From the NCBI GenBank assembly GCA_012295275.1, contig CM022671.1:28644001-28708000 (forward strand): a DNA stretch of 64,000 bases, in the 5' to 3' direction. The notes under the pieces were generated by a model. The model searched no databases. It saw only the letters and a program-made list of their open reading frames with translations, and was not told the origin of the DNA. Position 1 is the first letter of the stretch; each line of letters opens with the position of its first letter. This document shows positions 1 through 64,000 of the stretch, one piece after another. Both the position numbers and the translations under genes were made by a program. This stretch comes from Chrysomallon squamiferum. Lineage: Eukaryota; Animalia; Mollusca.

Positions 1-1172
1 AACTATACGTTAATTCTTAACTTGAAGCGAATTGTCATCTATTTTCACGTCATTATGTGAACACACACACACAACACACTCACACATACATACATGCATG
101 CATACATACATACATACATACATACACAAGTTCATACACACATATAGATAGATAGATAAATAGATAGACCGATAGATAGACCGACCCACAGACAGGTAAA
201 TATATTACAATTTTATTTTAGTTAGATCATAATGTCTATTGTATTAACTACAGTCATTTGGATATGAGTCATTTGGTAAACATATGTATTTTTTGTTATA
301 TGTTACCGTCATTTCACTCAGTTAACACTGTTCAGTATCTTGTTTTAATTTCTCTGTCAATATTTTGTACCTTTTGATATTATGTGAAGACCAGTGTCTT
401 GTGAATACGGTTCCTCATCACTCCAGGAACATTTTTTTAAATTTTATTTTCGTTTTGTTTGAATCATAGATACATTATGAATTCTTTACATCTTTTACTG
501 TTAAAAATAAACAAAATCTTCTCTTACTTTTACTGACATTAATTTATATGTTTTAGCAGTAAGTAAAATCCATTTTGTTCTTAAAATGATATCGCGTCAT
601 TTGCTCAAAATTTACTTTTTTTCTCCTGTTATATAACACCATAATTTCACTCTGTATTTTACTATTAATAATAAATTGTATCATATTTTACTTTCAGTCC
701 CAGTTATATATATATATGTGTGTTTATTTATTGATTTTAACTGTAAGTGAGAAAAAAATTGTCATCTGAACTCGATTTCTGTTTTCTTTTCTTTTCTTCT
801 TCTTTTTATTTTTTTCAAAATATAAAATTACATATCATCATAATATATCTTTTATTATTATTCGCAAAAATCAATATCTTATTTTATTCCCACTGACCCG
901 AACACGCCCACCATGTAAAAAAAACCTTTTGTCCTGTGATTATTGTTTTCTCGGCATTCACTGGATGCTTTACAGGTTTGATATCGATGTTAAAACAAAT
1001 CTGTATTGTACATCTCCTCCGAGCGGCAGGCAGGCTGTCCCGGGTTACTGGTAAACAAAAGCGTCTGCTACGTTTTAGCAGACGAAGAAGTGGGACATAT
1101 GAAATGAGGCAGACAGACAGAGAGAGACAGAGAGAGAGCGATAAGCGTCGGATGTAAATAAAGCATGCGAAT

Positions 1173-4258
<3,086 letters not shown>

Positions 4259-5090
4259 AACATTCAAAATAAAACAGGAAATGTCACTGTTTCTGTAATA
4301 GAACACACACATACTACACATACATACATACATCTTACCATAAAATCAAAAACAAATAATAATAATAATAATAAAATTATATGATTTTTTTTTTTTTTAA
4401 ATTGTGTTTAATTTAAAAAAACAAAACAAGAAAACTCCCACCAAATTTCATGTAATTTTATTATTATTATTATTTTATTTTTTAAACTTACCTACGGTGA
4501 AACGTATACTCAAATTTGTTATTTAAATTCAGTAACAATAATCGAATTAATAAAAAATAAAAAATAAAAATAAAAAAAAATAAAAAAAAATATCTCGAAG
4601 TATTTTCTGTGAAAAATAAATAGTGTCTGTCGGATGATAATTAACTTATGTATTGTTATAACAAAAGCTTCTAATGACATTGGTGTATACGTGAAATGTG
4701 CACTGGGTCACTAATTATTATTACTAAGTCTGTCTGTTAGTGGAAACATTATTCGATTGATTTAGAGTAATTGTTTCCCTGATATGACGTATTTTCGTAC
4801 AGAAAAATTAACAAACTGACATCGATGTGCAGTATGATTCCAGTTTATCATGAACTTCTAGATACTAAAATATATATTATAAACCATCAAAAACGTATTA
4901 TTAACATGCTATTTATTTAGATTTGCTCTCCCGAGTAATTTATGCAAATTCGACTAAGTAAGTTTTAAGTTTCAGAAAATTTCATATCGATAACAAATAA
5001 ATAAATAAATAAAATAACATAAAAATAAAAAATAAAAAATTGATGTATAAAATATTGCTGCTATGCTGCTTCTTCTGCTACTGCCACTAA

Positions 5091-5129
<39 letters not shown>

Positions 5130-5901
5130 AATTAATTAAATAAATAAAAAAATTATATGATAACGTTGTGCAAAAATAATACGAAACTAAGACCTTTTTT
5201 TTATTATACGAGACAAAAAAATGTCTTCTTAAAAATATTTTTTACACCGCTATCACAGGTTTTGAACACGCTTAAATCACGTCACAGCCGCTTGAGTGAA
5301 CTCTGAAAATATTACTCTGATAACAGAAATACAGACGAATTAAAATACAAAAAAAACACAACTTGGAAACATTTCGTAATGGAAAAATTGTCGGCTGAAT
5401 ATATTCTCGTTATTCGTAACGTTACTGAGAAAAGGTCACGGAAGATCAAGTATTTAAAGAAAAAAAAAGATAGCAATATCTGAAAGATTTGATTTAACAT
5501 AGATTTAAATTTAACTGCGGTTTTAATTTTTTGTCAGACGAGAAATGGAGAGTTAGCTTACAACAGTGTATCTAATGAAACAACTGGATCAAGAAACGAT
5601 TTTAACATTTCTTCTAGATGAGTTTATGACTGTTTTGATATATATTTTATTTATTTCAGTATTTTTCACTTTAAAAGATGTCTATGCGTGCTTGTACGCT
5701 GAATAAATTCCTGTTTAGTTTCACTGAATGTGATATAACATACGTCAGTCAGTTCAAAATCATTGCTTCATTTCAGATTTAAAATTTTTAATTTTTATTT
5801 ACTGTGAAAGTCTTTGATATTTATCAATAAAAGGTATTATTATTATTCTTGTTGCTGCTTGTCGTGTTTTAATGTTGTAATTTTAATGATATTATTGTTG
5901 A

Positions 5902-5933
<32 letters not shown>

Positions 5934-6081
5934 GTAGTAGTAGTAGTAGTAGTAGTTGTAGTAATAGTAGTAGTAGTAGTAGTATAGCTCAGTAGGCAAT
6001 ACCCACGATAAACATACAACTAAAACAAATATCCTTACATGTACAGCTCTGTTTTGTTGGACAAAAGCCGCCCTAGTTAGA

Positions 6082-6101
6082 TATAAAGCACTTTGACGTC
6101 A
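6082..6101 (+). promoter_or_regulatory. Candidate TATA box (6082-6087) and palindromic CRE TGACGTCA (6094-6101) upstream of paralog B
   Basis: Motif match about 130 nt upstream of the ATG at 6215; no functional evidence. Confidence 0.35.
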
Positions 6102-6214
6102 GTTCTATACAGCGAGGTGAACGCCGTTTTTGAGTATGAGCGCTTTGTGAACAGGGAAGTACTTCTCCAAGGACAACGAGTAAACAGTGTAAACCCGTTA
6201 CAGTAATATCCAAC

Positions 6215-6776
6215 ATGGCGATTTCGTACACTGTACTACTTTTAATCTTGTATTCTGCTTGTAAGTATATAATAAAGCTTTACTTTTAGATGACCAGATA
6301 CAGAAACAAGTTGAAGAGTTTTTTTTCAAAGTCCTGGTACAGATTAAAGTTGAACAGATGAGTGACAAAGCTGTAATTAATGAAAAAACTCAAACATAGA
6401 AGTTATTAAGTTCCGTGATGTTTAACTTCGTAGTAACGAAGGTTTCTAATTACGGAGTAACATAATTTCGTGTAGGGGTTAAGCTAGCAATATATCATAT
6501 AGTATTTTTGTTAGATAAGTTTTCAAAACATTTTTTTTTTTGAATTGTGTAATACAGGTGAACAACAGCAACAACCACAAGAACAAAAAAAAAATAAAAA
6601 AAAATAATGAAACTATTTTTGTTGATATAAAATACAAGAAATTACGCAAGAAAAACACTTCCAATAACAAACATGTTTAAGAAACAGATACGTAAATTCA
6701 AATACATTTATACCGAAACTAACCACGAATTAGTGGTAAAAATGTACTATTTATTATTAAAAGTTATTACTACAAT

Positions 6777-6822
<46 letters not shown>

Positions 6823-6827
6823 CATTA

Positions 6828-6858
<31 letters not shown>

Positions 6859-7531
6859 TATTATTATTATCATTATTATTATCATTATTACTATTATTAT
6901 TAGTATTGCTATTATTGTTATTATTATTGTTGTTGTTGTTGTTGTCGTCGTTGTTGTTACTCTATGACTACTACTGTTACTACTATTACCACCATCGTCG
7001 ATACCATCATTATAATTACTGCGAGAACAATAAAATTAATTTTAGCGTTTTTAAAATTTTTTAATATCCATACGACATTAATTTTAACCTTTTGAAAATA
7101 CAACGTTAAATAAGAGAAATGTATTTGCTGTGGCACATGCCACGTTTCGAACCTACATCTCTCAGCTCCTCTTTCAGGTGCTGAGGCTAGTTACTACTGT
7201 CTGAAATACACGAACTTAGGATTCTACTACATCACCTGTGCGTACGGATGCTGCGGAAACACATACAACAGATACTGTTGTCTAGGGTAAGTGAAACAAA
7301 AATGACAAAAAACACACAGTATGAGTGTGGGAAATGAGGGGGATGCGTGTGTGTGTGTGTGCGCGCGTATGTTTGTATGTTTGTATATTTGTGTGTTTGT
7401 CTGTGTGTAGGTATCTGTGTGTGTGTGTGAGAGAGAGAAAGAGAGAGTAAAGATGAGAATGAGAGTGAAAATGACACTGAATATAACAGTGAGGAAATGA
7501 AAGGATGGGTGTACGTGGGTGTGTTTTCATT

Positions 7532-7609
<78 letters not shown>

Positions 7610-9314
7610 ACAAATAGAAAAATAACTAAGTTAGCTATCTCTTCATGATCGAACACACACACACAAACATATCTACAGACAACCCAACTAATAGTAAATA
7701 TGACATAAAATACACACATCACAGATGAGTATGATTATAAGAAAAATGGGGATGTGTGTGCGTAGGTGCGTGTGTATTTGTGTGTTTGTACATAACCAAC
7801 ATTTTCTCGTCCTCTGATTTTCGTTTCTGTTATATCTTTAACAGAATTTTTCTTATATGAAATATTATCTTTATAATATAATTCACTTGCCTTTATTATA
7901 TATATGTTTTGTTTTCAGAACATCCTTGACCGCTGGGATTGTAACGCTTGTCATTATTGCTATTCTGATTATCGCCCTTGTTGTATGTGTGTGTTTGAAG
8001 AAAAAAAGCTACAGCGGCCGAGTCGTCAGACCAGCCAATCGGAGCACGCGCCCAGATACTACTGTCGTGTTCTCAGGTTTGCTTTTATCGTCCACTTTGA
8101 AAAGTACACTTAATACAGCTTATTTTAAATAATAACATTCTCAACACATTATGAAGTACATACGGGCGAAGCAAAAATAATACTTGTTCATACTATTACT
8201 TCTAAATATATAAACAAATAAATATAATGATAAATATCAACAAAAAAAAAAGAAATAATAAATAAATAAATAAATAAATAAAACAAAGATAATAAGAAAA
8301 CATAATAAGTAAATAATAAATAATAAATAAAAAATAAATAAACTTTAAAAAAATTTCAAATCGAAATTAAATAATTAATAATTTAATAAATAAGTAAGTA
8401 AGTAAGTAAATAAATAAATAACAAAAACACCAGAAAATGAATGAGAGCATTTTGATTAAGATATTTTTTTCACATTCTAACTTATATTTTTGGATTACAG
8501 ATTCTTGAATTGCCTTTATCAATGTCTTGCATTAAAAAAGCATTAATAGTTTAATGATGATAGTAATAGTGATAACAAAATCAACAACCAAAATAAAACA
8601 ATGAGTGATGATGATGATAATGATAATATATTAGAGATGATGATGATTATTATATTAATAACAATAATAACAACGATAATAATTTTTTAGTGATGATAAT
8701 CATAATGATGTAGATAAGACTTTTTTAATATATATTTATTTTTTGTTCTATACACAGCCAATAACTCGCAGCAGTCTGGATACTATCCTAACCCTTACTA
8801 CCCTTATTCTCCTTACTCTCCTTACTCTCCTTACTCTCCTTACTCTCCTTACCCTCAACCTCCACCATACAAAGATCTAGAGACCTCCTCTCCACACGTA
8901 AACAACAACAACGCACAGCATCCAGGTGGCCAAGGAAGAATTGTGTCTACAGGACTAGCACCAGGTGTCCACCCCCCTCCTGCACCCCTCCCAACGGAAC
9001 AGCCACCCGCATACTCTCCTCCAGAATATTCGCAACCTCCTGAGACAACACAGTTTGGAAACAGAAATGCAAACACGCCAGCAGCTACGTCCCCGTCAAC
9101 AGCAGGACTGCAGCATCCAGGGACGGCAGCATCTTCAGAAAGGAGGCAGAACACGGAAAGTTCTGGGTCGTCAGTGAGAGGTGGCGGAACGTCGGGGAAT
9201 TCGGGGAATTCGGGGAATTCAGGGACGCCAGTAACGCCAGCAACACCAAATGAATCAGCAAGGAATGAGCAAGATTCCGGAATTAATAGCCGTCCAGCAT
9301 CAAACAGACAGTAG
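6215..9314 (+). CDS. Shisa/CYYR1-like type I membrane protein, paralog B; exons 6215-6260, 7178-7286, 7919-8076, 8758-9314
   Basis: Same exon phases as paralog A. Signal MAISYTVLLLILYSACAEA; YYCLKY...ITCAYGCCGNTYNRYCC; TM AGIVTLVIIAILIIALVVCVCL followed by KKK; tail with PYS repeats, PPPY, PPAY and PPEY. Confidence 0.82.
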
Positions 9315-9485
9315 ACTGTGCTTGTTAAGTGTGGATTATTATTATTTTTTTATTTTTTTTTTTTCCACACATACTTCCAGATTTAAAATATTTTTCGTGA
9401 GACATTTTTCAGAGAAATCAAACTGATATACCTACTTTTATCTAATTCAGATTAATCTTTGTCTTTTCCATATAGTGTGCCTTAA

Positions 9486-9545
<60 letters not shown>

Positions 9546-9699
9546 CATAATAATAATAATAATATTAATAATAATAATCTAGTGTACGTAGAACCGTGTT
9601 TTTAGCATTTGAATATGTATATACGTGGTTGAGGTGCAAAAGAATTATATAATGTATACTTCATAAAGTATAGCAACTAACATACATAAAATTTGTTTC

Positions 9700-9753
<54 letters not shown>

Positions 9754-10525
9754 TAACACACACCAACAAATAATCAAACGAAAACAAACCCTTATTAAAA
9801 ATCAGACTGAAATTTGTCTTACAATATTCAGTTTTAAACTAACCGAAAAACTCATAAACTTTATTCAGTGTTGTGTTACTAATATTTAACGTATCTATAT
9901 CCTCCTGTTCAATATTTACAGTATATTATCAATGACTTTAAGTTAAAAAGGAAGCTACTTTTAATATTTTATTACATGTGTCGTTTAAAAAATGATTCAC
10001 AGTTATTAATACTATTCGTTTTATGGTTTGTGGGTTCAAAATATTGTATGTGTTAAAATTTTATATTTTTGTTAATTTATTTTTATGTGAATAGATAAAT
10101 TATTATTCAGCGACATGCTGATTTCATTCAATGTATTAAAAGATGTTTAAATACGGACGTATTTATGTGTGAGTGTGCAGGTGTGCTTGAACGAAAGTTC
10201 TCAATTATTTAGACAGAGTTATAAATAGCGTATCGACCTTTGACCTGCAATATGGTGTCAGACAGATCCGCTTGTCAAATGATTTCGTGCATAAATTAAA
10301 CAGCTAGATTATACTGTGTAAAATTTGCAAATAAAGTTAACCTATTTTTTAAGATATATTTTTTTTTTTTTTTTTTTTGTTATTTAGATTTAAAATTTTA
10401 ATACCGTTTAATGAAAATGTTTTCTAAATTACTGGAGAAAGGTCGTTTTTTGACAAAAATGAATTCCTAATGTTTAAACCGTGTATTTTTTGTAATCACT
10501 TATATCAAATAACATTTCAATAAAT

Positions 10526-10602
<77 letters not shown>

Positions 10603-10784
10603 AAAAAATAAAAACAAAACAAAAACAAACAAACAAAAGCCATTTATTATTAAAGTTTTAATATATTAAAAAAAAAAAAATCATTTAATATTAAAATTTT
10701 TAAAAATCATTTAATATTAAAATTTTAATATATTATTACGAAAGTTTTTTTTTTTTTTTGTGACACAGTCCTATAGGACTTTTA

Positions 10785-13700
10785 CTACTCGCTAGGTTTA
10801 GTTGGCATTGCTGTGGGTAGACCGAGTGGTGGTTCAAGCTGTCGTTCGGTGTAGAATGAGCCGAATTTCGGAGTAACCGCCATCAGTTTTCCGTTGTTCT
10901 CTTCATCTTCAACCAGTTTTAAGAAAGCTTCAGCCACGGTAGACACCCTGAATGTGAAAAAAAGATTAACACAAATAAAATAATGCACACTGAGAATTAA
11001 GAAAAGAAGAAGCAGTTTTAAAATGCAGTTTTAAAAGAAAAATATATAATTTTCGTGAGTAAAGTTTTTAGATACAAATTCCCACTGACTAAAATCTTTC
11101 CATCACAGTCAAAGTCTTGGATTATATTTATTAAAACTACAGATTATATTTATTAAAACTACTGTAGTAACTGCAGCTATTCTAATATTACAAACGTTTT
11201 TGTGTGTCTCATATGTATCGTGCGCTCGTACCTGCGTGCATTCGCCTTTACATATACGGACGACATACATACAAACGTACACACGCACACATACATGCAC
11301 AGAAGCATCCACTCCACCACACAGTTATACATACTATCACATATTCTTGTTCTAACAGAGTGATTTAGTGAACTGGAACAAAGTCCTGTTAACAACAACT
11401 TTCTAACTGAGAACGATAAAACAGTGTTTGTATCTGTCGACTTTGTGTTCTTACGACAAGCGTCCCATGAAGTCTATGCACGCTACTAAGCTGTCTAAAT
11501 CGAGGCACTCGTCTGCTTTGACGTCCACCAGATTCGTGTCCACCGCGGAAGGACACAGACACGCTAGTCTCACACCCATGCTGGATATTGCGGGATTTTT
11601 CTGAAATCAATGGGTTTTTTTTATTACATGCTGTAGTCTGAAGCAGATATTTAATAACGTGAATGTGACTACGACGACATATACACAGATGTACATGTGT
11701 ATTTGTGTGTGTATTTTCTGTACAGATTCTGAGAAACGTAATTAAACCAACCGCCAAGCTCTGAGTAAATCCAACAACTGCGTGTTTTGTAGAGGCGTAA
11801 ATAGGAGTCCAAAACCACGGGATCAGTCCTGACAAAAAAAAAAAAAAAAAAAAATAATAAAAGTAATAAGGTTTTAAAAAAATAAAGGAATATACGTTGG
11901 TGCCTTGACCTAAGAGTTCAAGTCGTTCCTTTGGCTGTAGATATAGCCTTTATCGACTTCTTCTGCTTCAGTATGGTAATATCGTGAAAGTACTACGCTC
12001 GTACTGCCTAGCCATGTTGGCTACGCGCACACCTCGCTCATGTTTTCCTATGATTTCATGCTTTAATTTAATGGACATCATGCACTTCTTCTTCTCAGCA
12101 CTGTCCGTTTCACTCACTTTCCTGGGATCCACGGAAATTTGGCAAAATCCTGCACAAAACGCGAGCAGAACACAACAAAGATGCTTCGACGGCGAAGTAA
12201 CCACGTGAAGCAAACGAGTGAGACGCGGGATGCTGGGCGGATGTTGTGTTGTTCGTAGCGCCGATTAGCAGCGGGGTAACCGAATCTCGCTCGTAACATA
12301 TGTACATATATTTATATACGTGTGTTTATATGTGTGTGTGTATGTATACATTAAAATTAGTTTTATCATCTCCATCATCATACCTATATTATACAAGTAG
12401 CTGTTAAAATGTAACGTGAAGAGTTACCGCTAGTGAACCAAACACAAAATACAATACCTACAACTGAAGACATGTTTATTATGACGCCTCCCTTCCCTCC
12501 TTTTACTCTGTTCATATGTTCTAATGCCAAGTTAGTTCCCAGAATAACTCCATTCTGAAATTACAATCATTAATAAGAACACTGGGGGACGTACACACAT
12601 ATAATAATAATTTAGTGTCAGAAGTGATCAAATAAAAAACAAACAACACAATAATGTTATTTCTGATATCGGTATAATTTATAACTTACTTTAGACTACG
12701 TGAGAAGAATTTACGAGTCTGTTTTAGTTAGTTGTCTTAATTTACAAATATTAAAATCTGCTATTTCGAAAAATATTACGCCATATGATATATTAACGAA
12801 AAGAGAGCGAGTTAAAAGTAATTGCTTGTTATTACAAGGCAGTTCGTTCAGTGTTATTATACGTACTGTGACAGTTAATATAATTATATAGTTCTCGTTA
12901 AAATACGTACTAAATTAATTTTTATCTGCATTTCGCATAGGTTTTCCTTCATAATTCCAGCATTATTCACCATCACATCTATCTGTCCAAAATTTGTCAC
13001 AGCCGACTGAAAGGCTGCTTGAATAAATAACATACTACTGAAAGTAACAGTCAAAACATTTGTCCATAAATTATATATATATATATAATTTATGGACATA
13101 TTTTCGAATATAACTTTCAATATTTTAAAGAAGAAGATCAGAGTTAGAGAGACCGATAAATAATTTATATAAATTATATGACCAAGAAATACGACTATAT
13201 AAAATGTAAACAAGAAAGACAGCAGTAATAAGAATAATAACAATAACCATAACAACGACTATACCAACAAAAAAAATAATTTACAATAATAACAATAATA
13301 ATATTCTTCTTCTTATTAGTATTATTAATAACTTCGAATTACCTGTAAATTGTTCTTTATTTGTGACGTCACATTTGCCAAATTTGGCTTTCTCTGCGCC
13401 ATATTTCTCTGTGAAAGCTTTTACTGTCTCTTCGCCTTTTTCTGAATTGACGTCAACATATTAACAACTGAATTTCAGTCAACATATTAACAACATCGGA
13501 TTATGATACTCATGCACATACACACACACACACTCACACACAGACAGATGGACAGACAGTCAGACAACACAGAAGAGAGATAAATGGATGGATGGATGGA
13601 AGGATGGATAGGTGGAAGGATGGATAGATATACAACAAAGTATATTTTCAGAGAGAGAGAGAGAGAGAGAGAGATATTTTTCTTTCGTAATATCCATTTT

Positions 13701-14715
13701 GTCAGATGCAAATGATTATTAACAGCAATATCCGCCACCCGTTTACTTAGTGAACTTTGTTTTGCATAATAAATTAAACAGAAACTTTGATTTTAGTAAA
13801 ATAAACTTTTAAGTAGTTGATGCATTTGATGCAATTATTTATAGAAGTATTTCTGATAAACAAGTAATTTGAACATTGTTCAACGTACTTGTATCCGAAT
13901 ATTTTCTGTACCATCCCTTCGTTCAACTTACACCAGTTACGCCGATTCCCGCCATCCCTTTCACAAAATCTGGGCAGACTACTGAGTATCATTAATGCAG
14001 TTTCGAATGTACATTAAAACAATTTCGGAAAATCTCGAAATCAAGAGAATAACCCACCCATGGCTGGTCTGAATCTGGAATAAGTTCGCCCATCTCCAGC
14101 AAAAAGTCTGAGTTCTTTTCATAGTTTATACGACTATGCATGACCACGCATTGAGCTCAGGAAGTTTTAGCACGTTTATTAATAAAACAAATGTGTTCAG
14201 TTCAATTTGTAAGACTTCTGCTTTGCTAAATACAATCGAGGTTGACACGAAAACATTTCTAAAGGAAGAGAACAATGGGAATGTTTGTTAATGAGAAAAC
14301 TATAGGCCTACTATTTATACATTCACGGTTATACGGAAATAAATAAATGCAGCATTTAAATAAATAATAATAAATAAAAATAAATAAAAAAATAAAAAAA
14401 TAAAATAAGTAGGCCTATTTTCTTAAAGCAAATACAGCGTTTGTCCTACACTTATTATTATGTTCACTTAGGAAAGCTTTTTACACAACGAATTAATCAC
14501 GTTAATCTGGGATTTGCAGCATTTAAAACATCCTCTTTTTTTTTCTATAACGATAACTTGTTATAGGACGAGAGAACGAATATTTAAAACCCTTCAAGGC
14601 AACAGAAGCTAATGAGAGTTACCTTTCCTCCCTTATTCAGGACTGCTTCAGCCATCCCCTTCCCGATGCCTTGGGCTCCCCCGGTTATAAAAAAAACTTT
14701 TCCCGAGATCTCCAT
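10785..14715 (-). pseudogene. HPGD: HPGD-like SDR copy 1, probable pseudogene; exons 14623-14715, 13343-~13455 (acceptor lost), 12911-13017, 12458-12554, 11752-11828, 11455-11600, 10785-10947
   Basis: TGGAQGIG, NNAG and YASTK motifs are present. The exon 2 acceptor and first codons are replaced relative to copies 2 and 4, and the nearby AGs are out of frame. Confidence 0.75.
11893..12300 (-). mobile_element. Tigger/pogo-like DNA transposon remnant in HPGD copy 1 intron 4
   Basis: Encodes DPRKVSETDSAEKKKCMMSIKLKHEIIGKHERGVRVANMARQYERST (CENP-B/psq-type N-terminal HTH of Tigger transposases); TIR-like tggtgccttgac near 11898. Confidence 0.75.
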
Positions 14716-15120
14716 TACGCTTGTCTGTTTCACTACCTCGGGTTACGAATGGCGCGACACCAACAGAAGTGAACTCTGAACCGAGTCGAATGTTCTGGCC
14801 CGGAAAAAGCAAGCTGCAAGATAATCAAAGTTTAGTTTGAATCACGTCAAAATTCATTATCATCATTGTTACTGTGTTTGTTCAAGTAATTACATCCATA
14901 GTTCATCTTAGAAGACAGTGTGTGCTAGCCAGTAAAAAAAAAAAAAAAAAAAAAAAAAGATAAACAAATTTGTATTATAATGATTCAAGTCTAAGGTCGT
15001 CTTAACCTAATGCAGTACAAAGGATGCAGCCGAAGGACTCAAATCTTAGGAGGGCAAAGAGAGCAAAAAAAATAAAAATAAAAAATAAATAAAAAAATAA
15101 AAGAAGAAGATAATAACAAA

Positions 15121-15155
<35 letters not shown>

Positions 15156-15314
15156 ATGAGAAAATAAAAGTGTTATTAACAAAAAAAATTATGATTTTAT
15201 TTTTTATTCTGGCATTATTTATCTTATTTTTCTTTAGCGGGTTTTCTTTCTTGTCTCTATGAGACAAAATTCGAGATACTTTCTTGATCCAGCCAAAACG
15301 CAAAAAAATATATT

Positions 15315-16520
15315 GTAGTAGAAGTATTATGTAGTAACAGAAGTACTTGCTATACGTATTAATAGCAGTATATAGAATGTAGTTTTAGCAGGAGGTAGTT
15401 ACGGTAGTATGTAGTTTTAGCAGTATAAAATAAGAATAGTATAGTAGTATGTCCATAATACGTATTAAGAGTAATATGCAGAATGTAGTATTAGTAGTAT
15501 GTAATAATAGTAGTATGTAGTAATAATAATAATACGTAATATTAGTCTGTAGAATGTAGTATTAGTAGTATGTAGCTATAGTAGTTTGTGGTAATAATAA
15601 TACGTATTAATAGTAGTATGTAGAATGTAGTATTAGCAGTATATAATAACAGTAGTATGTAATAATAGGAGTATGTAGTAATACTATTACGTATTGATAT
15701 TAATATTTAGAATATAGTATTAGTAGTATGTAATAATAGTAGTATGTAGTTATAGGAGTATGTAGTATTAATAATAATACGTAATATTAGTTTGTAGAAG
15801 GTAGTATTTGTAGTATGTAGCTATAGTAGTATGTAGTAATAATAATACGTATTAATAGTAGTATGTAGAATGTAGTATTAGCAGTATATAATAACAGCAG
15901 TATGTAATAATAGGAGTATGTAGTAATACGGTTACGTATTGATAGTAATATGTAGAATGTAGTATTAGCAGTATATAATAACAGTAGTATGTAGTCGCAG
16001 GAGTATGTAGTAAAAATAATACGTATCAATAGCAGTATGTAGAATGTAGTTATTGTGGTATGTAGTTACAGTAGATTGTAGTTATACTAGTATGTAGTAA
16101 TAACAATACGTATTAATAGCAGTATGTAGAATTCAGTATTAGCAATACATAGTTATATTAGTCTTTAATTATAGTAGTAATATTAATACGTACGAATAGC
16201 AGTATGTAGAATACAGTTTTAGGAGTACGTAAAATGTAGTGTTAGCAATATGTATGTATAATAGTTTATAGTTATAACAGTATGTAGTAATTACAGTATG
16301 TATTAATAGTAGTATATAGCAATAGTTTTATGTAGAGTTAATACTAGCAATATATATTAACATAAATATGTAGTCATGTAGTATGTAGTAATAATAATCT
16401 ATATTAATAGCGGTATATAGTACTTGCAATATGTAGTAATAGTGGACTATAGTTATACTAGTATCTAGTAATAACACTATATATTAAAGGCAGCACCTAG
16501 TAATAGCAGTATATGGACAT
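15315..16520. repeat. Degenerate TAG/TATG-rich tandem repeat (agtatgtagaatgtagtattag-like units) upstream of HPGD; homologues at 23105-24030 and, inverted, 40180-41020
   Basis: Directly visible low-complexity array present in each duplicated block. Confidence 0.85.
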
Positions 16521-17598
16521 TATAGATAACAGACAAACGCTTATTTATTGTGTTTAACAGAAGGATTTTAACGCATCCGGGACCCAGTTTGTACTTCAAA
16601 TGCTACGAATAGCGTATGGTTGTTACAACCACTTTTTTATATCCATTTTAATGTCGATATTTTACAGTCGTTTTTCTAGTCAAGTTAATATTAACTGAAA
16701 AAACACATGCAGTTATGATTATTATTATTACTAAAATTAATATGCACAAAAACTCAAATTCATACAATGTATTTATATGTTTGTACAGTCGAAATAAATA
16801 TATATTGTGTTTCCCTATCTGTATGTACATATGTGTGTATATATGCATGTATGTATGTATATTTGTATGTATGTATGTATGTATGTATATATCTATGTAT
16901 GTATGTATGCCTGTATGTATATTTAGTATTAAAACAGTGAATACGTTAAATATTTTACATTATTAAAATTACAATGTTACATTATAATGATTTCATTATT
17001 GTTGTTGTTGATATTATTATTATTATTGTTGTTGATATTATTATATTTTTGTTGTCGTTGTTGATATTATTATATTCGATATGTGTATGTTTAGAAGCTG
17101 CAGTGTTATTGGTTGCTGTATTTTAGAATGATATTTCGTAAATCAGAAAACATCACAACAGCTGGGATATCGAGGTGTCACACATCTGTGTACGTTGACA
17201 GTCATTTTTAGATTATTTTTGTGTATATATTTGTGTTTATATATCTCTCTGTGTGTATGCACGTGCGTATTGTGTGTGAAGATTATTCAACATCATCAAC
17301 AACGAGTATTTGTATTCTTGTTTTCTTTGTTGTGCTTGTAGATATATTTATGCTATATGTAATATTTCTGCATGTCAGGTAAGTAACTGCATTTAAAATG
17401 GTACATCTCTCTCTCTCTCTCTCAATATTAAAGTTTTAATATTATTATTACGAAAGTTATTTGTGACAGTCTTCTCTCTCTCCAAAAAAGTAAAAAAAAT
17501 AAGAAAAAAGAAAGTCATTTAATATTAAAGTTTTAATATATTATTACAAAAGTTTTTTTTTTTTTTTTTTTTTGTGACACAGTCTTTTAGGACTTTTA

Positions 17599-19830
17599 CT
17601 ACTCGCTAGGTTTAGTTGGCATTGCTGTAGGTAGACCGAGTGGTGGTTCAAGCTGTCGTTCGGTGTAGAATGAACCGGACTTCGGAGTAACTGCCATCAG
17701 TTTTCCGTTGTTCTCTTCATCTTCAACCAGTTTTAAGAAAGCTTCAGCCACGGTAGACACCCTAAATGTGAAAAAAAACAATTAATACAAATAAAATAAT
17801 GCACACGGAGAATTAAGAAAAGAAGAAACAGTTTTAAAAGAAAAATATCTAATTTTCGTGAGTAAAGTTTTTAGATACAAATTCCCACACCCTAAAATCT
17901 TCCCATCACAATCAAAGTCTTGGATTATATCTATTAAAACTACAGACTGTAACTACAGCTGTACTAATTTTACAAACGTATGTGTGTGTCTCATATGTAT
18001 CGTGCGCTCGTACCTGTGTGCATTCGCCTTTACATATACGGACGACATACATACAAACGTACACACGCACGCATACATGCACAGAAGCATCCACTCCACC
18101 ACACAATTATACATACTATCACATACTCTTGTTCTAACAGAGTGATTTAGTGAACTGGAACAAAGTCCTGTTAACAACAACTTTCTAACTGAGAACGGTA
18201 AAACAGTGTTTGTATCTGTCGACTTTGTGTTCTTACGACAAACGTCCCACGAAGTCTATGTACGCTACGAAGCTGTCTACACCGAGGCACTCGTCTGCTT
18301 TGACGTCCATCAGATTCGTGTCCACCGCGAAAGGACACAGACACGCTAGTCTCACACCCATGCTGGATATTGCGGGATTTTTCTGAAATCCAAATTTTTT
18401 ATTACGTGCCGTAGTCTGAAGCAGATATTTAATAATGTGAATGTGACTACGACGAGATATACACAGATGTACATGTATATTTGTGTGTGATAGGCCTACG
18501 TGTGCGCGCTTGTATGTTTCTGTGTGTGTGTATTTTCTGTACAGTTTGAGAAATGTAATTAAATCAACCGCCCAGCTCTGAGTAAATCCAACAACTGCGT
18601 GTTTTGTACAGGCGTAAACAGGAGTCCAAAACGTCGGGATCAGTCCTGAAAAAAATAAAAATAAAAAATAATAAAGTTTTGAAAAAAATAAAGGAGTTTT
18701 GCAATGGTGCCTTGACTTACAAGTTTAAGTCGTTCCGTGACCGAACTCGTAACTCAATTTGTTCGTATATCGAATCATTTTTTCCAACTGAAATACCATT
18801 ATTCCGTTCCAGCCCCCCAAAGACCACCCCAATTTTTTTGTAATGTGTTTTAAATAAGAAAAATGTATGTATAAATGACAAATATTGAATAAAAAAATAA
18901 AAGAGATTGTAAAAAAATATACTGGTTTTATAAAGTGTACAGGGTTAGGGTTTGTCCTTCTTTTCAAGGACAGAGGTCCGCAGCTTAGAAATTATTTTAA
19001 CGCCTTTGGCTGTAGATATAGCCTTTATCGACTTCTTCTGCTTCAGTATGGTACATATCATAAAAGTACTACTCTCGTACTGCCTAGCCATGTTGGATTC
19101 GCGCACACCTCGCTCATGTTTTTCTACGTTTTCATGCTTTAATTTAATGGACATCATGCACTTCTTCTTCTCAGCACTGTCCGTTTCACTCACTTTCCTG
19201 GGATCCATGGAAATTTGGCAAAATCCTGCACAAAACGCGAGCAGAACACAACAAGAGATGCTTCCACGGCGAAGCAAACGAGTGAGATGCGTAACTCGGA
19301 TTTTGGTTCGCAACTTGGAAAATTCGTAAGTTGGAGCACTCGTATCTCGAGGTATCACTGTATTTTGACGTCGTCGAACGGAGGAAGATGGTCGAGCGAC
19401 CAGAGAAAAACTTAAATATTTTAGCTGCATAAAATAACCATTCGAAAATAATGATATATTATGACGTTTCGAAGTATTTTACAAAATACTGTTACTGTTA
19501 GAGTTTTTTTTTTTTTTTTTTTTTTTATAAACCGTACTGTGCATGTATATGTCGGTCTGTCTGTATGTAAATATTTGCATCTGTAAATCTTATGGTCTGT
19601 AAACATTATGAAAATTACACAGTTCAAACGATCATATTAAAGTATTGCTATAAAAGGGACACTGGCTGACATATTCTACAGTGTTCTATGCATTGACAGA
19701 AATATAAAAAAACTAAATAAATTTGTAAAGTACCTAAAAATCCTAAATAAAAGGGGTATTTCGCACATTTAAGGGGGGTCCGGACGTATATGTTTATATA
19801 TGTGTGTGTATATGTATGTATGTAATAATA

Positions 19831-19861
<31 letters not shown>

Positions 19862-21431
19862 ACACGTATGTATATATTTGTACATATTGAAATATAGTTA
19901 TATACGTGTGTTTATGCATACATTAAAATTAGTTTTATCATCTCCATCATCGTACCTATATTATACAAGTAGCTGTTAAAATATAATGTGAAGAGTTACC
20001 GCTAGTGAACAACCAAACACAAAATACAATACCTGCAACTGAAGACGTGTTTATTATGACACCTCCCTTCCCTCCTTTTACTGTGTTCATATGTTCTAAT
20101 GCCAAGTTAGTTCCCAGAATAACTCCATTCTGAAATTACAATCATTAACAAGAACACTGGGGTACGTACACACGTATAATAATAATTTAGTGTCAGAAGT
20201 GATCAAATAAACTACAAACAACATAATAATGTTATTTCTGATATCGGTATAATTTATAACTTACTTTAGACTACGTGAGAAGAATTTACGAGTCTGTTTT
20301 AGTTAGTTGTCTTAATTTACAAATATTAAAATCTGCTATTTCGAAAAATATTACGCCATATGATATATTAACGAAAAGAGAGCGAGTTACAAGGCAGTTC
20401 GTTCAGTGTTATTATACGTACTGTGACAGTTAATGTAATTATATAGTTCTCGTTAAAATACGTACTAAATTAATTTTTATCTGCATTTCCCATAGGTTTT
20501 CCTTCATAATTCCAGCGTTATTCACCATCACATCTATCTGTCCAAAATTTGTCACAGCCGACTGAAAGGTTGCTTGAATAAATAACATACTACTGAAAGT
20601 AACAGTCAAAACATTCGTCCAAGAAATACGACGATGTAAAATGAAAACAACGAAGACAGCAGTAATAAGAATAATAACAATAACCATAACAACGACTATA
20701 CCAACAAAAACAGTAATAAGAATAATAACAATAACCATAACAACGACTATACCAACAAAAACAGCAATAATAATAATAACTTTAACCATAACAACGACTA
20801 TACCAACAAAAACAGTAATAAGAATAATAACAATAGCCATAACAACGACTATACCAACAAAAACAGCAATAAGAATAATAACTATAACCATAACAACGAC
20901 TATACCAACAAAAACAGTAATAACAATAATAACAATAGCCATAACAACGACTATACCAACACAAACAGTAATAACAATAATAACAATAACCATAACAACG
21001 ACAATACCAAAAAAAAAGTAATAAACAATAATAACAATAATCATAACAACGATTATACCATCAAAAACATCAATTTATTATTATTATTATTATTATGATT
21101 AATAACTTCGAATTACCTGTAAATTGTTCTTTATTTGTGACGTCACATTTGCCAAATTTGGCTTTCTCTGCGCCATATTTCTCTGTGAAAGCTTTTACTG
21201 TCTCTTCGCCTTTTTCTGAATTGACGTCAGCCAGAAACACCTGGAAACAACTGAATTTCAGTCAACATATTAACAACATCGGATTATGATACTCATGCAC
21301 ATACACACACACACACTCACACACAGACAGATGGACAGACAGTCAGACAACACAGAAGAGAGATACATGGATGGATGGATGGATGGATGGATGGATAGGT
21401 GGAAGGATGGATGGATATACAACAAAGTATA

Positions 21432-21522
<91 letters not shown>

Positions 21523-22666
21523 CTTTCGTAATATCCATTTTGTCAGATGCAAATAATTATTAACAGCAATATCCGCTACCCGTTTACTTAGTGAACTTCG
21601 TTTTGCATAATAAATTAAACAGACACTTTGATTTTATTTAACTGTTAGTAAAATAAACTTTTTAATAGTTAATGCATTTGATGCACTAATTTATAGCAGT
21701 ATTTCTGACAAACAAGTAATTTGAACATTGTTCAACGTACTTGGATCCTGAACATTGTTCAAAGTACTTGTACCCGAATATTTTCTGTACCATCCCTTCG
21801 TTTAACTTGCACCAGTTACGCCGATTCCCGCCATCCCTTTCACAAAAGCTGGGCAAACCACTGAATATCATTAATGCAATTTCGAAAGTACATTAAAGCA
21901 ATTTCGGAAAATCTCGAAATCAAGAGAATAACGAACACATGGCTGGTCTGAATCTGGAAAAAGTTCGTCCATCTCCAGCAAAAAGTCCGAGTTCTTTTCA
22001 TAGTTTATACGACTATGCATGACCACGCATTGAGCTCAGGAAGTTTTAGCACGTTTATTAATAAAACAAATGTGTTCAGATCAAGTTGTAAGACTTCTGC
22101 TTTGCTAAATACAATTTATGTTGTCCAAGAGGTGTAAAAAAATCAACCTCGACACGAAAACATTTCTAAAGGAAGAGAACCATGGGAATGTTTGTTAATG
22201 AGAAAACTATGAGCCTCCTGTTTATACATTCACGGATATAAATAAATAAATGCAGCATTTACATAAACAATAATGAATACAAAAAAAAAAAAAAAATAAT
22301 AATAAAAATAAAATAAGTAGGCCTATTTTCTTAAAGCAAATGCAGTGTTTGTCGTACACTTATTATTATGTTCACTTAGCAAAGCCTCTTTACACAACGA
22401 TTTAATCACGTTAATCTGGGATTTGCTGTATTTAAAACATCCTCTTTTTTTTTCTATAACGATAACTTGTTATAGGGCGAGAGATCTTCACTTCAGTCAA
22501 CAGTCGACAAATATTAAACAAAAAGAACGAATATTTAAAACAGTTCAAGGCAATAGAAGCTAATGAGAGTTACCTTTCCTCCCTTATTCAGGACTGCTTC
22601 AGCCATCCCCTTCCCGATGCCTTGGGCTCCCCCGGTTATAAAAAAAACTTTTCCCGAGATCTCCAT
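17599..22666 (-). CDS. HPGD: 15-hydroxyprostaglandin dehydrogenase-like SDR copy 2, apparently intact, 268 aa; exons 22574-22666, 21117-21240, 20466-20572, 20033-20129, 18569-18645, 18237-18382, 17599-17761
   Basis: MEISGKVFFITGGAQGIG, CDVT, NNAG, IINTSSVAG and YACTKH motifs; exon lengths 93/124/107/97/77/146/163 with GT-AG introns and an open frame. The symbol denotes family membership, not proven orthology. Confidence 0.88.
18702..19360 (-). mobile_element. Non-autonomous Tigger/pogo-like element with both termini, HPGD copy 2 intron 4
   Basis: Imperfect TIRs caatggtgccttgacttac (18702) and cagtgatacctcgagatac (reverse strand from 19360) with TA at 19361-19362; internal transposase HTH remnant MDPRKVSETDSAEKKK. 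Confidence 0.78.
20655..21065. repeat. 60-bp minisatellite (about 7 units) in HPGD intron 2
   Basis: Unit aaaaacagtaataagaataataacaataaccataacaacgactataccaac..; about 1 unit in copy 1 (13220-13270) and about 3 in copy 4 (43255-43410). Confidence 0.9.
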
Positions 22667-24484
22667 TACGCTTGTCTGTTTCACTACCTCGGGTTACAAG
22701 AGACGCGACACGAACAGAAGTGAACTCTGAACTGAGTCGAATGTTCTGGCCTGGAAAAAGCAAGCTGCAAGATAATCAAAATTTAGTTCAAATCAAGTCA
22801 AAGTTCATTATTATTATTGTTACTGTGTCTGTTCAGGTGACTGCATTCATAGGTAATCTTAGAAGACAGTGTGTGCTAGCTCGTAAAAAAAGAAAAAAAA
22901 AAAGAAGAAAAAAATAGAAGATAATAAATAAATAAATAAATAAATAAATGAGAAAATAAAAGTGTTATTAAGAAAAAAAAAAATTATGATTTTATTTTTT
23001 ATTCTGCCATTATTTATTTTATTTTTCTTTAGCGGGTTTTCTTTCTTTTCTCTTTGAGACAAAATTCTAGATACTTTCTAGATCCAGCCAAAACGCAAGA
23101 AAAATATAATGTAGTAGTAATATTATGTAGTAACAGCAGTACTTGCTATACGTATTAATAGCAGTATATAGAATGTAGTCTTAGCATGAGGTAGTTACAG
23201 TAGTATGTAGTTGTAACAGCATATAATAAGAGTAGTATGTAGTTATAGTAGTATGTCGATAATACGTATTCACAGTAATATGTAGAATGTAGTATTAGTA
23301 GTATGTAATAATAGAAGTATGTAGTAATAGGAGTATGTAGTAATAATAATAATACGTAATATTAGTTTGTAGAATGTAGTATTAGTAGTATGTAGCTATA
23401 GTAGTATGTAGTAATAATAATACGTATTAATAGTAGTATGTAGAACGTAGTATTAGCAGTATATAATAACAGTAGTATGTAATAATAGGAGTATGAAGTA
23501 ATACTATTACGTATTGATAGTAATATGTAGAATGTAGTATTAGTAGTATGTAGAATGTAGTATTAGCGGTATGTAATAACAGTAGTATGTAGTTGAAGGA
23601 GTATGTAGTAATAATAATACGTATTAATACCGGTATGTAGAATTCAGTACTAGCAATACATAGTTATATTAGTATTTAGTTATAGTAGTAATAATAATAC
23701 GAACGAATAGCAGTATGTAGAGTACAGTTTTAGCAGTACGTAAAATGTAGTGTTAGCAATATGTATGTATAATAGTTTGTAGTGATAACAGTATATAGTA
23801 ATTACAGTATGTATTAATAGTAGTATATAGCAATAGTTTTATGTAGGGTTAATAATAGCAATATATATTAACATAAATATGTAGTAATGGCAGTATGTAG
23901 TAATAATAATCTATATTAATAGAGGTATATAGTGCTTGCAATATGTAGTAATAGTGGACTATAGTTATACTAGTATCTAGTAATAACACTATGTATTAAA
24001 GGCAGTACCTAGTAATAGCAGTATATGGACATTATAGATAACAGACAAACGCTTATTTATTGTGTTTAACAGAAGGATTTTAACACATTCGGGACCCAGT
24101 TTGTATTTCAAATGCTACGAATAGCGTATGGTTGTTACAACCACTTTTTTATATCCATTTTAATGTCGATATTTTACAGTCGTTTTTCTAGTCAAGTTAA
24201 TATTAACTGAACAAACACATGCACTTATGATTATTATTATTACTAAAATTAATATGACAAAAACTCAAATTCATACAATGTATTTATATGTTTGTACAGT
24301 CGAAATAAATATATATTGTTTCCCTATCTGTATGTACATATGTGTGTATATATGCATGTATGTATGGACAAAAATGAATTCCTAATATTTAAACCGTGCA
24401 TTTCTGTAATCACTTATATGAAATAACATTTCTCTCTCTCTCTCTACGAAAGTTGTTTTTCGACACAGTCTTTCAAGACTTTTT

Positions 24485-25093
24485 CTACTCGCTAGGTTTA
24501 GTTGGCATTGCTGTGGGTAGACCGAATGGTGGTTCAAGCTGTCGTTCGGTGTACAATGAACCGGACTTCGGAGTAACCGCCATCAGTTTTCCGTTGTTCT
24601 CTTCATCTTCAACCAGTTTTAAGAAAGCTTCAGCGACGTTAGACATCCTGAATGTGAAAAAATAATTAACACAAATAAAATAATGCACACTGAGAATTAA
24701 GAAAAGAAGAAGCCGTTTTAAAATGCAGTTTTAAAAGAAAAATATATAATTTTCGTGAGTAAAGTTTTTAGATACAAATTCCCACACCCTAAAATCTTTC
24801 TATCACAGTCAAAGTCTTGGGTTATATTTATTAAAACTACAGACTGTAACTGCAGCTGTACTAATTTTACAAACGTATGTGTGTGTCTCATATGTATCGG
24901 GCGCTCGTACCTGCGTGCATTCGCCTTTACATAAACGGACGACACACAAACATACAAAGGCACATACGCATACATAGATGAACAGAAGCATCCACTCACC
25001 ACAAAATTACACATACAAGCACATACTGTTGTTCTAACAGAGTCATTCAGTGAACTGGAACAAAGTCCTGTTAACAACTTTTTAACTGAGAAC
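24485..25093 (-). pseudogene. HPGD: HPGD-like copy 3 fragment: last exon plus intron 6, cut off by satellite at the contig end
   Basis: RMSNVAEAFLKLVEDEENNG...PTKPSE* with an intron homologous to 10948-11412. It may be incomplete only because of the assembly. Confidence 0.7.
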
Positions 25094-25521
25094 ATTTACC
25101 AAAGGTGCTGCACCTTTTGAAAATGCGTTTGAAAAAAAAACGAGCAAATTTTCAAAAACATGTGCGTTTTTTGTGCACGTGTCGGAAACGAGTTGTTGCC
25201 CTTGGGTGGGGCGTGCGGCACTTTTGACCCGTGTGGGGCAACCCTTGCCCCACTTTTGGGTATGTGCGCCCGATTTTTCCCACGTGCTCAGAAAAAGTTA
25301 TTGCACTTTGAAAAAGGTACCCCTAGCATTTTTAACGAAACTTGAAAAAATTCGATTTTCAAAAATTGAAAATCCGTGTGGCACTATTCCGTGTGGTCGG
25401 GAAAAATATTTCAACGTGTGGAAAAGGTGCGCGCCGTCGGGGCGAGTGTGGCAAATACGTTTCCAAGATTTTCTAAAGGTGCTGCAACTTTTGAAAATGC
25501 GTTTGAAAAAAAAACGAGCAA
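25094..25521. repeat. ~375-380 bp GC-richer satellite; the same family is inverted at 47803-48478
   Basis: aaaggtgctgca..ttttgaaaatgcg recurs at ~25101 and ~25476; in the second array ggaatagt.ccacacgg recurs at 47856 and 48236. Confidence 0.8.
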
Positions 25522-25721
25522 NNNNNNNNNNNNNNNNNNNNNNNNNNNNNNNNNNNNNNNNNNNNNNNNNNNNNNNNNNNNNNNNNNNNNNNNNNNNNNN
25601 NNNNNNNNNNNNNNNNNNNNNNNNNNNNNNNNNNNNNNNNNNNNNNNNNNNNNNNNNNNNNNNNNNNNNNNNNNNNNNNNNNNNNNNNNNNNNNNNNNNN
25701 NNNNNNNNNNNNNNNNNNNNN
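25522..25721. other. Assembly gap (200 N)
   Basis: Run of N. Confidence 1.
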
Positions 25722-25730
25722 GTTTATGTA

Positions 25731-25803
25731 GGTTTCGTGGTGTAGTGGTTATCACGTCTGCTTTACACGCAGAAGGTCGCGAGTTCGAGCCTCGCCGGAA
25801 CCT
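25731..25803 (+). tRNA. tRNA-Val(TAC)
   Basis: Cloverleaf GGTTTCG/CGGAACC, D arm GTG..CAC, TCTGC-TT-TAC-AC-GCAGA, GCGAG-TTCGAGC-CTCGC. Confidence 0.92.
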
Positions 25804-26308
25804 TTAGTTTTGTTAATATTTTGTTTGTAGCACTAACGTATTGTACTCTTTCCAGTTTTAAGAGCAGTTGTCAAAATAAAAGTCTTGATTTCAGTTTAAC
25901 AATACTGATAGTTTTGAAAATAATAAACTGGTTTTCAAATAACAATTAACTCTTTTTAAACTATTAAGGACAACGAACTATTACCGGTATACGTTTCTTT
26001 TAATATGTTTGTGGTTGTACAGTACTGAGACCCTTGAAGGTCGGTAATTCACCCCTCTTAAGTGTGCGTCCTAGACGGCTGCCAATCTTTTTCTAGGTAG
26101 GTTTTTTTTTTCTTTACTTCTGTTATGAAAGATAAGCACATAAGTTTGAAATAAATAAATAAATTACTAGATTTCTTTAATTTTATTTTTGCGATAACTA
26201 ATTGTATATAGCACAAAACAACAAAGAAAAAATATATCCCCCGAAAAACAAAACCAATATCGTTTAATCGAAAAATAATAGAAAAAGAACAAGAAAGAAA
26301 AATAATCA

Positions 26309-26381
26309 AGGTTTCGGCGAGGCTCGAACTCGCGACCTTCTGCGTGTTAAGCAGACGTGATAACCACTACACCACGAAACC
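26309..26381 (-). tRNA. tRNA-Val(AAC)
   Basis: Full cloverleaf on the minus strand, anticodon AAC, downstream T run. Confidence 0.92.
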
Positions 26382-26631
26382 GATAACGTATTAATTTATA
26401 GTATCCAATGTCAATAAAGTAAGGTTTCGTCAATTCATTTATTAATTTTATTATTTAAATTCCTAACGAATTAAATGACATCATTCAATAACATGTAAAT
26501 TAAATATTGTTTCATAATATCTTATTTCATAAAAATCACTTTTTAAAGCATGTCAAGTTACTAAATATTAGTTTATAAACTATTTTAAAATGAGTTGTTG
26601 TACCGTATTCATGATACTGTTAAAAGTGTTA

Positions 26632-26661
26632 TGGTCGCGTTTTCGAGCCTCGCCAAAATCT
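26632..26661 (+). pseudogene. Degenerate tRNA-Val 3' fragment (inverted copy at ~59040-59069)
   Basis: ggtcgcgttttcgagcctcgccaaaatc resembles the T arm and acceptor 3' strand. Confidence 0.65.
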
Positions 26662-26897
26662 TGATTTTCTTTCTTGTTCTATTTCTTCAATTAATTTGTG
26701 GCTACTGTTAGTGTTGAAAATAATAAACTTGTTTTGAATTAACAATTAACTCTTTTTAAACTATTAAGAACAATGAACTATTTCCGATGTACGTTTCTTT
26801 TAAAGGTCAGTAATGCACGTGTGCGTCCTAGACGGCTGTCTAGTTAAGCTAAACGTATACAAAGCTCTCAATGAAACATTAGAGGGTTATTCAAAGC

Positions 26898-26970
26898 GGT
26901 TTCGTGGTGTAGTGGTTATCACGTCTGCTTCACACGCAGAAGGTCGCGAGTTCGAGCCTCGCCGGAACCT
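26898..26970 (+). tRNA. tRNA-Val(CAC), uninterrupted (empty allele of the SMIM4 insertion site)
   Basis: Full cloverleaf; flanks match the reverse complement of 58804-59900 and 55585-56495. Confidence 0.92.
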
Positions 26971-27951
26971 TGATTTTTCTTTTTTTTACATATATATTTA
27001 TTAAGGTTATGCAAGTAGTATATTTTTGACTGCAATTATTATTGTATTAACAAATAATAATTGGATGAATGAATAAATGAAATATTTATTTATTTATGTT
27101 TCAACTTTAAAAAAAATAAATCACTGATCTTACATTAACGTTCTTTCTTTGTGTTTTGTTTATGATTACACACAAAAATTGTGTTGAAATTACCACAGAG
27201 TCGTGAAATCAAAGTTAAATGTGCCTGAGCAAATTTCACAGTCGTAAGCACGTACAAGGGCGTGAAATGGAGAAGACTGTAAACAAACGTCTCATTAGAA
27301 GATAAAATCCACGAAGACGTTGGATAATTCTGTGTAGAACTAAACTTGTCAGTAGATTTCATGATTCTAAACAAGCATAAGCTTACAGATCACAAATCAC
27401 ATAGGTTGTTTTAGTCATAGCTGTAACAAGATTTCTCATTAGAACAAAAACACTGTAACAAAATATGTCATGAAGACCTTTGAGTGGTTATTTTCAAAGT
27501 TGAAAGAATACAGTTTAGTAGATTTATTTATGTTATCATACGAATCTATTTTGTAGAATTTTTTTTAGGGGCATTCGTTTTTGAGACAATTTAATCTGAT
27601 AAAGAAACGAATAACTGAACGTTTCCGCGAGGCCGGAAATAGCAGAATATGCATTTTTTTGTTTTTTTAAATAAAATCTTTATTCATAAAATCATACATT
27701 ATAATTAAGAAAATTAATTAAGGATATTTAATTATTAAATTACAAATGTTTGAAGCAAACGTGATCACCACTAAACCAGTGAAACAGATGAACACGAATA
27801 AACAGTCATACAGAGAGAGAGAGATTAGACCAAACCATTTTTTTTTTTTTTAAATCAAATTTAAAAAAAATAAAAACAATAAAAAATTCATCATTAAACT
27901 GCTTGATTTATTTTTCTTCATAGATCTACATTTTACACATGTTTATATGTA

Positions 27952-28025
27952 GGTTTCGTGGTGTAGTGGTAGGTTTCGCGGTGTAGTGGTCATAATCAGC
28001 TTTACACGCAGAAGGTCGCGAGTTC
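27952..28025 (+). pseudogene. tRNA-Val(TAC) pseudogene with duplicated 5' end, truncated in the T loop (inverted copy 55511-55584)
   Basis: GGTTTCG(T/C)GGTGTAGTGGT occurs twice; the D arm is mutated and the sequence stops at GAGTTC. Confidence 0.8.
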
Positions 28026-28147
28026 ATCATCTGACAAGCGGATCTGGCTGACACCATGTTGCAGGTCAAAGGTCGATAAGCTATTTATAACTCTGTCTAA
28101 ATAATTGAAAACTTTCAAGCACACGTGCACACTCACATACAAATACT

Positions 28148-28525
28148 GTATAGAAATTTTACCTAGAAGGTATATATCATTTATCTGGAATCTATATAAA
28201 TTATATGTATAAGTATAAAACTTTTATTTAGAAGGTATAGAAATTTTATCTGTAAGGTATATAACTTTTATTTAGAAGGTATATAAATTTTATCTATAAG
28301 GTAAGTATATAAATGTTATCTAGAAGTTGTATAAATTTTATCAATAAGGTAAGTATAGAAATTTTACCTAGAAGGTATATAACTTTTATCTAGAATCTAT
28401 ATAAATTATATGTATAAGTATAAAACTTTTATTTAGAAGGTACAGAAATTTTATCTATAAGGTAGGTATATAAATGTTATCTAGAAGTTGTATAAATTTT
28501 ATCAATAAGGTATATAAATTTTATT
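28148..28525. repeat. ~22-26 bp AT-rich minisatellite (tataaattttatctagaaggta); homologues at 54810-55388 (longer) and 60843-61055
   Basis: Tandem units directly visible. Confidence 0.85.
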
Positions 28526-28961
28526 AGGCTTTCAATTATTATTAATTTATTTAATAAAAGCAGATAATGTATATATTTCAGTACGTTGACATTATTTTTG
28601 TCAGGTAGGTATTTCTTTTTTCTTTCCTTCTGTTATGAAAGATAAGCACATCAGCTTGAAATAAATGATTAAGTAAATAAATAAATAAATTACTAGATTT
28701 CTTTAATTTTATTTTTGCGATAACTAATTGTATATAGCATAAAACAACAAAGAAACAAAAAATCCCCCAAAAAACAAAACCAATATCGTTTTATCGAATT
28801 TTAATCATATTGAAATAAAAGTTTCTGTATTATGGATAAATCCATCTTGATGTGAGTGGGTGGTGTTTTTTTCTGATTTTCTGTTTGTCTCTCTCTCACT
28901 CAAAAAAGAAATAATAATAATAATAAAAAACAATAGAAAAATAACAAGAAAGAAAGAATGA

Positions 28962-29034
28962 AGGTTTCGGCGAGGCTCGAACTCGCGACCTTCTGCGTGT
29001 TAAGCAGACGTGATAACCACTACACCACGAAACC
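28962..29034 (-). tRNA. tRNA-Val(AAC)
   Basis: Full cloverleaf on the minus strand. Confidence 0.92.
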
Positions 29035-29385
29035 GATAAATATAAACGTACAGTAACTGCATGACACAGCATATTTTTTAATGGTTTATAAACTAATATT
29101 TATTAATTTGACACGTCATTGAAAAGTGAATTTTATGAAATAAATTGAAACTTTATTTAATTATTTCATTTGCATGTTATTATGTGATATATCATATAAT
29201 TAAAATCATAAAATTGGTAAATTAATGATAGCTTACTACATTGCCATTGGATATTATAAACTAATAGTGTTTTTAAATGAAGATATTTGATTCTGTAGTC
29301 AACATCGAGTCTTGTTCGAACGAATGAAGAGAGATATAACATCTAGGTTTGTATAAAATACAGCAATGTTTCCAGTCTAATATTT

Positions 29386-29631
<246 letters not shown>

Positions 29632-29687
29632 TTAGAAAAAAACAATGTTGTCGTCATATATCTACATTTTACACATATTTATATGTA

Positions 29688-29885
29688 GGTGTAGTGGTTC
29701 TCACGTCTGCTTTTACATGACTGTGTGAGAGGATGCCTATTTTTTATTCTTGTTATTTACTGTTTTAATCTTATTTTAATTGTGTACAACTGTTGATTAT
29801 ATCAATAAAGATAAAAAAAAAAAAAAAAAAAAATCACGTCTGCTTTACACGCAGAATGTCGCGAGTTCGAGCCTTGCCGGAACCT
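29688..29885 (+). pseudogene. tRNA-Val(TAC) disrupted by a short Tx1 3'-end insertion
   Basis: 5' part 29688-29717 (start partly deleted); 3' part 29834-29885. Confidence 0.85.
29718..29833 (+). mobile_element. Severely 5'-truncated Tx1-like copy (3'UTR plus poly(A)), 16-bp TSD
   Basis: Similar to 35577-35688 (ttattttaattgtgtacaactg..aataaagat-An); flanked by tcacgtctgcttt(t)aca at 29701-29717 and 29834-29849. Confidence 0.88.
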
Positions 29886-30205
29886 TTAGTTTTGTTAATA
29901 TTTTGTTTGTAGCACTAACGTATTGTACTCTTTCCTGTTTTAAGAGCAGTTGTCAAAATTAAAATCTTGATTTCAGTTTAACAATACTGTTAGTTTTGAG
30001 AATAATAAACTGGTTTTCAAGTAACAATTAACTCTTTTTAAACTATTAAAGATAATGAACTATTATCGGTATACGTTTCCTTTGATATTCTGTGACCCTT
30101 AAAGGTCAGTTATGCACCCCTCTTACGTGTGCGTTCTAGACGGCTGCCTGGTTAAGCTAAAGGTATTTAAGGCTTTCACTGAAACATTAGATGGTTAGTT
30201 TAAGC

Positions 30206-30278
30206 GGTTTCGTGGTGTAGTGATTATCACGTCTGCTTCACACGCAGAAGGTCGCGAGTTCGAGCCTCGCCGGAACCT
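30206..30278 (+). tRNA. tRNA-Val(CAC), full length, directly upstream of the Tx1 element (D-loop GG changed to GA)
   Basis: Full cloverleaf followed by a T9 terminator; one substitution in the A box may impair function. Confidence 0.8.
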
Positions 30279-30399
30279 TGATTTTTTTTTCTTCTAATTT
30301 TTCTATATATTTATTGACTTCCGGTTATGGTGGCGTCGAGTGTGGACGCGTTTCACATCGGCTCTCGCTTCGGAAAGGTTTTGTTGTAAACTAAGTATT

Positions 30400-31564
30400 A
30401 TGTCTTGGGCGGAAGAATCAGAAAATTACGAAGAAAAGATGAAAGATATGAATTTAAAAAAAGAAGGAATGAGAAAAAATGTTTTTAAAAAAGAATGCAC
30501 TGTGATTGTAAATGTAGAAGATAACAAGAAAATTTCAGCAGGCGACATGATAGATTTTGTAAGTGGCCAGGTGGGTGATGTGATAAAAGCGTGCGTACCG
30601 AAAGAATCCGACTCTTATGAAATAACACTAGAAGATATTATACAAGCGAGAATGATTACGGAAATTGATGAAACAGAATTGAAAGGTCTAAAAATAAAGG
30701 CGAGAATTTTGAAATCTGAAACTGTAGTAGTTTCCTTTTTGCACTTGCCTGCCTACATTGAAGATGAAGAAATTGAAGAAAAATTGAAACAAATGGAAAT
30801 AGAAATTTTATCACCAATTTATAGAAGGCTATACAAAGGGACAAAAATTGCAGATGGAACAAGATACGTGAGAGTGAAATTTCCACCCGGAATAAAAAGT
30901 TTACCATACTCAATGAAATTTAGGACTTATGAAGGAATAAAATATTTTCGTGTTTTTACATGACAATCAAATAAAAGTATGTTACAACTGCATGGCGGAT
31001 AATCATTTGTTGAAAGACTGTCCAAATATAAGGTGTCATAACTGTAAACAAAAAGGACATTTTGCTAGAAACTGCCCGAACATATTTCTGTGTGAAAAGT
31101 GTGGAAACAAAGAGGATGAATGTGAGTGTTGGTCAGAGTATGACAGCGATGAACAAAAAAACAGCGACAGTGACAGTGATGGTATGGAATATAATGTAAA
31201 ATCAAAGGAGAAAAAAAAAGAAATTGAAGCAGAAAGTATCCAGAGGATAAATACAACAGAAATGGAAATCAACAAGGAACAACAAAAATCAGAAAATGGA
31301 GAAAAACCAAGAAAATCCCCTGATAAAAACACCAAAGTGAAAATTACTAACAAGGAAGCTGGAACCATCGAAGCAGAAAATAGTAAGCAGAGTAAAACAA
31401 AGCGTCGAACGAGATTGATCAAGCGTCCATCAGAAGAAAAACTGTGGAGCTTGGTAGAAAATAGAAAACAAAAAAAGAGACAAGCAGCACACATGAAAAG
31501 TGTGAGAGAAAGTGTTGCCAGGGTAATGAATGAGTATGGGGGGGAGGATATAGACAAGATATAG
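30400..31564 (+). CDS. Tx1 ORF1 gag-like protein with CCHC zinc knuckles (one frameshift near 30955 in a T run)
   Basis: CYNCMADNHLLKDC and CHNCKQKGHFARNC; DGTRYVRVKFP..SLPYS motif. The copies at 52682-52969 and 61050-61832 read through the frameshift (YFRVLH). Confidence 0.88.
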
Positions 31565-31576
31565 AATATTTTAAAA

Positions 31577-34500
31577 ATGGGTAATAGTTCACTAATTTTT
31601 CTACTTCTAACTATGATCTTGTCTATAAATGTAAACGGACTGAGAGATATTGAGAAATTAAATTCAGTTTTTGCAACATTTAAAAGTAAACATGCAAATA
31701 TTATTTTTCTACAGGAAACATTTTGGGATAATGACTTCATTGAGAGATATAAACATTTATGGGAAGGAAATATATTTTATAATAATTGTCCAAATAAAAA
31801 AAAGGGTGTAGCAATACTGGTATCAAAAGAATGTCCTTATAAGTTTACATTTAATAGTTGCGACACTGAAGGCAGGATTTTAAAAATTAATACGAAAAAT
31901 AGATGAAGAAGAATACAGTTTTATAAATGTATATGCACCAAATAATATTGAAGAAAGAATTTTATTTTTTAAAGGATTATGTAAATTTGTGGATTTAAAA
32001 AATACAATAATGGCAGGAGATTTTAATGACATTTTAGATCCTAATTTAGATTTGGGCATTAATAATAAAACTTTCAATATAAAAAGTAGTAATGAATTAC
32101 AGTCAGTTATTTTTAATTATAATTTAGTTGATATTTGGCGACACAGAAATCCAGATAAAAGGCAATTTACTAGATCTCAAATAGTTGAAAAAAACTATAA
32201 AACAGTAAAGAATTGATTTATTCTTAATTTCTAGAAATTTATTGCAGTTTATAAGTAATGTATACATATCCTATACCTCGGTTAGTGATCACAATTTTTT
32301 ATCACTTAAAATAGATTTTTCTCATGTAGAGAGGTCAAGGTATTTGGATCTTTAATAATGAATTGTTGAAAGATGAAAGTTTTTGTAAAGCTATTATTGA
32401 AGTTATTAATAATGCTTCTGAGTGTCCTTTGTTACAGACTGAACCTAGTGTTTGGTGGGACAACTTAAAATATAAAATGAAAACGTGCAAGAAATTTTGC
32501 AATAAAAAGAAAAAAATCAGATAACGAAAAATATTATAATATACAAAATGCTTTGAAAAGAGAATATGCTAAACTAGCTGTAAATAATCATCATGATTTG
32601 AGTAACATACAAATTTTAGAAGAAAAATTAAAATTAATTGAGAGATCTAAATGTAATGGTGCTATTTTGAGATCTAAAGCTCATTGGAATCTAGATATGG
32701 ATAGAAATACCACATTTTTTCTCAGTTTAGAAAAATCAAAACAAGAATCAAATTCTATTAAAGAGCTAAAAACAGTAAATGGATTAACAAGAAAAACAGA
32801 AGATATATTACAATATGCTTATGACTTTTATTCAAAATTATTTACACAAGAAAATGTAGATATTATTAAACAGGAAGAAATAATAAATTTAATATCAAAT
32901 AAACTAAAAGAATCTGAAAGTGAAAACTGTGAGAAAGACATTACAATTGAAGAATTAACTGAAGCTTTAAAAGAAATGAATAGAAATAAATCACCTGGTC
33001 TGGATGGTCTAACAGTAGAATTTTATGTTAAATTCTGGGAAAATTTTAAAAATTTCTTTCATAAAGTAGTTATGTCAATTCAGAAAAAGAAGAAATGTTG
33101 TCACGCAGTATGAAAAAAGGAGTAATTAGTTTATTTTACAAGAAAAAAGGAGATAAAGCAGACCTAAAAAATTTCAGACCTATCAGCCTTTTAAATGTAG
33201 ATTATAAAATTATTGCTAAAGTTCTTGCAAATCGTCTTAAACAAGTAATGTCAACTATTATTTCATCAGAACAAACCTGTTGTGTAAAAGGAAGAGATAT
33301 TGCTGACAATATTATGTCAGTAAGAGATATTATAGATATTGTCGAGTTAAATAATACAGAAGGGTATATAGTTAAAATAGATCAAGAGAAAGCATTTGAT
33401 AGAGTATCACATAGTTTTATTTTAAAAGTTTTGAAAAAAAATTCAATTTTGGTGATAATTTTATAAAGTGGATTAAAATACTATATAATAATATTAAAAG
33501 TTGTGTAAAAATTAATGGACATTTAACACCTTTTTTTAATATTACAAGAGGGGTTAGACAAGGATGTCCAATATCAATGATGCTTTATGTTATTGTAGCT
33601 GAACCCTTAAATAATTTAATTAAAAAAAGACATAGCATGAATGGAATTAAGATAACAAATGAACTTAATTCTTTATTATTTCAGCATGCAGATGATACTA
33701 CAGTAACTGTCTGTGATGCTCAGTCAGTAGAAAATGTTTTTAATACAATAAATATGTATTGTAGTGCTACAGGGGCAAAAGTCAATGTAGATAAGTCAGA
33801 AGTACTTTATCTTGGTAAAACCATGATTGAAAACTTATCCTTTAACATTCCAATATCAATAAATAAAAACTATGTTAAAATTCTAGGTATATATTTAGGA
33901 CCAAATAAACTATTATGTGAAACTTTGAACTGGAAAAATAAATTAGCTAAAATGTCTAATCTAATTAACTTATGGAGTCAAAGGAAACTTACTTTGCACG
34001 GAAAAGCTGAAGTATGGAATACTTTATTAACATCTAGACTGTGGTATATCATTAGCACAATAAATGTACCAAATTGGGTAGAAAATGAAATTCATAAATT
34101 ATTTTGTAAATTTATGTGGGAAGGGAAAACATCTTTAATAAAATATTCAACAATAATTGGAAATAAAATGTCGGGTGGACTAAATATTCAAGATATTTCA
34201 TTAAAGAAAATGGCTTTTCGAATAAAAATGTTAAAGAAATATTTTGATAATAATTTTAAAAATGTGTGGAAATATACAATGTCAATATTTCTTGAAAAAT
34301 ATATGAATATGAATCTAAATTATGACATTTTTAAAATAGTATACAGTAAAGAAGCTTTAAAAGTTATTAATCCTTTTTATGCTGAAATATTATCAGCTTG
34401 GGACTATGTTAATAATGGAGAACGTAATTTCCCACTTGATACAGATGAAATATTGTCTCAGCCACTTTTTCAAAATCCATTCATTAAATATAAAAACAAA

Positions 34501-35463
34501 TTATTATTATTTAGTTCTTTTATAAAAAGTGGAATAGTCAAAGTGGCTGATATTGCTTATGAAGTAATACCAGGTTTTCTTCCTTTTACAGCTATTGTAG
34601 AAATTATTCATGAAAAATCTCCAGAATTATCCAAAACCAAATTTATATAGCTTACAATGTTATTAAGAAATCACTTCCAGATGAATGGAAAAGTGCTATT
34701 AACAGAAATGCTAAAAAAATTAACTTCTAATAAAGATTTATTTTTTGTTTCAGAATAATGAAATGATAAATGTCAATAAATTTACAGCTAAAATAATTTA
34801 TTCTATTTTAATTTTAAAAAACTTTAAAGCACCAACTTGTGAAGAAAAATGGAATGAGCTTGGTTTTAATATATTCTGGAGACCAGTTTGGAAATGGATA
34901 CACTATAGTGATAAATTTACTGAATTTATAGACTTAGATTTTAGAATAGTTCATCATATAATATATACATATAACAAATTATATAAATATGGCAAAAAAT
35001 CTCATCTAGTGTATGTCCAGTGTGTTTGAAGGCTGATGAAGATTTGTGCCATTTATTTTTGTATTGTGAAGAATTGAAGGAATTAATATCAATCTTTCAT
35101 GAAATATGTATTTATATATTTAAGAAAACAGGGTTTTCTCTAGAACAATTAAAAAGATTATTAATATTTGGATGTTATCTCAAAATTGAAAATAGTACAA
35201 TAGAATTTATTAATATTATTCTTTCAATTTATAGAATAACAGTGTTCAAAAGGCGTGTAATAGCTCAAATGAAAGGAACAAATATCAATATAATACATTT
35301 TTTTAGAAATTATATGTATCAGTGCTTTAAAATCATTCTAAATCAATATCGTATTCAAAACAAACTTTCAATTTTTATTAACAAATATGTTAAGAACAAT
35401 ATTTTCCTAGAACTAAAAGATGACATACTTATTTTCAAATATCCTTTGGAAAGCTACAAATAA
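31577..35463 (+). CDS. Tx1 ORF2: APE endonuclease, reverse transcriptase and C-terminal Cys/His motif (several frameshifts)
   Basis: SINVNG, FLQET, NVYAP, AGDFN, RIDL, SDH; KSPGLDG, RPISLLNVDYK, DQEKAFDRV, RQGCP, HADD; CPVC...EDLCHLFLYC. Confidence 0.92.
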
Positions 35464-35688
35464 TCAATACAGATAAATCATGGAAATGGATAAAAGAATT
35501 AATACTATAAAATACTGTAAATATATATGAATATTCCGAATAAATAAGTATGCATGCATGTGAGTGTGAATGAGTGTGACTGAGTGTGTGAGAGGAAACA
35601 GTTTTTATTATTGTTATTTACAGCTGTAATGTTATTTTAATTGTGTACAACTGGTGATTATACTAATAAAGATAAAAAAAAAAAAAAA

Positions 35689-35740
35689 TCACGTCTGCTT
35701 CACACGCAGAAGGTCGCGAGTTCGAGCCTCGCCGGAACCT
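35689..35740 (+). pseudogene. 3' part of tRNA-Val(CAC) (nt 22-73), in the downstream copy of the target duplication
   Basis: TCACGTCTGCTTCACACG...GGAACCT begins immediately after the poly(A). Confidence 0.9.
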
Positions 35741-36932
35741 TGATTTTTTTTTCTTCTAATTTTTCTATATATTTATTAAGGTTATGCAGATATTATGTTT
35801 TTGACTGCAATTATTAGTGTATTAACAAATAATAAATGGTTTTGAATGAATGAATGAAATAGTTATTTATTTATTTATGATCACCACTACACCAATGAAA
35901 CCGATGAATACGAATACACTGTCATACAAAGAGACAGATTAGACCAAAAAAAAAAAATGAAAAAATAGATACCAAAAAAAATAAAAATAATAATAATAAA
36001 AAAAAATAAAAAAAAAAAAAAATAAAAAGTTCAAGCCTCACCGGAACCTTCACTTCTGTTAATATTTTTTTTAGGTGGTATAATTATGTTTGTAGCACTA
36101 ACTGTTTCCAGTTAATATCAGTTTTAAAACTTCGCAGAATAGATGCGTTTCGCATTTCTATTGCGCATGCGCGCGAAGAGTGACGTCCCTTGACAAACAG
36201 GACTGAAACTAGTCAATTTACAAATTGAGGGGCGTGACAGGCAAGTTGTTATGGGCGACATGAGTAGGAGCCTTTAAACTTTGGCAACTAACATGTACGC
36301 ATAGTGAATTAGATGGTATAATGGCCGTAGAAAACGGCCCGCTGAAATTTACAGCGAAATGGTTCAAATTAAAAAGCGGCGAAACAATTTGAACACAGTA
36401 GGGTTATGACAACGCCAGATTAAAAGACTATTTCGTAAAAAGTACAAACAAAACCATAGGCAGGTGTTCCATACAACTGTTTAAAAGTTTGAAAAGTTAA
36501 AAATATTTCTCGGATGGATATATATATATATATATAATTTGTTTACTGGAAATTTATGCATGCATAAATATTGTATAAATACCCCCCCATGTCAAAATCA
36601 GGGCGCAGGTGTGTGTCTCGGTATAGTGAGTATGTATGCATATCTACATATATACATATACATGTACATGTAATTTTTTTCTGTATGTATGTATAGATAA
36701 GCATAATATTAATAGACATAAATGCTGTTATCCGGCCTGTTATCCTGTTATAAAAATGGAAGCCATGTGCTTATGTACAACTGAAAAACCACATTTCAAA
36801 ACAATGTTTTTTGTTTAATAGATGTTCTATATTCCCTAACAGCTCTCTTTAGTGTTTGTTTATACTGATCCTCTTTGTACTTCAAGTCAGCCTTCAGTAT
36901 GCTTACACCATATTGTTTACATCTTCTTCTTC

Positions 36933-36974
<42 letters not shown>

Positions 36975-38028
36975 TTTGCAAGCAGTGTTAGCTTGTACTG
37001 AATAATTAACTTTCGGAATATTAATTACATAGTAGAGTTGTTGTTCTTTTTTTCGTCTTCTTCTTCTCCTTTATACATTTATACATATATATATATATAT
37101 ATGTGAGATATATTCTCTATGACTGTCCAGTGGTGTCTGGAATATGTTGAGTATGTTGGTGACAAATGGAATTGTACAAATCGCATAGTGTGAATTTACC
37201 TTAAGCAGAAGTATATATAAAACAATAACTAAATAAATATCATGAAAATAAAAGGCATTTTTGAAGTCAGAATTACGTCACTCGCCTTATTAAAACAATA
37301 TATGCATGTAGAGATGATATCAATAGTACTATAAATATTTTTAACATGCGTTGACAATTTTATGAAATTTTTATTATTTATTTTTAATTTTTATTTGTTT
37401 TATTTTTATTTATTATTATTATTATTTTTTTGTTTTGAAAATGAAATTAAAAAAACAAACAAAAAAAATTCATAAAAGCACAGCTTGTGGAGATGCTGAT
37501 GTTATCTCTATCAGTTATTACAGCACACGTTCAATGTTAGAAACAATGTTTGACACATTCCACTCCACTGATGTATATAATATGAATATTTATATCATGC
37601 ACGTCTCTCTGAATATTATTTATTCATTCATTCATTAATTTCGTTTATTTGTTTATCATAATGTTTGTTTATTTATTTATTTTATTTCATTTCATTTCAT
37701 TTTACTTTATTTTATTTTATTTTATTTTATTTCATTTATATTATTTTACTTTATTTTATTAATTTCTCATACTGTGAACATATCTGCATGGGGTGCATTA
37801 ACAATATTTGTGCATTAATATGTTTCCAGTAAACAAATTATATATATATCCATCCGAGAAATATTTATAAATTTTCTACAACATATCTATACTTCCAACA
37901 GCACATATCTTTTAAATATTTTATTACCTTCAAAAACATAACAGATTAAGATAAAAACTGTTTCTTCTTTAATTATATTTGAGAAAAAAAAAAAAAAAAG
38001 AAGTAACAAAATGAAAATGGGGATTAAT

Positions 38029-39172
38029 TCAAAGTGGTTCCCAGCCACAGACGGAAGAACAAGGTGTGCCGTCTCCACCAATACATTTTCCCAGTCTGCA
38101 GTTGAAGTTGGTGTAGCAGTGCTGACCCTTTTTGACGGTCAAGCCACACACGTAGCAGATACACGACTCAGCAAGACACTGGAAGTGATCAGAACATGGC
38201 TCCCCGTCCTCCTTTCTGAAATCACACGTACTAAGTAACCCGTGCTTCCAGCAGTAGCCCTCTGTGCCAAAAACAACGTAGCGTTAAAACAGTACTTGTG
38301 TGGTCATTATGTCTACGGTCACGTGATGAAAACTGTTATCACGTGACGGTAACAGAAGATTGCATGACTAGCTAGATTGCAAAAGAAAATATGATTACGT
38401 GATTAACTAGATTACAAAATAAAATATGATTAATCATATTACAAAATAAACTATGATTAACTAGATTACAAAAAACCCCTTTGATTAACCAGATTACAAA
38501 TTATGATAATATGACTAGTCAAGATTATAAAATAAACTTCTATGATTACATGATTAACCACATTACAAAAGAAACTATTATTAATTACATTACAGAAAAA
38601 ATAATAATTACATGATTAACGAAATTACTAAAGAATCTATGATTACATGATTAACTTGAATACAAAAGAAACTTTGATTACATAATAAAGTAGATTGAAA
38701 CGAAACTGATTTCACGATTAATCGAACTGAAAAAGAGACCACAGTCAAATACGTATCTAAGTGACAACACAGACCATCAAAGTGACGAGAGATTCTATAA
38801 TTAGTGTAAGTCAGTTAACACGTGTCACTGTGTTAAACAGTGATACCACGACGAGGAATTCATGGAAATGTATATGCATATGTTTACTATCGAATTGTGA
38901 GGTTTTGTGAAGATTTGCATTAACCATAACAAATCAACAAATAAACAACAGCAGCAGCACCAGCAGCAACAACAACAACAACAATAATAATAGTAACTGC
39001 AACAACAATAATGAAATCGTAACAATAATGGCAACAATAGTAATAACAGTAGTAATAAATGTTTCTCACTGTTTCCACAGTCAGAGTGCTTTTTACAAGG
39101 GATCCCAAAACCCACAGCTTGCTGAACAGTCAACATAAGGAGAGTCACAGTTGTATAAAACATTTTCATCAT
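38029..39172 (-). CDS. Small secreted cysteine-rich protein, 111 aa, 14 Cys; coding exons 39070-39172 and 38029-38261
   Basis: A phase-1 GT-AG intron joins MMKMFYTTVTLLMLTVQQAVGFGIPCKKHSDCGN to KGYCWKHGLLSTCDFRKEDGEPCSDHFQCLAESCICYVCGLTVKKGQHCYTNFNCRLGKCIGGDGTPCSSVCGWEPL*. An acceptor at 39175-39177 and a donor near 39362 suggest a 5'UTR exon. Confidence 0.8.
38360..38730. repeat. Degenerate ~30-40 bp tandem repeat (gattaactagattacaaaa..tat) in the Cys-rich gene intron
   Basis: Visible recurrence of gattac/gattaa units. Confidence 0.7.
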
Positions 39173-39200
39173 GTCTGAAAAAAACATAAAATAATAATAA

Positions 39201-39337
<137 letters not shown>

Positions 39338-41177
39338 TGCCATTTTAAATGCAGTTAATTACCTGACATGCAGAAATATTACATATAGCATAAATATATC
39401 TACAAGCACAAATAAAACAAGAATGCAAATACTCGTTGTCGTTATTGTTGAACAATCTTCACACACAATACGCGCACACACACACACACACAGAGATATA
39501 AACACAAATACATACACAAAAATAATCTAAAAATGACTGTCAACGTACACAGATGTGTGACACCTCGATATCCCAGCTGATGTGATGTTTTCTGATTTAC
39601 GAAAATGCATTCTAAATTATAGCAACCAATAACACTGCAGCTTCTAAACATACACATATGGATTATGATAATATCAACAAAAACAATAATGAAAGGGGCG
39701 AAGTAGTGTCTATAAAATTATCAAAACTTTATAATGTAACATTGTAATTTTAATAATATGAAATATTTAACGTATTCACTGTTTTAATACTAAATATACA
39801 TACATACATACATATATACATACAAATATACATACATACATATATACATGCATATATACATACATATGTACACAGATAGGGAAATATAATATATTATTCG
39901 ACTGTACAGACATACAAATACATTATATGAATTTGACTGAAGTTTAGTGCATATTAATTTTAGTAATAATAATAATCATAAGTGCATGTGGTTTTTCAGT
40001 TAATATTAACTTGACTACAAAAACAACTGTAAAATATCGATATTAAAATGGATATAAAAAAGTGGTTGTAACAACCATGCGCTATTCGTAGCATTTGAAA
40101 TACAAACTGGGTCCGGAATGCGTTAAAATCCTTCTGTTAAACACAATAAATAAACGTTTGTCTGTTATCTATAATGTCCATATACTGCTATTACTAGGTA
40201 CTGCCTTTAATACATAGTGTTATTACTAGATACTAGTATAACTATAGTCCACTATTACTACATATTGCAAGTACTATATACCGCTATTAATATAGACTAT
40301 TATTACTACATACTACCATTACTACATATTGCAAGTACTATATACCGCTATTAATATACGTACTCCTAAAACTGTACTCTACATACTGCTATTCGTACGT
40401 ATTATTATTACCACTATAACTAAATACTAATATAACTATGTATTGCTAATACTGAATTCTACATACTGCTATTAATACGTATTATTAATACTACATACTA
40501 GTATAACTACAATCTACTATAACTACATACCACAATAACTACATTCTACATACTGCTATTGATACGTATTATTATTACTACATACTCCTTCAACTACATA
40601 CTACTGTTATTATATACTGCTAATACTACATTCTACATATTACTAATACTACATTCTACATACTACTAATACTACATTCTACATATTACTATCAATACGT
40701 AATAGTATTACTACATACTCCTACAACTACATACTACTGTTATTATATACTGCTAATACTACATTCTACATACTACTATTAATACGTATTATTATTACTA
40801 CATACTCCTATTACTACATACTACTATTATTACATACTACTAATGCTACATTCTACATATTACTGTTAATACGTATTATCGACATACTACATACTACTCT
40901 TATTATATACTGTTACAATTACATACTATCGTAACTACCTCCTGCTAAAACTACATTCTATATACTGCTATTAATACGTATAGCAAGTACTGCTGTTACT
41001 ACATAATACTTCTACTACATTATATTCTTTTGCATTTTGGCTGGATCTAGAAAGTATCTAGAATTTTGTCTCATAGAGACAAGAAAGAAAACCCGCTAAA
41101 GAAAAATAAGATAAATAATGTCAGAATAAAAAATAAAATCATAATTTTTTTTGTTAATAACACTTTTATTTTCTCAT

Positions 41178-41212
<35 letters not shown>

Positions 41213-41608
41213 TTTGTTATTATCTTCATCTTCCTTTTTTTTTTTTTTTTTTTTTTTTGCTCTCTTTGCCCTCCTAAGAGTTGAGTCGTTCGGCTGCATC
41301 CTTTGTACTGCATTCGGTTAAGACGACCTTAGACTTGAATCATTATAATACAAATATTTTCCTTTTTTTAAATCTTTTTTGTTTTGTTTTACGAGCTAGC
41401 ACACACAGTCTTCTAAGATGAACTATGGATGTAATTACCTGAACAAACACAGTAATAATAATGATAATGAACTTTGACGTGATTCAAACTAAACTTTGAT
41501 TATCTTTCAGCTTGCTTTTTCCGGGCCAGAACATTCGACTCGGTTCAGAATTCACTTCTGTTCGTGTCGCGCCTTTCGTAACCTGAGATAGTGAAACAGA
41601 CAAGCGTA

Positions 41609-42749
41609 ATGGAGATCTCGGGAAAAGTGTTTTTTATAACCGGGGGAGCCCATGGCATCGGGAAGGAGATGGCTGAAGCAGTCCTGAATAAGGGAGGAAA
41701 GGTAACTCTCATTAGCTTCTGTTGCCTTGAAGGGTTTTAAATATTCGTTCTTTTTGTTTAATATTTGTCGACTGTTGACTGAAGTGAAAATCTCTCGTCC
41801 TATAACAAGTTATCGTTATAGAAAAAAAAGAGGATGTTTTAAATACAGCAAATCCCAGATTAACGTGATTAATTCGTTGTGTAAAAAGGCTTTGCTAAGT
41901 GAACATAATAATAAGTATAGGACAAACGTTGTATTTGCTTTAAGAAAATAGGCCTACTTATTTTTTTTTTTTTTTTTTTTTTTTTATTATTATTTATTTA
42001 AATACTGCATTTATTTATTTCCCTATTTCCGTGAATGTATAAATAGTAGGCCCATAGTTTTCTCATTAACAAACATTCCCATGGTTCTCTTCCTTTAGAA
42101 ATGTTTTCGTGTCGACCTTGATTTTTTTACACCTCTCGGACAACATAAATTGTATTTAGCAAAGCAGAAAAGTCTTACAAATTGAACTGGACACATTTGT
42201 TTTATTAATAAACGTGCTAAAACTTCCTGAGCTCAATGCGTGGTCATGCATAGTCGTATAAACTATGAAAAGAACTCGGACTTTTTGCTGGAGATGGACG
42301 AACTTGTTCCAGATTCAGACCAGCGGTGGGTTGGTTATTCTCTTGATTTCGAGATTTTCCGAAATTGCATTAACGTACATTCGAAACTGCATTAATGATA
42401 CTCAGTAGTCTGCCCAGATTTTGTGAAAGGGATGGCGGGAATCGGCGTAACTGGTGTAAGTTGAACGAAGGGATGGTACAGAAAATGTTCAGGATACAAG
42501 TACTTTGAACAATGTTCAAATTACTTGTTTGTCATAAATACTTCTATAAATAATTGCATCAAATGCATCAACTACTTAAAAGTTTATTTTACTAACAGTT
42601 AAATAAAATCAATGTGTCTGTTTAATTTATTATGCAAAACGAAGTTCACTAAGTAAACGGGTGGCGGATATTGCTGCCGTTGCCGATTTATGGTGGGTGA
42701 CTTCAGATACTGTTAATAATTATTTGCATCTGACAAAATGGATATTACG

Positions 42750-42834
<85 letters not shown>

Positions 42835-43164
42835 TATTCTTTGTTGTATATTTAGGTATCTTTTAATATCCATCTATCCATCCATCCATCCATTTATCTC
42901 TCTTTTAGTGTTGTCTCACTGTCTGTCCATCTGTTTGCGCGTGAGTATGTGCGTGTGTGTGTGTGTGTTTGTGTGTATGCATGAGTATCATAATCCGATG
43001 TTGTTAATATGTTGACTGAAATTCAGTTGTTTCCAGGTGTTTCTGGCTGACGTCAATTCAGAAAAAGGCGAAGAGACAGTAAAAGCTTTCACAGAGAAAT
43101 ATGGCGCAGAGAAAGCCAAATTTGACGTCACAAATAAAGAACAATTTACAGGTAATTCAAAGTT

Positions 43165-43224
<60 letters not shown>

Positions 43225-45021
43225 TAATAATATTATTATTATTATTATAAATTATTGTTTTTGTTGGTATAGTCGTTGTTATGATTATTGTTATTATTCT
43301 TATTACTGTTTTTGTTGATATAGTCGTTGTTATGGTTATTGTTATTATTCTTATTACTGTTTTTGTTGATATAGTCGTTGTTATGGTTATTGTTATTATT
43401 CTTATTACCGCTGTCTTTGTTTACATTTTACATAGTCGTATTTCTTGGTCATATAATTTATATAAATTATTTATCGGTCTCTCTAACTCTAATCTTCTTC
43501 TTTACAATATTGAAAGTTATATTCGAAAATATGTCCTTAAATTATATATATAATTTATGGACAAATGTTTTGACTATTACTTTCAGTAGTATGTTATTTA
43601 TTCAAGCAACCTTTCAGTCGGCTGTGACAAATTTTGGACAGATAGATGTGATGGTGAATAACGCTGGAATTATGAAGGAAAACCTATGGGAAATTCAGAT
43701 ACAAATTAATTTAGTACGTATTTTAACGAGAACTATATAATTACGTTAACTGTCACAGTACGTATAATAACACTGAACGAACTGCCTTGTAATAACAAGC
43801 AATTACTTTCAACTCACTCTCTTTTCGTTAATATCATATGATATGGCGTAATCTTTGTTATTTTTCGAAATAGCAGATTTTAATTTTTGTAAATTAAGAC
43901 AACTAACTAAAACAGTCTCGTAAATTCTTCTCACGTAGTCTAAAATAAGTTATAAATTATACAGGTATATCAAGAATAACATTATTGTGTTTTTTTATTT
44001 TTTATTTGATCAGTTCTGACACTAAATTATTATTATACGTCTGTGCGTACCCCACTGTTCTTGTTAATGATTGTAATTTCAGAATGGAGTTATTCTGGGA
44101 ACTAACTTGGCATTAGAACATATGAACAGCGTAAAAGGAGGGAAGGGAGGTGTCATAATAAACATGTCTTCAGTTTTAGGTATCGTATTTTGTGTTTGGT
44201 TCACTAGCGGCAACTCTTCACGTTACATTTTAACAGCTACTTGTATAATATAGGTATGATTTTAATGTATACATACACACACACATATAAACATACGTAT
44301 ATAAATATATGTACATATGTTACGAGCGAGATTCAGTTACCCAGCCACTAATCGGCGCCACGAACAACACAACATCCACCCAGCATCCCGCGTCTCACTC
44401 GTTTGCTTCACGTGGTTACCTCGCCGTGGAAGCATCTTTGTTGTGTTCTGCTCGCGTTTTGTGCAGGATTTTGCCAAATTTCCATGGATCCTAAGAAAGT
44501 GAGTGCAAAGGACAGTGCTGAACAGAAGAAGAAATGGATGATGTCCATTGAATTAAAGCATGAAATCATAGAAAAACATGAGCGAGGTGTGCACGAATCC
44601 AACATGGCTAGGCAGTACGAGTGTAGTACTTTTACAATATTACCATACTGAAGCATAAGAATTCGATAAAGGCTATATCTACAGCCAAAGGCGTTAAAAT
44701 AATTTCTAAGCTATGGACCTCTGTCCGTGAAAAGATGGAAAAACCCTAACCCTGTACACTTTATAAAACCAATTTATTTTTTTACAATCTCTTTTATTTT
44801 TGTTTTTATTCAATATTTGTCATTTATACATACATTTTTCTTATTTAAAAACTCATTACAAAAAACTGGGGTGGTCTTTGGTGCGCTGGAACGGAATAAT
44901 GGTATTTCAGTTGGAAAAACTGATTTGATATACGAGCAAATTGAGTTACGGGCTCGGTCACGGAACGAATTAAACTCGTAAGTCAAGGCACCACTGTATA
45001 TTCCTTTATTATTTTCAAAAC

Positions 45022-45057
<36 letters not shown>

Positions 45058-46075
45058 TTCAGGTCTAATCCCTTCGTTTTGGACTCCTATTTACGCCTGT
45101 ACAAAACACGCAGTTGTTGGATTTACTCAGAGCTGGGCGGTCGGTTTAATTACGTTTCTGAGAATCTGTACAGAAAATACACACAAACAGACACATGTAC
45201 ACATACGAGCGCGCACACGTAGGCCTACACACACACAAAAACACATGTACATATGTGTATATCTCGTCGTAGTCATATTCACGTTATTAAATATCTGCTT
45301 CAGACTACAGCACGTAATAAAAACTTTTGATTTCAGAAAAACCCCGCAATATCCAGCATGGGTGTGAGACTAGCGTGTCTGTGTCCTTCCGCGGTGGACA
45401 CGAATCTGATGGACGTCAAAGCAGACGACTGCCTCGGTTTAGACAGCTTCGTAGCGAACATAGACTTCATGGGACTCTTGTCGTAAGAACACAAAGTCGA
45501 CAGATACAAACACTGTTTTACCGTTCTCAGTTAGAAAATTGTTGTTAACAGGACTTTGTACCAGTTCACTAAATCACACACTGTGCTCGTATGTATAATT
45601 CTGTGGTTGACTCGGTTCTTCTGTGCATGTATGTGTGCGTGTGTGCGTTTGTATGTATGTCGTCCGTATATGTAAAGGTGAATGCACGCAGGTCCGAGCG
45701 CACGATACATATGAGACACACAAACACGTTTGTAATATTAGTACAGCTGCAGTTACAGTCTGTAGTTTTAATAAATATAACCCAAGACTTTGACTGTGAT
45801 GGAAAGATTTTAGGGTGTGGGAATTTGTATCTAAAAACTTTACTCACGAAAATTAGATATTTTTCTTTTAAAACTGCATTTTAAAACTGCTTCTTCTTTT
45901 TTTCACATTCAGGGTGTCTAACGTGGCTGAAGCTTTCTTAAAACTGGTTCAAGATGAAGGGAACAACGGAAAACTGATGGCGGTTACTCTGAAGTCCGGC
46001 TCATTCTACACCGAACGACAGCTTGAACCACCACTCGGTCTACCCACAGCAATGCCAACTAAACCTAGCGAGTAG
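41609..46075 (+). CDS. HPGD: HPGD-like SDR copy 4; exons 41609-41701, 43037-43151, 43607-43713, 44083-44179, 45063-45139, 45337-45482, 45913-46075
   Basis: TGGAHGIG, NNAG and YACTKH motifs with an open frame; exon 2 has an in-frame 9-nt deletion (GKC lost before DVT). Confidence 0.85.
44315..44997 (+). mobile_element. Tigger/pogo-like remnant in HPGD copy 4 intron 4
   Basis: MDPKKVSAKDSAEQKKK.. HTH remnant; terminus ctcgtaagtcaaggcaccactg followed by TA. Confidence 0.75.
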
Positions 46076-46145
46076 AAAAAGTCTTAAAAGACTGTGTTAC
46101 AAAACAACTTTCGTAATAATATATTCAAACTTTAATATTAAATGA

Positions 46146-46192
<47 letters not shown>

Positions 46193-46243
46193 GAGAGGGA
46201 AGACTTCACAAACAACTTCGTAATAGTATATTAAAACTTTAAT

Positions 46244-46334
<91 letters not shown>

Positions 46335-47684
46335 TTATTTGATATAAGTGATTACAAAAATACACGGTTTAAACATTAAGAATCATTTTTGTCAAAAAAC
46401 GACCTTTCTCCAGTAATTTAGAAAACATTTTCATTAAACGGTATTAAAATTTTCCATTTCATTAAACTTTCATACATTTTAACTCTAACTAAGAAAAAAA
46501 CAAAACAAAAAACCCCCAAAGATATAACTGAAAAAAAATAGGTTAATTTTATTTGCAAATTTTACACAGTATAATCTAGCTGTTTAATTTATGCACGAAA
46601 TCATCTATTAAGCGGATCTGTCTGACACCATGTTGCAGGTCAAAGGTCGATACGCTATTTATAACTGTTTAAATAATTGAAAACTTTCGATCAAGCACAC
46701 GTGCACACTCACACACAAATACGTCGGTATTTAAACATCTTTTCATACATTGAATGAAATCAGCATGTCACTGATTAATAATTTATCTATTCAAATGAAA
46801 ATAAATTTAAAAAAATAAAAAATTATAACGCATACAATAATTTGAACCCACAAACCATAAAACGAATATAATTAATAACTGTGAATCATTTTTAAAACGA
46901 AACATGTAATAAAATATTAAAAGTAGCTTCCTTTTTAACTTTAAGTCATTGATAATATACTGTAAATATTGAACAGGAGGATATAGATACGTTAAATATT
47001 AGTAACAGAACGCTGAATAAAATGTATGGAGTTTTTCGGTTAGTTTAAAACTGAATATTTTAAGACAAACTTCAAATCCTATAACAAATTTGTTATATGT
47101 GTTTCTGTTAAAAAGTATAAAAGGATTGAAATGTGTTGAGATAAACATGTAAATGAAGCAGTGTAAACGACATATTTAAATTGCATTGTTTGCACGTGCT
47201 TCATACTCGCGTTCCTGCATTTCAGTCTGATTCTTAATAAGAGTTTGTTTTCGTTTGATTATTTGTTGGTGTATGTTATTCTTATTATTCTTCTTCTTAT
47301 TATTATTAGAAACAAATTTTATGTATGTTAGTTGCTATATGTTTTTTTGTTTTTTGTCTTCTTTATTACTTTTTTTTTCTTCTTTTTTTTTTTCTTTGTT
47401 TTTATGAAGTATACATTATATAATTCATTTGCACCTCAACCACGTATACACATATTCAAATGCTAAAAACACGGTTCTACGTACACTAGATTATTATTAT
47501 TATTATTTTATTTTAAGGCACACTATATGGAAAAGACAAAGATTAATCTGAATTAGATAAAAGTAGGTATGTCAGTTTGATTTCTCTAAAAGATGTCCCA
47601 CGACAAGCATATTTATATCTGGAAGCATGTGGGAAAAAAACAAAACAAAAAAAACCCCCAATAATCCACACTTAACAAGCACGG

Positions 47685-47800
47685 TCTACTGTCTTTTTGA
47701 TCCTGACGGCTGTTTCTTCTGGAATCTTGCTCTTTCCTTACCGATTCACTTGGTGTTGCTAATGTTACTTGCGTTCGTGAATTCCCCAATTCCCCGAATT
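47685..47800 (-). pseudogene. 3' end of a Shisa-like paralog B homologue, truncated by satellite
   Basis: Reverse complement resembles 9197-9314, and 46330-47685 mirrors ~9315-10530. Confidence 0.7.
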
Positions 47801-47802
47801 GC

Positions 47803-49549
47803 CATACACGTCGCGAACATTTTGCACACGTTCAAAATATTTTTCCCGACCACACGGAATAGTGCCACACGGATTTTCAATTTTTGAAAATCGAATTTTT
47901 TCAAGTTTCGTTGAAAATGCTAGGGGTACCTTTTTCAAAGTGCAATATCTTTCCCTCTGGACGTAGCAAAAATCGGCCGCACATACCCAAAAGTGGGGCA
48001 AGCGATGCCCGACACGGGTGAAAAGTGCCGCACGCTCCACCCAAGGGGAACAACTCGTTTCCGACACGTGCACAAAAAACGCACATATTTTAGTAAATTT
48101 GCTCTTTTTTTTTTTTTTTTCAACGCATTTTCAAAAGGTGCAGCACCTTTTGTAAATCTTGGAAATGTTTTTGCCACACTCGCCCCGACGGCGTGCACCT
48201 TTTGCACACGTTCAAAATATTCTTCCCGACCACACGGAATAGTTCCACACGGATTTTCAATTTTTGAAAATCGAATTTTTTCAAGTTTCGTTGAAAATGC
48301 TAGGGGTACCTTTTTCAAAGTGCAATAACGTTTTCTGCGCACGTGGGAAAAATCCGGCGCACATACCCAAAAGTGAGGCAAGGGTTCACGACACGCGTGA
48401 AAAGTGCCAAACACCCCACCCAAGGGGAACAACTCGCTTCCGACACGTGCACAAAAAACGCACATATTTTCGAAAATTAAATCTAATCTATGTTTATGAA
48501 CACATCTCATTAAAGGGACATAAGGCTAATCAGTTTAATTTTTACTTTCCTCAGTGAGTACATCTCACGTAAGGGACCTAACTCTAATCTGTTTGTAAGC
48601 ACAGTACACAGGATAAAATAAAAAAATATATAACTAAACAAATAAAGAACCACGTTGAATCATTAAAACGATCGAAGTTCGGCGTCTTTGCAGGTTGCAT
48701 TTTCGGATAATTAGCGTACGTAAGCTTAGTGACTACATCTCAGGTAAGGCACGTAACTCGAATCTATGTTTATGAACACATCTCATTAAAGGGAGATAAG
48801 TCTAATCAGTTTAATTTTTACTTTGCTTAGTGAGTACATCTCACGTAAGGGACCTAACTCTAATCTGTTTGTGAGCACATGTGACAACAAGGAAATAAGT
48901 CTAATGGATATGATTTTTTCTTTGCTTATTATAAATATACAGAGACAGACAGACAGACATACACATACTTACACAGAGTAAAACCTCTGGTAATGAATGG
49001 ATATACAATTCTAAAAGAAACAAAATTGAATTAATTAAAAATTGTCAGAAACTTTAAAAAGGAATGATCATCAAAATATTAAAGAAATACAAAAAGAACT
49101 AATAAATTCTGATACTAAAAAACCGATTCTATCAAATGACACAATAAAATATTTTATTTACTGATTTTTTTATTATAACAAAAATAAGCAAAGTACACAG
49201 GATAAAATAAAAGAATAACGAAACAAATAAAGAACCACGTTGAGTCGTTAGAACGATCGAAGCTCGGCGTCTTTGGCGATTACATTTATCGGATAATTAG
49301 CTTGCGTAAGCTCAGTGACTACGTCTCAGGTAAGGGACATAACTCTAATCTATGTTTGTGAACACATCTTACTAAAGGGAGATCAATCTAATCGATATAA
49401 TTTTTATTTTGCTTAGTGAGTACATCTCACGTAAGGGACCTAACTTTAACCTGTTTGTGAACACATACAATTCATAAAAGAAATAAAATTCAATTAATTA
49501 AAAATTACCAGAGAATTTTAAAAGAAATAAACTTCAGAATATTAACAAA
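47803..49549. repeat. ~380-bp satellite (47803-48478) followed by a second repeat family (tctatgtttatgaacacatctcattaaaggga at ~48487, ~48763, ~49349)
   Basis: Internal direct repeats visible; located at the contig end. Confidence 0.75.
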
Positions 49550-49749
49550 NNNNNNNNNNNNNNNNNNNNNNNNNNNNNNNNNNNNNNNNNNNNNNNNNNN
49601 NNNNNNNNNNNNNNNNNNNNNNNNNNNNNNNNNNNNNNNNNNNNNNNNNNNNNNNNNNNNNNNNNNNNNNNNNNNNNNNNNNNNNNNNNNNNNNNNNNNN
49701 NNNNNNNNNNNNNNNNNNNNNNNNNNNNNNNNNNNNNNNNNNNNNNNNN
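49550..49749. other. Assembly gap (200 N)
   Basis: Run of N. Confidence 1.
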
Positions 49750-49769
49750 TTACGTATTTATGTAAATTT

Positions 49770-52700
49770 ACCATGAATTATGAATTTCATTTTCTACAAT
49801 TTGGTACATTTATTGTTAACTAATGATATACCACAGTCTAGATGTTAATAAAGTATTCCATACTTCAGCTTTTCCGTGCAAAAGTAAGTTTCCTTTGACT
49901 CATAAAGTTAATTAGATTGAACATTTTAGCTAATTTATTTTTTCCAGTTCAAAGTTTCACATAATAGTTTATTTGGTCCTAAATATATGCCTAGAATTTT
50001 AACATAGTTTTTTATTTATTGATATTGGAATGTTAAAAGGATAAGTTTTTCAATCATGGTTTACCAAGATAAAGTACTTCTGACTTATCTACATTGACTT
50101 TTGCCCTGTGGCACTACAATACATATTTATTGTATTAAAACATTTTTCTACTGACTGAGCATCACAGACAGTTACTGTAGTATCATCTGCATGCTGAAAT
50201 AATAAAAATTAAGTTCATTTTGTTATCTTAATTCCATTCATGCTATGTCTTTTTAATTAAATTATTTAAAGGGTTCAGCTACAATAACATAAAAGCATCA
50301 TTGATATTGGACATCCTTGTCTAACCCCTCTTGTAATATTAAAAAAAAGGTGTTAAATGTCCATTAATTTTTACACAACTTTTATTATTATATATAGTAT
50401 TTTAATCCACTTTATAAAATTATCACCAAAATTGAATTTTTTCAAAACTTTTAAAATAAAACTATGTGATACTCTATCAAATGCTTTCTCTTGATCTATT
50501 TTAACTATATACCCTTCTGTATTATTTAACTCGACAATATCTATAATATCTCTTACTGACATAATATTGTCAGCAATATCTCTTCCTTTTTACACAACAG
50601 GTTTGTTCTGATGAAATAATAGTTGACATTACTTGTTTAAGACGATTTGCAAGAACTTTAGCTTAATGAATTTTATAATCTACATTTAAAGGCTGATAGG
50701 TCTGAAATTTTTAGGTCTGCTTTATCTCCTTTTTTCTTGTAAAATAAACTAATTACTCCTTTTTCATGCTGCGTGACAACATTTCTTCTTTCTGAATTGA
50801 CATAACTACTTTATGAAGAAAAGAAATTTTTAAAATTTTCCCAGAATTTAACATAAAATTCTACTGTTAGACCATCCAGACCAGGTGATTTATTTCTATT
50901 CATTTTCTTTAAAGCTTCAGTTAATTCTTCAATTGTAATGTCTTTCTCACAGTTTTCACTTTCAGATTCTTTTAGTTTATTTGATATTAAATTTATTATT
51001 TCTTCCTGTTTGATAATATCTACATTTTCTTATGTAAATAATTTTGAATAAAAGTCATAAGCATATTGTAATATATCTTCTGTTTTTTCTTGTTAATCCA
51101 TTTACTGTTTTAGCTCTTTAATAGAATTTGATTCTTGTTTTGATTTTTCTAAACTGAGAAAAAATGTGGTATTTCTATCCATATCTAGATTCCAATGAGC
51201 TTTAGATCTCAAAATAGCACCATTACATTTAGATCTCTCAATTAATTTTAATTTTTCTTCTAAAATTTGTATGTTACTCAAATCATGATGATTATTTACA
51301 GCTAGTTTAGCATATTCTCTTTTCAAAGCATTTTGTATATTATAATATTTTTCGTTATCTGATTTTCTCTTTTTTATTGCAAAATTTCTTGCACATGTTT
51401 TCATTTTATATTTTAAGTTGTCCCACCAAACACTAGGTTCAGTCTGTAACAAAGGACACTCAGAAGCATTATTAATAACTTCAATAATAGCTTTACAAAA
51501 ACTTTCATCTTTCAACAATTCATTATTAAAGATCCAAATACCTTGACCTCTCTCTACATGAGAAAAATCTATTTTAAGTGATAAAAAATTGTGATCACTA
51601 ACCGAGGTATAGGATATGTATACATTACTTATAAACTGCAATAAATTTCTAGAAATTAAGAATAAATCAATTCTTGACTGTTTTATAGTTTTTTCAACTA
51701 TTTGAGATCTAGTAAATTGCCTTTTATCTGGATTTCTGTGTCGCCAAATATCAACTAAATTATAATTAAAAATAACTGACTGTAATTCATTACTACTTTT
51801 CATATTGAAAGTTTTATTATTAATGCCTAAATCTAAATTAGGATCTAAAATTTCATTAAAATCTCCTGCCATTATTGTATTTTTTAAATCCACAAATTTA
51901 CATAATCCTTTAAAAAATAAAATTCTTTCTTCAATATTATTTGGCGCATATACATTTATAAAACTGTATTCTTCTTCATCTATTTTCGTATTAATTTTTA
52001 AAATCCTGCCTTCAATTGTGCAACTATTAAATGTAAACTTATAAGGACATTCTTTTGATACCAGTATTGCTACACCCCTATCTTTTTTTATTTGGACAAT
52101 TATTATAAAATATATTTCCTTCCCATAAATGTTTATATCTCTCAATGAAGTCATTATCCCAAAATGTTTCCTGTAGAAAAATAATATTTGCATGTTTACT
52201 TTTAAATGTTTGCAAAAACTGAATTTAATTTCTCAATATCTCTCAGTCCGTTTTACATTTATAGACAAGATCATAGTTAGAAGTAGAAAAATTAGTGAAC
52301 TATTACCCATTTTTAAAATATTCTATATCTTGTCTATATCCTCCCCATACTCATTCATTACCCTGGCAACACTTTTCTCTCACACTTTTCATGTGTGCTG
52401 CTTGTCTCTTTTTTGTTTTCTATTTTCTACCAAGCTCCACAGTTTTCTTCTGATGGACGCTTGATCAATCTCGTTCGACGCTTTGTTTTACTCTGCTTAC
52501 TATTTTCTGCTTCGATGGTTCCAGCTTCCTTGTTAGTAATTTTCACTTTGGTGTTTTTATCAGGGGATTTTCTTGGTTTTTCTCCATTTTCTGATTTTTG
52601 TTGTTCCTTGTTGATTTCCATTTCTGTTGTATTTATCCTCTGGATACTTTCTGCTTCAATTTCTTTTTTTCTCCTTTGATTTTACATTATATTCCATACC

Positions 52701-53253
52701 ATCACTGTCACTGTCGCTGTTTTTTTTTGTTCATCGCTGTCATACTCTGACCAACAATCGCATTCATCCTCTTTGTTTCCACACTTTTCACACAGAAATA
52801 TGTTCGGGCAGTTTCTAGCAAAATGTCCTTTTTGTTTACAGTTATGACACCTTATATTTGGACAGTCTTTCAACAAATGATTATCCGCCATGCAGTTGTA
52901 ACATACTTTTATTTGATTGTCATGTAAAACACGAAAATATTTTATTCCTTCATAAGTCCTAAATTTCATTGAGTATGGTAAACTTTTATTTCGGGTGGAA
53001 ATTTCACTCTCGTATCTTGTTCCATCTGCAATTTTGTCCCTTTGTATAGCCTTCTATAAATTGGTGATAAAATTTCTATTTCCATTTGTTTCAATTTTTC
53101 TTCAATTTCTTCATCTTCAATGTAGGCGAGCAAGTGCAAAAAAGGAAACTACTACAGTTTCAGATTTCAAAATTCTCGCCTTTATTTTTTAGACCTTTCA
53201 ATTCTGTTTCATCAATTTCCGTAATCATTCTCGCTTGTATAATATCTTCTAGT
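49770..53253 (-). mobile_element. Tx1-like copy (part of ORF1 to mid ORF2), 5' end fused to tRNA-Val(CAC) nt 65; 3' end lost in the gap
   Basis: Reverse complement of ~30627-34110 with many indels; junction cctcgc|actagaag. Confidence 0.92.
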
Positions 53254-53318
53254 GCGAGGCTCGAACTCGCGACCTTCTGCGTGTGAAGCAGACGTGATAA
53301 CCACTACACCACGAAACC
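53254..53318 (-). pseudogene. tRNA-Val(CAC) lacking the 3' acceptor strand
   Basis: nt 1-65 are present, then Tx1 ORF1 sequence. Confidence 0.88.
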
Positions 53319-53639
53319 GCTTTAAAATAACCATCTAATGTTTCAGTGAAAGCCTTAAATACCTTTAGCTTAACCAGGCAGCCGTCTAGGACGCACACGT
53401 AAGAGGGGTGCATTACTGGCCTTTAAGGGTCACAGAATATCAAAGGAAACGTATACCGATAATAGTTCATTATCTTTAATAGTTTAAAAAGAGTTAATTG
53501 TTACTTGAAAACCAGTTTATTATTCTCAAAACTAACAGTATTGTTAAACTGAAATCAAGATTTTAATTTTGACAACTGCTCTTAAAACAGGAAAGAGTAC
53601 AATACGTTAGTGCTACAAACAAAATATTAACAAAACTAA

Positions 53640-53824
53640 AGGTTCCGGCAAGGCTCGAACTCGCGACATTCTGCGTGTAAAGCAGACGTGATTTTTTTTT
53701 ATCTTTATTGATATAATCAACAGTTGTACACAATTAAAATAAGATTAAAACAGTAAATAACAAGAATAAAAAATAGGCATCCTCTCACACAGTCATGTAA
53801 AGCAGACGTGAGAACCACTACACC
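53640..53824 (-). pseudogene. tRNA-Val(TAC) with a short Tx1 insertion (53692-53795); counterpart of 29688-29885
   Basis: Perfect 16-bp TSD tgtaaagcagacgtga at 53676-53691 and 53796-53811. Confidence 0.88.
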
Positions 53825-53877
53825 TACATATAAATATGTGTAAAATGTAGATCTATGACGACAACATTGTTTTTTTC

Positions 53878-53956
<79 letters not shown>

Positions 53957-54307
53957 AAATATTAGACTGGAAACATTGCTGTATTTTATACAAACCTAGA
54001 TGTTATATCTCTCTTCATTCGTACGAACAAGACTCGATGTTGACTACAGAATCAAATATCTTCATTTAAAAACACTATTAGTTTATAATATCCAATGGCA
54101 ATGTAGTAAGCTATCATTAATTTACCAATTTTATGATTTTAATTATATGATATATCACATAATAACATGCAAATGAAATAATTAAATAAAGTTTCAATTT
54201 ATTTCATAAAATTCACTTTTCAATGACGTGTCAAATCAATAAATATTAGTTTATAAACCATTAAAAAATATTCTGTGTCATGCAGTTATTGTACGTTTTT
54301 ATTTATC

Positions 54308-54380
54308 GGTTTCGTGGTGTAGTGGTTATCACGTCTGCTTAACACACAGAAGGTCGCGAGTTCGAGCCTCGCCGAAACCT
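54308..54380 (+). tRNA. tRNA-Val(AAC) with one anticodon-stem mismatch (ACAGA)
   Basis: Full cloverleaf; counterpart of 28962-29034. Confidence 0.82.
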
Positions 54381-56564
54381 TCATTCATTCTTTCTTGTTG
54401 TTTTTTATTATTATTATTATTTCTTTTTTGAGTGAGAGAGAGACAAATAGAAAATCAGAAAAAAACACCACCCACTCACATCAAGATGGATTTATCCATA
54501 ATACAGAAACTTTTATTTCAATATGATTAAAATTCGATAAAACGATATTGGTTTTGTTTTTTGGGGGATTTTTTGTTTCTTTGTTGTTTTATGCTATATA
54601 CAATTAGTTATCGCAAAAATAAAATTAAAGAAATCTAGTAATTTATTTATTTATTTACTTAATCATTTATTTCAAGCTGATGTGCTTATCTTTCATAACA
54701 GAAGGAAAGAAAAAAGAAATACCTACCTGACAAAAATAATGTCAACGTAGTGAAATATATACATTATCTGCTTTTATTAAATAAATTAATAATAATTGAA
54801 AGCCTAATAAAATTTATATACCTTATTGATAAAATTTATACAACTTCTAGATAACATTTATATACCTACCTTATAGATAAAATTTCTGTACCTTCTAAAT
54901 AAAAGTTTTATACTTATACATATAATTTATATAGATTCTAGATAAAAGTTATATACCTTCTAGGTAAAATTTCTATACTTACCTTATTGATAAAATTTAT
55001 ACAACTTCTAGATAACATTTATATATTTACCTTATAGATAAAATTTATATACCTTCTAAATAAAAGTTATATACCTTACAGATAAAATTTCTGTACCTTC
55101 TAAATAAAAGTTTTATACTTATACATATAATTTATATAGATTCTAGATAAAAGTTATATACCTTCTAGGTAAAATTTCTATACTTACCTTATTGATAAAA
55201 TTTATACAACTTCTAGATAACATTTATATACTTACCTTATAGATAAAATTTATATACCTTCTAAATAAAAGTTATATACCTTACACATAAAATTTCTATA
55301 CCTTCTAAATAAAAGTTTTATACTTATACATATACTTTATATAGATTCCAGATAAATGATATATACCTTCTAGGTAAAATTTCTATACAGTATTTGTATG
55401 TGAGTGTGCACGTGTGCTTGAAAGTTTTCAATTATTTAGACAGAGTTATAAATAGCTTATCGACCTTTGACCTGCAACATGGTGTCAGCCAGATCCGCTT
55501 GTCAGATGATGAACTCGCGACCTTCTGCGTGTAAAGCTGATTATGACCACTACACCGCGAAACCTACCACTACACCACGAAACCTACATATAAACATGTG
55601 TAAAATGTAGATCTATGAAGAAAAATAAATCAAGCAGTTTAATGATGAATTTTTTATTGTTTTTATTTTTTTTAAATTTGATTTAAAAAAAAAAAAAAAA
55701 TGGTTTGGTCTAATCTCTCTCTCTCTGTATGACTGTTTATTCGTGTTCATCTGTTTCACTGGTTTAGTGGTGATCACGTTTGCTTCAAACATTTGTAATT
55801 TAATAATTAAATATCCTTAATTAATTTTCTTAATTATAATGTATGATTTTATGAATAAAGATTTTATTTAAAAAAAAAAAAAAAAAAATGCATATTCTGC
55901 GATTTCCGGCCTCGCGGAAACGTTCAATTATTCGTTTCTTTATCAGATTAAATTGTCTCAAAAACGGATCCCTGTAAAACATTCTACAAAATAGATTCGT
56001 ATGATAACATAAATAAATCTACTAAACTGTATTCTTTCTACTTTGAAAATAACCGCTCAAAGGTCTTCATGACATATTTTGTTACAGTGTTTTTGTTCTA
56101 ATGAGAAATCTTGTTACAGCTATGACTAAAACAACCTATGTGATTTGTGACCAGTAAGCTTATGCTTGTTTAGAATCATGAAATCTACTGACAAGTTTAG
56201 TTCTACACAGAATTATCCAACGTCTTCGTGGATTTTATCTTCTAATGAGACGTTTGTTTACAGTCTTCTCCATTTCACGCCCTTGTACGTGCTTACGACT
56301 GTGAAATTTGCTCAGGCACATTTAACTTTGATTTCACGACTCTGTGGTAATTTCAACACAATTTTTGTGTGTAATCATAAACAAAACACAAAGAAAGAAC
56401 GTTAATGTAAGATCAGTGATTTATTATTTTTAAAGTTGAAACATAAATAAATAAATATTTCATTTATTCATTCATCCAATTATTATTTGTTAATACAAAA
56501 AAAAAAAAAAATCAAGGTTCCGGCGAGGCTCGAACTCGCGACCTTCTGCGTGTGAAATCAGACG

Positions 56565-58765
56565 GTTTTTTTTTTTTTTTTCAGATTTAAGTAACATTAT
56601 TTTGAAAATATTATTTTATTGTTTATCATTGAATTGCACACTAACAGAAAATTTAGATGTGGAGACACTCACATATACTCATATCATCTTAAATATTGCA
56701 ATCCCTTTAATACCTAGAATATTGTATCCAGCATAAATATATATTTTCATTTGCAATTGCTTTGTTTGTTTGATGTGTTTTTTTCTGTTATGAATATTAC
56801 AAATATGAGTCTTTGAATTAAAAGAACTTCAGATAGAAAAAAAAATCCTAATTTTTTTTTAGCGATTTCTGCAAATTTTGTTGAGTGAACATTTTATATA
56901 AATTATAATAATCCTAACATACAATTTAAACTGAGCCGATTAACAACAATATTTTAATGTTAAATATATTGCAAAGAATATCGAGTACAAAGTAAATTTA
57001 TTAATAAATGTGACAGGCAGGTGTCCTTGTCATCAGTTTACTCTTGTTTTTTGTTTTTTCAAAAACTGTTTTTAACAATTTGTGTCAAAGAACAGAATAT
57101 TTCATGCCATCACTATTTTTATTAATACATTTCAGTCTCAACACACTGACCATTCATGATTACAAATTAGAGCCCTGTTTTTAGTACTGAGAACATACCA
57201 GTTTAATCATTAAGAAAACTAAATTTAGTAAATAAAAATCTGGTTAGTTGTTAGTAAAAGTCTTGGCAACGCAGTTTGTTGTCTACTATCATTCTTTTTG
57301 AAATATATAACATTTAAGATCTACCTGTTTCTGATAGCAGCCATTTTTTAAAAAGAAATAAAAACACTGTTATAGGTGATATGTTAATATCCATGCCTCA
57401 TCACCTCAATTTGTATCACTGATGGCAGCCCTATCTGATAAACAGTAGTTAGAAATTAAGTTTCACACATTACTTTTAGTGCAATGTAATAATTGTTCCT
57501 GGATAACATTAGGTAGAAAAACTACTGGACATTTAACAAAACCTAACACTTATTATTAATTGCTCTTTCTTTCTACTTAAACTTAGGGTATTTTAATATA
57601 TATATACATTTCACACAAAAAAATTAAAAATTTAATGTTTTCTGTATTAAAAGGTTACCTCTTGATTAACCATGTATTTTAACACCATTAAATAACAAGT
57701 TATTTTACCTAGAGTACTGTAACACAACAGACTTAATCCAATTTGACATTATTTTACTAATAAACATACAAGATTTTTGAGAACTTGAATATTTTAATCT
57801 TTTACATTATTTTTATTATTTTTATTAAACCAACTGGGGATTTGTTCTAGTTATATACAAGTTAAGACAATCACACTTCCATGTATTATAGTTACTGCTT
57901 TCATTTTTTTTTTTTTTTACAACAGACATATACTTCAGCCTCCAACAATTCTACTACACAACAATGTTAACATTTTTTTTTTTTCGATTTCACATCGACT
58001 TATCTTTTACTATATTCCTTTTGTTTGTTTTTTTCTTTTTTTCATTTTTATTTTTTCTTTTTTTTTCTTGTTAAAAAACACACTGGAATATACACATGCA
58101 CACATTTTACATTTCTTCTTTTGTTTTTTCCTTTGAACCGAGAAGAGATTTCTCTTTTTCAATCCATTTATCCATATCCTCTAAGGGTTTGTAGTAAATA
58201 TGAACCACTTGTGCTCCTGCACCCATAGTCAACAATGCAGCTGCCAAAAATCTGAAATAACCTGGAGGCAAGCGTCCTACCACCATTTTTGATACAGAAC
58301 ACTAATTATATCCAAACACTATGTGAAATCCACCGAAATGTCTATGTTAGTATGTATTGTTTATTATAACACGTTATCACTAAAAGGTCTCAGCAGAAAA
58401 AGAATGTACATCAAAATGTTGATTTTATGATATCACAGTTTATTTTTAGATGTTGCTGAAGTTTCCAGACTCTGCATAGCAATTTTATGTGCTTGTTTTT
58501 CCTTGTATACTGAATAAAAGTTAATCTGTCCTACTCTCCAATTTACCATTGAAAACTCAACTGCAGCTCCCAAAACAAAAAAAATCGGAAGAAATCTATA
58601 CATTCCAAACGTTTTTTTCCCAGGCCATGCCTGCATAATGCGTTGAATTGTTCTACTAAAAAAGAATCTACTAATCATGATTTTATTTTAGGACATGTGC
58701 TCACTTTCTTGTCTCATTTCACCTTTCAGTTGCTGACATTTTGTAACTTGCCCATGCGCAGAGTC
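56565..58765 (-). other. Processed mRNA retrocopy (5'UTR, SMIM4/UQCC5-like ORF, ~1.85-kb 3'UTR, poly(A))
   Basis: T16 at 56566-56581; AATAAA on the minus strand at 56615-56620; TSD at 56551-56564 and 58766-58779; absent from the homologous locus at 26898. Confidence 0.88.
58433..58678 (-). CDS. SMIM4: SMIM4/UQCC5-like small mitochondrial membrane protein, intronless intact ORF, 81 aa
   Basis: RIMQAWPGKKTFGMYRFLPIFFVLGAAVEFSMVNWRVGQINFYSVYK matches the remembered family pattern PGK..FG.YRFLP.FFVLG...E..M...RVG...FY.VY. Confidence 0.85.
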   Translation of the reverse strand: MISRFFFSRTIQRIMQAWPGKKTFGMYRFLPIFFVLGAAVEFSMVNWRVGQINFYSVYKEKQAHKIAMQSLETSATSKNKL

Positions 58766-59319
58766 TGTGAAATCAGACGTGATAACCACTACACCACGAA
58801 ACCGCTTTGAATAACCCTCTAATGTTTCATTGAGAGCTTTGTATACGTTTAGCTTAACCAGACAGCCGTCTAGGACGCACACGTGCATTACTGACCTTTA
58901 AAAGAAACGTACATCGGAAATAGTTCATTGTTCTTAATAGTTTAAAAAGAGTTAATTGTTAATTCAAAACAAGTTTATTATTTTCAACACTAACAGTAGC
59001 CACAAATTAATTGAAGAAATAGAACAAGAAAGAAATACAAGATTTTGGCGAGGCTCGAAAACGCGACCATAACACTTTTAACAGTATCATGAATACGGTA
59101 CAACAACTCATTTTAAAATAGTTTATGAACTAATATTTAGTAACTTGACATGCTTTAAAAAGTGATTTTTATGAAATAAGATATTATGAAACAATATTTA
59201 ATTTACATGTTATTGAATGATGTCATTTAATTCGTTAGGAATTTAAATAATAAAATTAATAAATGAATTGACGAAACCTTACTTTATTGACATTGGATAC
59301 TATAAATTAATACGTTATC

Positions 59320-59392
59320 GGTTTCGTGGTGTAGTGGTTATCACGTCTGCTTAACACGCAGAAGGTCGCGAGTTCGAGCCTCGCCGAAACCT
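59320..59392 (+). tRNA. tRNA-Val(AAC)
   Basis: Full cloverleaf with T-run terminator. Confidence 0.92.
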
Positions 59393-59898
59393 TGATTTTT
59401 TTTTCTTTCTTGTTCTTTTTCTATTATTTTTCGATTAAACGATATTGGTTTTGTTTTTCGGGGGATATATTTTTTCTTTGTTGTTTTGTGCTATATACAA
59501 TTAGTTATCGCAAAAATAAAATTAAAGAAATCTAGTAATTTATTTATTTATTTCAAACTTATATGCTTATCTTTCATAACAGAAGTAAAGAAAAAAAAAA
59601 CCTACCTAGAAAAAGATTGGCAGCCGTCTAGGACGCACACTTAAGAGGGGTGCATTACCGACCTTCAAGGGTCTCAGTACTGTACAACCACAAACATATT
59701 AAAAGAAACGTATACCGGTAATAGTTCGTTGTCCTTAATAGTTTAAAAAGAGTTAATTGTTATTTGAAAACCAGTTTATTATTTTCAAAACTATCAGTAT
59801 TGTTAAACTGAAATCAAGACTTTTATTTTGACAACTGCTCTTAAAACTGGAAAGAGTACAATACGTTAGTGCTACAAACAAAATATTAACAAAACTAA

Positions 59899-59971
59899 AG
59901 GTTCCGGCGAGGCTCGAACTCGCGACCTTCTGCGTGTAAAGCAGACGTGATAACCACTACACCACGAAACC
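59899..59971 (-). tRNA. tRNA-Val(TAC)
   Basis: Full cloverleaf on the minus strand. Confidence 0.92.
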
Positions 59972-60032
59972 TACATATAAACGTGTGTAAAATGTAGATC
60001 TATGACGACAACATTTTTTTTAATCAATCAAT

Positions 60033-60166
<134 letters not shown>

Positions 60167-60456
60167 GTCTTCATTCGTTCGAACAAGACTCGATGTTGAC
60201 TACATAATTAAATATCATCATTTAAAAATACTATTAGTTTATAATATCCAATGGCAATGCAGTAAGCTATCATTAATTTATGAATTTTATGATTTTAATT
60301 ATATCACATAATAACATGCAAATGAAATAGTTAACTAAAGTTTCAATTTATTTCATAAAATTCACTTTTTAATGACGTGTCAAATTAATAAATATTAGTT
60401 TATAAACCATTAAAAAATATGCTGTGTCATGCAGTTACTGTACGTTTATAGTTATC

Positions 60457-60529
60457 GGTTTCGTGGTGTAGTGGTTATCACGTCTGCTTAACACGCAGAA
60501 TGTCGCGAGTTCGAGCCTCGCCGAAACCT
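60457..60529 (+). tRNA. tRNA-Val(AAC), variable-loop G>T variant
   Basis: Full cloverleaf with T-run terminator. Confidence 0.88.
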
Positions 60530-61077
60530 TGTTTTTTTTTTTTCTTTCTTGTTCTTTTTCTATTATTTTTCGATTAAAATTCGATTAAACGATATTGGTT
60601 TTTTTTTTTGTCTTTGTTGTTTTATGCTATATACAATTAGTTATCGCAAAAATAAAATTAAAGAAATCTAGTAATTTATTTATTTATTTACTTAATCATT
60701 TATTTCAAGCTGATGTGCTTATCTTTCATAACAGAAGGAAAGAAAAAAGAAATACCTACCTGACAAAAATAATGTCAGCGTACTGAAATATATACATTAT
60801 CTGCTTTTATTAAATAAATTAATAATAATTGAAAGCCTAATAAAATTTATATACCTTATTGATAAAATTTATACAACTTCTAGATAACATTTATATACTT
60901 ACCTTATAGATAAAATTTCTATACCTTCTAAATAAAAGTTATATACCTTACACATAAAATTTCTATACCTTCTAAATAAAAGTTTTATACTTATATATAT
61001 AATTTATATAGATTCAAGACAAATGTTATATACCTTCTAGGTAAAATTTCTATACAGTATTTGTATGTGAGTGTGCA

Positions 61078-61830
61078 CATTCATCGTCTTTGTTTCCACA
61101 CTTTTCACACAGAAATACGTTCGGGCAGTTTCTAGCAAAATGTCCTTTTTGTTTACAGTTATGACACCTTATATTTGGACAGTCTTTCAACAAATGATTA
61201 TCCGCCATACAGTTGTAACAGACTTTTATTTGATTGCCATGTAAAACTCGAAAATATTTTATTCCTTCGTAAGTCCGAAATTTCATTGAGTATGGTAGAC
61301 TTTTTATTCCGGGTGGAAATTTCACTCTCACATATCTTGTTCCATCTGCAATTTTTGTCCCTTTGTATAGTCTTCTATAAATTGGTGATAGAATTTCTAT
61401 TTTCATTTCTTTCAATTTTTCTTCAATTTCTTCATCTTCAATCTTCGCCTTTATTTTTAGACCTTTCAATTCTGTTTCATCAATTTCCGTAATCATTCTC
61501 GCTTGTATAATATCTTCTAGTGTTATTTCATAAGAGTCGGATTCTTTCGGTACGCACGCTTTTATCACATCACCCACCTGGCCACTTACAAAATCTATCA
61601 TGTCGCCTGCTGAAATTTTCTTGTTATCTTCAACATTTACAATCACGGTGCATTCTTTTTTAAAAACATTTTTTTTCATTACTTCTTTTTTTAAATTTAT
61701 ATCTTTGATCTTTTCCTCGTAATTTTCAGATTCTTCCGCCCAAGACATAACACTTAGTTTACAACAAAACCTTTCCGAAGCGAGAGCCGATGTGAAACGC
61801 GTCCACACTCGACGCCACCTTAACCGGAAC
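61078..61830 (-). mobile_element. 5' portion of a more diverged Tx1-like copy (5'UTR plus most of ORF1), 3' part deleted
   Basis: Starts GTTCCGGTTAAGGTGGCG; ORF1 has an in-frame deletion (KAK|IEDE) and both CCHC knuckles; joined at ~61078 to tRNA-array spacer sequence. Confidence 0.9.
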
Positions 61831-61920
61831 ATTTATTTGTTAATACGATAATAACTGCAGTCAAAAACATACTACTTGCATAACCTTAATAAATATATAT
61901 GTAAAAAAAAAGAAAAATCA

Positions 61921-61972
61921 AGGTTCCGGCGAGGCTCGAACTCACGACCTTCTGCGTGTGAAGCAGACGTGA
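61921..61972 (-). pseudogene. 3' part of tRNA-Val(CAC) (nt 22-73) after a Tx1 poly(A)
   Basis: On the minus strand: An-TCACGTCTGCTTCACACG...GGAACCT. Confidence 0.9.
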
Positions 61973-63591
61973 TTTTTTTTTTTTTTATCTTTATTAGTAT
62001 AATCACCAGTTGTACACAATTAAAATAACATTACAGCTGTAAATAACAATAACAAAAACTATTTCCTCTCACACACTCAGTCACACTCATTCACACTCAC
62101 ATGCATGCATACTTATTTATTTGGAATATTCATATATATTTACAATATTTTATAGTATTAATTCTTTTATCCATTTCCATGATTTATCTATATTGATTAT
62201 TTGTAGCTTTCCAAAGGATATTTGAAAATAAGTATGTCATCTTTTAGTTCTAGGAAAATATTGTTCTTAACATATTTGTTAATAAAAATTGAAAGTTTGT
62301 TTTGAATACGATATTGATTTAGAATGATTTTAAAGCACTGATACATATAATTTCTAAAAAAATGTATTATATTGATATTTGTTCCTTTCATTTGAGCTAT
62401 TACACGCCTTTTGAACACTGTTATTCTATAAATTGAAAGAATAATATTAATAAATTCTATTGTACTATTTTCAATTTTGAGGTAACATCCAAATATTAAT
62501 AATCTTTTTAATTGTTCTAGAGAAAACCCTGTTTTCTTAAATATATAAATACATATTTCATGAAAGATTGATATTAATTCCTTCAATTCTTCACAATACA
62601 AAAATAAATGGCACAAATCTTCATCATCCTTCAAACACACTGGACATACACTAGATGAGATTTTGCCATATTTATATAATTTGTTATATGTATATATTAT
62701 ATGATGAACTATTCTAAAATCTAAGTCTATAAATTCAGTAAATTTATCACTATAGTGTATCCATTTCCAAACTGGTCTCCAGAATATATTAAAACCAAGC
62801 TCATTCCATTTTTCTTCACAAGTTGGTGCTTTAAAGTTTTTAAAATTAAAATAGAATAAATTATTTTAACTGTAAATTTACTGACATTTATCATTTCATT
62901 ATTCTGAAACAAAAATAAATCTTTATTAGAAGTTAATTTTTTAGCATTTCTGTTAATAGAACTTTTCCATTCATCTGGAAGTGATTTCTTAATAACATTG
63001 TAAGCTATATAAATTTGGTTTTTGGATAATTCTGGAGATTTTTCATGAATAATTTCTACAATAGCTGTAAAAGGAAGAAAACCTGGTATTACTTCATAAG
63101 CAATATCAGCCACTTTGACTATTCCACTTTTTATAAAAGAACTAAATAATAATAATTTGTTTTTATATTTGATGAATGGATTTTGAAAAAGTGGCTGAGA
63201 CAATATTTCATCTGTATCAAGTGGGAAATTACGTTCTCCATTATTAACATAGTCCCAAGCTGATAACATTTCAGCATAAAAGGGATTGATAACTTTTAAA
63301 GCTTCTTTACTGTATACTATTTTAAAAATGTCATAATTTAGATTCATATTCATATATTTTTCAAGAAATATTGACATTGTATATTTCCACACATTTTTAA
63401 AATTATTATCAAAATATTTCTTTAACATTTTTATTCGAAAAGCCATTTTCTTTAATGAAATATCTTGAATATTTAGTCCACCCGACATTTTATTTCCAAT
63501 TATTGTTGAATATTTTATTAAAGATGTTTTCCCTTCCCACATAAATTTACAAAATAATTTATGAATTTCATTTTCTACCCAATTTGGTACA
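61973..63591 (-). mobile_element. 5'-truncated Tx1-like copy (1.6 kb) with target-site deletion
   Basis: Reverse complement of ~34065-35688 with T14 at 61973-61986; its 5' end joins the tRNA upstream flank (gaaacattagatggttag) and tRNA nt 1-21 are missing. Confidence 0.92.
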
Positions 63592-64000
63592 CTAACCATC
63601 TAATGTTTCAGTGAAAGCCTTAAATACCTTTAGCTTAACCAGGCAGCCGTCTAGAACGCACACGTAAGAGGGGTGCATTACTGGCCTTTAAGGGTCACAG
63701 TTTTGTATAACCATGAATATATAAAAAAAAACATATATATCGGTAATTGTTCATTGTTCATAATAGTTAAAGAGAGTAAATCGTTAGTTCTAAACCAGTT
63801 TATTATTTTCAACAATAACAGTATTGTTAAACTGAAATCAAGATTGGTTATGTTTGCACCTTAAAGCCTTATGCTAGTTATGGTGCTGTTAAAATTAATA
63901 TATCAGTTTTCAAGTTTTGTGCTTTCTTATTTCATTTTTTTTATTTATTTACCGTTTTGATTTTGATTTTAATTTAATTTGTTTAATTAATTAATTTATT

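Follow-up and report, generated by a model that had tools for sequence, protein, structure and literature searches.

The tRNA-Val array and its element

The window, by which we mean the whole 64,000-nucleotide stretch of Chrysomallon squamiferum DNA that was analysed, contains an array of tRNA-Val genes in which ARAGORN finds nine intact genes in addition to split or broken ones. Genes for tRNA-Val are the only tRNA genes in the window, and no 5S gene was found in it. Several copies of one retroelement lie in the array:

25731..61973: tRNA-Val array, two mirror halves with an assembly gap and unrelated DNA between them
29718..29833 (+): copy B, a 5'-truncated 3' end of 0.12 kb, in a tRNA-Val(TAC) gene
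30226..30315 (+): left copy of the 90-bp target duplication of copy A (tRNA nt 21-73 and the adjoining 37 bp), an exact match to 35688-35777
30316..35688 (+): copy A, full-length element of 5.4 kb with ORF1, ORF2, 3' UTR and poly(A)
about 30400-31564 (+): ORF1 of copy A, gag-like, with CCHC knuckles
about 31577-35463 (+): ORF2 of copy A, encoding an APE endonuclease, an RT and, at the C-terminus, a zinc motif
35688..35777 (+): right-hand copy of the 90-bp duplication, being the 3' portion of the tRNA-Val(CAC) gene that was hit
49763..53253 (-): copy A', mirror of copy A, running into an assembly gap
53692..53795 (-): copy B', mirror of copy B and not independent of it
61076..61829 (-): copy D, the 5' end and part of ORF1
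61973..63591 (-): copy C, 5'-truncated, 1.6 kb, 98.8% like copy A, in another tRNA-Val(CAC) unit

The Pfam domains recognized in the element are a CCHC knuckle, Exo_endo_phos, RVT_1 and zf-RVT. An ORF1 with CCHC zinc knuckles, in place of an L1-type ORF1, is a trait of the Tx1 clade, and the ORF1 found here matches zf-CCHC (E 3.4e-09) and no other family at E 0.001; it resembles the ORF1 of the metagenome loci L005-L007. Among solved structures, human L1 ORF2p is the closest (E 5e-88, versus E 2e-15 for R2; query P0002), and the endonuclease retains the YAPN, GDFN, SRID and SDH motifs. Its hairpin loop, identical in length in the tRNA-flanked relatives described below, aligns without gaps to the LTX chimera (PDB 2v0r), which we take to carry the Tx1L hairpin loop, and with a two-residue gap to L1. 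The element also shows the traits of the L1 group, namely an ORF2 with APE, RT and C-terminal zinc motif, a 3' poly(A), 5' truncations, and target duplications or deletions, and in a tree that holds no named Tx1 sequence it groups (98/97) with unnamed 5S-inserted elements. It is a poly(A)-tailed APE-RT retrotransposon, likely of the Tx1 clade. Both ORFs of copy A are frameshifted in the assembly, and public contigs show indels near the frame breaks; copy A' keeps an unbroken endonuclease stretch at 51102-52232. A search of the ESM Atlas returned generic endonuclease clusters only.

Insertions at one base of tRNA-Val genes

The sequence-only reading had placed the poly(A) of the element against nt 22 of the tRNA, and these junctions proved exact: the poly(A) directly adjoins TCACGTCTGC (tRNA-Val nt 22 onward) at 35688/35689, 29833/29834, 53692/53691 and 61973/61972, and nt 22 comes next in all four matches in the window to the terminal AATAAAGAT-poly(A) of the element, three of them independent. 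Searched by blastn with copy A, the window shows element DNA at 29718-35688 and 49763-63591 and nowhere else; both stretches are within the array, in agreement with the earlier claim that no copy lies outside it. The repeat units holding copies A, B and C differ from one another, the upstream flank of copy C being ~83% like that of copy A and its downstream flank being of the 26898 type, while copy B occupies a TAC gene and, as had been noted, has a diverged 3' end (~85% like that of copy A). There are, as proposed, at least three independent insertions at one base of tRNA-Val genes, in both CAC and TAC genes.

Copies A' and B' were considered as further independent events and rejected, both being mirror copies, of A and B respectively. 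Two additional copies had been described as having 5' ends at tRNA-Val genes, and the description holds in part. Copy A' does join tRNA nt 65 to element nt 312, with one shared base, at 53253, but it mirrors copy A (flank 97% and element 97% alike) and is therefore likely a deletion derivative and not an event of its own. Element sequence is likewise present at 61829 (copy D), but it begins 91 nt downstream of the tRNA end, and its 3' part has been lost through a deletion with short shared ends.

In genes for Val(CAC), Val(TAC), Asp, Tyr and Thr alike, the 3' junction of the element and its relatives coincides with the invariant A21, and the insert is always oriented like the tRNA. The claim of an APE-bearing L1/Tx1-type element with a single register immediately 3' of the A box is supported. 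The left junction is variable. It lies after nt 37 in copy B, giving a 16-bp target duplication (nt 22-37), at nt 36-38 in a relative in a Lys gene, and 90 bp downstream in copy A, whose left duplication copy completes an intact tRNA-Val(CAC) gene at 30206-30278 (ARAGORN). Copy C and the relative L084 have target deletions; on its left, copy C joins a point ~8 bp before the tRNA begins, leaving ~29 bp of target missing.

Since the region consists of mirror-duplicated halves and contains gaps, A' and B' being duplicates of just this kind, one might suppose that there was no targeting and that all copies go back to a single old insertion, amplified along with the array through duplication or through mis-assembly. 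We regard this as extremely improbable: copies A, B and C differ in length, left junction and unit, with two anticodons among them, an unrelated insert shares the site, and the supposition is already contradicted by a register common to relatives in other hosts. With uniform insertion assumed, the crude chance that two further insertions would fall at one base of ~16 tRNA units is ~1.6e-8, a value computed on three independent element insertions, all from one window chosen because it holds them; Kojima's rule for target specificity is that >20% of flanks, genome-wide, be of one type.

We consider it highly probable that an APE-RT element, likely of the Tx1 clade, inserts at tRNA nt 21/22, its endonuclease likely nicking the template strand immediately past the A box on its 3' side. 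The nick would separate nt 20 from nt 21, at a T/A step; the T set free there would pair with the poly(A) of the RNA and prime reverse transcription on site, and the second strand would usually be cut after nt 37, with a stagger of 16-17 bp. A long duplication, such as that around copy A, could then rebuild an intact gene that is open to a new hit, as the position of copy C upstream of copy D may illustrate.

A single public contig (set X5, record 16) spans the 3' UTR, the poly(A) and the 3' part of a Val gene. Other public contigs end inside the poly(A), and the loose ends behind 35688-35691 are partly non-tRNA, with low agreement (0.59-0.67) and 80% likeness. Public contig depth is far greater over the element than over its flanks and is not usable as a copy number. 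Nothing from set X10 aligned, and set X12 gave short pieces only. Contigs from RNA libraries (X7) cover the element as well, which is not taken as a sign of expression.

A poly(A)-tailed mRNA-like insert at or next to the same site

Two features of the window had been missed by the earlier reading, the 90-bp duplication around copy A and a 2.2-kb mRNA-like insert at 56566-58765. The features of the latter are:

26898..26970 (+): intact tRNA-Val(CAC) gene, the empty mirror of the insert site
56566..58765 (-): 2.2-kb insert, poly(A)-tailed, that splits a tRNA-Val(CAC) gene
58107..58286 (-): intact Brawnin/C12orf73/Sloth2-like ORF, 59 aa (Pfam DUF4516, E 4.4e-12)
58433..58678 (-): intact SMIM4/UQCC5/Sloth1-like ORF, 81 aa (Pfam UPF0640, E 3.4e-32)

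We take UPF0640 and DUF4516 to be the SMIM4 and Brawnin families, respectively. A search with the SMIM4-like protein returned three matches, with no close named one among them. The insert was considered as a second LINE family and rejected, there being no RT and no similarity to the element. It bears the features of a processed retrocopy, namely a poly(A) of 16 A with an AATAAA signal, a duplicated target and an empty homologous site, the latter 99.2% alike in the left flank and 97.3% in the right. The order of its two ORFs matches that of the bicistronic fly sloth1-sloth2 mRNA (PMC9681215, in excerpt), and the insert is likely a processed copy of a bicistronic SMIM4-Brawnin mRNA of the host. 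The left junction lies after nt 37, as in copy B, and the right one at nt 22-25, where the poly(A) is followed by CCGTCTG; therefore the insertion used either the exact site, with two bases lost, or a site 3 nt off.

The enzyme of the element likely copied a host mRNA into its own site because only a poly(A) was needed, in which case the protein, and not RNA homology, would pick the target. It was also conceivable that read-through transcripts with tRNA ends anneal to tRNA genes, the 90-bp repeat being inherited from the donor. The near-full-length copies A and D both start downstream of a whole tRNA, which fits this proposal, and co-transcription with a target can strengthen targeting (PMC4494074, in excerpt). 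On the other hand, the repeat of copy A equals its own right flank exactly, unlike other units, the flank of copy D has a different length, and the host-mRNA insert reached the site although a blastn search against the window found no tRNA-like sequence in it. We accordingly think annealing of tRNA ends improbable.

Relatives in other hosts and the choice of target

Of 80 metagenome loci, four fall inside the clade of the element, and in each of the four a piece of a tRNA lies at one end of the element; these pieces are partial Rfam matches below the gathering score. Relatives, L084 among them, adjoin nt 21/22 of tRNA-Asp, -Tyr or -Thr, or 5' parts of tRNA-Lys, -Gln or -Ser; the position in the tRNA gene is therefore the conserved feature. 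The clade also has members in Patella and Mytilus assemblies (P0133, P0020), and some members, for example P0002 and L002, are naturally intact. The tRNA-flanked relatives and the element form one clade (support 96/98; 85 on RT alone, and 91 under a mixture model in a quick tree), whose sister clade holds the 5S-inserted L005 and L006, with 37-38% ORF2 identity to the element. Loci L086 and L108 were left out of the trees, and three distant RT matches from a viral collection served as outgroup in one tree only.

The 5' flanks of L003 and L085 yielded no tRNA, and a pattern search of five host-contaminated MAGs returned the L084 junction alone. In an outside-clade control, covering the 23 loci whose 3' end and flank were both visible, a tRNA start was seen by eye only at L002 and L003 and a 5S start at L006 and L011; the control is crude because the T-loop regular expression missed the known case of L003. 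Relaxed ARAGORN runs with introns gave noise only.

While the fixed tRNA position claimed at the outset stands, restriction to tRNA-Val does not follow from the window, where Val genes are the sole available targets, and the closest relative with a flank, L084 (70% ORF2 identity), terminates at nt 21/22 within an array of tRNA-Asp genes. The family might nevertheless be strictly Val-specific, with each relative keeping to a single tRNA type of its own, and we give this somewhat less than even credence: every junction in the window is in a Val gene, the X5 contig bridges element and Val gene, and L084 is a single copy in Asp (G001 holds one copy). The contig of L002, however, has tRNA-Lys to the left of the element and tRNA-Tyr to the right, which suggests more than one target type around one family. 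Each family probably has one or a few preferred tRNA types.

The register stays constant while the bases 3' of the cut vary (TCACG, GTATC, GAGCG), and the Val- and Asp-inserted families have almost the same hairpin loop. Both observations would suit an endonuclease of weak specificity that is brought to the site by tethering to a host factor (TFIIIC bound to the A box, or the Pol III complex in its open state), as happens with the TRE elements of Dictyostelium. Such tethering is nonetheless unlikely in our estimation, given that the sister clade, inserted in 5S genes, shares this loop type and that the host genes of copy B and of the 2.2-kb retrocopy carry mutations; moreover, factor-tethered elements land some way from the gene instead of at one internal base (PMC3706591, in excerpt).

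The element can be set beside several known systems. The genes of NeSL-related elements, which are early-branching, encode a restriction-like endonuclease, unlike the APE domain found here, and the tRNA-gene habit therefore arose separately. Dewa, a zebrafish element of the Tx1 clade, is likewise target-specific in tRNA arrays but, compared by description, lies in the spacer of tRNA-Leu arrays, whereas the 3' junctions of our element are inside tRNA genes. The NeSL-related elements in question are the tRNA-specific non-LTR elements NeSL-1_TV (tRNA-Pro), LIN15_SM (tRNA-Arg) and LIN25_SM (tRNA-Glu) (PMC4640811, in excerpt). Dada-tV and other Dada transposons also insert into tRNA genes, tRNA-Val among them, at a fixed internal site, and some span several tRNA types (PMC8869645, PMC3706591, in excerpt), but these are DDE DNA transposons with 6-7 bp duplications, and Dada-tV inserts in the anticodon arm. 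Mutsu, a Tx1-clade element of zebrafish 5S rRNA genes (PMC3706591, PMC10946416, in excerpt), is similar in being an APE-type element at a fixed base within a Pol III multicopy RNA gene. The target here is a tRNA gene, and the element falls in a clade separate from that of the 5S-inserted L005 and L006, which share its ORF1 type and for which a Mutsu-like label rests on target and not on a named sequence. Precise 3' junctions are shared with Keno (target U2), Tx1L (target Tx1D) and Tx1-Mar, which mobilises SINEU (PMC4494074, PMC4640811, in excerpt), and in the last case a poly(A) passenger is trans-mobilised to a shared target; the targets differ from ours, however, and the passenger here would be a copy of a protein-coding mRNA and not a SINE. 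Repbase lists 14 L1-Tx1 families for the Pacific oyster (PMC10294476, in excerpt). No published APE/Tx1 family inside tRNA genes was found in the literature searched, the original Mutsu description and the supplements of PMC4494074 lying outside its scope.

Taken at its widest, and held tentatively, at a little short of an even chance, our interpretation is that these elements form an undescribed old invertebrate APE lineage, sister to 5S-targeting elements, that would have kept the A21 register even as the tRNA type changed from one family to the next (Val, Asp, Tyr, Thr, Lys, Gln, Ser), would rebuild the hit gene through long duplications and would deliver unrelated poly(A) mRNAs, and so would amount to natural machinery for writing genes into specific sites, the tRNA arrays serving as landing pads. 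Judging from the mRNA copy found there, any poly(A) RNA may be taken to a multicopy conserved target, which would bear on the origin of retrogenes and on tools for RNA-templated gene insertion. Few targets of site-specific APE retrotransposons have been described. On the question of how their endonucleases change target, the Val- and Asp-inserted families, with 70% ORF2 identity, a nearly identical loop and different bases after the cut, offer a ready pair for separating DNA reading from Pol III tethering.

Insertions within the tRNA-Val array

The window, a stretch of animal DNA, is AT-rich (30.5% G+C) and contains two 200-N gaps; its tRNA genes are exclusively tRNA-Val, nine of them intact (ARAGORN). 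The array consists of two mirror halves about 97-99% alike, perhaps two haplotypes, perhaps an inverted duplication. Two nested mirror duplications flank the gaps (9195-25514 versus 39318-48478, and 25725-35832 versus 49763-63845) and could represent haplotypes joined head to head in scaffolding. A short-chain dehydrogenase gene is represented by repeated exon-like pieces at about 11400-21100, with a mirror at about 43000-47000 (weak Pfam adh_short matches).

Independent copies of the APE-RT retrotransposon
30316-35688: copy A, full length
29718-29833: copy B, a 0.12-kb end about 85% like A, inside a TAC gene
61973-63591: copy C, 1.6 kb, 98.8% like A

The element end, AATAAAGAT-poly(A), occurs four times in the window, and in all four cases nt 22 of a tRNA-Val gene follows, as the sequence-only reading had stated. 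Because the poly(A) merges with A21, the invariant base just 3' of the A box, the junction is 20/21 or 21/22. That reading's count of at least three independent events was also borne out, since A, B and C are distinct by length and unit, with the flanks of C coming from a different unit than those of A; B' and A' were rejected as separate events, being mirrors of B and A, respectively. Element DNA in the window was, as claimed, confined to the tRNA-Val array. Two extra copies had been placed at tRNA-Val genes. A' does join one, at nt 65, but D, which has lost its 3' part, starts 91 nt 3' to the tRNA interrupted by C. Given that A' is close to A (38 mismatches in 3523 columns; 6 in 620 in its flank) and is joined over one shared base, it is likely a deletion product.

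Copy B carries a target duplication of 16 bp (nt 22-37), and copy A an exact one of 90 bp (30226-30315 = 35688-35777) that agrees with the right flank of A itself and disagrees with the other units. The 90-bp repeat extends 37 bp beyond the tRNA, and a complete gene was therefore restored upstream of copy A. At copy C about 29 bp of target are absent. D may have entered at nt 21/22 with a duplication of about 144 bp, and C would then have struck the rebuilt gene, a sequence of events compatible with the layout.

In one broken tRNA-Val gene (27952-28025, +; mirror 55511-55585, -) the first 19-20 nt are tandemly repeated and nt 20-29 scrambled. Lying next to the insertion site, this break could be a scar left by repair, and identical letters are present in a contig of the public sequencing run X8. 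Two decayed tRNA-Val fragments lie just 3' of copy A (35878-35903, -; about 36028-36050, +), one of them after an A-rich run.

Relatives at other tRNA genes

A metagenome contig scan (41 of 64 parts covered) yielded at least 296 related loci, of which 80 were kept. Among these, the four in the clade of the element (L001-L004) all adjoin tRNA fragments, with partial Rfam matches scoring under the gathering threshold. L002 has its AATAAAGAT-poly(A) end at nt 22 of a tRNA-Tyr with an intron and its start after nt 36-38 of a tRNA-Lys; in L003 the end falls at nt 22 of tRNA-Thr(AGT), with no tRNA seen in the left flank; L001 and L004 start after 5' portions of tRNAs, presumably Gln and Ser. The closest locus with flanks among 39 from genome contigs, L084 (70% ORF2 identity), ends at nt 21/22 within a tandem tRNA-Asp array and has lost nt 11-20 of the tRNA on its left side; L085 and L086 are without 3' ends. 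The contigs of L084-L110, which hold animal retrotransposons and the tRNA-Asp array, were binned as bacterial genomes, and these bins are contaminated with host DNA.

The insertion pattern is real and well supported locally, and its range is wider than the sequence-only reading supposed: the fixed register stands in the window, but with relatives in Asp, Tyr and Thr genes a specificity for Val only is less certain.

In a careful tree (41 rows, 882 columns) all five tRNA-flanked rows fell in a single clade (bootstrap 96, SH-aLRT 98), most of whose members are proteins without DNA, targets being read from DNA-backed rows only. Its sister (98/97) contains the 5S-inserted L005 and L006, and the 5S-inserted L010 and L011 were placed further out. 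For the tRNA-flanked clade, RT alone gave a support of 85; a quick mixture-model tree to which L084 was added, and which placed it beside copy A, gave 91. Two distinct related clades (L005, L006, L010, L011, L057) adjoin 5S rRNA at about one position, one of them with a longer endonuclease loop.

Established target-specific Tx1 families include Tx1L, Keno (U2), Kibi, Koshi and Tx1-Mar (PMC4494074) as well as Mutsu (5S) and Dewa (tRNA-Leu spacer) (PMC3706591), NeSL-related families include non-LTR elements specific for tRNA genes (PMC4640811), Dada DNA transposons insert inside tRNA-Val (PMC8869645), and Repbase holds 14 L1-Tx1 families for oyster (PMC10294476). In the set of papers searched, no APE family inside tRNA genes is described.

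A passenger insert at the same site

56566-58765 (-): passenger, a 2.2-kb insert splitting a tRNA-Val(CAC) gene

The passenger, which shows no likeness to the element, has AATAAA and 16 A at its terminus. It joins the gene after nt 37 on the left, as copy B does, and at nt 22-25 on the right; the mirror gene (26898-26970) is empty. Its two small ORFs, both intact, match UPF0640 (E 3.4e-32) and DUF4516 (E 4.4e-12), which we take to be the SMIM4 and Brawnin families. The simplest reading of the passenger is a putative host mRNA copied in trans by the ORF2 protein of the element; the set of papers searched describes no mRNA retrocopy at a tRNA-internal site.

The SMIM4-like and Brawnin-like ORFs (58107-58678, -) share one apparent transcript, with a gap of about 150 nt and short upstream ORFs. 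Their Drosophila counterparts form a single bicistronic mRNA, sloth1-sloth2, and the same arrangement is reported from choanoflagellate, sea squirt and lamprey (PMC9681215); the passenger pair would carry this layout over to the present animal. The contigs in records 21 and 22 of run X8 have an A-run and the 3' part of tRNA-Val after 12 and 155 letters that did not align with the element, and are possible further passengers.

Insertion mechanism and endonuclease

The 3' junction is fixed, the orientation is that of the tRNA, and the left junction is variable, with nt 37 recurring. By analogy with standard target-primed reverse transcription, the template strand would be nicked at the T/A step opposite nt 20-21, reverse transcription would be primed on the poly(A), and the second cut would usually fall 16-17 bp downstream, at times far downstream, or upstream.

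Different tRNA types share the A-box GG and A21 but not the bases 3' of the cut, so either the A-box side is what the enzyme reads, or the enzyme is placed on the tRNA gene by a Pol III factor. The register common to tRNA types with varying 3' bases would suit the Pol III factor, but tethered elements insert at a distance from the gene (PMC3706591), and we therefore consider direct reading of the site by the protein fairly probable. Guidance to tRNA genes by RNA homology is unlikely, since a blastn of the passenger against the window showed no tRNA-like sequence.

ORF1 contains a CCHC knuckle, and ORF2 an APE endonuclease, RT and zinc motif. Copy A is frameshifted, and because contigs of four public runs have indels close to the same breaks, these are assembly errors or peculiar to copy A. 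In A', the catalytic motifs of the endonuclease stretch are retained, and LTX, which we take to carry the Tx1L loop, gives the best alignment; the hairpin loop of A' is ungapped against LTX, L1 being shorter there by two residues. Tx1L-type hairpin loops bear on target choice. The element likely belongs to Tx1. The closest solved structure was human L1 ORF2p (query P0002, a related ORF2 protein 71% identical to copy A), and the named ORF2 relatives came from limpet, mussel and sea cucumbers.

What the first reader, a model, noticed from the sequence alone, without database searches (positions are those of the whole stretch)
56515..58803. Cellular SMIM4/UQCC5-like mRNA retrotransposed into a tRNA-Val gene, 3 nt from the Tx1 target site
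Seen: a 2201-bp insert with an 87-nt leader, intact intronless 81-aa ORF, long 3'UTR, AATAAA and A16 tail, flanked by a 14-bp TSD (CGTCTGATTTCACA on the minus strand). It has the same orientation relative to the tRNA as the Tx1 copies; the tail joins at tRNA nt 25 versus nt 22 for Tx1. The empty homologous gene is at 26898-26970. The target has a private change (TGATTTCAC versus TGCTTCAC) in both TSD copies, so it predates the insertion and may explain the shifted nick. Known: L1-clade ORF2 mobilises poly(A) mRNAs in trans. Inference: a site-specific Tx1 wrote an unrelated, apparently full-length mRNA into its target, a natural case of targeted retrogene formation with no element 3'UTR.
Basis: partly seen in the sequence, partly recalled or inferred. 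Interest (0 to 1): 0.9.

Follow-up and report, generated by a model that had tools for sequence, protein, structure and literature searches.

The report
Host mRNA pasted into tRNA gene
A complete, spliced copy of a host messenger RNA coding for two small mitochondrial proteins sits inside a valine tRNA gene, within four bases of where a neighbouring site-choosing jumping gene lands, and was likely pasted there by that element's enzyme, which would make it a natural case of targeted gene insertion.

Summary
Confirmed, and richer than reported. Public runs show the parent gene: same exons, 920 extra letters inside ORF1, and a non-tRNA upstream flank. The insert starts with one G that the parent lacks (cap-like) and ends in A16+C inside a 14-bp duplication. 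Its 5' junction matches that of a short copy of the local L1-clade (Tx1-like) element; its tail sits 3-4 nt from the element's site. One run's contig length fits the 3' junction exactly; the 5' junction is not shown by any displayed contig. The copy is very young, probably heterozygous and probably silent. That the local element's ORF2p made it is inferred (about 0.75). Trans-mobilisation by Tx1 is already proposed for SINEU; I found no paper with a whole host mRNA at such a site. This scan noted a similar case before on other DNA (a shark 3'-UTR fragment, unchecked).

The parts
58766..58803 (-). 5' part of the interrupted tRNA-Val(CAC) gene, nt 1-38 of a variant target with a C-to-AT change in the anticodon arm; 58779-58766 is the left copy of the 14-bp duplication
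58765..58765 (-). Single G absent from parent and target; likely the reverse-transcribed cap
   Evidence: parent contigs of X1, X3 and X5 match up to 58764 only; the X3 loose end differs at the next base; PMC4859970 passages
58679..58764 (-). 5' leader, with four upstream ATGs giving 2-9 aa peptides
   Evidence: 0 differences to parent contigs of X1 and X3
58433..58678 (-). ORF1, 81 aa, SMIM4/UQCC5/sloth1 family; exon junction at 58516|58515 (codon 55, phase 1)
   Evidence: Pfam PF15114 E 3.4e-32; 920 letters between these two bases in X5 contig 20; P0003 has a 17-aa insertion at the same residue
58287..58432 (-). 146-nt spacer between the two ORFs, with one short ATG-started frame of 15 aa
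58107..58286 (-).
   Evidence: Pfam PF14990 DUF4516 E 4.4e-12, 45.9 bits against a cut-off of 27; the link DUF4516 = C12orf73 is recalled
56582..58106 (-). 3'UTR of 1525 nt; last AATAAA starts at 56620
   Evidence: covered by RNA contig 22 of X8 from 56628 upward
56565..56581 (-). A16 tail plus one extra C
   Evidence: length of X1 contig 2 fits
56515..56564 (-). Right copy of the 14-bp duplication (56564-56551) and 3' remainder of the tRNA gene
26898..26970 (+). Empty counterpart, intact tRNA-Val(CAC); likely the other allele
30316..35687 (+). Full-length L1-clade (Tx1-like) element, copy A: ORF1 with zinc knuckles, ORF2 with endonuclease, RT and zf-RVT, read in nine pieces; tail joins tRNA nt 21/22; 90-bp duplication 30226-30315 = 35688-35777
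53693..53795 (-). Short 5'-truncated copy of the element's tail in a tRNA-Val(TAC) gene; duplication runs from nt 21/22 to nt 37, the same 5' junction as the mRNA insert; its counterpart is at 29714-29832 (+)
61974..63591 (-). 5'-truncated element, copy C; tail joins tRNA nt 21/22; followed by the 5' end of copy D (61832 to about 61076)
49763..53254 (-). Element copy B, counterpart of copy A in the second block, cut by the assembly gap

Best explanation
The insert is a complete, spliced, poly(A)-tailed copy of the host's two-ORF SMIM4/UQCC5 + C12orf73/BRAWNIN mRNA inside a tRNA-Val gene, and it was likely written there by the ORF2 protein of the neighbouring tRNA-Val-targeting L1-clade (Tx1-like) element acting in trans. 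Shown: parent gene, missing 920-letter intron, tail, 14-bp duplication, one extra 5' G, no element sequence in the insert, same orientation and nearly the same site as the element's copies. Inferred steps: ORF2p took up the mRNA by its poly(A) tail; the endonuclease nicked the bottom strand at or near nt 20/21 of a tRNA gene that already carried a damaged anticodon arm; priming lost or skipped 4 nt and added one base; reverse transcription ran to the cap and copied it as G; the top strand was cut after nt 37 (38 in the variant). The event is very recent, probably on one chromosome only, and the copy is probably silent because it left its promoter behind.
For: Parent with 920 letters at 58515|58516 and 894 unlike letters beyond 58764 (X5 contig 20). 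RNA contig 26 of X8 crosses that point without a gap. Parent match stops at 58764 in X1, X3 and X5, leaving one G; untemplated G marks full-length capped templates for L1 and SVA (PMC4859970; PMC2912911). 14-bp duplication fits the 14-16 bp peak of full-length L1. X1 contig 2 has 64 letters beyond the last laid base, ending at 56527 if colinear, which is exactly the last window-unique 31-mer of the tail-tRNA junction; the same logic predicts the start of X3 contig 14 at 58779. Three independent element tails at nt 21/22, and a short copy whose 5' junction is also after nt 37. Rough chance of a random insertion landing within 4 nt of that site in the right orientation: 3e-7 to 4e-6 under assumed gene and genome numbers. 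Closest relative of the element's ORF2 matches human L1 ORF2p at E 5e-88. Tx1-Mar is proposed to mobilise SINEU in trans, and no element sharing the 3' end of SINEU-1 was found (PMC4494074).
Against: The tail joins at nt 25 with an extra C and no A-T pairing at the primer end, unlike all element tails here. The element's own 5' junctions vary widely (duplications of 16-17, 90 and possibly about 139 nt), so the match at nt 37 rests on one event. No intact element is in the window: copy A reads in nine pieces, though A and B differ by 54 gaps against 28 substitutions, which looks like long-read consensus noise. Exon-1 contigs of X1 and X3 run into the parent's upstream DNA without a break at 58764, and no displayed contig bridges the 5' junction (171 pieces were not shown). 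It is a single event; no genome was available to look for others.
Confidence: 0.75

Rival explanations
1. Same retrocopy, but made by another tRNA-Val-targeting retroelement (a sister subfamily or an unrelated clade) whose normal nick is at nt 24/25.
For: The 3-4 nt offset. At least two subfamilies of the element exist here: the short copy differs from copy A at about 15% of its tail. An earlier, unchecked note of this scan reports a different clade in a tRNA-Val array of another genome (e1-9369821).
Against: Both subfamilies seen here join at nt 21/22. No element with a nt 24/25 junction is in the window. The target is the one gene with a changed anticodon arm, which could itself perturb the junction.
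Confidence: 0.12
2. The element's endonuclease, or other damage, broke the tRNA gene, and a different reverse transcriptase (an untargeted L1 or a repair polymerase) patched the break with the mRNA.
For: Primer end has no A-T pairing and one added base; the target carries a private change 7-8 nt from the junction that could be an older repair scar.
Against: A clean 14-bp duplication, full length, tail and cap-like G are the usual marks of endonuclease-coupled priming.
Confidence: 0.08
3. Assembly artefact or DNA-level copy of the gene.
For: Noisy consensus and gaps nearby; the 5' junction is not shown by a displayed contig.
Against: The insert lacks the parent's 920 letters and its upstream flank, which no DNA copy explains. 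X1 and X3 contigs break exactly at the exon junction, as expected if spliced and unspliced forms both stand in those runs (their DNA status is the tool's guess). X1 contig length fits the 3' junction to the base.
Confidence: 0.03
4. An ordinary untargeted L1 put the retrocopy here by chance.
For: L1 routinely makes such copies.
Against: Rough chance 3e-7 to 4e-6 per event; the site is not T-rich like the TT/AAAA preference described in PMC2912911.
Confidence: 0.02

Closest known systems
L1-made processed pseudogenes (mRNA retrocopies) of mammals (PMC4859970, PMC2912911; passages read)
   Same: No intron, poly(A) tail, 14-bp duplication, extra 5' G, no element sequence.
   Different: Lands at the fixed site of a sequence-specific element in a tRNA gene instead of a loose TT/AAAA site; the tail ends in an extra C.
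SINEU mobilised by Tx1-Mar in crocodilians (PMC4494074; introduction and parts 3-4 of 5 read)
   Same: Non-element RNA found at the target of a target-preferring Tx1 group; trans-mobilisation inferred from the shared site; no partner with a shared 3' end found for SINEU-1.
   Different: SINEU are repeated non-coding retroposons derived from snRNA and the target is a Mariner; here it is one whole protein-coding host mRNA and the target is a tRNA gene.
Target-specific Tx1-clade elements: Tx1L, Keno (U2), Kibi, Koshi, Mutsu (5S), Dewa (tRNA-Leu spacer) (PMC4494074, PMC3706591; passages read)
   Same: APE endonuclease + RT ORF2 of the L1 clade, zinc-knuckle ORF1, poly(A) tail, fixed site in a multicopy RNA gene.
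   Different: Site is inside tRNA-Val at nt 20/21; no such family was named in what I read. Clade placement was not tested against Tx1 references.
Drosophila sloth1-sloth2 bicistronic gene (PMC9681215; section 5 and passages read)
   Same: SMIM4-type ORF followed by C12orf73-type ORF on one transcript; ORF2 start context CAAAAATG resembles the fly's CAAAATG.
   Different: Spacer is 146 nt, not 5; the leader has four upstream ATGs; an intron splits ORF1.
TRE5-A of Dictyostelium (PMC5633606; passages read)
   Same: tRNA-gene-directed non-LTR element that mobilises a non-autonomous RNA in trans.
   Different: Inserts about 50 nt upstream through Pol III factors; the cargo is its own deleted variant.

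Membership tests
Processed retrocopy | Parent gene elsewhere, with an intron that the copy lacks | tested here: met
   920 letters at 58515|58516 in X5 contig 20; the intron's end letters were not displayed, so GT-AG is unchecked; P0003 has an insertion at the same residue
Processed retrocopy | Similarity to the parent stops at the transcript ends | tested here: met
   5' end: stops at 58764 in three runs. 3' end: only indirect, X3 contig 9 ends at 56580
Processed retrocopy | Poly(A) tail and target-site duplication | tested here: met
   A16 and 14 bp
Processed retrocopy | Junctions supported by raw genomic reads | tested here: inconclusive
   3' junction inferred from a contig length; 5' junction not displayed
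Retrogene (expressed, functional copy) | Intact reading frames | tested here: met
   both ORFs open; one synonymous difference at 58278
Retrogene (expressed, functional copy) | Transcription from the new locus | tested here: inconclusive
   the one RNA run laid carries other alleles (19 differences in contig 22) and may lack the insertion; first T-run that would stop Pol III is at +103
L1 clade (neighbouring element) | ORF2 with APE endonuclease, RT and C-terminal zinc motif, closest to L1 ORF2p | tested here: met
Tx1 clade (neighbouring element) | RT groups with Tx1L/Keno/Dewa in a tree | not testable with these tools
   no named Tx1 reference among 53 homologues or the clusters read
Tx1 clade (neighbouring element) | Zinc-knuckle ORF1 and fixed target site | tested here: met
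   zf-CCHC E 3.4e-9; four tails, three events, at one site; that these traits mark Tx1 is partly recalled
Cargo mobilised in trans by this element | Same site and orientation as the element | tested here: inconclusive
   orientation and 5' junction match; tail is 3-4 nt off
Cargo mobilised in trans by this element | ORF2p uses a foreign poly(A) RNA | not testable with these tools
   needs an assay
sloth1-sloth2 bicistronic gene | Both ORFs, in this order, on one transcript | tested here: met
   Pfam hits; the copy runs from cap-like G to tail as one piece; overlapping RNA contigs of X8 chain from 58074 to 58694 (contigs alone do not prove one molecule)
sloth1-sloth2 bicistronic gene | Both peptides translated | not testable with these tools
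   needs proteomics or ribosome profiling

The most novel reading that the evidence does not exclude
This tRNA-Val-specific L1/Tx1-type ORF2p needs nothing but a poly(A) tail, copies 2-kb host mRNAs to the cap, and places them at a fixed site of a multicopy gene. tRNA-Val clusters in this lineage would then collect whole host cDNAs, and the enzyme would be a natural site-specific cDNA writer that needs no element 3'UTR.
Probability: 0.3. Interest if true: 0.85.

Novelty: new variant of a known kind. Interest (0 to 1): 0.63.

Why it matters
L1 proteins take any poly(A) RNA but insert loosely; most site-specific elements are thought to need their own 3' end. A whole, spliced host mRNA at the site of a sequence-specific L1-clade element suggests that both traits can sit in one enzyme. 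That makes the question of whether Tx1-type ORF2p is 'relaxed' directly testable with a named target and cargo, and is of interest for targeted gene insertion. As a by-product, the copy is a natural full-length cDNA showing that the sloth1-sloth2 two-gene mRNA exists in one more animal lineage, here with a long spacer and upstream ATGs.

Tried and rejected
No whole genome is held, so no genome-wide scan for other tails was possible. The poly(A)-tRNA-Val pattern found 0 matches in metagenome contigs. Five distant relatives of the element's ORF2 (24-44% identity) had no tRNA gene on their contigs, 0 of 5: uninformative. Homologue search for ORF2 of the insert found no candidate; ORF1 gave 3 hits, the only named one from a beetle at 54%; the element's closest named relative is from the limpet Patella caerulea at 47%. 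The host group is therefore not established. The protein atlas gave no answer. Blastn of the insert against element copy A gave only short A/T-rich matches, best E 8e-4 over 46 nt in mid-insert: no shared tail. Contig depths were used only as a weak hint for zygosity, since the tool warns that they are no copy number. Rejected: DNA-level duplication (intron and flank differ); Pol III-driven expression (B box is 2.2 kb away, T-run at +103); 3'-transduction by the element (no element sequence in the insert). Literature searches for a precedent: searches gave 0 papers, one search gave 1 unrelated listing, one search gave 3 (two read in part; PMC5753468 seen as listing only). Kojima and Fujiwara 2004 and Repbase entries were not available; figure 3 and the supplements of PMC4494074, which list Tx1 targets, were not seen and may name a tRNA-Val family.
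Full report
What is in the sequence. On the minus strand a tRNA-Val(CAC) gene is split into 58803-58766 and 56564-56515, with a 14-bp repeat at both breaks and 2201 bp between. Only 2 of 3000 random intervals of that length in the window had a flanking exact repeat of 14 or more. The insert reads: one G, 86 nt of leader with four upstream ATGs, an 81-aa ORF, a 146-nt spacer, a 59-aa ORF, 1525 nt of 3'UTR, A16 and one C. Pfam assigns the first ORF to UPF0640 (E 3.4e-32) and the second to DUF4516 (E 4.4e-12), both above the curated cut-off. From memory these are the SMIM4/UQCC5 and C12orf73/BRAWNIN families. PMC9681215 (section 5 and passages) describes their fly orthologues sloth1 and sloth2 on one transcript, in this order, with a like layout in choanoflagellate, sea squirt and lamprey.

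The parent. Twelve runs were listed for the stretch and four were laid. Contig 20 of run X5 (3355 nt) matches the insert up to 58515, has 920 other letters, matches 58516-58764, and then goes on for 894 letters unlike the window. Contigs of X1 and X3 also leave the window at 58764, with 0 differences in exon 1. So a parent gene exists, has an intron-sized insert in codon 55 of ORF1, and is not flanked by a tRNA gene. The intron's end letters were not displayed. A homologue from another animal, P0003, has 17 extra residues at the same place, which I read as a retained intron at a conserved position (inference). RNA contig 26 of run X8 crosses 58515|58516 without a gap, so the insert is spliced as the mRNA is. 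The base at 58765 (G) is in neither parent nor target: the X3 loose end begins with another letter. [quoted passage not shown] The copy therefore most likely runs from transcription start to tail.

Age and zygosity. The five X1 contigs that follow the window's allele differ from it at 3 places in about 2080 laid letters; two of these (56698, 58278) differ in all four runs and are either private to the copy or consensus errors. The block 25722-34114 is an inverted near-copy of 49763-59977 at 97-99%, and both end at assembly gaps, as overlapping haplotype contigs would. In X1 the shared flank has depth 10.8, the parent's exon 1 plus upstream contig 11, and the gene body 15-21; in X5 the parent contig runs through the exon junction unbroken at 51.5, with two allele contigs of 27.4 and 30. 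This fits one extra copy in X1 and none in X5, but the tool warns that such depths are no copy number, and the X3 depths do not fit as neatly. I put 'filled and empty are alleles' at about 0.7.

Junction support. The region of the tail was skipped as a repeat, so no junction letters were displayed. However, X1 contig 2 has 64 letters beyond the last laid base; if colinear it ends at 56527, which is exactly where the last window-unique 31-mer of the tail-tRNA junction ends (counts go from 1 to 5 there). The same logic gives 58779 for the start of X3 contig 14, as observed. X1 and X3 contigs also break exactly at 58515|58516, and X3 contig 9 ends two bases into the tail, as expected where spliced and unspliced, or tailed and genomic, forms branch; that these runs are DNA is the tool's guess. 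Against this, the exon-1 contigs of X1 and X3 do not break at 58764. A short low-depth path next to high-copy tRNA sequence could have been pruned, but that is my inference. The 5' junction remains unshown; 171 pieces and 88 loose ends were not displayed.

The neighbouring element. Copy A (30316-35687) has an ORF1 with zinc knuckles and an ORF2 with endonuclease, RT and zf-RVT segments. It aligns in nine pieces at 58-76% to an intact 1281-aa relative, P0005, whose best solved relative is human L1 ORF2p (E 5.4e-88, against 2.4e-15 for R2). A and its counterpart B differ by 28 substitutions and 54 gaps, so many frameshifts may be consensus noise. Tx1 membership could not be tested with references. 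Four element tails join tRNA-Val at nt 21/22, in the same orientation as the mRNA insert; two are one event seen in both blocks, leaving three. A short copy at 53795-53693 has its 5' junction after nt 37, the position homologous to the insert's 5' junction. Full-length copies differ: A carries a 90-bp duplication and D starts about 139 nt past the nick, so the second cut is variable and the match at nt 37 is one supporting case, not a rule. The insert shares no tail with the element.

Mechanism. Target-primed reverse transcription in trans is the best reading (0.75 for this element's ORF2p; about 0.95 for a true retrocopy by any enzyme). The anticodon-arm change is in both repeat copies and so predates the insertion; it lengthens the gene to 74 nt and breaks the last stem pair, so the target was probably already defective. 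The 3-4 nt offset can be a shifted nick or a normal nick with primer trimming plus one added base; the sequence cannot tell these apart. A random hit within 4 nt of the site has a rough chance of 3e-7 to 4e-6, assuming 50-300 tRNA-Val genes and 380-740 Mb (both numbers are assumptions). Expression is unlikely: the parent's promoter is left behind, the B box is 2.2 kb away, and a T-run lies at +103. The one RNA run laid carries other alleles, and may lack the insertion.

What is known. L1-made retrocopies are textbook. Target-preferring Tx1-Mar elements are proposed to mobilise SINEU in trans, with no partner 3' end found for SINEU-1 (PMC4494074, introduction and parts 3-4 of 5). PMC3747384 (passages) notes that L1-clade elements rarely share tails with SINEs. 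TRE5-A mobilises its own deleted variant (PMC5633606, passages). Dewa targets a tRNA-Leu spacer (PMC3706591, passages). Six searches for a host mRNA at the site of a sequence-specific element found no such paper, but the library lacks most subscription papers and Repbase, and I did not see the target list in figure 3 or the supplements of PMC4494074. An earlier, unchecked note of this scan reports a 478-nt host 3'-UTR at a Tx1 site in a shark; it agrees with the reading but is not evidence.

Verdict. Real, well supported as a young full-length retrocopy, and a new variant of a known kind. The site-specific author is inferred from position alone and from one event. Interest 0.63.

Noticed in passing
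window 30226-30315 and 35688-35777; 61973-61833: Full-length copies of the element have very long duplications (90 bp for copy A; copy D starts about 139 nt past the nick), so a whole tRNA gene is restored upstream and can be hit again, giving tandem elements (C then D). Short copies and the mRNA insert, with 14-17 bp, destroy the gene.
   Followed up: partly
window 58679-58765: The parent's leader holds four upstream ATGs (2-9 aa peptides), and the spacer one more (15 aa); the fly's leaky-scanning model with a 5-nt spacer may not carry over to a 146-nt spacer.
   Followed up: no
window 25722-34114 versus 49763-59977: Inverted near-copy at 97-99%, both ends at N gaps: probably two haplotypes scaffolded side by side.
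   Followed up: partly
window 56499 versus 26987-27041: The filled locus lacks 55 bp of 3' flank just behind the tRNA terminator that the empty locus has.
   Followed up: no
window 57407-57650: One parent allele in run X1 lacks 242 bp of the 3'UTR.
   Followed up: no
window 27952-28025 and 55584-55511: tRNA-Val(TAC) pseudogene with a duplicated first 20 nt, cut off by another repeat after nt 56.
   Followed up: no
window 63591: 5' end of copy C joins the upstream flank of a tRNA-Val gene directly; the first 20 nt of the tRNA are missing (target deletion or recombination).
   Followed up: no
window 9195-25500 (+) and 39318-48600 (-): Several 85-92% similar copies of a spliced short-chain dehydrogenase-like gene (weak Pfam adh_short_C2 hit; exons seen), with minisatellites in the introns.
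   Followed up: no
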